Source: Prorocentrum cordatum
Taxonomy: Eukaryota
Assembly: GCA_963575745.1 (NCBI GenBank)
Contig: CAUYUJ010000059.1
Location: 558,001-622,000, forward strand
Direction: 5' to 3'
Length of the DNA: 64,000 nt
Made by a program: the position numbers and the translations under genes. The first letter of the stretch is position 1, and every line of letters begins with the position of its first letter. A model generated the notes under the pieces. That model was given only the letters and a program-made list of their open reading frames with translations, was not told the origin of the DNA and made no database searches. Shown here one piece after another: positions 1 through 64,000 of the stretch.

Positions 1-399
1 GATTTCCGCCGATCCGATGTGCTTCGATCCCCACTCCGAGTTGTCGATTCGGCTTTGGGCCCTCCTGGTCTGGGACGGTCGCGCATCTGCTCCGACGGGG
101 GCTGACCAGCGGTGAGCTCGCCGGCACGGCAGAGCGGCAAGTATGATAGTTGCCGTGGGTTGGTGTACTGCGCTGGTGTACCGATGGTGATCACAAGACT
201 AGCAAAACATGGCGGCGCATGCCACCGCATGACGGACCGTCTGCCCTGCGCGCCCGAAGGTTATCCGGTGTCATAGAGCGCTCCAACGGAACACGATCCG
301 AGAGCACCCCGTAGCGGGGCAGTGCATCGTACATAGGGGCGGCAGGGAGGCGGCCGCAGTAGTCTCATTGGACCCCGTTCTTCGTGAACCGTACAGTCG

Positions 400-1085
400 G
401 GCCGCTGAAGAAGGAACCCTGTTCGTTTGTGAGGGGCTCCGTGGTCCTCGCTTGTTTTGCCGTGCTCCTTGGGTTCCCCTGAGGTTTTCCGTGGAAAGTC
501 GGAGCTGAACTTATGGGAAACAGGGGCCTCGTTCCTTACAGTGAGCGGCTTGAATAAGGAACACTTCCTTTTCAAAAGGGGCTCGGTCGTTCCTTAGGCT
601 TCCATGCGTTATTTACTGCTCCTCATGCGTTCTGTATTATTCATCGTTCCTTATGCGTTATTCTTTGGGATAAACAGGGGCTTCGTGTCTTATTTATCGT
701 TCCTTAGGTCAGGCCGATGACGCCCCGACCGTGTGGTGTCGACAGGCGCGGGCCATCAGCGCACCGCACCTCGGGCGTCCACACCGGGCGCCCCGCACGT
801 GGATATGGCGAGCGACCGGCCACACGGCTCGCAGGTGGTCTCTGTGGAGGCACCCCCGGGTGCACAGTCGCGAGTCATCGGGGGGTGTGCTGCTGCAGCA
901 GGGCTACAGTCGGGGCCCTGAAGAAGGAACCCTTTTGGTTGGGGAGGGGCTCCGCGTTCCTTGAGTGTTGCACAGCTTGCCTCAGGTTTTCCTCAGGTTT
1001 TCGATGGGAAATCGGAGTTTAACTTATGGAAAAAAGGGGCCTCGTTCCTTATTTAGGGTTCCTTAGGTCAACGCCCCGACTGTAC
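400..1085. repeat. Degenerate direct-repeat element (two ~110-bp modules plus shorter sub-repeats)
   Basis: GAAGAAGGAACCC occurs at ~406 and ~920. The block AGGTTTT..GGAAA(G)TCGGAG.T.AACTTATGG.AA..AGGGGCCTCGTTCCTTA occurs at ~482-539 and ~995-1051. CGTTCCTTA recurs between them. Confidence 0.6.
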
Positions 1086-1245
1086 CCTTGCACACGTGCT
1101 TCCTCGCCCCGTCCTGAGCCAATGTTGACGTCAGAGGAGCTACAGGTGTTACACGGGACTTCTGGGTGTCATGCATCCGCGCTGCGGCCTTGCTATGGAT
1201 CTGGACTGTATTATGGATGCCCGCGGCTTCCAGTTCCAATACCCA

Positions 1246-1379
1246 TCCTCCTCCTCCTCCTCCTCCTCCTCCTCCTCCTCCTCCTCCTCCTCCTCCTCCT
1301 CCTCCTCCTCCTCCTCCTCCTCCTCCTCCTCCTCCTCCCCCTCCCCCTCCCCCTCCTCCTCCTCCTGCTCCTCCTCCTC
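1246..1379. repeat. (CCT)n microsatellite
   Basis: Near-perfect CCT run; source of the poly-P/S/L/E/G/R ORFs here. Confidence 0.98.
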
Positions 1380-1754
1380 GCCCCCTCGCGCCCGCCAGGC
1401 CCGCCGGCCGGCCAGCGGCGATGGGCGAGAAGCAGACGCCGCAAATTGTGTGCGCTCTGGTCGTCCGCGGCCAGGGCACGGTGCTCGTGGAGCACACTGG
1501 CGCGCCTCGGGCAAAGCCGCCACAGCCGTTGTCGTCATCGTCGTCCGTCGTCGGTTTTCTCTTCGCCCTCCGGTTCGTTCTCCTCTTCGTCCTCTTTCCC
1601 TCCAACCCCTTTCCCCCCCCCACCCCCTCCTCGCTTCGAAGGGCTGCGGTCAGAACGACACATGCGCGCGCTGCCCTGTTTCACCGGATATGTGACTCTT
1701 CCGATCATTAGATTATGTGTTTGGCACGAGGACCGCCTCCATGCCGTAGGCACA

Positions 1755-3978
1755 GCACAGATGTGTTTCGCCGGGGTTGGTTTTCGCCGGGCTTCGTTTC
1801 GCCTGGCTTGATTTCGCTGGGTTTGCTTTCGCCCGGGTTGGCTTTAGCCGGGCTTCGTTTCGCCGGGGTTGGCTTTCGCCGGAGGTGGATTTCCCTGGGC
1901 TTCGTTTCGCCGGGGTTGGCTTTTGCTGGGGTTGGCTGCCGCCAGGTTGCGTTTCGCCGTGGTTGGCTTTCGCCTGGTTGGGCGCGGGCTCCAATGGGCG
2001 GATCGCGTCGGGCGGGCGGACCCTAACAGGCGGGGCGGGTCGGGTCGGGTCGGGCGGACCCTAACGGGCGGGTCGGGTCGGGCGGGCGGGACACTACAGT
2101 GTGGGGCCTGCTCGAGTGAGCACGCGTGAACCCTAACGGGCGGGTCGGATCGGGCTGGCGGACCCTAACGGGCGGGGCGGGGCGGGGCGGGTCGGGCGGA
2201 CCCTAACGGGCGGGTCGCGTCGGGCGGGCGGAACACTAAAGTGTGGGGTGGCGCGCCCGAGCGAGCACGCGTGAACTCACACGGGCGGGTTGGGTCGGGG
2301 AGACGGATCCTAATGGGCGGGACGGGTCGGGTCGGGTCGGGCCCAACGGGCGGGTCGGGTCGGGTCGGGCGGGCGGGACAATGAAGAGTGGGGGGCGCGC
2401 TGGAGCGAGCACGCGTGAACCCAAACGGGCGGGTCGGGTCGGGAGGGCGGACCCTAACGGGCGGGACGGGTTGGGTCAGGTCGGGAGAACTTTAACAGGC
2501 GGGTCGGAGCGGGCAGGCGGGGCACTAAAGTGTGAGGCACGCTCGAGTGAGCACGCGTGAGCCCTAACGGTCGGGTCGGGTTGGGCGGACCCTAACGGGC
2601 GGGGCGGATCGAGTTGGGCTGGGCAAACCCAAACGGGCGGGTCGGGTCAGGCGGGCGGGACACTAAAGTGTGGGGCACGCTCGAGTGAGCACGCGTGATC
2701 CCTACCGGGCGGATCGGGTCGGGCGGGCGGACTCCATCGGGCGGGACGGATCGGGTCAGGTCGGGCGAACCGTGACGGGCGGGTCGGGTCGGGCAGGCGG
2801 GACACTAAAGTGTGGAGCGCGCCGGAGCGAACACGCGTGAACTCTAACAGGCGGGTCGGGTCGGCCAGGCGAACCCTAACGGGCGGGGCGGGTTTGGGTC
2901 GGGCGGACCCTAACGGGCGGGTCGGGTCGGGCGGGCGGGACATTGAAGTGTGGGGCGCGCCAGAGCGAGCACGCGTGAACCCTAACGGGCGGGTCGGGTC
3001 GGGCGGGCGGACCCTGACGGGCGGGACGGGTTGGGTCGGGTCGGGCGGACCCTAACGGGCGGGTCGAATCGGGCGGGGGGGGCACTAAAGTGCGGGGAGC
3101 GCTCGAGTGAGCACGCGTGAACCCGAACGGGCGGGTCGGGTCGGGCTGGCGGACCCTATCGGGCGGGGCGGGGCGGGTCGGGCCGGGCAGACCCTGACGG
3201 GCGGGTCTGGTCGGGCGGGCGGGACATTAATAAAGTGTGGGGCACGCTCGAGTGAGCACGCGTTTGGCTTTGCCAGGGGGGCACGTAGCACTGATTGACC
3301 CCTCAGGGTGGCCTGCCTGAGCAAGGGCGGTGCTGCTGCGGGAACGCAAGGGAGCTCCAGCCAATCTGGCCGCGGGCAAGAGGAGCCAGAGGAGGAGAGG
3401 AGGAAAAGGAGCAGCAGCAGCAGAAGCATAAAAGGACAGGAGCGGGAGGAGGAGAGGAGGAAGAGGAGGGCCAAAACGAACCCAGGCGAAAGCCATCCCA
3501 GGCGAGAGACCAACCCAGGCAAAACCCCACCCGGACGAAAGCCAATCGGGGCGAAAGCCAACCCGGGCGAAAGCCAACCAGGCGAAAGCCAACCTGGGCG
3601 AAAGCGAACCCGGGCGAAAGCCAACCTGGGCGAAAGCCAACCCGGGCGAAAGGCAACTTGGGCGAAAGCCAACCTGGGCGAAAGCGAACCCGGGCGAAAG
3701 GCAATTTGGGCGAAAGCCAACCCCGGTGAAAGCCAATTTGGGCGAACGCCAACCTGGGCGAAAGGCAATTTGGGCGAAAGCCAACTTGGGCGAAAGCGAA
3801 CCTTGGCGAAAGCCAACCCGGGTGAAAGCCAATTTGGGCGAAAGCCAACCCGGGCGAAAGGCAATTTGGGCGAAAGCCAATTAGGGCGAAAGCGAACCCG
3901 GGCGAAAGCAAACCCGGGCGAAACGAAGCGGGCGAAATGAACTTGGCGAAGACCAACCCGGGCGAAAAACATTTACTC
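1755..3978. mobile_element. Mutator-like foldback (FB-MULE-type) non-autonomous element with tandem-array TIRs and 10-bp TSD
   Basis: Left array of 16-bp TTTCGCCCGGGTTGGC-like units (1761-1980) and right array of the reverse complement GCCAACCCGGGCGAAA (~3475-3972). The outermost 28 nt match 25/28 as an inverted repeat. Flanks CGTAGGCACA (1745-1754) and CGCAGGCACA (3979-3988) sit 6 nt outside the ATGT/ACAT ends on each side. Confidence 0.75.
1982..3262. repeat. G-rich ~142-bp tandem satellite (~9 units) nested in the foldback element
   Basis: GAGCACGCGTGA-type anchor at ~2117, 2263, 2407, 2549, 2686, 2829, 2967, 3108, 3254. Each unit holds about three ACCCTAACGGGCGGGTCGGGTCGGGCGG sub-repeats. 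Confidence 0.92.
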
Positions 3979-4785
3979 CGCAGGCACAACCACCTTCCCC
4001 CCTTCCTTCCGCCGTGCCTCCTTACCTCCCGCCCCTCCACACCTCCTGTTCCCTCATCCCTCGCGCCCTCGGGGGTCATCTGCAGCGCGCTCCCCAAGGT
4101 CCTCCCGGCAGCAGGCTGGCCCAATAGCAGAGGCGGAGAGGGAGCAGGGACGAGAAGGAGGAGGAAGCAGGGAGGGAAGAGGAGGAGGAGGAAGGAAGGA
4201 GGAAGGAGGGAGGAAGGAGGAAGGCGGACGAGGAGAAGGAGGTATGAGGAGGGGTGAGGAGGAACCGGAAGGGCAGTAGAAGGATAAGGAACGGGCAGGG
4301 AGGGAGAGGAGGAGGAGGAGGAGGAGGAAGAAAAACAGGTCGGCGGGCTGGGGCGGACGACGAGGACGACGGCGGAAGAGGCCAGTTGTGGCCTTGGCGT
4401 CTGCGCTCTCCCCCTACCGCGCGGGGGGCCCGCCCTGCGCGTGCCGGGACAGTAGCGTCGGCGCGCAGACGCTGCGTGCCCGGAATCACCTCTCCTCCGC
4501 GGCCGTTCTGTCCTTGTCCACCCGCTGTAGTGCGCCCAGTGTCCGGTGCGGCCCGTCAGCTTTGCAGTCGCGGTCGCGCCCGCCAGCGCTGCGAACACAA
4601 CAGTCCAGCATCACTTGCGCGGATGCCTGCGAGGCCGCCGCGCCACGGAGGTGCCCATCTGGCGGCGAGGCCGCGAACCAGGCCCGGCACCGAGGGCAGC
4701 AAGCTCAGCGCCTGTGCGTCGGCCGCCCAGCCTGGACAGCAGATGCCGCAGATGTGTTCCCTCCACCTCTTTGTCTGTCTTTTGC

Positions 4786-5078
4786 CTCATCCTCCGCCTC
4801 CTCCTCCTCCTCCTCCTCCTCCTCCTCCTCCTCCTCCTCCTCCTCCTCCTCCTCCTCCCCCTCCCCCTCCTCCTCCTCCTCCTCCTCCTCCTGCTCCTCC
4901 TTCTCCTCCTTTTCCTCCTCCTACTCATCATCATCCTCATCATCCCTCTCCCCTCGTCCTCCTCCTCCTCCGCCCCCTCCTCCTCCTCCTCCTCCTCCTC
5001 CTCCTCCTCCTCCTCCTCCTCCTCCTCCTCCTCCTCCTCCTCCTCCTCCTCCTCCTCCTCCTCCTCCTCCTCCTCCTC
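4786..5078. repeat. (CCT)n microsatellite
   Basis: Long CCT run with a few CAT/CCC interruptions. Confidence 0.97.
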
Positions 5079-5214
5079 TTTTCCTTATGAATAACGTCTC
5101 CCTGTGTCACACCGATGAAAGTTTTTAGAGCGAACTGGGCGTTTCGCTTGAGATTTCCTCATCACTCATGACCCCTGACGTTTAAAGTTGGAAGCAGCTT
5201 CGCTGGTGGAGGGC

Positions 5215-5645
5215 GAGTCGCTTTCAAAATGTGGCGCTCGTTTTAGCGCTGTTTTTTCTCAGATTGGCAACAGCTTCACAGATGGAGGGGTCGTTTTCAA
5301 AATGTAGCTCTCGCATTAGCGCCGCGCACATTCGATTCCAAAAACTTGCAGAGCTGCACGGATTCAGAGCGACCCGTTTTCTAAATGTGGTTCTCGCCTA
5401 AGCGCCGCGCACATTCGTTTTTAGCTTTTGCAAGAGTTCAAGAGTTTCACGGGTTCCCATGATCAGCGTACCAGGAATGGTGTGGTGGAAGGATTCCGGG
5501 GTATGAGAGCGCAACAATTACGTTGATTCGCGGAGTTGAAGTCCCAGGAATGGCGTTCTGGCAGGATTCATCATCGTCAAGACACAACAGTCAGACTGAT
5601 CCGTGGCGTTGGAATCCCGGGAACAATGTTTTGGCATGCTTCAGG
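5215..5645. repeat. Degenerate tandem repeat cluster (~75-85 bp and ~70 bp units)
   Basis: AAATGT(G/A)G..CTCG...TAGCGC(C) at ~5227, 5299, 5383. GGAATGG.GT..TGG.AGGATTC-like blocks at ~5474, 5547, 5620. Confidence 0.55.
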
Positions 5646-5989
5646 GTCTTCAAATGGTTGTCTTCCAACGAGGTATGTCCCTCAGTGGAATGAACCGTTG
5701 TAGGGGCCTCTGAAGAGGGAGCTTGGAGGGAGGGTTTATTCCAACATCGTTGATGGCTCTTGGGCTTTCACTGGTTCTCCGCCCTCGCCTCCTCCTGATC
5801 CTCCTCCTCCTCCTCCTCCTCCTCCTCCTCCTCCTCCTCCTCCTCCTCCTCCTCCTCCTCCTCTGCACTGCAGCGTCGTAGCCTTGCACGCGCCCGCCCA
5901 CGAAGGCGGCCAGGATCGGCCATCAGAGGCCTGTCTTCCCTTCGGTCTGGGTCAGTGGCTGCGGCCCGCAGGCCGGAGGGAGGTTAAGC

Positions 5990-7230
5990 ACGAGGACTGC
6001 GTCGGAAAACATAAGGGTTGGCAGCAGGTGCCCGCCTTGGCCAGCACCACGGCAGCATGGCGCCCAAGCCGTCGAAGCAGGAGGAGAATTCTGAAAGCGA
6101 AGCTGTTGTATCATGGGATGCTTCCGCTGCAGGACAGCGAGCGGCAACCACCAGCTCCGCCGCGGCAGGTCCCCAGCCAAGCCTGCCCGACGAGATGCAG
6201 GCCGATGCGCCGACCCCTTCGAGAACCCCGCCCAGGCCGACTGCGCCCCACACGCCTCCATGGCGGAAGGACAGGGTGGAGTTCCCGAAGCAGATCGAGG
6301 CCGTGATCAGCAAGGTACAGTGGAAACCCATGCCAACAAACACCCTGCTTGCCTCCAGGGTGCCATGGGTTTCTGGGGGGTGGATGGTTTCGCTATGCAA
6401 AGCGTGACGTTCCCACACCAAGAACCAATGGACGTCCTGGGGTCTCAGGCTTGGGTTTTTTGTGGAAGGTTCCTTGTGGTCGAGCTCCTACAGTAGTCCC
6501 AAGCGCGCCAGACGATGCCCACAACAAAAAAGAGTGGATCGAGCCCACTGCGAGCAACACAGACATGCCGAAGTACCAGGGAAAAAACGAGAACCGCATG
6601 ACGGGAATTGCACATCACACCAAGACGGGCTGGCGAGCCAGCCAGCCTGTCCTGAAAGCCGAGCAGGGCCTTGCCAGGCTTACGCCTGGCCTTCCGCTGA
6701 CCAAGAGTGCCACAAAGCAAGGGTGGCCACTCTGAGGCACCGGCGAGCCCAGTTCCAGGAGCACCTCCAGAAAGATGAGCGACACACAGGAGCAGGCGAT
6801 CGTCGGAGACGACATCGCTGAGCTCAGCTGCCGGAAGAGGAGCTGAGCGAGCAGATGGGCCAGGGCGAGGCCGTCGGCAAGTGGAACAGAAATCGGAAGG
6901 CCGCCACGCCAGGAGCCGCAGAAGGAGGGCGCCCTGTGCCCAATCGGCTGCCAGACCACACGACAGGAGCGCCCGCAGGTGCTCCAGATCGCCCAGCCAC
7001 AGCCAGCGTGACCGAGGTCATCAGGAGCGCGTCCAGCTCGGCCGTAGCATCCTCGCCGCCGCGATTCGGACACCAGGTCGCCTCCGCACAAGAGCACGAG
7101 CGGAAGGAGATGGCCTGGCCCGGCAGTTCCGCCCCAGCGAGGGACCAAGCTGGAAGAGAGCGATGAGGACGCGAGTTCATGGAGGAGAGAGCGGAAGAGA
7201 GGGACAGACGCTGAGGAGAGCAAGGGTGAT
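5990..7230 (+). pseudogene. Possible decayed coding sequence (unknown gene or TE ORF remnant)
   Basis: Non-repetitive sequence with protein-like stretches in successive frames (MAPKPSKQEENSESE..., EFPKQIEAVISKVQWKP, MSDTQEQAIVGDDIAEL) broken by stops and frameshifts. No family recognised. Confidence 0.25.
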
Positions 7231-7768
7231 GTCCCAGGTAGCTGTTTTTGTTTGCGTCTGTCTGTCCAGGGGGGCAGGATTCGTTGGCTCGAGGCCGGCG
7301 CCTACAGTCAGCAGCAACGTAATCGTGGCATGGCCCGTTCCCGTCTTCCCTCACTTGCTTGCGTTTCGGCCACGTTCGCAGGACAGGCATGCGACGGACC
7401 TGAGTACATTGCCAGCACGCTTGGCGAGGCGAGAGGTGTACATGACCGCGGTCCGCTCCCATCTCCTGATCCCGAGCTCGACGCGAATGGCCCCGAGTCC
7501 ACCAGCAGCGGTGTCTAGTACACCGGCTTCTGCCTTAGCCCCAGTCAGCGACGGCGTGGCTATTCAAACCCTTTGCGGTTCGCGACGCGTGCTCGGAGAC
7601 GGCAGGTCGGGCGACAGGACATGGCAGAGCCGAAGGCCAACGAGCGCCACCACGTGGCCCAGCAGAAGCTCCGAGCGAGCGAGCACCGAGCCTCGGGAGA
7701 GCCACGAGCGGCTCAGCAGCCTGATAAAGGCCTGCGATGACGAAGCAGGGGCGGCCCAGAATCGAAGA

Positions 7769-7955
7769 AGAAGAAGAAAGAACGCCATAAACATAAACTG
7801 TTGGTGCTCCGCGCGGACATTCTTGAATCCACGCTGGGCCCCCCCGGCGGCGCCGCCCTTGGCGCGCTCCGCGCGTTAAGAAGAAGTCCGGCGCAGATCC
7901 ACGAAATCCGCGCAGAACGCCACAAGTTTATGCTTATGGCGTTCGTTCGTCTTCT
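7769..7955. mobile_element. Hairpin MITE, copy 1 (long imperfect TIRs)
   Basis: GAACGCCATAAACATAAACTGTTGGTGCTCCGCGCGGA on the left pairs with TCCGCGCAGAACGCCACAAGTTTATGCTTATGGCGTTC on the right. Related copy at 24223-24388. Confidence 0.75.
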
Positions 7956-8137
7956 ATAGAAAGTTCAGGTAGAGTCGCAACAGCCGCGCAATGAGCTTCA
8001 GGCCAGCGAGGCGACCATCAATCGCGCCACAGCTGCTGCTTCCGCGGCAGCGCGGGCCCACGCCTTCAGATGCAGCGCGCGGGAGGAGGAGAGGCGAGGC
8101 GAAGGCGCACGCGGACCAGGAGGCGCAGCTAACCAAC

Positions 8138-8561
8138 TCTCCTCCTCCTCCTCCTCCTCCTCCTCCTCCTCCTCCTCCTCCTCCTCCTCCTCCTCCTCCT
8201 CCTCCTCCCTCCTCCTCCTCCTCCTCCTCCTCCTCCTCCTCCTCCTCCTCCTCCTCCTCCTCCTCCTCCGCCTCCTCCGCCTCCGCCTCCTCCGCCTCCT
8301 CCTCCCTCTCCTCCTCCTCCTTCTCCTCCTCCTCCTCCTCCTCATCCTCCTCCTCCTCCTCCTCCTCCTCCTTCTCCTCATCCTCCCTCCTCCTCCTCCT
8401 CCTCCTCCTCCTCCTCCTCCTCCTCCTCCTCCTCCTCCCTCTCCTCCTCATCCTCTCCCCTCCTCCTCCTCCTTTCCTTCCCCTCCCTCTCCTCCTCCTC
8501 CTCCCTCCTCCTCCCCTCCTCCTCCTCCTCCTCCTCCTCCTCCTCCTCCTCCTCCTCCTCC

Positions 8562-8590
<29 letters not shown>
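8138..8590. repeat. (CCT)n microsatellite
   Basis: About 450 bp CCT-dominated tract. Confidence 0.97.
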
Positions 8591-8592
<2 letters not shown>

Positions 8593-8971
8593 GGATTCCA
8601 TGAGCTCGAATCTCATCGATTCGTCACCCTCCTTGTCGCCACCCGCCCGCTCCACGCGCGCGCCCCGCCGCCACCACCTCGTCGTCGTCCTCGCCGTCCT
8701 CCGCGTCGTCCTCGCACTCGTCGGCGAGCTTCGAGCGCTGGAACTCGAGCCCGTGTGCGTTCCAATGTTGCTGCAGTCGGGATTCGTTTCGACAGCGTGT
8801 CGCTCCGACGGCTCTAGCCCACCACGCTTCCGCGCGACACGCTACCGAAATCCAGCGCCCAGGCTTCAACGTCCGGTCCGTTGCCAGCCTCCCGCCCCGC
8901 GGAACGGGGCGACACGCTATCCGCTCGCAAGGCATAGTGTGTCACCAGGGCCGACGCCGTGACAAGCTAAG

Positions 8972-9327
8972 CAAAAGTTCCTGACCGTAGCTCATGAAAG
9001 GGCCCCGACGTTGTATTTCGTGAGAAAGACCACTTTCCTCCATTTCGGTCTCCGGGGGCTCGTTTCGGGCCCCAGGTCTATTGAAAGGTTGTGTATCCGG
9101 AATGAGGAGCCGGTCTCGGGAAAGGGGCTGAAAATTCCAGGGGCAACGCATTGGAAAAAACAGCATGTCAGCGGTCCGTTTGGGATCCTCTCGCCGAGGG
9201 AGCGAAGGAAGGGATCCTCTCGCCCTCGGCGGAGGCTGGTGGAGGCAGAACGAAGGCGGCGTTGGCGGCGGAAGACTGCAGAAGTAGATGCGGGCACCCC
9301 GAAAGAGGTTACGGCCAGGAACTTTTG
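8972..9327. mobile_element. Candidate MITE with ~20-bp TIRs (CA...TG ends)
   Basis: CAAAAGTTCCTGACCGTA at 8972 versus TACGGCCAGGAACTTTTG ending 9327 (17/18 inverted match). No clear TSD. Confidence 0.55.
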
Positions 9328-10143
9328 ATGGGCCTGTTTTCCACCACCACCACCACCACCACCACCACCATAAGTTGGAGGGGGGAAGGAGGTGGAGGCT
9401 GAGGAGGAGGAGGAGGAGGAGGAGGAGGTGGTGGTGGTGGTCACTGCATAAGGGAAACAAAATCCCGAGCAGAGCAACACGCACCACGACCACGACGACG
9501 CCGACGACGACGACGACGACGACGACGACGGAGACGAGGCGCGCTTACGATCCGCACCGAAGCACGGATTTGGGAAAGGGCCCACCCTGCAGGTTCGGTT
9601 AAACAGCACATCGTTGAGCGGTGCTGCAGCCTCCCCTGAGCACAGGCCCCCCCAGAGCATCAGCCAGACAAGTCGGGTTTGCACCCTCATGCCTTGCTGG
9701 ACTCTGGGCGCGTTTCGGCACCCTCTCCCCCAACCTCGTCAGGGCCACCGACAAGGGAGAGGGCGGCGGTGGCCGACGCGTCCCCGAGCTAAGAAGCTCA
9801 AAGCGCCGCGGCTCAGAGAGCCGGGAAGACAGACAGACAGACGGACGGACGGACAGCCAGGCGGCGTGCAATGCCTGGCAAGCCAAGTGGGTGGTCACTG
9901 CATAAGGGAAACAGAATCCCGAGCAGAGCAACACGCACCACGACCACGACGACGCCGACGACGACGACGACGGAGACGAGGCGCGCTTACGCCGACGACG
10001 CCGACGACGAGACGACGAGACGGAGGAGGAGGAGGGGGAGGAGGAGGAGGAGGAGGAGGAGGAGGAGGAGGAGGAGGAGGAGGAGGAGGACCCCCTCCCC
10101 CTCCAACTTACGGCGGTGGTGGTGGTGGAAAGCAGGCCCATCA
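9326..10143. mobile_element. Candidate TIR element with (CCA)n-containing inverted ends and an internal ~110-bp direct repeat
   Basis: TGATGGGCCTGTTTTCC(ACC)nATAAGTTGGAGGGGG on the left mirrors CCCCCTCCAACTTA..(GGT)nGGAAAGCAGGCCCATCA on the right. Flanks AACTTT and GACTTT. Internal repeat GTGGTCACTGCATAAGGGAAAC...GGCGCGCTTACG at ~9437 and ~9891. Confidence 0.6.
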
Positions 10144-10246
10144 GACTTTGGCTCGGCGTGTCGCGCTGGCGGCTCTGGCCCGCAGTGCCTCGGCGCGGCA
10201 CGCGGAGCACGTCCCCAGTCTCGAGCGTCAAGGTGCCGAGCCCTCT

Positions 10247-10406
10247 CTCGAGCCCCTCCTCCTCCTCCTCCTCCTCCTCCTCCTCCTCCTCCTCCTCCTC
10301 CTCCTCTCCTCCTCCTCCTCCTCCTCCTCCTCCTCCCTCCTCCTCCTCCTCCTCCTCCTCCTCCTCCTCCTCCTCCTCCTCCTCCTCCTCCTCCTCCTCG
10401 AGCCCC
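10247..10406. repeat. (CCT)n tract bounded by a 10-bp direct repeat
   Basis: CTCGAGCCCC at 10247-10256 and 10397-10406. Confidence 0.85.
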
Positions 10407-11107
10407 ACGGAGAGGAGCAGCAAGCTGCCTTTGCGTGCTGGGCGTAGCCTATCGCCCGGGGCCGCCGCCGCGACACGCGGAGCAGAGGATCCCGGCCGTG
10501 GCGAGGGCGCACCCAGTGGAGTCGGCCATCCAGGCGGACGAGCCGGCGCCGCCGCTCCCTGCCGCGTCCTTGGAAGGCGGGGGGGTCGCCCCAGAGTCGA
10601 TCGGTTCGATGACGCTTGCCAGTGTCTGCGCGCGGCACTGGTCGGCTCGATGCTGAACGCAGCCCCAGGGGGCGGCTCGCCTTCTTCGGCGGCGATCCAG
10701 ACGAGCCGGTCACGTTTGCGGTTCGACCGAACCACGGTTAGCAGTAGTTTTGGGTCTATTGCGAAAGAGAGAGAGAGAGTGAGATCTTCTTGAGTGGCCC
10801 CCTGCATTGTCTCCACGTCGCGTTCACCAAGGACGTCTCATTACAGACAGTCAACCCACATAGTAAGGATTGGCAGCTTTCCAATGTTACCATTGCATCA
10901 TTCCCCTTCGGCCCATCCTTGGCCACTTTCGCTGGCCGCGCACCGCTCGCGACATTCCAGCATGGCCTTCCAAGGCCCTTGTATCCATACCGCGCGTCCT
11001 TATAATACGAGCTAAATGTATTGCGGCGCCTCTCACAGGCATGGCAGGCAACTTCCGCGAGGCCATCGAGACGATCCTTCCTAAGGCTGCTGTTCGGCTG
11101 CAAAACT

Positions 11108-12925
11108 TCTCCTCATCATCTTCCTCCTCCTCCTCCGCCTCCTCCTCCTCCTCGCTCCTCCTCCTCCTCTCTCCTCTCTCATCTGTCCTCTGTCCTCTGT
11201 CCTTCCTCCTCCTTCCTCCTCGCTCCTCCTCCCTCCTCCCTCCTCCCCCCTCTCTCCTCCCTCCCCCCTCCTCCTCATCCTCCTCCTCCTCCTCCTCCTC
11301 CTCCTCCTCCTCCTCCCTCCTCCTCCCCGCATCCTTCTCCACATCCTCCTCCTCCTCCTCCTCCTCCTCCTCCTCCTCCTCCTCCTCCTCCTCCTCTTCA
11401 TCGTCCTCCTCCTCCTCCTCCTCCTCCTCCTCCTCTCCTCCTCCTCCTCCTCCTCATCCTCCTCCTCCTCCTCCTCCTCCTCCTCCTCCTCCTCCTCCTC
11501 CTCCTCCTCCTCCTCCTCCTCCTCCTCCTCCTCCTCCTCCTCCTCCTCCTCCTCCTCCTCATCCCTCCTCCTCCTCCTCCATCCGTCCCTCCGTCCCTCC
11601 CTCCCCTCCCTCCCTCCTCCCTCCCTCCCTCCCTCCCTCCTCCTCCTCCCTCCTCCCTCCTCCTCCCTCCTCCTCCTCCCTCCTCTCTCCTCTCTCCTCT
11701 CTCCTCTCTCCTCCTCGCTTCTCCTCTCTCCTTCCTCCTCCCTCCTCCTTCATCTCTCCTCCCTCCCCCCTCCCCCCTCCTCTTCTTCTTATCATTATCC
11801 TCCTCTTTCTCCTCCGCCTCCTCCTCATCTTCATCACCCTTCTCCTCCTCCTCCTCCTCATCATCATCATCATCATCATCAGCAGCAGCATCATCATCCT
11901 CATTATCCTCCTCTTCCTCCTCATCCTCCTCCTCCTCCTCCTCCTCCTCCTCCTCCTCCTCCTCCTCCTCCTCCTCTTATCTCTCCTGTCTCATGTTTCC
12001 TCTCTCCTCTCTCCTCTCTCCTCCCCTCTTCCTCCTCCATCCTCCATCATCCCCCTCCCTCATTCCTCCTCTGTCCTCTTCCACATCTCCTCAGCATGCT
12101 TCTGACCAGCATCATCATCATCCTCATCATCATCAGCAGCAGCAGCAGAAGCAGCATCATCATCGTCATCAACAGCAGCATCAACATCAGCATCAGCATC
12201 CGCATCATCACCATCATCAGCATCAGCAGTATCACCAGCATAAGCAGCATCATCGTCAGCAGCAGAATCATTAGCATCCTCACATTCCTTCTCCTCCTCC
12301 TCTTTCTCCTCATCAGCATTATCCTCATCAGCATCATCATCCTCACCAGCATCATCAGCATCATCAGTGTCCTTATCCTCCTCCTCATCCTCCTCCTCCT
12401 CCTACTCCTCCTCCTCGTGTTCCTCCCCGTCATCCTTATCCTCCTCCGCCTCCTCCTCTTCCTCATCCTCCTCATCTGCATCCTCCTCCGCATCCTCCTC
12501 CGCATCCTCCTTCTACTCCTCATCCTCCTCCGCCTCCTGATCCTCATCATCATCAACAGCAGCAGCATCATCATCAGCATCCTCATCCTCACGCATCCCT
12601 CCCTCCACCCTCCTCCCTGCTTCCTCCCTCTCTCCTCGCTCCTCCCTTCTTCCTCCTCCCTCCTCCTTCCTCATTTCTCAGCCCTCCCTCCTCCCTCATC
12701 CGCTTCCTCCGACTCCGCCTCTTCATCCTCCTCATTCTCCTCGTCCTCCTCCTCATCCTCCTCATTCTCCTCCCCCACCGCCACCTCCTCCGCATCATCC
12801 TCCTCATTTTCCTCACCCTCATCCGCTTGTTAATCCTCATCATCATCCTCCTCCGTCATCCTCCCCCTCATCATCCTCTTGCCACCCCCCCCTTCCTCCC
12901 CTCCTCCTCCTCCTCCTCCTCCTCC

Positions 12926-12965
<40 letters not shown>

Positions 12966-13145
12966 CATCCTCATCCTCATCCTCATCCTCATCCCCCTCC
13001 TCTTCATCCTTCTCTTCCTCTTACTCCGCCTCCTCCTCATCATCATCATCCTCCCCTTCCTCCTCCTCCTCCTCCTCCTCCTCCTCCTCCTCCTCCTCCT
13101 CATCCTCATCCTCATCCTCATCCTCATCCTCATCCTCCTCCTCCG
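11108..13145. repeat. ~2-kb compound low-complexity tract (CCT/CAT/CAG trinucleotides)
   Basis: Continuous pyrimidine-rich trinucleotide mosaic. Confidence 0.97.
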
Positions 13146-15012
13146 CATCCCCCATGGCGTCCAGAAAGTGCCACGCGTGCTGTGCATGGACGACTAGGGC
13201 GTGTAGACACCGCGGTGAGAGACCACCCCCTGCGCATCCCATATGGTGTCGAGAAGGTGCCACCCCTGCTGTGCATGGGCGACTAGGGCGTATACACACC
13301 GCGGTGAGGGACCACCACTTGCGAACCCCTGTGATGTCGAGAAAGTGCCACGCTTGCTGTGCTTGGGCGACTGGGGCGTATATAGAGACCGCGGAGAGAG
13401 ACCACCCCCTGCGCACCCTTTGCGGCGCCGAAGAAGTGCCACGCTTGCCACGCCTTGCGAGCCCGAAACGGATAGCGACCGCACCGCCAGCGCACTTTTT
13501 TTGTGGCATCGAGGATGCGCCACGCTTGCCACACTTCGCGAGCGCCCGAAACGGATAGCGACCGCACCCCCAAGGCAGCGCCTGCCATACCTTGCCGTAC
13601 ATTGCGAGTCCGAAACGGATAGCGACCGCATCCCGGTGACCCCTTTTGTATCGTCGATAAGCTCCCACGCTTGCCACACTTTGCGAACCCGAAACGGATA
13701 GCGACCGCACCCCCAACGACCCCCTTCTATGGCATCGAGAAAGTGCCACACTTGCCACGGCTTGCGAGCCCGAAACGGATAGCGACCGCACCCCCAGCGC
13801 ACCCCATGTGGCATCGAGAAAGTGTCGCTTTGGCCGCGTTTGTCCAGCCCGAAACGGATAGCGACCGCACCCCTTAAGACACCCCTTGCAACGTCGATAA
13901 GTTGCCACACGTTGCGAGCCCGACACGGATAGCGACCGCACCCCTTAGGGCACCCCCTGTGGCGTCAGCGAAGTGCCGCGCCAGCCATGCTTTGCGAGCC
14001 CGAAACGGATAGCGACCGCACCCCGAGGACCCCCCTTGCAACGTCGATGAATTGCCACGCCTGCCACACTTTGCGAGCCCGAAACGGATAGCAACCGCAC
14101 CCCTTGCGCACCCCAATTTATGGCATCGAGAAAGTGCCACACCTTCCGCGCTTTGCGAGCCCGAACGGAAAGCGACCGCACCCCCAGCGCACCCCCGTGC
14201 GGCATCGAGAAAGTGTCGCCTTTGCCACGCGTTTCCAGCCTGAAGACGGATAGCGACCGCACCCCTTAAGGCACCCCTTGTGGCGTCAACGAAGTGCCGC
14301 GCCAGCCATGCTTTGCGAGCCCGAAACGGATAGCGACCGCACCCCCATGACACCCCCTTGCAACGCCGATAGGTTCCACGCTTGCCACACATGGCGAGCC
14401 CGAAACGGATAGCGACCGCACCCCCAGCGCACCCCTTTTGCGGCATCGAGGAAGTGCCACGCTTGCCACACTCTGCGAGCCCAAAACGGATAGCGACCGT
14501 ACCCTTTTACGTTCCCTGTGGCGTTGAGAAGCTCCCACGCTTGCCACGGCTTGCGAGCCCGAAACGGATAGCGACCGCACCCCCATGGCACCCCCGGCAA
14601 CGTCGATAAATTGCCACGCCCACCATGCTTTGCGAGCTTGCAACGCACAGAGACCGCACCCCCAGCGCTCCCCCCTTGCGGTGTCCAGAGAGTGCCACGC
14701 CTGCCGTGCCCTGCGAGCCGTGCCCTGCGAGCCTTCGGTGCCCAGCCTGTGGCGCATACGTCCTGGGTGTGTGGTGCAGTGAGCACGCCAGGCGTACACT
14801 GGCGTTGTTCGTGTACGTGTGTGCGAGTATGTGCATGCGTGCGGCTGCATGGGGACGCGTGCCTCGTGTGCGTGCCGTGCCTGTGTTGCGCGTGGGCGAG
14901 GCGAGAGAAGACGAGGAGCTGAGGAGGGAGGAGGAAGGGAGGTGAGTGTGTGATGGAGACGCGGGTGCGCCGCGGGTGGAAACAAAATTACGCTACCGAG
15001 GAACCCCACGTA
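13146..15012. mobile_element. Satellite-carrying element, copy 1: ~80-bp tandem array plus conserved GT-rich tail
   Basis: CCCGAAACGGATAGCGACCGCA recurs about every 80 bp from ~13462 to ~14558. The tail (14750-15010) is homologous to 16088-16310. Confidence 0.85.
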
Positions 15013-15179
15013 CTTATTTTATGTCCTGCGTGATCTCTTCCCTCCTCCTCCTCCTCCTCCGCCTCCTCCTCCTCCTCGTCCTCCCCCCTCCTCCTCCTCC
15101 TCCATCCTCCATCCTCCTCCTTCCTCCTCCCTTCGGCGCGGCAAGAGAGGATGGGGGTCACCGAGGGCAGTCTGATGGA

Positions 15180-15608
15180 ACGAGGCGTGGAGAAAGTGCT
15201 TGTAGGTAAAGGCATCAGGAAGAACCCTTGGACGGAAAGTCTCTGGGAGCGCCCTTCGATGGAAAATCATTGGGCGGCGGCAACCAACATGACGTCGCTT
15301 GCGACGAAAACATCGCTCACCTGGAACGGCGGGGCGCTGACGCCGACGCTTCATCATTTCATCGACTCAACCAATGCCGTTATGAACGATTGTTGCTCTT
15401 GCGTGAACCATTCAATCAATTTTTCCGTTTCCTCTGACCTTCTCCAGCTCCTCCAGACGGCATCTTCCGCCAGTATGAGATATTGATTGTGTCGGCAAAG
15501 TAGCGCCAGTTTCACATGGTCGCTCCGCGTAGTCTGGAGACTAAGCTGAATTTTCGAGTTTTGGTGGGCGAGCAGCAACTTCGCGCTGAGCAACAGAGTC
15601 CACTTGCA
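15180..15608 (-). pseudogene. Possible decayed coding fragment
   Basis: Unique sequence reading KIQLSLQTTRSDHVKLALLCRHNQYLILAEDAVWRSWRRSEETEKLIEWFTQEQQSFITALVESMK, then stops. No family recognised. Confidence 0.2.
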
Positions 15609-15609
15609 A

Positions 15610-16352
15610 GCGCACCCCCTGTGGCGTCGAGAAAGTGACACGCCTGCCACGCGTTGCGAGCCCGAAACGGATAGCGACCGCACCCCCAGCGCACCCCCTG
15701 TGGCGTCGAGGAAATGTCACGCCTGCCATTGCGAGGCCGAAACGGATAGCGACCGCACCCCCAGCGCACCCCCTGTGGCGTCGAGAAGACACGTTTGCCA
15801 CGCTTTGCAAGGCCGAAACGGATAGCGACCGCACCCCAAGCGCACCCCCTGTGGCGTCGAGGAAATGTCACGCTTGCCACGCTTTGCGAGCCCGAAACGC
15901 ATAGTGACCGCACCCCCTGCGCACCCCTTGTGGCGTCGAGGACGTGTCGCGCCTGCCACGCTTTGCGAGCCCGAAACAGCGACCGCATCCCTTGCGCACC
16001 CCCTTTGTAGCATCGAGAAGAGGCACGCTGTGAGATATGTGTCAGGCTGTATGTGGACGTGTGTCTCATGGGTGTGCCCATTATGTAGCGCATACGTCGT
16101 GGGTGTATGATGCAGTGAACACGCCAGGCGTGCACTAGCTTTGTATGGTGTGTGTGTGTGCGAGTGTGCGCATGCGTGCGGCTGTATGTAGACGCGTGTC
16201 TCATGTACGTGCCGTGCCGGTGTTGCGCGTGAGTGAGAAGAGGAAAAGGGAGGAGGGAAGGAGAAGGAGACGCGGGTGCAACGCTGCAGGGAAGAAAACC
16301 AGAACCCCACGAAACATGTGGGGAACAAGAACCCCACTAAACATTTGGGGAA
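15610..16352 (-). mobile_element. Satellite-carrying HINE-like element, copy 2 (~78-bp array) with duplicated terminal hairpin
   Basis: Five array units (15661-15990), the same tail as copy 1, ending AACCCCACGAAACATGTGGGGAA (to 16325) and AACCCCACTAAACATTTGGGGAA (to 16352). Confidence 0.8.
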
Positions 16353-17002
16353 CAACAGGGGGAAAAGGGGGAGCTGGAAGGCTGAAGGTGTGTGTAGGAG
16401 GTGGGCAGCAAAGGAAGGAGGAGGAGGAGGGAAAAGTCTAGAAGGATGAGGAGGGGGGAGAAGGAGGAGGAGGAGGGAAATGAAGGATGGGGCGGAGTGC
16501 ATGAGCGACTGCTAACAAAATCTGAGAATGTATTATGTTGCGTCCACCCTGTAATTCTCTGAGCTCCATATGGTAGTCGACGAAGCTATAGAGAGTGAAG
16601 AGGCAAACTGAAGAGGACAACATGATCATAAGATGGTTTCCACCACCCGTTTGACTAAATATTTTGCAGGTCCCTCAGGTAGGAGGAAGAAGAGGAGGAG
16701 GAGGAGAGGGGATGAATTGGAGAAGGAGGGAGGTAACGCGTGCCGGGTCCGCGCGCTTCCCAATGGCAGGTAGACAAGGCGTCCGGTCCGTGGAAGAGCT
16801 ACGAGGACGGGGAGTATTGCTTCCATTACATCTCGGAAATCGGCAACGGCACGACGCCGCCAGCCCCAGACCATTTCGAGCGTTTCGTTTTTTATACATA
16901 TATATAGTATATACATATACGTACACATACATGCATGCACATATCTATTTAGATATATGCATAAACATACACATACATATATATATATATAGAGATATAT
17001 GA

Positions 17003-17284
17003 TACCGGAGAAAACCCAATCAGGGCTATACGGCTAGGGGACTATAGGGATATTGAGCTATAGGGCTATAGAGCCATAGTGCTGTAGGGCTATTGGGCTA
17101 CAGGGCTATAGGGCCATAGGGCACCCCCGGGCACCCCCGGGCACGCCCGGGCACCCGGGCACCCGGGCACCCGGGCACCCCTGGGCACCCGGGCACCCGG
17201 GCGTGCGGTGAAAATCGGCGGCAAACCTAACCTAACCATATGAATCCGCTAGGACCCCTACAGAGGCAAGCTCTGATTGGGGAA
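17003..17284 (-). mobile_element. Short HINE-like element with (GGGCTATA)n and (GGGCACCC)n arrays, copy 1
   Basis: Subterminal inverted repeats CCCAATCAGGGCT (17015-17027) and AGCTCTGATTGGG (17269-17281), 12/13. Terminal hairpin CCCC..CAGAG-GCAAG-CTCTG..GGGG followed by AA. Second copy ends at 37693. Confidence 0.8.
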
Positions 17285-18290
17285 TATATACCTGGGCACG
17301 AGGCGGGAGTGGCGGGAGGGGGGCCCTGATTCTCCATGGGGGCACCGGGCCGCCAGGGACGCCCCTAGACGGCCCATGACAGCCCCAAATCGTATGAAAA
17401 CAGCCGCGAGAGGCCTCCAAAAGGGCGACAGTCGCTGAACTATTGTTCTAACACGCCCATGATGGCCTCCGGATGGCCCACAAGCCTTCCAACACGGCCC
17501 AAGCGGTCGTCAAGAGCACTCGCAAAAGGGCCCCAAGAAGCTAAAACCATTGATTTTCATTCGACCTTTGCACATTTTAGCGATTATGCCTGTTCCGCTC
17601 CACGACGGTCCAGGATACCCAAACATCGTCCAAACAGCTCCCACGAGGGCTCCAAGACGGCCCAGGGCCGCCACCAGACGGCCCAAGACAGCCCCAACAC
17701 ATTTGAAAACGGCCGCGAGAGCGTCAAAGAGAGCTCGAAACGCGAACATATCGCTCGAACACGCCCAAGATGGCCTCCAGATGGCCCAAAAGGCTTCCCA
17801 CACGGCCCAAGGGGTCTCCAAGAGCACTCCTCCAAGGGCCCCAAGAAGCCAAAATCGTTAATTATCTTTAGTTGTTTTATGGATTTCAGCAATTCTGCCT
17901 GTTCAGCGACCCGACGCTCCAAGACGGTCCCGGACACCCAAATATAGCCCCTACAGGCCCCCACGAGGGCGCCAAGACAAGACGGCCCAGGGACGCCCCC
18001 AGACGGCCCAAGACAGCCCCAAAACGTATGAAAATGGCCGCGAGAGGCCTCAAAGAGGGCTACAGTCGCGGAACTGTCGTTCTAACATCCCGAAGATGGC
18101 CTCGGGATGGCCCGAAAGGCTTCCAACACGGTCCAAGGGGTCCCCAAGAGCATTCCCAACCCCCACGAAGACCCAAGAGGTTCGACGCACGACTCTGTCA
18201 CGCGCCTGTGCTTGATAGCGCTGGCCAAGATCTTCCAGCGCCTCCCCCGGCTTGGGTTAGAACCTGAGCGCGCGCGAAGTGCGCGCGATG
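17285..18290 (+). mobile_element. 'GGCCCAAGA'-rich dispersed repeat ending in a GC hairpin
   Basis: Internal ~300-bp duplications (ATGGCCTC..GATGGCCC at ~17462, 17770, 18096). Terminus AGAACCTGAGCGCGCGCGAAGTGCGCGCG is shared in reverse orientation with 52993-53022. Confidence 0.7.
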
Positions 18291-18575
18291 TTTCCAGCAC
18301 ATAGGTATACAACACATACATACATACATAAATACATACACACACATACATACGTACGCACATACGTACAGACGTACATACATATACACATATACCTATA
18401 TATGCATATATATATATGTATGCATGTTATCAAAATGTACGACGGTATCAAGTTGCCGGCATGCTTGCGGCAAGTTCCGCCACCATGCTAGCCCAACATG
18501 TTGGGTGGCGATTGTTCAAGAGTGTACTGGAGGCCGTCACATGTGACACCTCGTGTCTCCAGGCTTGGGAAAGTC

Positions 18576-19140
18576 GAGATGACGATGACGATGAGTATGA
18601 TAGTGTTGATGATGCAGATGGTGGTGGTGACGATGATGCGGGTGGTGATGGTGATGGTGATGATGGTGATGATGCTGCTGTTGATGGTGGTGATGATAAT
18701 TATGATGGTGGTGGACTGATGGTGATGGTGATGATGCTAATGGCGATGATAATGGTGATGGTGATAATGATTATGAAGATGGTGGTGGCGGTGGTGGTGA
18801 TGATGATTTTGAGTATGATGATGATGATGACGGTGATGATGACGATCAGCATGAAGATGATGGTGATGATGAAGATGAAGATGATGATGTTGATGCTGAT
18901 ATTGGTGATGGTGATGATGACGATGACGACGACGACGACGATGATGATGATGATGATGATGAGTGCGGTGACGGTGGTGGTGATGATGATGTTGATGTGG
19001 ATGATGATTACGATGATGATGACCATGATGATTATGGTGATGATGATGGTGATGGTGATGGTGATGGTGATAATGATTATGGTGTTGGTGGTGGTAATGA
19101 TGGTTGTGATGATGATGGTGATGGTGGTGATGATGATAAC
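18576..19140. repeat. (GAT/GGT)n microsatellite
   Basis: Continuous GAT/GGT/GAC trinucleotide tract. Confidence 0.97.
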
Positions 19141-20169
19141 GAGGTTCAAAGGCTGAAATTTGCATAGGCAAGATGCCGCGACGCGGCTGGCCCGAATTAC
19201 GGGCCGATCTCCTCCTCGGGGAGAGACCAAAGTTCAGCACCCTCGGCCAAAGCGACGACGTCACAATATTGAACATCGATCAAAAAGGAAGATCCGCCCC
19301 ACCACCCGCGCAGAGGGGGGCAGGGAGGAGTGGGGAAGGTTTCTTAGAAGGAGCCTCCCCTCCCCTCCCCCTCTGCCCCCTTTTGCGCGCCACCGCCCGC
19401 TCCAAGCCAGACCATGGCCAGGCCATGCCTGGTGCTCCCAAGCTTCCAGGCGCCGCGAGAGCGAAAAAGTATTCTGCACAACTTCGACCTGGAGGCCTGT
19501 GCTCGGGTCCCGGGGCCATCACATCAAGCAAAGACCTGTGGCGAGACGCCGGTCCCGATGGTGGTGTCGAGGGCTCCCGGGCCCCACATGGTAAGACATC
19601 ACCGCGTCGGGGGGCTGGGTGGGAGTTGGCTTCCGTGGCCACGCAGCCTTGGAAGGCCCGCGATGCACGCGGCTGGGGCCGGTGGCGGCGTGCAGCCGCC
19701 GGTTTTCGAGCATCCTCGACCTCGAGGCGGACCTCGTGTACCTCGCCATGGCCCCAGGGGGGTAGGAGTAAGAGGAAGGGGGCGGGGGAAGTGAGGGAGG
19801 ATGAGCAGCAGCAGCTGGAGGGAAGGACAAGGCAGGACGAGGAGGACGAGGAGAAGAGGGGCTTGACGCAACAGCCTCGCCGCTCATGTTTGCCTAACGC
19901 CAAAGTGGAGGAGAAGGGGAGACGCGGAGGGAGAGGAGTGGGAGAAGGACTGCAGGGGAGGGAGGATTGGACGAGGAGGAAAGGTGATTAATGAGCAGGA
20001 GAGAAGGGGGCGAGGGGGGAGGAGGAGCAGGGGAATGGAGTAGAAGAAGAAGAAGATGATGATGACGAAAACGCCGACGAGCACAAGGAGGACGAGGAGA
20101 AGAAGACGAGGATAATGATGATAAGGAGGAGGAGGAGGACGACGACGACGACGACGGCAATGAGTTTAT

Positions 20170-21045
20170 GTCACATCGACATGCGGGATACTGCAGCATG
20201 CCGAAGAGGGAGGCTTGCGTCTTGTCCAGGAGAAGCAATGTGTCTGCCAATCGGAAAATCCTATCGCAGGAGGCTGTTCTCAAAGTCTCGCACGCACGCT
20301 TGTGCAAGCATAGTGCTCAAGCAAAGCGGTGTACGCCCCAACTCAGGCTTATTAGTCACCAGATGCTGTCGAACAAAATTGACGAGTCATCGTCATAGTC
20401 TTTGTATCTGGAGGGCATGCCGTAGTAGCTATTGTATTGTCATCACGTCGTAATGATAATCGTGTCCATTGAGATGTTGGAGTGCAGGTTCCAACCGATC
20501 TAGCTGGATACGGACTGTAGGCGTGCGTGCATCGTCCCTGATAGGGGACGAAGGAAGGAGCTTCGTGGCGAAGGCGCCGGCGTCGAAGATGTTGTCGTGT
20601 TTCTCCGAGCCCACCGCGATAGCTTCGACGACTGTCTCAGAAAGCCTACACGTGGTGGCCACGTCCGCCTCGCATTCCAGGAGTAGCATGGCCAGTGCCA
20701 GCCTGGAGGGGCAGTGCCTCCGCATCCTCTTCGCTACATCCTTCACGTCGTGCTTCACGTCGGGGACATCTGAGCGACACTAAAAAAAAGGTGGTTGTCT
20801 GTGCCGACATTGGCGCGTAAGCTGCCCGCGCAAGGTCGCGCCTAAGCGCCCTCGTCTCCATTGTGGCTTGACGCGCTGGTGGCCCGCGTAACTCATCGAG
20901 TGAGGTCGCTATGTCATCTCGCGTAAGCCCCGTCAGTGTTCGTCGCTCACCTGAGGTCTGGATTCCCCGAGTGACCCTCGCGACTGCCTCGAGGTCCGCT
21001 CCTGCTGTCGCCTCGGGGCTCTTGCCGGTGCTGCTCTGCGCCATC
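20170..21045 (-). pseudogene. Possible decayed or frameshifted coding region, product unknown
   Basis: Protein-like readings MAQSSTGKSPEATAGADLEAVARVTRG...RRDLARAAYAP, then in a shifted frame DVKHDVKDVAKRMRRHCPSRLALAMLLLECEAD...NIFDAGAFATKLL, followed by stops. Confidence 0.3.
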
Positions 21046-21052
21046 GCAGAGG

Positions 21053-21063
21053 GCGACGAGGAC

Positions 21064-21159
<96 letters not shown>

Positions 21160-21161
21160 AT

Positions 21162-21216
<55 letters not shown>

Positions 21217-21410
21217 GCGACGACGACGATGGCGACGACGGCGGCGGCGATGACGACGACGACGACGACGACGATGCTGCCCCAGTCCTGGCCCGTCCTG
21301 GGCCCAGGAGCGGGGTCTATGATCCCGGGCTCCGGGCCCACGGGCCCGTACCCCCCCCAAGATGGGATGGGTCCCAGGGCTCCTCGCCCCCCACGGACGC
21401 GACGGGGGGG

Positions 21411-21508
<98 letters not shown>

Positions 21509-21543
21509 CGACGACGATGACGACGACGGCGACGACGACGGCG

Positions 21544-21641
<98 letters not shown>

Positions 21642-21886
21642 CGCCGCGCGCCGCCCGCCGCCGACCTCTGGAGCCCTCCGACGACGACGACGGTGGCGGC
21701 GGCGACGACGACGACGGCCTCCGAAGCTCTTCTGGAGCACCACAGTACCACGCCACGCACGCCACACCCACAGCACCACACCACACCCACAGGGGGGGGG
21801 GGCCATCGCGCGGGGAAGGGGGGCCGATGGCTTCAGCATGAGGGGGGGGGGGGCCCCCGTCCCGCCCCAGATGGGATGGAGGGGGA

Positions 21887-21918
<32 letters not shown>

Positions 21919-21950
21919 CACCACGACCACGACGACGACGACGTCGGCGG

Positions 21951-21993
<43 letters not shown>

Positions 21994-22010
21994 CACGACG
22001 ACGACGACGA

Positions 22011-22046
<36 letters not shown>

Positions 22047-22089
22047 AGACGACGACGACGACGACGGCGGCGACGACGGCGACGGCGAA

Positions 22090-22136
<47 letters not shown>

Positions 22137-22160
22137 CGGCGACGACGACGACGACGACGG

Positions 22161-22194
<34 letters not shown>

Positions 22195-22410
22195 AACTTC
22201 GACGACGACGACGACGACGACGACGACCTCGGGAGCCCTCCGACGACGACGACGGCGGCGGCGGTGACGACGACCTCCGGAGCTCTCCTGGAGCACCATA
22301 GTACCACGCCACACACGCCACACCCACAGCACCACACCACGCCCACAGGGGGGGGGCGGGGGACCATCGCGCGGGGGGGGGGGGCCGATGGCATCAGCAT
22401 GAAGGGGGGG
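21053..22410. repeat. (GAC)n microsatellite interleaved with a duplicated ~135-bp module
   Basis: GAC runs separated by two copies of CTGGAGCACCA.AGTACCACGCCAC.CACGCCACACCCACAGCACC...GCCGATGGC.TCAGCATGA (~21720-21850 and ~22275-22410). Confidence 0.93.
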
Positions 22411-23032
22411 CCCAGACCCCGGACCGTACGTGCCTGCCTGGCCCAGGCAGGAGCGCGTATACGCCCTTCCTGGGCCCAGGATGGGCCAGGCCTGGGGCAG
22501 CGGATGTGCATAGATGTCGTCGCCCTGTCACGTCGAGCTCGGACTGCATCGTGTGGGCGAGGGTGGAGCAGCCGCACACGCGGTGCGGAGCGATGCCAGA
22601 GGCGGCAGGCCAAGGACAGCGCCGGAATGACGAGTACGATGTTGGTTTCTGTGCCCATTCGCCTGTGCGCGCGGGCGCCACGCACCCGCAGGCGGGGCGC
22701 CGCTGCTCGCCATGGAAGCAGCGGGTCCCGAGGGCCACGAGTCTTGAGTCGGGCCTGTCACTCTACAGGAGGAATGCTCAAAAATAGTCAAAAAGTAGTC
22801 TGGGACTTTTTTTTGTATTTTTTGACCAGTTGGGAATATTTGTTGGGTTTTTGTTTTTTCGTCGAAAATCCCCCTGTAGGGGGATACGCCCGACTTAACC
22901 CTCGGGGCCCTCACGCGGACGCGAGGGCGGTCCGAAAACGACGCAGGACCAAGAGCTCGTCCTGGGAGAAGGCACCTGGGGCCAGGACCCGTCCACCTGC
23001 TCCCGCCACAAAGGGGGGGGGGGCGTTCCGCT

Positions 23033-23198
23033 CGTCCTCCTCCTCCTCCTCTCCTTTCTCCTCGTCCTCCTCCTCGTCGTCCTCTTCTTCCTCCTCCTCA
23101 TCATCAGCATCATCATCCGCATCCGCATCTACCTCCGCCTCCTCTTCTTCCTCCACCTCCTGCACTCCTCCTCCTCCTCCTCCTCCTCGTCATCATCC

Positions 23199-23260
<62 letters not shown>

Positions 23261-23690
23261 GTCATCGTCATCATCATCATCAGCAGCATCATCATCATCA
23301 TCCTACACCTCCTCCTGCTCCTCCTCCTCCTCCTGCTCCTCATTCTCCTCCTCCTCCTCCTCCGCCTCCTCTTCTTCCTCCACCTCCTGCACTCCTCCTC
23401 CTCCTCCTCATCATCCTCTCCTCCTCCTCCTCCTCCTCCTCCTCCTCCTCCTCCTCCTCATGCTTCTCCTCCTCCTCCTCCTCCTCCTCCTGCGCTCCCG
23501 CACTCGTGCCTAACGTGGTCGCCTGCTCGCTCCTCCTCGTCCTTCTTCAGGCCTCTAGGGCCCACGCGGAGCAACAGTCCTGCGGCAAGAGGGGGCGCGC
23601 GAGGAGGAGGAGGAGGAGGAGGAGGAGGAGGAGGAGGAGGAGAAAGAGGAGGAGGAGGAGGAGGAGGAGGAGGAGGAGGAGGAGGAGCAG
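23033..23690. repeat. (CCT)n/(CAT)n tract and adjacent (GGA)n tract
   Basis: Direct inspection. Confidence 0.95.
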
Positions 23691-24222
23691 CCACGGAGGA
23701 CAGGAGGGAGTGCAAGGGCACTCACAGCTGAAAGCATTTCAGGATGGGCGCGCTGGGGCGGCCAGCTGGGGCTGAAGCAGGCCTCGTTTTCGGCCTCTCG
23801 AGGCCCTTGCCTGGCCTCGGGGCCGTCAAGAACGACTCGGGACGATGTCGGGGGGTCGAGGGTTGCAGGAGAGTGGCCCCAGAGGGGTCCCAGACGGCCC
23901 CAGACACTGCCCCCGCGGGCCCAAGAGGTGCACGGTGGGCGCACGTGTCCTGATCCCACGACTGCTGCCCCCCGCTCGCGAGGACCCGAGTGCCGCAGCC
24001 AGGTCGGGCTCGAGGCGCCCCGAGAGCCCGGGGCCCTGCCCGCCATGGCTCTGTAGGCTCCCGGCGTCCCCAGCCTGTCAGGGGCGGCCCAGCAGACCCC
24101 TGGCAAAGCGTCCCCGTCCGTGACGCCCCCCCTCGCCTCGCCCCGAGACGCTCGTGCGCGGCCGGAGGGAAGCTTGAGAGGCGAGGGGGGGCATCACGGT
24201 AGGGGATGGCTTGCTTCGAAAC

Positions 24223-24388
24223 AACGCCGTGAACGTAAGCTTTTGGCGCTCCGCGCGGATTCCTTGGATCCGCGCTGGGCCCCCCCTGGCGGCGCCTCCG
24301 GCGCCGCCCCTGGCGCTCTCCGCGCGAGGGGGGTCCAGCGGAGATCCAAGAAGTCCGCACGGAGCGCCCCAAAAGCCTTATGCTTGGC
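24223..24388. mobile_element. Hairpin MITE, copy 2
   Basis: TAAGCTTTTGGCGCTCCGCGCGGATTCCTTGGATCCGCGCTGG pairs with CCAGCGGAGATCCAAGAAGTCCGCACGGAGCGCCCCAAAAGCCTTA. Homologous to 7769-7955. Confidence 0.75.
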
Positions 24389-24666
24389 TGCCTCGATACG
24401 CCCGTTTTGATACGCAACACGTGCCGTGTTCACAACGTCCGTGTCAATACGTTGCGTGTTGGCTCAACGTGTTGGCCCACGTTTTGGCGAACGCATCGCG
24501 TCAGACCCGCGTGTTCAGTCTGCGTGTCGAGCTCCGCATCGATGCGCTGCGTGCTGCGTGCTGCGTAGCGGGGCAGCTGAGGTCTTAGGCTGATGCAGCT
24601 GTGTTCTCCTCGGCGGCTGCGAGGGGTCGGCGGGGCCGCGCCCAGAGCCCAGCCCGGGGGCAGGCC

Positions 24667-24737
24667 ATGCCTCCCCAGCTCGACGCCGCCTCGCCGAAGT
24701 GGGCGGCGGCCGGCCCCTCGGGCAGGACCTCGCCCAG
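24667..24737 (+). CDS. Probable first coding exon of the IQ-like-motif protein gene
   Basis: GCCATG start, MPPQLDAASPKWAAAGPSGRTSP, then an AG|GA donor in phase 2 that joins the 29821 acceptor in frame (..TSPR SPAVPEIIRNASLPQL). An alternative GA donor after 24725 has the same phase. Confidence 0.5.
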
Positions 24738-24817
24738 GATCGGCGGGCGGCCCCCCGGAGGGTCGGGGGGGGGTAAGAGCGCACGCAGACACAAGGAATC
24801 GTCGATTCCGAGGAAAC

Positions 24818-24857
24818 TATATATATACATACATACATACATACATACATACATACA

Positions 24858-24893
<36 letters not shown>

Positions 24894-25368
24894 TATATAT
24901 GCATACATACATGCATGCATACATACATACATACACATACGTACGTACGTACGTACCTACATACCTACATATACATACATACATACGTACATACATGCAT
25001 ACATACATACATACATAAGTGCATACATACATACACATATACATACATACACATATACATATACATATAAATGTACATATGCATATACATGTACATATAC
25101 ATATACAAACAAACATACATACATACGTACATACATACATACAAACAGACATACAGACAGACAGACAGACAGGCATACATACATATATGCATGCATGCAT
25201 ACATACATACATAGATACATGCACACATACAGATATACATACATACATACATACATACATACATACATACATGCATGCATGCATGCATGCATGCATGCAT
25301 GCATGCATATATACATACATACACACATACACATATGCATGTACACATATACATATATATATATATAT
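24818..25368. repeat. (TACA)n/(TGCA)n/(TA)n microsatellite
   Basis: Direct inspection. Confidence 0.97.
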
Positions 25369-26514
25369 GGGAAACATGGGAAACATGGGAAGTTGGGGGG
25401 GAGGACGAGAGCACAGGCAAAGATGCGGAGATACGGGGGGTCCTGGGATGTGTGTGTGTGTGTATTTGCTCGTTCGTGTGTCCCTGGACCCCCCGCAGAG
25501 GGGGTGGCGCGAGGCGGGGGGGGGGGCGCCGAGGCGCTTCGGGGTCTCCTCCGAGGCGACTTCTTCTGGGCGATTTCTTCCAGGCACCGTCGTCCGCGTG
25601 GAAGGAGAAGGAGGAAAAGGAAGAGGAGGAGGAGGAGGAGAAGGAGGAGGAGGAGGAGGAGGAGCAGAAGGAGGAGGAGGAGGAGGGAGGAGAAGCAGGA
25701 GGAGGAGGAGGAGAAGTTCTTCCAGGCGACTTCTTCCGGGGCGACTTCTTCCGGACGATTTTCTTTATGAGGATTTTTGTCCGCACGCCCATGTCTGGTT
25801 GGCACCCTAGTGGTGAGTTCTGATCTTGCCATTTCGGAGGAGGGAGGGGGTTCCTCTCCTCGTCGTCATCCTCCTCCAGGGGAGGGGGATTCCTTTCCTC
25901 GCGGTCGTCCTCCTCTGCGGGGGGGGGGAGTCCGCTGCCACGGTAGCAAGGGGAAAACCCAAAAATTCTTTGCGGCGAAACCCGAAAACCGACCACAGAT
26001 TCGAAACTAGAAGGAAAGCGAAACCCGAAAATCTCCCCAAAGGCGAACCCCGAAACGCCGACGAAACCCCAACCCGAAAAACCGAAAGGGGCGAAGCCCA
26101 ACACTCCAGTTCAGACCAGCCCCGCCTCGCCCCTTCTCGTTCGTCCTTCCGCCCCCCTACCTTCCCCTTCCTCGTTCGTCCTCCACCTCTCTTCCTCGCC
26201 AATGCCCGTCCTCCTCGTCCTCCTTCCGATCCTCCCGCCTCCCACTCCTCCCTCCTCCACCTCCTCGCTCTTCCTCCCAGGCCTGCTATCCTCCTCTCCT
26301 CCCTCCTCCCTCCTCCCTCCTCCTGCTGCGTCTTGCCTCCTCTCCCTTCTCCTCCCTCCTGCCTCCTCCCTCCTCCCTCCTCTCACCTCCTTCTCCTCCT
26401 CCTCCTCCTCCTCCTCCTCCTCCTCCTCCTCCTGCTCCCTCCACCCTCCTCCCTTCTGCCTCCTCCCTACTCCCCCCCCCTCTCTCCTCTGTCCTGCCTG
26501 CAGGGCGGAAATTG

Positions 26515-27180
26515 AAACGATTCCACTGTATTCGCCACGTGGCAAGTGCCTGGGGCGGACAAATGGGCTAGCGATGTGGCAACGCTTGCAGCACTCACAA
26601 AGATACCACTCCGCGCGAACTACCAAGTGTAAGCGACGGGGGAGCGAACACACAAGCTGCTCCACTCCACGACTCGCCACGTGGCAACGCCTGCGAGGCG
26701 GAACACGTCTTTGTTCACTCTACTCGCCACCTGGCAACACCTGGGGAGCGAAACAAAGATTGCTCCACTCACCTTGCCACGTGGCAGCGCTCGGAGGGGG
26801 AAACACATACTGCTCCACTGTGCTCACCACGTGGCAGCGCCTGCGGGGCGAAACAGAACTACTCCACTCTACTCGGCACGTGGCAACGATGCGGGGCGGC
26901 AACAGATGCTGCTGCTCTCTACTCGCCACGTGGCCAGGCCTGAGAGGCAAACAGGAACATTCTCCCACTCCACTCGCCACGCGGCAACGACACGGGGAGC
27001 GGAAAAACGAAGCATAGAAAAATATCTGAACTCATCGCGTGGCAGCGCCGCGCGGACCGAACATACACAGATCCCACGCTGTTCGCCGCGTGGCAGCACC
27101 TGGGGGGGGGCGAGAACAGAGATTCCACTACGCATTCGCCGCGCGGCAACCGCGGGGGGGGGGGGGCGGGAACGCACAGA
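26515..27180. repeat. ~50-bp tandem array (CCACTCTACTCGCCACGTGGCAAC core), resuming at 28895-28950 and 29138-29312
   Basis: CGCCACGTGGCA-like cores at ~26533, 26675, 26725, 26775, 26826, 26875, 26924, 26974 and again at ~28902, 29188, 29246. Confidence 0.85.
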
Positions 27181-27360
27181 GCGCCGCTCCGTCCGCAACG
27201 GGGCAACGGCAGGCCTGCGATGTTGCCGCACAGACAATACAGTGCCGTTTTGTTTATACATGCTCCGAGTGCGGATCATGTATCAAAATGCAGGGAATTA
27301 GTATTAAAAACAACGATGAGTTCATGCATACATTTATTCATAAAATAATCATGTATTTAA

Positions 27361-28346
27361 ATTAGCCTGGCGAAGGACCCAACCATATGCAGCTGTGGGT
27401 ATCGCATTCGGGGGAGCCCCGTATGGGGCCATGAAGCGCTGTACTGGGTGGGGGGGACGCATGCGAACTGCGCCTCTGGGTCCTTCGGTGGAGCTCCCTA
27501 TGGGGCCACGAAGCGCTGTACTGGATGGGGGAACCGCATGCGGGCTGTGCCACTGGGACCTTCGGTGGAGCTCCGTATGGGGCTACGAAACGCTGTACTG
27601 GGTGGGGGGGGACGCATGCGACACGCGCCACTGGGACCTTCGGGGGAACTACCTATGGGGCCACGAAACGTTGCCTTGGGTGGGGGGGGGGGCATGCGAA
27701 CTGCACCACTGGGGCCTTCGATGGAGCTCCCTATGCGGCCACGACGCGCAGCCCTGGGTGAGGGAACCACATGCGGGCTGTGCCACTGGGACCTTCGGTG
27801 GAGCTCCCTATGGGGCCACGAAACGCTGCCCTGGGTGGGGGAACCGCATGCGGGCACCCCCACTGGGGCCTTCGGTGGAGCTCCCTATGGGGCTACGAAA
27901 CGCTGCCCTGGGTGGGGGAACCGCATGCGGGCACCCCCACTGGGGCCTTCGGTGGAGCTCCCTATGGGGCCACGAAACGCTGCCCTGGGTGGGGGAACCG
28001 CATGCGGGCTGTGCCACTGGGACCTTCGGTGGAGCTCCCTATGGGGCTACGAAACGCTGCCTGGGTGGGGGAACCGCATGACTGGGACCTTCGGTGGAGC
28101 TCCCTATGGGGCTACGAAACGCTGCCCTGGGTGGGGGAACCGCATGCGGGCTGTGCCACTGGGACCTTCGGTGGAGCTCCTCTATGGGGCTACGAAACGT
28201 GTGAGGGGTGTGCCGAGAGCAGAGGCAAGGAGGGGGAGGAGGGAGGAGGGCAAGGAGGGCGAGGAGGGGGAGGAGGAGGAGAGGAGGTGGGACGCGGGGC
28301 GCTGTCTCTTCAAAACGAGGACCCAACACCACAGGATGGTTGGGAA
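27361..28346 (-). mobile_element. HINE-like element carrying a 77-bp tandem array (~10-11 units)
   Basis: TTCGGTGGAGCTCC recurs every 77 bp (27484-28167). Subterminal inverted repeat CCCAACCAT (27378-27386) and ATGGTTGGG (28336-28344). Terminal hairpin CCCAAC..GTTGGG plus AA, and a (GGA)-rich block next to it. Confidence 0.85.
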
Positions 28347-28947
28347 ATCTTACATATTTAACCATCCTATGTATGAAAAACTGCCCTGTACCGACAGGCC
28401 GACAGGCTGGCGACAGGCCGACACGCCGGCAAAGACAATGCGAATCTGCGCGCAGGGCCGCCGAACCGCACGATGATGCTGCATCCAGCGCGGCAACGCC
28501 GCGGAGGCGAACACCGAAATCTACTCCGCACGTGGCTCCAACGCGGACGAAGGCGACGACGGCGACGACGAGAACGACGACGCCGACGACGATCACGGAC
28601 GACGATGACGACGACAAAGACGACGACGATGACGACGACGACGACGACGACGACAATAACAACGACAATGGCAACGACAATGACGAGGACGACAATGACG
28701 ATGATGAGGATGAGGATGAGGATGAGGAGGAGGAGGAGGAGGAGGAGGATGAGGACGCCGCCGCCGCCGCCGCCGCGGCCGCCGCCGCCCGCCGGCCTGC
28801 CCGCCGGCCTGCCCGCCCGCCCGCCCGCCCGCCCGCCCGCGCGCCCTCGCCCGCCCGCGCGCCCGCCCGCCCGCCCGCGCGCGCGCGCGCCCGCTCGTGC
28901 TCGCCACGTGGCAACGCTGCATGGGGAAGCGAAACGGAGACTGTTCC

Positions 28948-29136
28948 ACTCTGTAAGAACGGTTTTTTGAAGGCAGATCTGCCTTCAAAAAGAACGGTTT
29001 TTTGAAGGCAGATCTGCCTTCAAAAAACCGTTCTTACAGAGTAGACCGATTTTTTGAAGGCAGATCTGCCTTCAAAAAACCGTTCTTACAGATTTTTTGA
29101 AGGCAGATCTGCCTTCAAAAAACCGTTCTTACAGAG
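28948..29136. repeat. Cluster of four perfect palindromes centred on AGATCT
   Basis: Core TTTTTGAAGGCAGATCTGCCTTCAAAAA x4. 28990-29035 is a perfect 46-bp palindrome. The region ends CTCTGTAAGAACGG / CCGTTCTTACAGAG are mutually inverted. Confidence 0.97.
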
Positions 29137-29820
29137 CTTCCCACGCGGCAACGTTCGGAGGGGGGAACAAATATTATTCGACTGTACTCGCCACGCTGCA
29201 GCGCCTGAGCACGTGGCGCAGACAAAAATACCATCCCACTCCGCTCGCCACGTGGCAATGACGTGGGCAGTGAACAAGAAGTATACCTCCGCTCTATTCA
29301 TCACGTGGCAATGCCGCGGCGAAATCCTCCGGGCGACTTCTTCCGAGAGGAGTTCTTCCAGGGCGATTCATCCCAGCGATTTCTTCCAATAGGAGTTCTT
29401 CCATGGCGATTTCTTCCGGGGTGATTTCTTTTAGGCGCTTTATTCCGGGTTGCCATCTTCGGGGGGATTTCTTCCAGGCGGTTGACGTCGTCGTCCCTCT
29501 CCATTACACTATCCTCGAAGAAGCTCTTCGACAAATGAAAACACACATGCATCCTGGGAGCAACTTCTTCCGCGGGCTCGTTCTTCCGAGGGGACTTCTT
29601 CCAGGTGATCTCTCCTGGCGCATTTCCTCTAACGGTATTTCTTCCGGAAGCGACTTCTTCCGAAACCATTTCTTCAGGGCGAGTTTGCCCGGGGAGTTTT
29701 TTTTCCGGGCCAGGTCTTCCAGAAGGAGGTTCTTCCGGAAGAAGTCGTCTCGGAAGAAGTCGATTCGGCAGAAGTCGTCGTCTTCCCTTCGCGCCTCCCC
29801 CTGTGGGGCGCCGCCCACAG

Positions 29821-31461
29821 GAGCCCCGCAGTCCCGGAGATCATCAGGAACGCGAGCCTGCCTCAACTGACCTCCACGAGCCAGCCCGGCTCCCCCGACG
29901 CGCGCTCCAAGCACAGGAGCAAGGCGGGCGGCCTCCTCTTCGGGGTGTCCACCACCGCGGAGACGCTGAACACCCGGTCGCAGAAGAGCCTCCACAAGCT
30001 GCTCGCGGGGAGCAGGGGCGAGGAGGACGCGGTGCACACGGCGGCCTCGGGCAAGGAGAGCCAGAGGCGGTCGGACGACAACGGGAAAGCGGAGGTCGCC
30101 AACGAGGAATTCGCGGACCTGCTTGACGGCGCCCTCGGGAGCATCGCCGCGCTGAAGCGCAGCATGGACAACTTCGACCCCAAAGGAAGCAGCGACCTGC
30201 GCAGCCCCTCGTCGCCAACGCTCCAGCGCAGCAAGACGGGCAGCCCGAGTGGCTTCGGCATGTCGCGCGAGGACTCGGAGAAGCTGCAGGAGCGCATCGA
30301 GGCCTACAAGATGGTCCGCAAGGTGGAGCCCGAACTCCCGCCGCTGCAGCAGACCCAGATCCCCCCGAAGCCTGCGAAGGAGCCCTCGCAGACGGACATC
30401 TTGCTGCGCAACGCGTCGCCGGAGGCCTTGGCCACTTCGTCCGTGGAGGCGAAGAGGCTGAAGATGTGTCAGCACGTTCAGCTGGATGACCTGCGAAAGG
30501 AGCTCGCCGCGGTCAACCGCAAGACCACCGTGGACGCCAAGACCAATGACATCCTGAAGAAGCTGGACCAGAAGGCCCAGCAGAGCGCGAGGGCCGTGGC
30601 GATGCGACGGAGCAACCAGCCGAAGGTCCAGCAGGACACGCGCGATCTGCGGAAGGACCAGATGCTGGAAAAGTGGCTCGCGGCCTGCGTCGCCGGCGCG
30701 TTCGCCCGTCAGGTAATGGAGGAGATCCGCGTGCGCAAGATGTCGGATCAGGATCGCATGGAGTACATGGCGAAGACAGAGCAACTCAACCGGATGCGCG
30801 GACCGAATGCGAGCCGTTTCTTACAGGATTCCGCGGAGCAGGCCCAAAGCATTCAGGGGTTGAAGCAAGAGCCTGAAACCGTCAGGAAGCTGGGGGAATT
30901 GGCCACACGCGCACAATACATATTGCGCCGCCATCGGAAACGCTTAGAAGCCCGCTGCATCGTGGCGTGCTTGAAGGAGTGGAGAGTGGCCGGACGCACC
31001 TTCGTGGCCTTGAAGCAGTTCGCGCAGCGCGTTGTCAAGATGCAGCAGTGGTGGCGCAGGATGAGGGCGCACCTGCGGGAGGTCCGCGACAGGATCGCGA
31101 AGCGCTGGGAGCGCCTCGAGAAGGAGCAGGTCGGACGGGAGCTGAACAAAGCCGCGCCGCTACCTGCGACCCCTGGGGCCGGCCGGCGCAACCACCGCGC
31201 GGCGACCGACCAGCGGGTCCCTCTGGATGACCGGGTGAAGGCTGCCATGACCCCCGAGGACGTCCGCACCAGGTTCCTCGAGCACGAGCTGCGGGCCCGC
31301 CGCTTCGCGCTGCTGCCGGCGGTCCTGTGCTGGGAGGAGGACCTGGCCCAGTGGCGCAGCAACTGGCAGAGCTGGTCCGAGGCGCGCGCTGCGCACCGCG
31401 CCCTCGGCCTGGACGACTCCGCCGTCGTCCCCGCGCCGCTGGTGGCGTGGCCCCCAGTCAG
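29821..31461 (+). CDS. Main exon of a hypothetical helical protein with an IQ-like motif
   Basis: 1.64-kb open frame with strong G/C third-position bias and non-repetitive protein sequence. CAG|G acceptor at 29820/29821. Motif FVALKQFAQRVVKMQQWWRR resembles an IQ motif. AG|GC donor after 31461. Confidence 0.85.
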
Positions 31462-31825
31462 GCTCTCGGGAGTGCCCAGGGAGGAGGGGGGGGTACGACG
31501 TTCTCGTCGTCGGCGGGGGAGGAGGGGGCGGGAAATTTTCGCTGGCTCGTGGGGGCTCTCTCGCGTCGGGATGCTTTCCAGCAGCTGCGCCACGCCGAAA
31601 GCGCTCCTGGGGTGCCCGAACCTTGCCGAGCGGTGGCCCGAGAGCCACCACGCGTCGAAGACGGGGCGATGACCAGGGGCGTGTGGACATCATGGTCGGA
31701 GCCATGAAGTTTCCGAGTTTCCATGGCCATCTCTTCTTCCGTCAACGGGGTCCCTGGTCCCCCCTTGTTCGCGCACATGCCGCGGGTCATCATACGCTAA
31801 CCCCCCTCTTCGGCTCACCCGACAG
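31462..31825 (+). other. GC-AG intron (364 bp) with CAGGC junction repeat and degenerate inverted ends
   Basis: Removing it joins WPPVR to PSYLPK in frame. CAGGC occurs at both junctions. Confidence 0.75.
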
Positions 31826-32207
31826 GCCCTCGTACTTGCCGAAGGCCCACCTTCCGCAAGAGTTCACCCGCGGCTGCGAGTGCCCCGAATGGTGCCCTGG
31901 CAGGAGGGGCGACGAGGACATCCTCGACATGTGGCGCCGCTGCCGGACGAGCCCCGGGGGGCAGGGCGGCTGGATGAAGGTGCAGGCAGGGAAGCCTAGC
32001 AAGGGTTCCAGGTCGAAGTCTGGGAATGCCAACGGAGGCGTCCACAGGGACAGTAACGGCTGCGCGGAGGAGTTCGCCGTGGACAGTGAGAAGGTGGAGG
32101 AGCTGGAAGAGGAGGAGGAGGAGGAGCTCCGGCAGTGGGGCTGCAGCGCGGACCGGCTGCCAGGGGCCAGCAAGGTGCCGCCGCTGCGGCCCAGCAAGGA
32201 GCCCTGA
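31826..32207 (+). CDS. Last exon of the same gene (ends ...PPLRPSKEP*)
   Basis: CAG|G acceptor, same phase as the upstream donor, coding-like composition (PSYLPKAHLPQEF...DEDILDMWRRC...), TGA at 32205-32207. Confidence 0.8.
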
Positions 32208-33289
32208 GGGTGAGGCCGCCCGCGGACACTGCGGGCGGCCTGGGCGGCCCCAACTGCCCGTCGCGTGACCTTCACGCGTTTCGCGGCCCACGTTTCAACG
32301 GGGTGTTTTCCAGGCTGCCCCCCCGCAACGCCATGAGTTGGAGGCCACGTCACAGCAACCCCAGCACTCCACGAGCCAGCCAGTGCAGCTCAGTTCACGG
32401 GTTGGTCGTGACGTCTTCGCCGCAGGCCCCCAACAGAATACGGAGTTTGATTGTGTGAGGCATTCCACAAAAAGGCTTTGCCTTCGAGGATCGAAGGAGT
32501 TGTCATCTTTCCTCGGCGGAAGGGCAGCGGAAGGTCGGCGGAAGCAAAACGAGGCCGCCTCCGCCGGCGGAAGCTCGGCAGAAGGCGGCGGAAGCAAAAG
32601 ATGTGTCTCCAAGAGATGATTTTTTTTTTTAGGTTCAGGGTTTCCGAAATTGCCCATGTAGGAGAATCACTGCTAAACACCCTCATGGCGGACACAACTT
32701 CGAATGCTATGGGTGACGAGAAAGAGGAGGAGGACGGGGCCAGACCAGACCAGAGCGGACGATTCCGACCAGACCAGGTTGGACCGGCATGTTTTCTCTC
32801 TCGCCCTCAGCTTTTCCTTCGCCTTCAAAGCTGAATCGCGGCCGAGACCCTCAAACATCACAAGGGCAGTTTTTGTCTGAAAGCCCCCAGCCCCACAAAA
32901 CACGTGCTCCTTTCGCCCGTAAACCTCTGGCACACAACACGCAGTCTCTGTTCGTCCGAGGCCTTGGGAACCACAGAACATATGGGTAATTTTCACCCGT
33001 AAGTTTCGGTCCCCGCAACATACGTGATTGGTGTTCCGCGAGACTCGGGACTCACAAAACACATGTTGTTTTCGTCCGTACATTCGGAGGTTGCAAAAAG
33101 ACATGCGTGATTGAGCCCTCACGGCGGGAGTCACGGCGGGCCCCCAGAGGGAAATTCGCATGTCAATTTTGCAATTAGTGGATATTCGGGGCATGGCTTC
33201 GACGACGGTCGGCATCACTCGTTGGAATTTTTGTCGGGGCCATCTTGACATCTAGGGGGTGACAGACGGTCTCAGGTGCCAACAGGGCT

Positions 33290-33470
33290 GTGGGGGTCTA
33301 CGGTCCACGAAGTTCGTGAGTGGTGTGCCGAATCGAAGCTCCATTGAACCGTCTGAAGGGTCAGCTGAGAGCCCAATGCGTAAGCGGTGTTCCGAATTGA
33401 GGCCCCAGGGAGCCTCTTGTGGGGCCAGCTGAGCACCCATGATGCACGAAGTGCGTCAGGAGGGAAAAAA
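33290..33470. repeat. Dispersed repeat family with ~65-bp GTGAGGGGTGTGCCGAAT units (also 36680-36830 and 37840-37955)
   Basis: Shared CGTGAG(G/T)GGTGT(G/A)CCGAA(T/C) and GGGGCCAGCTGAGC motifs at three loci. Confidence 0.65.
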
Positions 33471-33879
33471 CATACAGACACAGTTCTTGACGCTTCGCGT
33501 AACCCCCCCCATTCGCTGCTGGCGCGTTCGCCTGCGGCCGCGACGAAAAAAGTACCCCCCCCAGGTGCGCCATTTTGGCCGCGCCTATTTGATGGTCGCC
33601 ACCAGGGTCTCCACGCCACCGAGTTGGGAGTGTTGTGTCTGGCTCTTCTTCCTCTGAGTGGCTGCCCGCGCGCTCACTTTGCTTGCCTCTCTTCTTGCTG
33701 CCTAGTCGCGGCCCGGCTAGTGTTTGGACGGCTTTCGACCTGCTTCGCGAGCCCGCATGCCAAAAAGTAACCCCCCCAACCCATCCAGCGACGATGTCCA
33801 GACGAGCTGCCCTGATCAGGGATGTGAGGAAGCATACAGAGTAACAAAGGGTTGGAGAAACCGTCGTACCCCAAGAGGG

Positions 33880-34356
33880 GAAAGAAGGAGGAGGAATTTG
33901 AGGAAGAGGAGAGGAGGAGGAGGAGGAGGAGGAGGAGGAGGAGGAGGAGGAAGAGGGGGAGGACTAGGAGGAGGAGAAGGAGGAGGAGGAGGAGGAGGAG
34001 GAGCAGGAGAAAGTGGAGGAGGACGAGGAGGAGGAGGAGAAGGAGGAGGAGGATAAACAGTGGGGGAGGTGGAGGAGGGAGGAGGGAGGAGGACACACAG
34101 GCGGTTGATGAGGAGGATAAGAGGAAAAAGAAGAAGAGGAGAAGGAGGAGGAGGACGAGGACGAGGAGGAGAAGGAGGAGGAGGAGGAGAAAGTGGAGGA
34201 AGAGGAGGAGGAGGAGGAGAAGAAGTTGGGGAGGGGGAGGAGGGAGGAGGGAGGAGGAGACACAGGCGGTTAATGAGAAGGATAAGAGGAAAAAGAGGAA
34301 GAGGAAAAGGAGGAGGAGGACGAGGACGAGGAGGAGGAGAAGGAGGAGGAGGAGGG
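33880..34356. repeat. (GGA)n-rich tract with an internal ~170-bp duplication
   Basis: GACACAGGCGGTT.ATGAG.AGGATAAGAGGAAAAAG at ~34093 and ~34259. Confidence 0.92.
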
Positions 34357-34574
34357 TACTTGCAGACCTCCTCTACCTGGCGGGCGCCTACTCTTTTTAT
34401 TATTCTTCGCCGCTTCATGTGATGTCTTGCGTTTCCCGCGGTGCCCGCCAGGTACTGCGTGCCCCAAGTCGGGCTATGTGTTTCCCTTTACGCTTCTGCC
34501 TAAGAGCCCCAGAATCCAAGGGTTCGGGTCTGGCCAACGGGGAAAACGGAGAAGGAGGGGGAAGAGAAAAATTG

Positions 34575-35230
34575 CGAGTTGGGGGCCTCTCGGGGCGTCT
34601 TGGGCGCCTCTTGGCAGTCCCGGGGGCCTCTCGGGTGTCTCGGACAGCCTCTTGAGGCTTCCGGGGGGTCACTTGGAAGTCTCTTGGGGGCATCTTGGGG
34701 CCTCTTTGGCGCCTGTTGGGGCCCTCTTGGGGCGCTCTTGGAAGTCTTGGAGGCGCTCTTGGAGCCATCTTGAATGAGATCGCCAAAAAAGTGGGGCTAA
34801 TTAGCCTTGCCCCTCTAGAGTACCTAAGATCTCCTCTTGGAGCCCTCTTGGGGCCGTCTTGGGGCCCTCTTGGGCATCTCCTGGGCATCTTTTGGGGGCC
34901 CTTTGGAGCTGTCTTGAGGGCTCGGAAGGCCATCGAAAGCAAAAAGGCGAGAAGGCCAAGTGGATTGATAGTCTTTAGGTTTTTGAAGGATGTTGGCCTC
35001 TTGGCGGCCTCCTGGGGAGGTTACATGGCCACCTGGCGCCATCTTGGAGTGCTCTTGGGGCCTCTTAGAGCAGCATCTTGGGAGCCATCTGGAGCCATCT
35101 TGGGCTATCTTGAGCCATCTCGAAGGTCATCTTAGGCTCTCTGAGGCCCTCTGGGAGCCATCTTGGGCCATCTTGGACGCTCCAACGCATCCCGAACCCC
35201 CCCTCCAGGTCCAGGGGATGGGGTAGGGGG
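34575..35230 (-). mobile_element. 'GGCCCAAGA' repeat family member (further copies 38430-38810 and 45828-46080)
   Basis: Dense GGCC(G)TCTTGG motifs, the reverse complement of those at 17285-18170. Confidence 0.65.
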
Positions 35231-35373
35231 AAGGGTCAAGACTCCCTCCCCGCCCGCAAGCCGTCTCACTCGCTCCCACCCGCCCTCCCAACACATACGT
35301 AGCACCCGAGCCTGGCCCGAGCCGCAGCATATTCAGCAGTCGTCTTTGGATGGGCAGCTACTGGGGGCGAATC

Positions 35374-35566
35374 TGCCGCCGCCGCCGCCGCCTCCGCCGC
35401 CGCCGCCGCCCGCCGCCGCCGCCGCCGCGCAGCCGCCGCCGCTGTCCGCCGCCGCCGCCGCGGCCGCCGGCGCCGCCGCCCCCGCTGCCGAATCGCCGCC
35501 GCCGCAGCCGCCGCCGCCGCCCCCGCCGCCGCCGCCGCTGCCCCCGCCGCAGCCGCCGCCGCCGCC
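35374..35566. repeat. (GCC)n microsatellite
   Basis: Direct inspection. Confidence 0.95.
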
Positions 35567-36909
35567 AAGTGTACTCTGTATTGTTGTTTGACAGGGATGG
35601 TGGGGGGAGGCCGCATCGGGTTCGCTGCGCATGCTCCGAATTTTGAGGCCGAGTGTGTTTTGCATTGTTTGTTACCAGGGATGGTGGGGGGGTACCCGCA
35701 TTGTTCCTGGTTGGCTCCCAGTCGCCTGGGGGAGGGGGTGTATATTAATAGGGAGCAGTGATAAACCCTGCCCCTAAGCGGAAGAAAGGGCTTGGAAGAG
35801 GAACCGCCCTAGACCACCTACGCCCAGAAGGCTGGTGTGAAGAATTTTCGATCACCAGGGAGATATATGACAAGATGGGAAGGGGGGGAAGAAGACGAAA
35901 CTCAAGAAAAAAAATACAAATATCGGGAATAGTGCGATGTGTGCTGATCTATTCGTGTGTGCCCCTGGGCGCCGTCAGGATTGAGCTGCGAATCCCTCGT
36001 GTTTGACGCGTCTCGGCGGCCTGGGGGGGCGCAGGATGTGCACGAGGGGTGTGCCGAGCCAGGGCCTCCGCGGTCCCGGGCGCGCGGATCATCCGTAAGT
36101 TGACGGTCGGACAGAGGTAAAGGATCGAGGTCGGCTCGTGGAGGGTGCCCCTAGTGTCCTTTGTGCCTGCTGTTCTTGCGCATCCAGGGGGAGGGGGTAC
36201 GCTCGAGTGATCTCCATGTTTGGGGGCGTTTTGCCCAGCGGAGGGTCACACGGTCTTGAAGGATGCGCTTCTGTCCTGGGTCCGACCGTAAGTCTACGCG
36301 TCCAGGGAGCACCCCCGGGAGACCTGCCTCATCGAAATATCCTCAAAGCATCTTGCAAATATCACAGGCCGGCGGAATTCGCGAGGCCTCTCCCTGCATG
36401 CGCTTACACATGCACGTCGCTCTGCTCCTTCATCCTCGCTTTCGTCATCTACCTTCGGCGGTTGTCATGGCGAGGTGCCGCAGGGGGCCCGCCGAGTGGA
36501 GCCCACAGAGCTGGAGTCACGGCGGGGCCCCTGGGGGAAGTTCCCACGCAGGTGTTGCAACCAGTGGGTGTTAGGGATTTGCCTCGACGAGGGCCGGTAC
36601 CAATCGTTGCAGTATTTTTTTGGGGGGGGGGCATATTTGCTCCCCTTGGAGGATTAGGCGGTTTTGGAGCCCAGCTAAGGGCCTGTGGGGTCCATGATGC
36701 ACGACGTGCGTGAGGGGTGTGCCGAATTGAGGCTCCAAGGAGCCGTCTCGGGGGCCAGCTGAGCGCCCAACGTTCACGAATTGCGTGAGGGGTGTACCGA
36801 ACTGAGGTTCCCATCAAATCGGAAGGGCAATTCACTCGTATTCCCACGTCCCCCAGGAGCCTCGAGGCCCACATCATTTATTCTTCCGTCAATTAGGCTT
36901 GCCTGAAGG

Positions 36910-37275
36910 GTTCCTACTCGGTTAAAGGTTGGTGCCTCGGGAGCTTACTTTGCCAGTTCCCCAGGGTTCCTCGGTTTCCCCGGGTTCCCCGTGTTCCCCA
37001 GGTTCTTCGTGTTTCTTGGGTTGTTACCCGGTTTCCCCGTTCCCTGGGTTCCCCAGGTTCCCCGGGTGCCTCGGGTTGGTTCCCCAGGTTCCCCGGGTTC
37101 CCCGGGTTTTCGGGTTCCCCAGGTTCCCCAGGTTCCCCGCCTTGGGTGCTTCGTGTTCTTGTTGTGCCCGTTCCAAGCAATGCCAAACAATGCCAAGCAT
37201 TGCGCCCGTGCAGTAAGAAGTTTTCCTCAAAATTGGGGTTGCGCCGGGTTCATGAAAAAGAATGATACCCGAGAA
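36910..37275. repeat. (GGTTCCCC.)n 9-bp minisatellite element
   Basis: GGTTCCCC(A/G) units from ~36955 to 37140. Confidence 0.75.
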
Positions 37276-37299
37276 AAAAAAAACAATGATAATATTTGT

Positions 37300-37693
37300 A
37301 GGGATAGAGGGCTATGAGGCTATAGGGCTAGAGATATTTAGGGCTATAAGGCTATGGGGCTAAAGGGCAATAGGGCTATATAGAGACATAGGGCTATAGA
37401 GACATAGGGCTATTGGGCTATAGGACTATTGGGCTACAGGGCTATAATGCTATAAGGCTATGGAGCGATGGGGCTATGGGGCTATAGGGATATAGGGCTA
37501 CAGCGCTATTAGGGCTATAGGGGTATAGTGCTATAGGGCTACCGAGCACCCTGGCACCCAGGCACCTGGGCACCCAGGCACCCAGGCACCCGGGCACCCA
37601 GGCACTTAGGCGTGCCGCCGAAATCGGCGCCACACCTCACCTAACCATATGAATCGGGTAGGACCTCTACAGAGGCAAGCTCTCATTGGGGAA
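37300..37693 (-). mobile_element. Short HINE-like element, copy 2 of the 17003-17284 family
   Basis: Same (GGGCTATA)n then (GGCACCCA)n arrays and near-identical end ACCTAACCATATGAATC.G.TAGGACC.CTACAGAGGCAAGCTCT.ATTGGGGAA. Confidence 0.85.
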
Positions 37694-39279
37694 GAAATTG
37701 TCCCATGAGCTTGAGGGAGCAGATCAGTCGTATGTTCGCGTGTCCCAGTGGAGGTAGGAAATGCATGAGGACTGTCTAGGATTGAGCCCTTCATGGCCCT
37801 CGGAGCGCAGATCATTTTTATTTTCAGGTGTCCCAGTAGAGTGTGGGGCACGAAACGCGTGAGGGGTGTGCCGAATCGAAGCCTTCGTTGGGCAAAATGT
37901 GTGAGGGGTGTCCCGTATCGAGGCTGTCGTAGTTTTGGGAGCGCAGATCAGTTGTATTTGCATCACGTGTCTTTGGAGCTGTCACGCACATGGGCCTAGC
38001 CCTGGGAGCGCATGTCACTCATATTACGCGCCCCAGGCAGATTATAAAACATGCCTCATCGAAACATCTTCGGGCCAGAGGAATCAGCGAAATGCTTTAC
38101 GCATGCTTCTCACCATCCTTAATGTCATCAGCATCACATCATCTACCCTCGACGGCCAACACGGCGAGAACCCGCAAAAAGCCAGCCGATTCCAATCGTT
38201 TCGCTCACTCCGCTGGCCCATATTGCATCAACGTTGGCACTTGCTTTGCGTGCTCACGGGGGCTGAGAAGGCAGTGGGTGGTTGTCGTTTCCTTGAGTTG
38301 TCGCGTCAAACTCGCTTGGGAGAGGAACAACGGCAAAGTAGTCTAGGCAACACTCCACGGAGTACACCACCACCGAAGTTCCGTCAGTGCATCCCGCCGC
38401 CATGCTTGGGTCGTGGGTCAGAGGCGTGTTGAATGCCTTTCGGGCTCTCTTTGAACGCCCATCGAAGGCCTCTTGGAGGCTCATTGGGAGTCTCCTGGGG
38501 CTTCTTGGCCTCCTGGGTGCTTCTTGAAGGGTTCTTGGAGAATCTTGGGGCCCGTTGGGGGCTTCTGGGCCACTCTCGGGGAGACGTTGGCGGTCTCGGA
38601 GGCCCACCTGGGGGGGTTCTTGGGCCATCTTGGTGCCCCCTTGGGCCGTCTTGGGGATCGCCTGCGGGCCTCTGGGCCCGTCTTGGAGCGACCTCGGGGG
38701 CCTCTCGGGCTGCCTTGGATTGTCGGAAGCCCGGAGGAGCAAGAACACTAAACCGCTCAAGAATGTGAGGAAGATCAAGGATTTTTGCATCTTGGCCGTC
38801 AGATAGCACCTGGTGGCTCCCCTTGCACATGTTACGCCTGATGCATCTCGATGACCTTTAGCGAGATTGAGTAGGAGAAGCAAGAACGAGTGTGCATGAG
38901 TATGAGTGTGGGCGGAGGCTCGAGGGGCAGGAAGTGGAGGATCGAGGGTGAGGAGGATCGAGGAGGAGCAACAGCAGCAGGAACAGGAGCAGGAGCATCA
39001 CAAAAAGACAAGCCCCGTTCCCGCCTGCATACCTTGGCCAGCCATCTTCCTCGATCATCTTGATCGCCTGGTCGGGGGATGGTTCTCTATATTAATCCTC
39101 CTCCTTCTCCTCATCTTCCTCGAGCCTCATCCCTCTCCTTCTCCTCCTCCTCCTCTCTGCTCCTCCTCCTCTCTGCTCCTCCTCCTCCTCCTCCTCCTCC
39201 TCCTCGTCCTCCTCCTCCTCCTCCTCCTCCTCCTCCTCCTCGATCCCTGTCCTCATCTTAACCGGGGGAGGCTACATGT

Positions 39280-40330
39280 GAGTGATTAGAGTATGAACGG
39301 TCTGCGCGTATACTTATGATTATGAGTGAGCTGATTATCAGTCGGTCTGAGCGTGAGTGGTCTGAGTACTGAATGAGCGAGTCTGGGTATGAACGCGTCT
39401 AAATGTGGGAGACTAAGTACGAGTGAGTCTAGGTGTGGACGATATGAGCGTGAGTGGTCTCTGTGTGTGATCCGGAAAATGGTTGGTCTGAGTGTGAGTG
39501 GACCTAGGTGTGTGCGATTGAGTCTGAGTGTGAGCAGGTCTGACAGAACATGTTTTGTGGACGTTTGGAAGGGAGCGGGGGGATCGAACCCGGGGGGGGG
39601 CCTTGAATTGCAAGGGGGCGGGGGGTTCGAACCAAGGGGGGGGCCCGCCCTCCTCAGGGTGGGGGGGGCGGTTCGAACCCGGGGGGCGGGGGGGTCCTGA
39701 ATTGCAAGGGGGGGTGGGACTCGAACCAGGTAGGTGGGGGAGCCCTCCCTCCCCAGTGGCAACCGACGACGGCGAGCGCGAGCGCCGGCGCCACCGCAGT
39801 CGGGCAGCGACGACGGAGACGACGACGACGACGACGACGACGATGATCGATCGAGCCTTAGTAGGATGCGGTTAAGGCTGGATCGAGCCCTGGTGAGGTT
39901 CAATCAGAGCTGGAGCGAGCCCTAGCAGGGTTCAATTAGATTATGATATCGCTGTGGTCGGATTCTTAGTAGAGCTGCATCGGGCTTTGGTAGCATTCAC
40001 TTGGAGGCGGACCCAGCCATAGTCAGATTCCGTTAGAGCTGGACCGAGCCCGATTTGGATGCTATTGAAGTTGGGTCCTGCTATAGTTGGATTCTATCAG
40101 TGTTGAATATAGTAGTATCCCAGTAGACTTGGATCCGGCTAAAGTAAGATTCTACGAGCGTTGGACCGAGCCCGATTAGGATGCCATCACAGCTGCATCC
40201 AGCTACAGTCGGATTTCATTAGAGCCTGATCGAGCACTGGTAGGATTCTGTTTGGGGCAAGGGGGGGGCAGTTCGAATCCCCCCCCCCCGAGCGAATTCG
40301 GTTCGAGAAGCCAGTGTCCAGAGGGGGAGG
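39280..40330. repeat. Composite repeat block: (GAGT)-rich segment, GGTTCGAACC/G-run repeats, ~32-bp degenerate array
   Basis: GAGTGAGTCT-type motifs 39280-39540. TCGAACC with G-runs 39575-39730 and 40260-40310. TAGAGCTGGA.CGAGCCC units 39850-40250. Confidence 0.6.
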
Positions 40331-40386
40331 CGAGCGCTTCAAATGTTTAGGGTGGGGGGCTCCTTGTTCCGACGTGTCCAAGGATA

Positions 40387-43300
40387 TTTCCCCACCTCCA
40401 ACGTGGGGTTCCAGTTTTCTCTGCGCACCCCCCGCGCAGGTACCTCACCCAGCGCCTCTCTCTCCTCCCATCACCATCCCAGTACCATCACCATCATCAT
40501 CAAATCATCACCACCGTCACCATCACTTACTCATTCATTCGACACCACACATCTTTATCATAATCGCCATCATCACCACCATCATCATCTCACACGCACG
40601 CTCTCACTCGCGCTCCCACAAACACGCATTCATCATAACCAGCCAACATTGTCAACATCATCATCACCCGTCATCGCTTTCACACCGTAATCATCACTTT
40701 CATCATCCCACCGTGATCATCGGCCAGTAACATTACAGTCACACTCACTCACACACTCACACAGTCATATCGAGGACCTCTCGAGCGGGAGTCTCGCCTG
40801 TGAGTGAATCACGAAGAAGCCTCGAGCGAGAGCCCCCTCCCCACCGGTCCCGCGCATCATGTTCTTTCCCCAAACAGCTTGCTGAACGGGGTGCTGTTGT
40901 GATAGAAGCTAACTCCGGCCGAGGGAAATCAAAGCATAGACGTCCTCAAAAAAATTTGGTGGTCCAGACCAGTTCGCCTGAGACATCTTCGCAACTCTCG
41001 TTTCTGAGTTGTCTGGGATTGGGCGTTTCGCGTGAGACATCCTCCAAACTCTGAGTTCCCAGATGTCGCGCGCGAGATGGTCTGGCCCATTTCGCTTGAG
41101 ACATCCTCCAAACTCTGAGCTCTCAGATGCCGCGCGCGACATGGTCCAGCCCGTTTCGCCTGAGACATCTTCCAAACTCTGAGCTCCCAGATGCCGTGCG
41201 AGAGGTGGTCCGGCCCGTATCACCTGAGACATCCTCGCAATTCTGAGCTCTGAGATGCCGTGCGCAAGGTGGTCCGGCGCGTTTCGCCTGAGACACTCTC
41301 GCAACTCTGAGTTTTGAGATGCCGCGCAAGAGGTGGTCCAGCCCATTTCGCTTGAGACATTCTCGAAACCCTGGGCTCCGAGATGCCGCGCAAGAGGTGG
41401 TCCGGCCCGTTTCGCTTAAGACATCCTCCAAACTCTGAGCCCTGATCTGCCGTGCGCGAGGTGGTCCGGCCCGTTAAGCTTGAGACATCCTCCAAACTCT
41501 GAGCCCTGAGCTGTCGCCCAAGAGGTGGTCCGACCCGTTTCACTTGAGACATCCTCACACGTTTGCATTCCGAGATGCCGCGCGAGAGGTGGTCCGGCCC
41601 GTTTCGTCTGAGACGTCCTCCAAACTCTGAGCTCTGAGATGCCGCGCGCGAGGTGGTCTGATCCATCTCGCCTGAGACATCCTCGCAACTCTGAGCTCTG
41701 AGATGCCGTGCGCAAGGTGGTCCAGCCTGTTTCGCACAAGACATTCTCGCAACTCTGAGCTCCCAGATGCCGCGCAAGAGGTGGTCCAGCCTGGGGGCCC
41801 AGAAGACCACATGTTACGTATCCTCCCTGGGAGCCCCAGGAGGCACCAGAGAGCCCCAGGAGGCCGCAGGACGCCCAGGACAGGCCCCAGGGGTCCCCAG
41901 GAGATTCCCAGGAGGCTCCCAGGAGGCCCCAGGAGGCCCCCTATCAGAACGTGTCAGGTTAATACACATCCAGTGTCGATTCGCTGATTTTTCCTGCTCT
42001 TGTGGCCCCCCCCCCATTTTGAGGGGCCCAAACGGCCACATGTTAGATATCCCCCCCAGGGAGCCCCAAGAGGCTTCAGGAAGCCCCAGGTGGAGTCCAG
42101 GAGGCCACAGGAGGCCCAGGAGGAAGCCCCAGGAGGCCCCCGCAACTCGGAGCTCTGAGACGCCGCGCTCGAGGTGGTCCGGCCCGTTTCGCCTGAGACT
42201 TCCTCGCAGCACGTTTCGCCCGAGACATCGTCGCAACTCTGGGGTCCGAGATGCCGCGCGCGAGGTGGTCCAGCCCGTTACGCTGGAGACATCCTCGCAA
42301 CTCTGGGCTCCGAGATGCCGTTCGGGATGAAGAGGAGGTGGAGGAGGAGGAGGAGGAGGAGGAGGAGGAGGATGAGAAGGAGAAGGAGATGGAAGGGAGA
42401 AGGAGGAGGAGGAGGATGTGGATGAGGGAGCAGGCAAGGAGGGGGAGGAGGAGGAGGAGGAGGAGGAGGAGGAGGAGGAGGAGGAGGGAGAAGGAAGGGA
42501 GTTGCAGGAGAGGACCTAACGGGAAGCGAGTGTGACGTGGACTTGTCAGAACGTGTGCGAGAGGTTGTCCGGCCCGTTTCGTTTGAGACATCCTTCCAAT
42601 ATTGAGCTCCAAGATGTCGCTCGCGAGGTGGTCCGGCCCGTTTCGCTTGAGTCATCCGCACAATGCGAAGCTCGAAGATGTTGCGCGCGAGATGGCCTGG
42701 CCCGTTCTGCCTGAGACGTTTCGTAGCACAGGGGCTCCAATCACAACCTCTCTCATTCCTTCTCCCGCCTCCCTCTTCCCGCGTCCCGCCTGGCTCCTCC
42801 TCCCTCCTCCCGCCTCCCGCTGCTACGCCTCTGCCTCCGCCTCCCCGTCCCCGCCGTCGTCGTTTCTGCCGCCTCAGCATCCGTCATGCGCGCCCTGCCT
42901 TCCGCCCTCCCGAGGCATCCGACGTCGCGATTTTCTTTTGAGACGTGCGCCGCATACCTCTCGATATCATCCCCGGGTGAACCATCACGACATGCCCCCC
43001 CGCTTCCGCGCCTTCCCCCGTTTCCTCTTACAGTTGCTTCCGAGTTCACAGCATGGCGGTGGAGCCTCTCACAGTGCCGACCCGACAGCTTATGCGTCGA
43101 CCAGGTGCGAGTACGACACCCTCTAGCGTTAGCTTCCTGATACATAGGCATGCGTCACACAAGTTTTCGTGTAAACATCTCATGTGCAGACATCATGTTA
43201 CCATGTTCGAACATGCCATGCCAGCCCGCAGTGGACGGGCATCATGTTACCATGGCATCATGCCATGCCATGCCATGGCATCATGTTACCATGTTCGACC

Positions 43301-44185
43301 TTGGAAACCGCAGTGGGTTTAAAAACCCGGTTTGGGGATACCGCATTCGGGCTATCATTTTTTCATCCCGCTGGGTCATCCTCAAAAGCTTGCACCTGTC
43401 GTCACATTTGGACTCCTCAGGCTTGAATATGGAGGAAGTCTCACGCGGGAGCCTCATCGGTAAGCGAATCGCAAGGCAGTCTCGAGCGGGAACCCCCTCT
43501 TTATGGGGCCCGCACGTCCCCCTTTTTAATCCCAGCGGCTCATCCTCAAACTTCTAATAGTCATCATGTTTGGGCTCCTGGATATGGAGGAAGTCTCAAG
43601 CGGGAGATTCGTCTGCGAGCGAATCGCGAGGAAATCTCGAGTGGGATCCCCTCCCTGCGGAGTCCCCACCTGCATGTTCGAACCCGATGGAGTCTTCTGA
43701 GACATGTAATTATCATTTTCTACAAGCCCCCCCAGGTCTCCCGAGTATGGAGGAAGTCTCGAGCGGGGGCGTCGTCTTCGAGTGAATCGCGAGGAAGCCT
43801 TGAGCGGGGATCCCCCCGTATGGTTCCCCACCTCCACATGTTTCATCCCTACGGCTCATCCTCAAACTTGTAATTGTTGTCATGCTTTGGTTTTCCAGGC
43901 GCGAGTGCGGAGGAAACCTCAAGCGGAAGCTTCGTGTGTGAGTGAAACGCGAAAAAGTCTCGAGTGGGAGTCCCTCCCTATGGAGTCATCATTTCCATAA
44001 TCGAATCCGAGCGGGTCATCCGAATATTTTAAGTGTCGTTTTTTTCTGGGTTACCCAGGCCTGAATTTGGAGGAAATCTTGAGCGGGGGCCTCGCTTGCG
44101 AGTGGATCACGAGAAATCTCGAGCGAAAGCCCACTTCCATATTCGACAAGAGGGCTGTGAGCTCCAGGGCTGAGGCGGAGCTTTC
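40387..44185 (+). mobile_element. Outer HINE-like element with ~158-bp array, interrupted by the 40865-43357 insertion
   Basis: Starts TTTCCCCACCTCCAACGTGGGG (hairpin, same end type as 16325). The array unit begins at 40770-40864 and resumes at 43358 (GGAGGAA.TCT at ~43430, 43586, 43749, 43909, 44069). Hairpin AGCTCC..GGAGCT near 44160-44182. Confidence 0.7.
40865..43357 (+). mobile_element. Inner HINE-like element with a 64-bp tandem array, inserted in a T run
   Basis: 5' TTTCCCCAAACAGCTTGCTGAACGGGG hairpin. 3' GTTTGGGGA (43330-43338, inverse of TCCCCAAAC) then stem-loop GATACCG..CGGGCTATC. GTGGTCC recurs every 64 bp from 41205 to 41781. Confidence 0.8.
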
Positions 44186-45789
44186 GGCAAAACTAGGTTT
44201 CGCGCTGCCTCCCGCCTGAGCGCGGCGGCGCCCAGCTCGAGGCCTGCGGGGTGGTCCCGACGGCTTGCTCCCGCGCCCCAGCGGCCCACGGGGTTGCCCC
44301 AACGGCCTGGCCAGCGGGGTTGCCCCAACGGTTTCGCGATCCGGCCATCGGAGAACGCGCGCATGTTGGCCGTGGCGGCGAGGGCACCGAGGAAAATCGT
44401 CATGCGTGCCTCGGCCTGAAGGAAAGAGACGCATTAGGGAACTACTGGGATGGAGAAGGAGGAGGAGGCGGACAACAGGAGGAGGAGGAGGAGGAGGAAG
44501 AGGAGGAGGAGGAGGAGGAGGAGGAGGAGAAGAGGGGGAGGAGGGGGAGGAGGAAAAGGACGATGAGGAGGAGGAGGACGACGGCGACGACGACGACGAC
44601 GACGAGGAAGAGGAGGCAAGAGGCAGGAGGAGGAGGAGGAGGAGGCAGGAGGAAAAGGGGAAGGCAGGAGGGGGTAGGAGGAGGGAGCAGGAGGAAATCC
44701 CCAGCCAATCTGAAAATATTACCCTGCGGGGTCCTATCGTCGGAGTAACAGTTCCAAGCAAGTGACCACACGAGACGCGCTTTTCTTGTTTGTCGGACAC
44801 AAGTATGCTCGCACCATGTTATGTAGGACGTCCTGCGGCACGTCTCCGAACACTTTTTACGTTGGCGGCGAGGCAGGGGTCGTCTGCGCTAGCGGAATGA
44901 GCTAAACGGGAGCGCCGCTGAAGCGAATCAGCCAGCATGCGAGAGCAGGAGCACGTCTCCAAACACGCCCGTGGACACGTCCATGCTGGCCCCAGGATCC
45001 ACCAAACGCCAGGTTGCCTTCGACGATCAGCCTTGGAACCAACCGAAAGCAAGAAGCACTGTCGCCTGTGAGCTGACAACGGCAGGGAGCAATAAACGAG
45101 CACACTCGCAAGGCACATGGCACGATCCACGCACGGACCATTTTGGCGACAAAACGATAGGCGGCAGGGACACGCGTGGGCAAGCCCAGAATGTACCTGA
45201 AACAATCCAGGGACGGCACATTATAGCGACGCGGCGATAGGGACCCACGAGTTGGTACGCTCGGAGTGCACCTGGAACGCACTTCTGTCTGGATTTGGGA
45301 TGCGCACTCTTCGAGCCAGGACGCTTGGAATGCGTTCGGACGATCTTGGGATGCACCGATTTGACGGCACAACGGTAGGGACCCACGCAACGGCATAACC
45401 AGAATGCAATCAGAATGACTTTGGGACGCACCATTGTTTGGCGGCACAGCGATAGGGATTCGCTAGCCAGCGCACACAGCATACATGTGTGTGACGGTCT
45501 TGGGATGCACTTTTGTCTGAATGTGGGACCGCCGAGCCAGAACGCATGGAACGCATTCGGGACGGTTCCCAGGGCGCACCCACCCTGGAGACCGCACAGG
45601 AGGCAGAATCCTCGCGTGGGCACACGGAATGTGCATCTGGCGTGCTGGCCATGTGCGCCCAAAGCATTCCCTGAGGACACGGCAGGAAGCACAATCGTCG
45701 AACTGGCACACACAGAATGTGGATTTGGCGTTCTGCTTTGGTGCGCCGAATATTGCGAAGGCCTTACGGCCGGTGCCGCCGACCCTGAA

Positions 45790-45823
<34 letters not shown>

Positions 45824-47919
45824 CGCTCCTGGGGGCCTTTTGGGGGTAGTTTGTGGGCCTCTTGGGAGGCTCTTAGGGGCCGCTTGGAAGCCTCGTGGAG
45901 GCCTCTTGGGGCTTCCTGGGGGTCTCTTGGAGGGGGCCTGGGACGTCTTGGAGGCTTCTTGGACGGTCTTGGGGCTATCTTGGGCGTTTTCGGCCGATCT
46001 TTGGGCGACTCGGGGCCCTCTTGGGCCGTCTCGGGGGCCATCTTGGGCATTCAAACCTCATTTGGAGTGTTTTCGAGGTTTCTAGGCCGCCCGAGGAAAA
46101 ACAAATCTGCCCCTCCCCCCCCACTCCCACCGGGACCCCCCCCCCCCTGGGGAAGGGATCAAAGGGAAGGGGCTTCCCTTCGACTCGATTACGACACTGC
46201 TAGATTTTTCTCTCGCTCACGAGCTTGAGAAGGAAGCTGCAGGGAAAGGGGACGACGGAGGCGACGACCGACGGAGACGACGACTCGAACAGCCAAGCCC
46301 CTCGCACACGCCGACAGGGTCGGCGGATTTGTTTGAGGACTTGGTGGGAGGGATGGCGTTATGTCTTCCGTCTTAAAGCTCTTGGGACTTTTTACAGACA
46401 AGCTACCAGGGGGTGGAAGGAGTAGGTACAGGGATGCCCTGCTGAACGTCTCCCACGCCGAACGCAGCGCGAGCTGCGCGCGACGCCGCCAGAGGCGGTG
46501 CCGCTGCAAGCTGCGCAGCATGTACGAGTTTTCGTGGCCGTTTGTTGCAGCGCCGAAGGGCGCGCCACGTCGAGCGGCGCCGCGAGCGCCGCCGCACGGT
46601 AAGTCACGTAGGAGGCGCCATCCACCGCATGAAGCAGGTGGAACGGGGAGGGGTACCAGCAAGTTAGACACACGCGACGTGGTTGGCCTGGGCCAACGCT
46701 GGATGCACATGTGGCCGCACGTCTTTGCAGCGATCGGTTCTTACACGGCATGGCACAATTGCTCCTCGCATGTGTATCCAACGAGTGGCCTCAGCATCTT
46801 CCGCGTGTGAAAGCCAGCTGCGTGCGTGTCCAGGTTCCTGGCCGGGGTGGACAAGAGTAAGGACGGAGAGGAGAGATGAAGTTTACCAGCCGGGGCTCTT
46901 CGTGGCACCACGAGAGCAAGTGCCGCGTGCAGCCGCCACTGCGTTAGGGCGAGAGGCTTTCCCCGCAGCCCCGCCTATTCGCGACTTGGGAGTTTGGCCT
47001 CACCCCGCTTCCAGGGGGCCGAAAGTTTAGGGACCTCGGGCAAAGAGGTGACGAGGAGGAGGAGGAGGAGGACGAGGAGGAGGAGGAGGAGGAGGACGAG
47101 GAGGAGGGAGGAGGGCGAGGAGGAGGAGGAGGAGGAGGAGGACGAGTAGGAGGGAGGAGGGAGGAGGGGCGGTGGCGCGCTTCAACGCTCTGCCACGACG
47201 CGCTCGCGCCGTATCTGACATCCCATCCCTCCCCCCGTCCGTTTCCACTGCGCCGGTTAGCTCTCTATCCGCGGACGCGTTGTCATAGCCCGCCTGCAGT
47301 TCCAAAAGGCCCCATAGTGTGATGTGCAATCGGAAGTGGGGAGTTGCGTATATAGGAGGAGGTGTCGGATGACCAGGAGCATGAGCAGGACAAAAAGGAT
47401 GAGGATGAAGGAGGAGGAGGAGGAAGACGAACAGCAGCAGCAGCAGGAACTAGAGCGCAAGGGGTAGGAAGAACGGGAGGAGCAGGGGAAGGCGGAGGAG
47501 GGCAAGAGAGATGGGCGACAACGATGACGAAGGATTCGGGTCCAGAAAAGTGGCCCGCGTTGGGGCGAGAGCGCCTCTCTTAACGACGGGAGCAAAGCGC
47601 CAATCCGAAAATGAGGCCCACGTCTCAGCGGTATCACCGTTTTGAAATGCCGAAAACAATCGCACTGCAAAAACACCGGAAATAACGCCTTCTGAAATAC
47701 AGTGGAAAAAAAAACAAACAAACAAAAAAAAAAAAAAAAGTACGCGGAAGGGGACGGGATACCTCCCGCACAAGGACAGGGGACACAGGAAAGCTGCATT
47801 CATATTGTGAGGTTGTCGAAGGGGAGAAGGAGAGGGAGAGAGAGAGAGAGGGAGGGAGGGAGAGGGGGAGGGAGAGGGAAATACATATATATATATACAC
47901 ACACACACAAACATATACA

Positions 47920-47953
<34 letters not shown>

Positions 47954-48399
47954 TGCGCGAGAGGGAGAGAGGGATACCGCAGCAGTTCGATTAGCCGCAG
48001 TCCGTCTGGCGCGAGGGTTGCCAGCGCCCTCCGAGCGAACCTCCTGTGGCGGGAACTACCGCTGTGCGAAGAGGCGTGGGGAGACTACCCTTCCTTTGGC
48101 GCGTTTTGTGGGGACCCCGACTGGACAGCAAGAGCGGGGCGTGGCGATAAGGGCGAGGCTTGCAGCCTTGGGGCAACCCCCGCAGCTGCCTAACTAGAGG
48201 GCAGCGGACGCGGATCAACAGCTCACGAAACCCATTGGGAGGAGAGGGCGTTGGAATTGGTGCGTTGCTGGTTTAGCGTTGAGCAGCGCAGAAGGCTTGT
48301 GGAGGGACGCCCCTCAGGAGACGGCACGCCGAAAGGCCTGCCACAAGCCGTCACAGTTCGGGGGTGGACAGAAACCCCACCCTGACACGTCGTTTAGTG

Positions 48400-51300
48400 A
48401 ATTGTCAGTTCTCGGTTCTCTAGAAAGCGCCGCGACCGCCATTTGCCAGGCTTGCGATCGCCAGGTTTGGGGCCGATGTTGTTTTCACGAAACCACGTTT
48501 TACTAAAGGGGGTTTTGTCCATCCCCGACCAGGCCGCTTGTGCTCGGCGGAGCCCGTCATGCAGCGGAGCTGACTGTTCGAGGATGTGCTGGAGAGAATG
48601 GGCGAGGTGGTTGGTTCGCTGGTGCAGCGCGTTGATGCTAGCGATGAGGCCCAATTCACTCTCACCGTCAGGCTGCGCGAAGGTTTGCCTCCGGCCAGAC
48701 CGCTGGATACCCAAAGTGCCGTGCCTTGTGCCAGTGGTGGTGTTTGGCCGTTCGTTGCTCCCCGTACCCTGGCGGGAGGAGCAGATGTCTTGGTGGCGGT
48801 GGGGTCTGGCGATGGCGGTCTGGACCGGGGGATCGCGAGCCGTCTGGTCCCGCCCGTTGATGAGAAAATATTGGCGCACGTCTTGTAGGTCGGCGTGGTC
48901 GCTGCGTTCGTGGCCGCCGCTGCCGTTTTTCAGGGGGGCGCCGAGCCCGAGTGGGTCGAGTTCGCCTCCGTCGCGGCGTGCGAGCTGGCCCGACCACGGA
49001 TCGTGGAGGCGGTCGAAGTAGTGAGATTTTGGTGGACCGTTTGGGTGGTCGGGGCTGCCTGGCAAGCTCGGCGGTTCGTGCCTACCTTCGTCTCTGGCGA
49101 GAGGGTTGGGTTTCATCTTGCTGAGTTCAGCCCTAGAGCACCACGCTCGTCTGTCAGACAAGGGAGGCGCCTGGCGACGTCGATCATAAATGGTGACGGG
49201 CACGCAGTGGAGGACTGCAGCGGATTTATGTCGCCTTTTGGCAGCGTCGAGGAAGCCTTTTGGAAGGGCGCGCAGGCGTGCGCCGGCAGCGTCGAGTTCG
49301 TCGGCGTTGCGGTCGAAGGCCTCTGCAAGTGGCGTGATACGCACCTCGTCGACGCCTTGCTCACCCTCTCTTCGGTTGCACCGCCTGCACAGCGGGGATG
49401 GATCAGCCGAGATGGCGGCCTGGACTTGCCCCTGCCGAGCGCGACCACCAACGCCGAGGTAGATGGCGAGGGGGGCGAATTTCTGAGATGCGCGAGTGGC
49501 ATTACCTCCTGCGCGGTAGCCAAGACCTTGTTCGACGGCAGCGACGGCCCCTAGGTCGCGCCCTGCGGTCGGGATGCGCCGCTGGAACGACCCTCTCTGC
49601 GAAGCACGGAGCACGCGCGTGAACAACCTTGCAAGCAAGTGTTTCCACGACAGGGGGATGCCCGAGTCGTCGCACATCGCGCTGCAGATTGGCCAGCTCC
49701 TTTCGAACTGGGCAATGGCCTGCCACGCTCCACCGACTGGGCCCCCCCCTTGGAAGATCTGCGCGTGGCCTCGCAGCTCTGTAGCTATGGCGCCGAGACT
49801 GGCGTCTCCCCACACTAGCCTTCTGGGGCCGAGCAAAGCCCCGCTCTGTGCGATAGCACCCGGTTCACGGGCGCGCTCAGAAACGACGAGAGCGCGCAGG
49901 GCCCACTTTGAGATCCAGGACCCTCTCCTCGGCCTAACGGCCGCGAACTCGACGCTGTTTTCCGGTTATGGCCCCTTGGCCGGGCGCGCGAGCGCCGGCG
50001 CCGAGGGCGCGCGTGCCCGCCGCGAGGGGCCCAACAGAATGCGATCTCACTTCGGCGCCTTCGCGGAACCGCCCGACGCGCGGCAGTCAAGCGACAGCCC
50101 CTCGCACCCCGGGGTCGGCGGCGGCCTCGAGGTTCAGCGCGGCGCCGCCGCCGACAGGTCAACGCCGGCACGGCGCCCTATCAGCATCATCGAGCGGCGA
50201 GCTTGCAGCGGCCGCCCGCAGAGCTGAAGGGAAGCCACCTGGCGGCGGGGCTTTGCGCGCATGCCACTTTGCCACGGTGGATCTTGAGGCCAGAGAGCAC
50301 ATCAAAGGGGGAGGTCTCGTCGAGTGACGTTCGGGGCCCCACGGCCGCCGCGGGGGCCCAGGAGTCGCTGTCGTCGACGGGCGTTGAACTCAGCGCGCGA
50401 AGCACGCGCCAGCGCCGTCGCCTGGCCCACGCGCACGCGGCAAGCTCGACGTCGCCCACGGAGAGGGAGCTGCTTTGGAGGCGGCCGTTGGCGCGGGGCA
50501 GATGGCTGCGATGGGCCCCCGCCCATGCGGACGCATCTCCGGCGATTGATCTGCGCGGCGCCGGGCGGGCGCTCAGCCTGCTGCGCCAGGCCAAGGCAGA
50601 TGCCCGCAACGGGGCAGTCGAAACAACTGTGCCGGCCCAACGCTGCCCCAGGGGGAATTGGAAACGGCGCGCGCTCGACCGGGAGCGCCAGGGTCGGCCC
50701 GGCGCTTCCTATGTCAGCTCGCGGGACGACCCCGAAGCTAGCGGGGCGGGCCCAGCGAGCTCCCCAGGCAGCTAAGCCGCGGCAGCCTGGCGCTGCTCAG
50801 ATGCACAACCTGACAGATATGACGGAAGGCAGGCGCTGGTCAGTGAGTGGGGAGCTCGCCTCTTCACGTCCGTTTCCATTGGTGTGGAATTTGCAGGAGA
50901 GGCTCACGAACTCGACCCACGCGTCGCATGGCCCTCGGCGTTTTGGCGATAGCGCTGAGAACTCCGCCAGCGAGCGCTTTGATTCCTTCTGCGGCCCCCC
51001 CGCCCACGCCCCCGGCCGCGGCGATGGCGCGGGCGCGCATTCAGCGAACGAGAGCCTCGTCAGTCAAGGCGAACGGCTGGGCCCGCGCCGACTCCGGGAC
51101 CCCCCGGTGGCACCCCGCTTTGAAGTCTGCCCGCGCGGGGGGGGGCTTCTTCGGAGCGGGGCCGAGCGCTTCTGCATCTGCCCAGGATAGGCCCCGCATT
51201 TCCGCCGCGCGTCGGCCAGGATAGCGCTTTGGTTTGGCCCCGGCGGGGCGCGCTCGTCGGAGTCGCATTCGGCGGCCGACGCGGAGTCATTCGGGGCGGC

Positions 51301-52100
51301 GGCGGACGCGCCCCTGGAATGCGACAGCGCGTCAGCGCCGCCCCCGTCATCTGACGGGCAACTGCGCTTCGTTGCTTCGCCACCGTCAGCGCGCGGCGGC
51401 GCGCGCGGGGGCTCGCCGCGCAGGGCGCGAAGGTCGACAGCGTTGGACTTGCCAGCCGCTTTGACCCACTTGCTCGTCGCCCTGCCTGCGCCTTCGGCCC
51501 GCGCGCGCTTCCCAGGCGCTGGCGCGGTTGATTGCGTCGGCGCGGCAGCGCCTCGCAAGCTGGGCGCCGGCGGAGGCGATCACGCGGTCGGGTTGTTCGT
51601 CGGCGCGGTGTTCGTCGCTACCCCAGACGCGCGGGAACTCCGCCGGCCCGGCGACGCGGCGGCGTCTCGCAAGGGCGCGCGCCGCAGCCCTGGAGTTCTT
51701 GATCGGTGCCCAAAGGCCAGGATGGCACGTGCCACGCACGCCACGGCGCCCCAGGTGGGGCGCCACGCCCTTCTTGGCGGCCGCAGATCACAGCACTAGC
51801 TAGTCGAGGGCGATAGTGACCCCCCCGGCCGCTGCATGCTCAGGACGCACGAGCGGCGCGGCGCGGGCATATTGGAAACGCGGCTCTCTACGGCGCCTTG
51901 CGGGGCGTTCTATTTCGTCTTGCGGCGGGCACCTGCCGCGGAGTTCCGCGTAGAAGGCGCGCGCCGCTTGGATTGCCAGATCAAAGATCTCGTCGACGTT
52001 GCCATCGGCGTCTGCCTCGCCCATCCGCGCGGAATAGGCATACTCGATGCGGTCTCCCAAGCGCTGTTCATCCGGGTCCGTCGTTGGGTACGCCAGCGGT
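48400..52100 (-). mobile_element. Heavily decayed DIRS-like retroelement remnant (RT/RNase H)
   Basis: Collinear degenerate motifs on the - strand: LDCRASGG..DRI (~50040-50093), LGPRRLVWGDASLGAIA, VGG at the expected VDD position (49729-49737), GIPLSWK (~49642-49662), and an RNase H-like RLHDPWSGQLARRDGGELDP (~48952-49012). Recognition is from memory of the family; boundaries are uncertain. Confidence 0.45.
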
Positions 52101-52887
52101 CACGGCACCAACGCCTTCAGTTTCTTCGCAGGATGCCTGGGAGAGCGGGCATGAGAGAGAGCGAGGGAGACGGAGAGGGATAATCAAAGAGAGAGAGAGA
52201 GAGAAAAGGATAAGGAGAGGAAAAACGAGAGTGAGAGAGCCGAAGAGGTGAAGAAGTCGTATGCCAGATGATTGGGGAGCTGAGAAAGTTGAAAATGGGG
52301 AACCCTTTGAGCGCCGAAAAACTGTAATAGCTTAGAAGCTGAGAGGTTTGAACAGCTGCAAGGTTCAAACGCCAGCGGAAGGCTGAGAAATTTTGAAAGT
52401 TTATGAACACTTCCTGGTCATTGGAAAGCTGGGGAAGGGGGGGAATGCTGTGGGATCGGAGAGCTGGAAAGTTTTTGACCTCCGAAATCGAGGATGTTGC
52501 AAATCCATGTTGTTAGAAAAGCTGGAAGCCACAAGCTGGAGAGCTGGGAGAGATGAAGTTGGGAGGGAACGCTGGGGAAGGGCTGGAAAGCTCAACCTTG
52601 GCAGTTGAGAAAGCTGGAGGGCAAAACTAGAGTTGGAAAACGAAAGCGGCACCGCAAGCGAAAGCCCGAGCTGAAGAGTTGGGGAACATGTAAATCCCCC
52701 AAGAAAAACGGATGGATGACCTTGAAGGATGCTGGAGAGTTTACTCGGTGGAAAGCCCGGACACCTGGGAGCAGCCAGGAGGCCGAGTGAGACAGCTTGG
52801 GGGGGCACAGGAAAGAAAAGGGGAGCCGGAAGGAGTGGAGAGTTGGGGGATATGATAGATTTGTAGATCTTTAATTTCATACACAAA

Positions 52888-54550
<1,663 letters not shown>

Positions 54551-54839
54551 TTATATATATAACATATATAAAGATAGAGTGCATGCGTGTGTGTAAACAT
54601 CAGAAGGGAGAAATAGACACAGCGAGAGAGAGCGCCGCAAAGTTGGTTCAGGGGTCGCTAACTATACACCCGTATCCATCCTGACCAGGCCCGCCCGGGG
54701 CACGGGATCGGCGCATGCTTGGCCGGGAGGGCGGTGCGGGTGCACGGCTGGCCCGGGGTGAGCATGGCTCACAGGCACGGGGTGGGCTTGGGACAGGCCA
54801 GGGCCGGTGTGGGTGAATAGGTGGCGCCTTCAGACCTGG

Positions 54840-55130
54840 GCCTCGAGCGTCGAGGATCGAGGGTGCAGGATCGACGGAGGATCGAGGATCGTCGAGCTTC
54901 GAGGGTCAAAGGCTCGAGGGTGGAGGGTCGAGGGGTCGAGAGAGGGTCGAGGGAAGGGAGGGAGCGGAGGTCGAGGGCTCGAGGGAGGATCGAAGGAGGC
55001 TCGAGGGAAGGAGGGTCGAGGGATCGAGAATCGAGGGAGGGGGGTCGAGGGTCGGGTGGCCCCGGCGGCCGGAACCAACGGCACCATGACGCGCTGGGGG
55101 GGCGGGATCGGTGATCGAGGATCGGAGGAG
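54840..55130. repeat. (GAGG(G/A)TC)n degenerate minisatellite
   Basis: TCGAGG motifs repeated at about 7-9 bp spacing. Confidence 0.75.
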
Positions 55131-56249
55131 CGCAGCGCGGGCTCCGCGCGGTGCCGCCAGCAAGCGGTGCCGCCGTGCCGCTCGCTGCGGTGCTGGGGTG
55201 GCGCGCCGCGCGCCGGAGTCGAGAAATCTCGACCTCTGTCGGATTGCTTCTGCTGCCTGCTCGGGGGGTCGCAGAGGGGGGCTGGTCCAAGGTGGGGTTC
55301 CGCGGGGGGAGGGAGGACGAACCCAGCTGGAGGCTCATGCGTCCTTCTTCCAGGGGCCGTCCAGCGCGAGTTTTCTTCCGGCCCGTGCTCTGGCCCTACA
55401 CCCCTCTCGGGGGAGCGTAAGACCCGGGTTTGCCAGGACTCGGGTTCGCCATCGTTTTTTGACGACCGCGACTCGGATTTTGACGAGGAGGAGTTTTGTG
55501 GGATGTCTGCAGCGGGAGGCCTCGTCAAAATGCAGGCTCGGCCTCGTCATTTTTTTGACGACCTCGTCGGGGATTTCCAAGTCCCCCGTACCCGAGTCTT
55601 ACGTCTCCCCGACCCTCTACGACCCCCCGTGGCCAGTCCGGTCGCGCGTTGGCTGGGGCTGTTGTTGTATGCCGTGAGCGGTTTGTTAAGGAGTTCCAAC
55701 ATATCCTCGTTTTTCTGCTTCGCGTCATCCTATTCCCCTCCTCTGCTGTTCCATCTCCTCCCTTTTTCCCTCTTCCTCCTCGTCCTCGTTTCTAGCGTTC
55801 CCGCTCCATTTCATCATCATCCTCACCCTCATGCGGAGGTGGTGTCGGCGTGGCATGCGTAGCCCGAAACTGAACAAGCCCCCAGGCCTGTGCGCGACTC
55901 CCCTGCGCCAGATCGACCACGCATTGTTTCTGTTTGGGGGCCTGATTTCGGCGGCTCTTTCTCTCCTGCTTGGCACAGGAGGTTGAGGAAGAAAAGTCTT
56001 CGGCACGTTTCCTGTCGAGAGTGATTGCGGCACGAGATATTGAAACAGCATCACGGCTCGTCTGCCATGGGTAGTGGCGGTGACGTGTCTTCGAGGAAGA
56101 CGTCCGCGACCCCAGTCAAGAAGGACCCCGATGGGACACGCGACCCACCTTGGGCGCGCGTGGCGACGAGGCAATTCGGGTTTGACAAGAGCTTCGCATG
56201 ATACTCTGATTGTTTTCAGTATGGGGGGGATCGCAGTGGCAATCCAGAC

Positions 56250-57065
56250 CATTCGTCCGCGGCAAGACCCAGGGACCCTTCCAACAGCAGACTTCGAAAA
56301 CGAACACCTTCACAGCCCCGAGGAGATCGGACCACAGGGTACAGAAGCCAGTCTTGCCAATGATGCGGTGGCCTGAGCCACAAGGGCTCTTGGGGCACTC
56401 AAGAAGTTTGGTTTGGAAGATTCTTCGGTTCTCATCAAGCCGGCCAACGCTGATATTGCAGAGGCAGAGTCAAAGGAAACGGCGACGAGGTCACCGGACG
56501 ACCTCATCAGGCGCGCGCTCGACTGACAGACCACCAAGCGGAGAAAGGTTGATAAATTGTACACTACAGCTACCGAGCTGAAGGAGGCGAGCGGAGGAAG
56601 AGTTGGTGCGCATACAAGCTGAAGTTCAACTGACCAGGACAGTTGTGCTGGCAACGACGGGATGCAATAGAGGAGCCTCACCGCCCGAGTTGCAGGCAGC
56701 GTTGGGAAGGTTCCATCCTATTGCTCGTGGTGTACCAGCGGTTTTGGACCACGCGGCGACGGTGGAGTTTCATACAACGCACTTTCAGCTGGCGGTCGTC
56801 GCAATATGCTCGGCGTCGGCATCCTCAGCTACGGACGTGCAAGAGGCAGGTTCTGTCCTTCCGACGCCAACGCCACATGCACCAGTGCCATCGCCAGCAC
56901 CAGCACAGCAGACGCCACAGGGAGTTCCAGCACCCAGCACACCCGTGCAGCGCACGCCTGCCCCTAGTACGCCAGCGGCAGTACTTGGACGTTCACATGG
57001 CATCCCGCCGGGGGTCTACACTTCGACTGAGATGATCACATGGGAAATGACTTTGATACGTGAGA
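56250..57065 (+). pseudogene. Decayed coding-like region, possibly a retroelement ORF1 remnant
   Basis: LGALKKFGLEDSSVLIKPANADIAEAESKETATRSPDDLIRRALD* and a following frame with a P/T/A-rich linker. Contains stops and a frameshift. Confidence 0.25.
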
Positions 57066-57147
57066 CGTGGATTGAAGGTGTATATGTGGGTTCGGGCGCT
57101 CGCATCAGAGCACTGTGGTCTGTGGCGGCGGTCTCTGACGGCGGGCG

Positions 57148-57963
57148 CGCGCCAGCCCTGCAGTCCGGGCCGCCGTGCTTTCGGAGACCCTGCCCGGCTC
57201 CTCCGGCTTCTTGACGGCCATGCCCAGCAAGGCCATGAAGCTTAGCATGGAGCCCGCCGAATTCCGCACGGAGCTGCAATGCCGCCTGGCTGCGGAGATC
57301 TTCCAGGAGGAAGACTTCTGCCCGCTGTGCGATAGCGTTCTGGACGCGCACGGGTTCCACGCCTCGGTGTGCACCTGTGGCGGGGACAAGACCGCCGCCC
57401 ACCACGCGGCCCGGGGCCAGACCTACTTCCACGCTGCAGCCGCGGGCTGCCGGCCAGACCTGGAGCGCGGCAACCTCCTCCCACCCCGCCCGGACGAGGC
57501 CGCCGACCAGGGGTTGCGCCGGCCAGCGGACGTGTTCTTGCCTGCTTGGCGCGGCGGGTCCGCAGCAGCAGTGGACTTGGCGATCACGTCGCCCCAGCGG
57601 CAGGCCGCCCTGCAGCTGGCGAGCGAAGTCGCCGGGTCGGCCGCGCAGCTCTACGAGGACTACAAGCGGTCCTTCCTGAACACGGAGGCCCTCTGCGCCC
57701 AGCAAGGGATCGCCTTCGTGCCGATGGTCGCCGAGCGCTCCGGTGGTTGGGGCGCCTCAGGTTTCCAGGTGCTCAAGCAGCTCGCACGCAAAGCTGAGGC
57801 CAGAGATGGCAAGGCGGCGAGCCTGCACGTGCAGGAGTACTTGGAAGGCCTCTGCGTCGCCATCCGGCGGGCCAACGCCCGGGCGATTCTGAAGCGCGCC
57901 CCAGGCGCCGCCGCGGCCGCGCCCGGCGCCGCCGATGCGGCCAGGGCCATACTTCAGCCGTAG
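57148..57963 (+). mobile_element. 5'-truncated CRE-like non-LTR retrotransposon: C-terminal CCHC zinc knuckle plus restriction-like endonuclease
   Basis: Open frame with GSSGFLTAMPS, CPLC-x8-H-x3-C (CPLCDSVLDAHGFHASVC), HH, RRPADVF...VDLAITSP...YEDYK and FVPMVAERSGGWG, the motif order typical of CRE-clade RLE ends. No RT domain upstream (in-frame stop at 57136). Confidence 0.88.
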
Positions 57964-58499
57964 CTGAGCAAGACATCGGTTCCCTTTGCCCTGCTTTCGT
58001 TTCCTCCTCCTCCTCTTCCTCCTCCTCCTAAGTTTTAATTGCATTTGCGGTGCATCCCCGGCGCCCTCCGGAGGAGGGGACCGGCTCGGGTGTCCAGCGC
58101 GAGGTGGCTCCACTGTCGCCACCGCCCGCTGCGCTTCCGGGGGCCCCCCCCGCCGCCCGCCCGCTGGCCTTGTGGGCCCCGCCTTCCTTGCCCTGCCTTG
58201 CCTCGTCTTGGGCTCTCGGCTCCTCTCCTCTTCCCCCTCCCTCTCCGTGCCTTCCCCTTCCCCTTGTGCCTCCTTGCCCTTGTGTGGCGTGCTCTCCCCT
58301 CCCCCTCTCTCTCTCCCCGTCTGGCTTCCCCTCCCTGTCTCCCCGTCCCTCCGTCCCTCCGTCTGTCGGCCCGGTCTGTCCTTTCCCGTCGCCCTCCCTC
58401 CCTCTCCCTCCCCTGCTCGCTCCTCGGCTCCTCGCTCCCCGGCCCGTTTCTGTCCCTTGCCTGGCCCGCTTTTCTGTGTCGGCCCGTCCCGTGGTCCGA

Positions 58500-61400
58500 A
58501 TTAGAGTTGCCGCGGCCCGCACTGCCGCGCAGGCGAATAGCCGGCGCAGGTTGTTCCCCCCGAGTCGTTTGGTTGACGATATTGTTGTATTTTCTTGGCC
58601 CATCTCCGACCCCATCAGTAGTAGGCGACAGGCGCCTGATATTTCTTCATAACTTATTCCCAGATCCACCGAGGCGTTCCAGGCGAAAACCAATCAATTA
58701 CTCAAGTTGCATTGCTAATGGGTGGCAGCGTCCTCGGATTTCCCAGATGAGGGAAAGACCTACCTCGACAGCCTGCTGAATGTACGAGATCGCATGATCG
58801 TTCTCTCGCGGCGCGTGTCACTCTACACTCATGCTGGGCCTGGGGAGCGGCTTCTTCGCGGGCTCGATCTGCCCAGAGGAAAGGGGTAGACATCACCCAC
58901 TGTTATGTTCACAGGTTGGTAACTTGGCCATGCGCTCATCTACAGCAGAGCACCATACATCACCGGCTGAGATCGGAAAGCGCCCCCCACGGCATTGCGT
59001 GAGTCCGATTGCGTCGGCAAGGTAGATGACCACATAATCGTCGGCCCCGAGGGCCCACGCCGCGCGGCAAAGACTAGCGCCCGCACGTTCATCGACGATC
59101 GGTTGGCCAGCGATCCTATTTCGGCAGCGCCAGGGAAGCCGCGTAGGGTTCATGACATTGCGCCACGTCTGCACTATCCGATGGCGGTAGAAGTTGGAGC
59201 GAAGCCTCATGCCCACGCTGTCTAGAAGCGCGGCGTCCTAAAGCTTCTCCAGCGAAGCGTCAGAGGCTTCTACGTCTGAATTACGAAGGCGCTTTGGACG
59301 ACGATGGCCTCGCGCCGCGGGGGGGTCCACAGTTCTCCCGGGCTGGTTTGGCGGTCGCAGACGCACCCAGAGGCCCTGGGAGAGCGCGCCCCATCAGCCT
59401 CGGCTGGACGCCATATGCGAGAAGGCGTTTCATGGAGTGGAACGGGAGCTGGCGACACTTTTCCACTTCGGCCGAGGAGACAAGGACTAGGGCAGAGGCA
59501 ACGAAACCGAATCTCACGATCGGCGGCACGAGGCGCTCTGTCACGCAGAAGGCCAGCAGGCACATCGACGCGGGGGGCATTGCGGCAATTCCAACATCGC
59601 ACATAAGACCTGGGGCGCGTGATTGGCAAGTCTGGCGGCATGTCCCAAGCGAGACGCCACGTGGCTTGGAGCCCCAGTCAAGAGTTGGCGCCTGGCAGAG
59701 GACGGATGCATCGGCGAGCGGGTTGTCCCCTCATTGAATTGGGCATGACTGTTTCGTCGCAGTTGCCGCGCGCATTCGCTCGACCTGGACAGCCCCGCGC
59801 TGCGACGCCGCGGGGCCCCGCCTCCAACTCGGCCAACTTCGCGCCCAAGGACGAACGGGGGCGCGGCAGAAGCAGAGGCAGGTCTTCATCACATGGCTGA
59901 GGGATTGTCTCGGGCGTCGCCCTAAGCCCGTTCACGCCCGGGCCAAGCCCCGGGCCCGGCGATTCTCACAGGCGGGCGCGTCTCTTGGGCCATCGCCTCA
60001 GGCCTCGGACGTCTCAGGGGCCCCGAAGGGCTTCTGGGCCGACGCCCCGGAGGAGGGTTCTGACCCGCGCACCTTGGGCGACCTCAGAAGCGACCTAAAC
60101 CGATTTAGAGAGCAACTCCGAGTCGCCGCCATCCGAAGACCCCCAAAAGATCGCCTCCCAGGACGGCCGTCGGCGCGGACGTACTTCGACCGCAACGTTC
60201 GTCGTTCGCGAGCAACGGGGCGCTCGCCACCTTCGGAAACACGTTTGATCTCCGGGAACAATGGGCTCTCTGGCCGAGCGTCGCGACGCGGATTCACGCG
60301 GCCGTTTCGGGCAGGACGTCCGGGGGGGACAGGCCGATTGCCTCGCTGGCCTCACTCCGCAGAGCCCGGGCCAAATCGCGCGTCGAACTCGCCTGGGCCA
60401 GAGCTTCCAAGCCGGGCGGGCTTCCGCCGGCTTCGGGCGGGGAGGCGCACGACGGACATCGCCGCGCGCGCCCTGCTACAGGGCGAACTTCAATCTCAGG
60501 CCCCCGGTCGAATCTAGGGAGACGAATCTGTTTGCACTTCATCGTCGACATCGAGATGCGTTTGGATCGAGCGGTCTGGTATCGCATCGCGCTGGCCGGC
60601 ATTCAACGCGGTTCCCCTTGGCTTTGTTTGTCTAGCGCTCAGGATGCACGGCGCCAGTTGGACGCCAAGCTGGGCCGGTGCGTTCGCGGCCCCCGCCCGG
60701 GCGTCCAGGGGCGTCTTGCTTGGACGCGGCTTCGCCGCGTTCACGCTGTAGCTAGCGATACCTAGCGACGCTCACTGGCGGACAGAGCCGACCCAAGTAG
60801 AACGCGTGCGCCGACAATTCGACCATTCAAATCGACACACCATCAAGGGCCATTGATCATCAGTCGCGCAAGTGCCTCGGCGGAGTCAACGGCGCGCTCG
60901 GCGACATGGAGCTCAACCCTGGCAGGCGAGAGACGACGGTCTGCAGCTCCAGGCTCTGGCCCACCAAGGAAGCGCGCCGCCGCGCGCGACGCCTCGGGCA
61001 CCGCGCAGCGTCAGCCTTGGAAGTTTTGGGAGTCGATGCGGCCTCGGGCAGGCCAGCGCGGCGCAGGGGGCTCAGACCTCGGATCGACAAGATCAGAACT
61101 CGACACGCGCGGCGTCGTCGTCTGCATCGGGCGGGGCCTCCCCCAGGAATTTCCGTTCAGCAATCAGCCCCCCCGGCCATCGCGCACGGGGCGGGAGCGC
61201 GCGGCGCCCCCCCCCCGCCCCCCGCCACTTTACGAGGCGCACGGCGATTGGAGGCCTGCGCGAGCCGGGGGAGCAAGCGTCGGCGCAGAGCCCCACGCCT
61301 CCTCGCGCAGGAGGCCCCTTTGATCTTCAAATCTCAGCGCGGGCGGGCTCGATCTATCAGCGGCCGCCGCTGCGCTGGGACCTTCGCGTGCACGACGCCC

Positions 61401-61983
61401 TGCGGGCTGCCCGGCTATCTCAGATCACGGCCCCGCGCCAGAACAGGAGGCCGCGGGGAAGGGCGGCAGGGCCCCCAGGGGCCATGTCCCTGGCCATTCG
61501 GGACCTGGGCTGGCAACCGCCACCGGCACTCAAATAACTGACCGACCACCGGGGCGCCTTGGACTTCAGGTTTAGCCCACCTCTTGCCGTTCGAGGCCTT
61601 GCTCGTGAAGCGGGGACTCGGGTGCCCTGGAGCGGGTGGGGGACCGGGCCCGACAGGGGCGGTTGCTCTCCGACGGGCCCGAGGGACACCCAGGGTCACT
61701 GGCTGGAACCCATCATGCCTGCCTTGGGGGGCGCCACGGAGAATGGGAGACCCTGACAAGCTTTATCTTCTCAACGAGCAGCAGGCTTGGAGCTCAAGTT
61801 GCAGGGGGACTGGCATCCTGCTCGTCGCGCGCATTGCGGTTATCAGGAGTCGGGGGATTGCGCAGGTTGCGAGGAGCATCGAGGCGATCTGCCCCACGCA
61901 CCACTGGCACGCTCGTCGACAGGAGACGGGCGAACGCAGGTTTTCGGCACACAGCTCGATCAGGACGACCCCCCCGCGGTCTC

Positions 61984-62032
<49 letters not shown>

Positions 62033-63280
62033 CCATGGCGCCGAGGTCTCCTGAGTAAGTTTGCTCTTCCAGACCTGCTCAGGACAGGCTACTCAGGATC
62101 TCGGCGCGCGTCACATGGGGACGCCTCCTACGCGATGGAGGAGGCGTTCTCGGACGGAGCGCGCCGCAAACGCGCCCGCTGGCCAGATGGCGCGCGCGCT
62201 GGACGGGGGGTCCGCCAGGTGAGCCAGCACCGCGTCGATGTTCTAAGCGTTGGCGCCTATCCAGAACCCATACACACAAACGCTGCCCAGGGCTGAACTG
62301 CACGCGGCGGCCCAGATCACGAGGGTCGCGCCGTTGCCAGTCACCACTTCGACTTACCAAGTAGACCTCCCACAGGGCCGCCCAGTCTCTGTTTCGGGCG
62401 ACCGAGAATGCTCTTGTTTGGATGGCTCGCTCGGCCTACGCGGCCATCGCGCCAGCCCCCGGAGAAGTCCGTCAGCGGGAGCGCAGGAGAGCTCGAGCTA
62501 AGAAGGAAGCGGCGACGCCACCCTGTTTAACAATTTCTACCCGCACAAGGCGGGCTAGAGTCGGTGAGAGTTGGCTCAAGGAGGTCGGCGAGAGTTGGTT
62601 TAGGGAGATCGCGCCCATGGCCCCGAATGTCAGCCCGCGCGAAGCAAGCGCTATCTTGCTCGGCCGCCGCTTGCATCGTCGAGGCGAGCGCGGCCAAGAA
62701 GCATCACCGATCCACGCCTGTTCATTCGCATTCCGCGGCGCCCTCTTCAGCGCGCCCGCATCGCTCACTGCAGAAAGCGTCGCCTTAGGCGACGTGCCCC
62801 TTACGTATCACGCCAGATGTTGAACCGGCGTTCTGGCCGACGCAAGCGCATCTGCGTTGCGAGACACCTCCTTTTCCAGCCAGTTCGCCTAGCACACGCG
62901 CGCTCAGCGGCCTCTGAAAGAAAGAGAAGGCAGTCTGGAAATACCGCGGCGGCACGCTAAGCAAAAGCTCCCGCGTCGGCGACGCGGGCGCCCGATCTTC
63001 CCCACGCCAGCATCGCCGCTGCGTCGCCGACCCTCGCCGGTGCATCGACGGCGCGTCGTCGACGCATTGGCGGTGCATCGGCGACGCGGCGAAATCCTCC
63101 GACGCCATCTAATCCGACACCATTTCGGCGGCATGTACGAAACCAGGGCATTGCAAACCAGGGTTCTGAGAAGTCCAGCTGGACGGAGCGAAGGGCGGAG
63201 AAAGCGCCACCCCGCGGCCGCAGTTTCCTCGGGCACGCCAGCGCCTTGCATCACAAAGCAACCATTGTGGCCCTGAAGTC
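58500..63280 (-). mobile_element. Heavily decayed Ty1/Copia-like pol remnant (INT-RT-RNase H order)
   Basis: Degenerate motifs in Copia order on the - strand: IVKQGGVAASFLARA (~62487-62535, integrase N-terminal-like), VDVPAGLLRD..REI (~59510-59570, DVxTAFLQG-like), MKRLLAYGVQPRL (~59395-59433, LxKxxYGLxxAPR-like), AARERSCDL (~58785-58812, RPDL-like), VFAWNAS..SGAC..NLRRL (58520-58693, RNase H start). No LTRs found. Confidence 0.5.
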
Positions 63281-63329
63281 GACGGGGGCGGCGGCGCCGC
63301 CGCGGCGCGGCGCCCGCTCAGGCCGACTC

Positions 63330-63628
63330 GCCCCCCAGAGCCCGTGAATAGCAGCTGGCTCAGCAGGCGCCATGTGCCACTCCTCCACTACGGAGGGCTG
63401 CGGCATGGATTGCTGCAGCTTCTCCACGCGTGGCTTAAGGCCTGCCGTGTCCTCAAAGAGATCCTCGATGCGCGAGTGAACTCTTCAGCCCACTGGTTCA
63501 CGAATCATGTACTTGACGCCGAACTCGAGGGAGGGGTATTCCTTGCCATCTCGCGTAACCTCGAGGACGTTCGCGAACGTTCAAAGCTTTCTCTGCGATG
63601 TGGCTATGTAGGCCTTGAGCTCGTGTGA
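63330..63628 (-). pseudogene. Decayed coding fragment, product unknown
   Basis: ELKAYIATSQRKL*TFANVLEVTRDGKEYPSLEFGVKYMIREPVG*RVHSRIEDLFEDTAGLKPRVEKLQQSMP; protein-like with two stops. Confidence 0.25.
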
Positions 63629-64000
63629 GTGGATAAGTGACGACGCCCAAACCGAGGAACCGGTAGCTGCTTCGTCTGGCGTCGCGACTGGGATATTATG
63701 GATCTGCTTTTTCATGTTGGCCGATATCTCCTGATTCCGTTTGCGCTCGGCGCTCCTCGGTCCATCTCGACGGACACACTTACTACCACAGTCGCATGTC
63801 GACCTCGAACCGCGATTCTGAGCATCGCATACGCCTCGGGCCGCTCACCATGGCGCCACGATCGGCCCCATGAGGGTGCCGCGGGCAAGCAGCACCGACA
63901 AAAACAAGCGCGCCCTCTCGCGCTCGGCTCGTTGTCTCCTATGTGCCACTGTGGCCCGGGGTTCCCAGGGCCACCCGCGCGCGCCGCGGGTCGCGGCCGT

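What the first reader, a model, noticed from the sequence alone, without database searches (positions are those of the whole stretch)
16300..43357. One terminal grammar (TTCCC + hairpin ... subTIR + stem-loop) shared by several elements carrying unrelated satellites: a Helentron/HINE-like satellite-dispersal system
Seen: six termini begin TTCCC and fold into a hairpin. On + they are 40388 (TTCCCCACCTCCAACGTGGGG) and 40866 (TTCCCCAAACAGCTTGCTGAACGGGG); on - they are 16325, 17284, 28346 and 37693. In three cases the first 9-13 nt reappear inverted near the far end (17015/17269, 27378/28336, 40867/43330). The interiors are unrelated arrays of 8, 64, 77, ~80 and ~158 bp, usually with a microsatellite block near the hairpin end. 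Known: TT insertion without TSD, subterminal inverted repeats, a 5' IR hairpin, a microsatellite, central tandem repeats and a 3' stem-loop define DINE-1/HINE non-autonomous Helentrons. Inference: a rolling-circle superfamily is generating and spreading much of the satellite DNA in this genome. I am not aware of it being described in dinoflagellates but cannot check the literature.
Basis: partly seen in the sequence, partly recalled or inferred. Interest (0 to 1): 0.8.

Follow-up and report, generated by a model that had tools for sequence, protein, structure and literature searches.

The report
Helitron2-like mobile elements carrying satellite arrays

Summary
Partly confirmed. All six quoted termini exist, but "TTCCC + hairpin" alone is not above chance (13 sites against 11.2 expected).

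A narrower grammar is real: 5' TT + 9-nt inverted repeat inside a conserved hairpin module; interior of microsatellite and tandem array; the inverted copy 15-20 nt from a 3' end reading GG(C)TATCAT.

- Family A has it in two window copies (16999-17284, 37262-37693, minus strand). A metagenome contig holds the 5' part of a third.
- A new diverged copy has it (X, 36884-37253).
- The 2.5-kb element 40865-43363 has it.
- 27361-28346 fits more loosely.

The A copies end sharply, with unrelated flanks. The 2.5-kb element interrupts one unit of the ~158-bp satellite. Sister units give empty sites with no target duplication, in a T-run. This matches published Helitron2/HINE features, except that a 3' stem-loop is clear in only one element.

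The two best hairpins (16325, 40388) are not shown to be termini: homology runs past them and no 3' end was found.

No Rep-helicase lies among 241 ORFs scanned. The host organism and genome-wide copy numbers could not be tested, so "spreading much of the satellite DNA" is unproven.

New member of a known kind.

The parts
16999..17284 (-). Family A copy c17k, complete. On the minus strand: 5' end TTCCCCAATCAG at 17284; 5' inverted repeat at 17273-17281 (+ coordinates); (CCCGGGCA)n at 17126-17202; (AGGGCTAT)n at 17022-17122; 3' inverted repeat at 17015-17023; 16-nt tail ending GGTATCAT at 16999.
37262..37693 (-). Family A copy c37k. Same ends as c17k, with 30 units of the 8-mer. The outer hairpin stem is degraded (GGGG>GAGG). 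The 3' inverted repeat is degenerate, but one change is matched in both arms (C/G).
36884..37253 (+). 5' TTCCGTCAATTAGG module; (GGGTTCCCC)n at 36956-37139; 3' ATTGGGGTTGCGCCGGGTTCAT. It lies tail-to-tail with c37k, 8 bp apart (37254-37261).
   Evidence: 5' module: 0 of 500 shuffles reach the score; 3' end: 1 of 500
27361..28346 (-). Probable element E28346. 5' TT(T)CCCAACCAT hairpin; (AGGAGGGGG)n at 28228-28292; 77-bp array at 27407-28199; 3' inverted repeat at 27378-27386; 17-nt tail ending GGCTAAT. Single copy; boundaries are inferred from the grammar only.
   Evidence: no significant sequence similarity to A or E40866 ends
40865..43363 (+). Element E40866 (about 2.5 kb). 5' TTTCCCCAAACAGCTTGC module; 64-bp arrays at 41024-41791 and 42557-42717; 10-mer arrays; (GAG)n; 3' inverted repeat at 43330-43338; imperfect 7-bp hairpin; GGCTATCAT at 43350-43358; T-run to 43363.
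40767..44140 (+). The ~158-bp satellite that E40866 interrupts. Unit 1 is 40767-40864 plus 43364-43425. Intact units at 43426-44140 serve as paralogous empty sites (CATGTT[T/C]|CATCCC).
16230..16352 (-). B head: two tandem 27-bp hairpin units (16329-16352 and 16302-16325), then a pyrimidine-rich stretch. It leads into the CA-rich stretch and the 79-bp array at 15609-16029. Not shown to be a transposon terminus.
14720..15010 (-). Adjacent duplicate of the B head, lacking the first hairpin and the 5' arm of the second. It precedes the 79/160-bp array at 13602-14705. This is a local duplication 1.3 kb away, not an independent insertion.
40338..40440 (+). B head at 40 kb. Strong hairpin at 40388-40411. 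Homology to the 16-kb head begins upstream, at about 40340.

Best explanation
The region holds at least five non-autonomous DNA transposons of the Helitron2/Helentron type (HLE2; 'HINE-like'). They are two copies of family A, a diverged relative X, the 2.5-kb element 40865-43363, and probably 27361-28346.

Each consists of:
- a 5' end TT followed at once by a 9-nt repeat that sits in a small hairpin module;
- a left arm that usually ends in a microsatellite;
- a tandem array that differs from element to element;
- the inverted copy of the 9-mer;
- a 15-20-nt tail ending in GG(C)TATCAT or a variant of it.

Inferred mechanism. A Rep/helicase (HUH) transposase, encoded elsewhere in the genome, recognises the two end modules. 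It nicks at the T-rich edges and peels off one strand. It re-inserts that strand between Ts of a T-rich site without duplicating the target. Only the ends need to be kept, so the interior is free to be replaced by arrays and to expand by slippage or unequal exchange. The elements thereby carry short arrays to new sites.

Shown: the anatomy, sharp ends with unrelated flanks, a precise insertion without duplication in a T-run, and shared end modules with unrelated cargo.

Inferred: the transposase, the single-strand route, and which end is 5'.
For: (1) Family A ends.
- 3 of 3 copies (c17k, c37k, metagenome contig L001) end sharply at TTCCCC (alignment A4).
- The left arms are 80-85% identical.
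- The flanks show no similarity: 614-1000 of 1000 shuffles score as well.
- The 3' end GGTATCAT is shared by the 2 copies that reach it.

(2) Array length differs among A copies: 12.6, 30.0 and at least 24.2 units of the 8-mer.

(3) X is homologous to A at both ends. 5' module: 0 of 500 shuffles. 3' end: 17/22 identical, 1 of 500. It carries only the 9-mer microsatellite.

(4) E40866 shares the 5' module with A (TTCCCCAA..AGCTTGC..TG.A.GGGGT).
- Local alignment: 1 of 500 shuffles.
- nhmmer E 1.7e-4, but with a model built from an alignment that included E40866 itself, so not an independent test; a model built from the three A copies alone did not find it.
- Alignment A5.
- It also shares the 3' motif. 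GG(N)TATCAT occurs at only 3 sites on both strands, all three being predicted 3' ends.

(5) Empty site.
- Left homology to the 158-bp units stops at 40864. Right homology resumes at 43361-43364.
- Sister units read CATGTT[T/C]|CATCCC.
- No duplication, with T-runs on both edges.

(6) Joint grammar. TTCCC + 9-nt inverted copy + GG(N)TA(N0-2)AT tail: 3 sites, against 0.04 in 100 simulations, largest 1.

(7) One change in the inverted repeat is matched in both arms between c17k and c37k.

(8) Published definitions fit.
- Helitron2: 5' repeat 0-2 bp from the end and part of a 5' hairpin; 3' repeat about 20-30 bp from the end; 5' T; insertion after TTTT; no duplication; compensatory changes (PMC3627910 passages).
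- HINE/Cg_HINE: subTIR + IR + microsatellite, then tandem repeats, then 3' subTIR; T-rich targets; no TSD (PMC4067079 passages and section 6; PMC7492417 passages).
Against: - No Rep-helicase, and no other transposase domain, in 241 ORFs of the window. No genome is held, so the defining link to an autonomous partner is untested.
- A 3' stem-loop after the 3' repeat is part of both published definitions. It is clear only in E40866. None of the four 3' ends folded is better than shuffles.
- The 3' tail (15-20 nt) is shorter than published ranges: about 20-30 bp for Helitron2 and 38-60 bp for mite HINEs.
- The 5' hairpins of A, E40866 and E28346 are thermodynamically unremarkable (z -1.8 to +0.25). 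No covarying pair was found in the 5' module.
- E28346 and E40866 are single copies here. E28346 shows no significant sequence similarity to the others (219 and 185 of 500 shuffles). Its 3' motif was fitted after the fact.
- The T^T target cannot be told apart from Ts that belong to the element.
- Only one empty site exists.
Confidence: 0.65

Rival explanations
1. They are mobile elements that insert without duplication, but they are moved by some other enzyme: another HUH transposase, a tyrosine/serine recombinase (Crypton- or IS607-like), or an undescribed one. The resemblance to Helitron2 ends would be convergent.
For: - No transposase of any kind was found.
- The 3' hairpin expected of Helitron2/HINE is mostly missing, and the 3' tail is short.
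- Hairpins at ends are general to Rep transposons (PMC10288648 passages).
Against: - Together, a 5' T, a 5' repeat 2 nt from the end, a subterminal 3' copy, a T-run target without duplication, and a microsatellite-plus-array interior are what the papers read define as HLE2.
- Replitrons have short direct, not inverted, terminal repeats, and often variable duplications.
Confidence: 0.15
2. There is no common mobile system. The 'termini' are chance TTCCC sites and satellite junctions in a repeat-rich, recombining region. Family A is just a small dispersed repeat.
For: - TTCCC + hairpin, and TTCCC + 9-nt inverted copy, are each at chance level.
- The two best hairpins (B heads) lie inside longer homologous blocks, and one is a local duplicate.
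- E28346 has no second copy and no significant similarity to the others.
- Other TTCCC[CA]A sites tested (19337, 52686) resemble nothing.
Against: - The 2.5-kb insert starts and ends exactly at the predicted modules and splits a satellite unit cleanly.
- A copies have sharp ends at unrelated sites, including one in another DNA source.
- The 3' motif occurs nowhere else in the window.
Confidence: 0.1
3. They are miniature inverted-repeat elements (MITEs) of a cut-and-paste DDE transposon, or SINE-like retroposons.
For: - Short size, no coding capacity and inverted repeats.
- A T-run at one edge of E40866 could be read as a tail.
Against: - The inverted copy is 15-20 nt inside the 3' end, and that tail is conserved among copies and belongs to the insertion.
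- The empty site shows no duplication, and the other copies show no consistent one.
- No tRNA-like or Rfam match. No poly(A).
Confidence: 0.05

Closest known systems
Helitron2 non-autonomous elements, e.g. Helitron-1N1_CRe of Chlamydomonas reinhardtii (Bao & Jurka 2013, PMC3627910; passages read)
   Same: - 5' end starts with T.
[quoted passage not shown] Here it is 9 nt long and 2 nt from the end.
- The 3' copy is subterminal.
- Insertion next to a T-run without duplication.
- A change matched in both arms.
   Different: - The 3' copy is 15-20 nt, rather than about 20-30 nt, from the end.
- The 3' hairpin that follows it in Helitron2 is clear only in the 2.5-kb element.
- No RepHel partner is known here.
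- The interiors are dominated by tandem arrays.
HINE / DINE-1 and oyster Cg_HINE, non-autonomous Helentrons (Thomas et al. 2014, PMC4067079, passages and section 6; Vojvoda Zeljko et al. 2020, PMC7492417, passages)
   Same: - Left arm with subTIR, complementary IR and microsatellite.
- Central satellite-like array that can be unrelated between elements with related arms.
- Right arm with the inverted subTIR.
- T-rich/TT targets, Ts at the edges that vary in number, and no TSD.
- Boundaries confirmed by paralogous empty sites.
   Different: - Published subTIRs are 11-15 bp; here they are 9.
- In the mite, the 3' subTIR lies 38-60 bp from the end with a palindrome after it.
- Helentron partners carry an endonuclease domain, which cannot be checked here.
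- The hosts described are animals.
Helitron2-like RepHel element of Symbiodinium microadriaticum (Heringer & Kuhn 2021, PMC8788227; one passage read)
   Same: If the window is from a dinoflagellate, this is the nearest reported autonomous candidate type. It is a RepHel without endonuclease, branching at the base of Helitron2/Helentron.
   Different: - No sequence comparison was possible.
- The paper's passage gives no termini.
- The window's organism is not established.

Membership tests
HLE2 (Helitron2/Helentron) non-autonomous elements | 5' end begins with T; short inverted repeat 0-4 nt from the 5' end | tested here: met
   TT + 9-nt repeat in A (3 copies), X (7 of 9 kept), E40866 and E28346
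HLE2 (Helitron2/Helentron) non-autonomous elements | 5' hairpin that involves the 5' repeat (IR complementary to the subTIR) | tested here: inconclusive
   A two-tier hairpin can be drawn in A (c17k, L001) and in shortened form in E40866. Folding z is only -1.8, -1.5 and -0.4, it is lost in c37k, and there is no covariation.
HLE2 (Helitron2/Helentron) non-autonomous elements | Inverted copy subterminal at the 3' end (about 20-30 bp Helitron2; 38-60 bp mite HINE) | tested here: met
   Tail lengths are 16, 20, 15, 20 and 17 nt (c17k, c37k, X, E40866, E28346). This is subterminal, but at or below the short end of the published range.
HLE2 (Helitron2/Helentron) non-autonomous elements | Palindrome/stem-loop after the 3' repeat | tested here: inconclusive
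   E40866 has an imperfect 7-bp hairpin. A and E28346 have at most 3-4 bp, and X none by eye. Of the 3' ends, four (c17k, c37k, E40866, E28346) were folded, and none folds better than shuffles.
HLE2 (Helitron2/Helentron) non-autonomous elements | Insertion between Ts / in T-rich sequence, no target-site duplication | tested here: met
   One paralogous empty site for E40866. At the other copies T stands at every junction and there is no consistent duplication. Only one empty site was available.
HLE2 (Helitron2/Helentron) non-autonomous elements | Autonomous partner encoding Rep/PIF1-type helicase with the same ends | not testable with these tools
   No genome is held. None found in 241 ORFs of the window.
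HINE / DINE-1 type | Microsatellite in the left arm and central tandem repeats | tested here: met
   Met by A, X and E28346. E40866 has arrays but no microsatellite next to the hairpin.
Canonical Helitron (HLE1) | 5' TC, 3' CTRR, insertion between A and T, 3' hairpin only | tested here: not met
   3' ends read TATCAT, TTCAT or CTAAT. The flanking bases are T-run or T. A 5' repeat is present.
MITE of a DDE transposon | Terminal inverted repeats at both tips and a fixed-length target duplication | tested here: not met
   The 3' repeat is 15-20 nt inside the end. The empty site shows no duplication.
Replitron | Short direct repeats at the termini | tested here: not met
   The ends are TTCCCC... 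and ...TATCAT. The repeats are inverted. Definition from PMC10288648 passages.

The most novel reading that the evidence does not exclude
These elements are the non-autonomous arm of an undescribed Helitron2/Helentron lineage in a GC-rich marine protist, possibly a dinoflagellate. The lineage would have an unusually short, hairpin-poor 3' tail.

It would both seed and make satellites. Arrays would arise on the elements: the array length differs 12.6 / 30 / at least 24 units among A copies. Duplicated terminal hairpins (the B heads) would mark rolling-circle re-initiation that turns element ends into new tandem repeats. A large share of the genome's satellite families would then trace back to such elements.
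Probability: 0.2. Interest if true: 0.65.

Novelty: new member of a known kind. Interest (0 to 1): 0.45.

Why it matters
If the reading holds, a rolling-circle transposon family is one route by which short satellite arrays are copied to new places in this very repeat-rich genome. The same has been shown for Drosophila DINE-1 and oyster Cg_HINE.

It would extend that link to a protist lineage. My searches of the held paper library turned up no description of satellite-carrying HINE-like elements in dinoflagellates. They found only one Helitron2-like RepHel.

Practically, the two end modules give a simple query for annotating such elements and for separating 'array carried by an element' from 'array hit by an element'.

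It does not yet show that these elements explain much of the satellite DNA.

Tried and rejected
- Whole genome: none is held.
- Sequencing runs: none was listed for 36900-37800, and no RNA holder was listed.
- Earlier findings of the scan: three look-ups, nothing.
- tRNA and Rfam scans of the window: nothing.
- A 21-nt dinoflagellate spliced-leader motif recalled from memory: 0 matches with up to 3 mismatches. This is weak, and the organism stays unidentified.
- Protein atlas look-up of an exon-like ORF of L001: no usable hit.
- Metagenome scan with the A terminus: one contig, L001.
- Viral contigs, three scans: two chance hits to a 16-mer and nothing for two longer patterns.
- Prokaryote genome contigs, two scans: none, then five bacterial or MAG contigs with short (GGGCTATA)n runs. 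These showed no significant match to the A 5'-arm model (nhmmer E >= 0.77), and the three whose flanks I read have unrelated ones.
I scanned ORFs instead.
- Search for a 3' end of the B heads: no convincing inverted copy. The candidates at 47333 and 15004 were rejected on inspection.
- Other TTCCC[CA]A sites (19337, 52686, 22836, 56708, 32463/32964): no significant similarity to any end module (E 3.2). No matching pair was found, apart from a 12-nt inverted match 56708/50645 without any other feature.
- Similarity of the 10-mer CGCATTCGGG near 27400 and 43343: rejected, because at 27400 it is part of the 77-bp satellite and on the wrong strand for the grammar.
- Homology of the region upstream of 40388 to the 158-bp unit: not found by BLAST.

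Full report
**Setting**

The window is 55-72% G+C, without N, and dense in micro- and minisatellites (156 TRF rows). No whole genome is held. No sequencing run was listed. No tRNA or Rfam family was found.

I scanned 241 stop-free ORFs against Pfam: 12 + 141 of at least 110 aa, and 88 of 70-109 aa. All but the first 12 (picked by hand among the longest) were pre-filtered for non-repetitive composition.
- One reached a curated threshold: Galaxin_repeat at 32676-33251 (minus strand), 28.2 against 28 bits.
- Two were sub-threshold low-complexity hits.
- None matched Rep, helicase, DDE transposase or reverse transcriptase.

The organism was not identified. A recalled dinoflagellate spliced-leader motif has no match, which proves little.

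**Observation check**

The arrays are present. As a class, though, "TTCCC + hairpin" is not special.
- TTCCC/GGGAA occurs 169 times.
- Sites with a stem of 5 bp or more starting at nt 3: 13, against 11.2 +/- 3.3 in 200 Markov-1 simulations. For 6 bp or more: 6 against 3.2 +/- 1.7.
- A 9-nt inverted copy within 3.2 kb is found for 20 TTCCC sites, against 14.7 +/- 3.9 simulated.
- Only the hairpins at 40388 and 16325 fold significantly better than shuffles (z -3.3 and -3.0). The others range from -1.8 to +0.25. The four 3' ends folded are unremarkable.

**Family A**

Self-comparison of the window finds one dispersed pair inside the finding: 16999-17284 and 37262-37693, 79% identical over 265 columns.

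On the minus strand both copies read as follows:
- TTCCCCAAT[C/G]AGAGCTTGCCTCTGTAG[G/A]GGTCCT...;
- a ~90-nt arm;
- (CCGGGTGC)n, then (ATAGCCCT)n;
- an inverted copy of the first 9-mer;
- a tail ending GGTATCAT.

A scan of metagenome contigs with the terminal 23-mer found one contig, L001. It holds the same array, arm and end, and then unrelated sequence.

In the three-way alignment the similarity stops exactly at TTCCCC.
- Arms are 80-85% identical.
- Flanks are no more alike than shuffles.
- The 8-mer array has 12.6, 30.0 and at least 24.2 units.
- Between c17k and c37k, one base of the inverted repeat differs in both arms in a matching way (CAATCAG/CTGATTG against CAATGA/TCATTG).

**A fourth, diverged copy (X)**

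A profile of the A arm gave a weak hit at 36889 (E 0.11). Inspection and local alignment then defined element X at 36884-37253 (plus strand).
- Its 5' module aligns to A with 0 of 500 shuffles reaching the score.
- Its 3' end, ATTGGGGTTGCGCCGGGTTCAT, matches the c17k 3' end at 17 of 22 positions (1 of 500).
- It carries only a (GGGTTCCCC)n block.
- It lies tail-to-tail with c37k, 8 bp away.

**The 2.5-kb element and its empty site**

The sequence left of 40865 (from 40767) and right of 43363 are the two halves of one unit of the ~158-bp satellite. Intact units of that satellite follow at 43426-44140.
- Homology of the left flank to the units ends at 40864. Homology of the right flank begins at 43361-43364.
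- Sister units read CATGTT[T/C]|CATCCC or TTTTT|AATCCC at that point.
- The insert therefore begins TTTCCCCAAAC and ends GGCTATCATTTTTT. Nothing is duplicated or lost, and it sits in a T-run.

Its ends resemble those of family A.
- Its first 19 nt align to the A terminus (1 of 500 shuffles).
- A profile of the A/X/E40866 5' modules finds exactly those four window sites (two A copies, X, E40866) below E 1e-3. The model was built from an alignment that contained these same sites, E40866 included. A profile from the three A copies alone did not find E40866.
- Its 3' end carries the same GG(C)TATCAT. That motif occurs at only three sites on both strands of the window, namely the 3' ends of three of the elements (c17k, c37k, E40866).
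- Its inverted 9-mer (43330-43338) lies 20 nt from TATCAT. An imperfect 7-bp hairpin lies between them.

**27361-28346**

This element has the same layout: TT(T)CCCAACCAT hairpin, a (CCTCCTCCC)-type microsatellite, 10.4 units of a 77-bp repeat, the inverted 9-mer, and a 17-nt tail ending GGCTAAT, followed by TTAAAT.

It is single-copy. It shows no significant alignment to the other ends, and its tail motif was fitted afterwards. I rate it probable, not shown.

With the tail motif relaxed to cover it, the joint grammar occurs 3 times, against 0.04 expected and a largest value of 1 in 100 simulations. The motif is partly post hoc. The independent parts are E40866's GGCTATCAT and its empty site.

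**The two strong hairpins (B heads)**

TTCCCCAC-N7-GTGGGGTTC occurs at 16302-16325 and 16329-16352 (minus strand) and at 40388-40411 (plus strand). That is 3 matches against 0.38 expected, and 0 of 100 shuffles reach 3.
- The first two are a tandem pair.
- A third head at 15010-14720 is a neighbouring duplicate that lacks the first hairpin arm.
- No inverted copy with a tail was found downstream of any of them.

They start with the same TTCCCCA...TGGGGTTC theme and precede pyrimidine-rich stretches and arrays. They may be relatives, but they are not shown to be termini. The ~158-bp array behind 40388 is shown only to be a target.

**Cargo**

The satellites compared in pairs are unrelated, except 79~89 bp and a weak 64~158 bp match on the opposite strand.

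A satellite in L001 shares a ~40-nt core with the 77-bp repeat. It has no TTCCCAAC head in the ~640 nt before it. The cargo family therefore also exists outside such an element, at least there.

**Comparison with known families**

Passages read define the families as follows.
- Helitron2 (PMC3627910): a 5' T; an 8-15-bp repeat 0-2 bp from the 5' end that forms a 5' hairpin; the inverted copy about 20-30 bp from the 3' end, ahead of a hairpin; insertion after TTTT without duplication; compensatory changes.
- HINEs (PMC4067079; PMC7492417): subTIR + IR + microsatellite, central tandem repeats, 3' subTIR + palindrome, T-rich/TT targets, variable terminal Ts, no TSD.
- HLE2 elements insert between T and T (PMC11417382).

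The elements here meet the 5', inverted-repeat, target and cargo criteria. The 3' palindrome is unclear and the tail is short. The partner protein is untestable.

Other classes do not fit: canonical Helitron ends (TC...CTRR, A^T), MITEs (terminal repeats plus duplication), Replitrons (direct terminal repeats, PMC10288648) and retroposons.

A Helitron2-like RepHel is already reported from Symbiodinium microadriaticum (PMC8788227, one passage).

My searches found no paper on satellite-carrying HINE-like elements in dinoflagellates. The terms were Helentron + dinoflagellate; Helitron + dinoflagellate + tandem repeat; and dinoflagellate + genome assembly + Helitron + GC content. The library is partial, and supplements were not consulted.

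**Verdict**

It is best explained as non-autonomous Helitron2/Helentron-type elements with exchangeable satellite cargo (confidence about 0.65).

The wider claims remain open: the B termini, a universal 3' stem-loop, a dinoflagellate host, and a major role in the genome's satellites.

Noticed in passing
window 28955-29136: Three tandem copies of a near-perfect ~48-nt palindrome (GTAAGAACGGTTTTTTGAAGGCAGATCTGCCTTCAAAAAACCGTTCTTAC-like). It is set inside remnants of the 50-bp satellite that also flanks 27361-28346. It looks like a foldback or MITE-like unit.
   Followed up: no
window 1765-1981, 2014-3263, 3468-3967: Two arrays of the same 16-bp unit in opposite orientation (70-78% identical in self-BLAST) bracket a 142/280-bp array rich in GGGTC and CCCTAA-like motifs. 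Together they form a large inverted arrangement.
   Followed up: no
window 40388-40400 and 43824-43836: The first 13 nt of the hairpin at 40388 (TTCCCCACCTCCA) recur exactly inside unit 4 of the ~158-bp satellite, just before the point where the 2.5-kb element inserted in unit 1. The satellite unit may be related to the hairpin head. BLAST found no wider homology upstream of 40388.
   Followed up: partly
window 37612-37630 and L001:285-300: An internal 5-bp hairpin in the family A arm (CGCCG-AAAT-CGGCG in c37k, CACCG-AAAT-CGGTG in L001) keeps pairing through a change on both sides. In c17k (17206-17222) the arms are direct, not inverted, and the hairpin is lost.
   Followed up: partly
window 56697-56708 and 50634-50645 (minus strand): An exact 12-nt inverted match (CCCAACGCTGCC / GGCAGCGTTGGG) lies 6 kb apart and starts 2 nt after a TTCCC. 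The pair brackets the 343-bp and 11/21-bp arrays. No hairpin, tail motif or other feature of the grammar was seen.
   Followed up: partly
window 40268-40290 and 39569-39640: G-run / TTCGAA / C-run palindromes (GGGGGGGGCAGTTCGAATCCCCCCCCCC) resemble a tRNA T-arm. ARAGORN and Rfam found no tRNA.
   Followed up: partly
L001:620-871 (minus strand): An exon-like ORF with no stop lies next to the family A copy in the metagenome contig. The protein atlas gave no usable hit.
   Followed up: partly
window 32676-33251 (minus strand): This is the only ORF of 241 to reach a Pfam curated threshold: Galaxin-like repeats, 28.2 against 28 bits.
   Followed up: no
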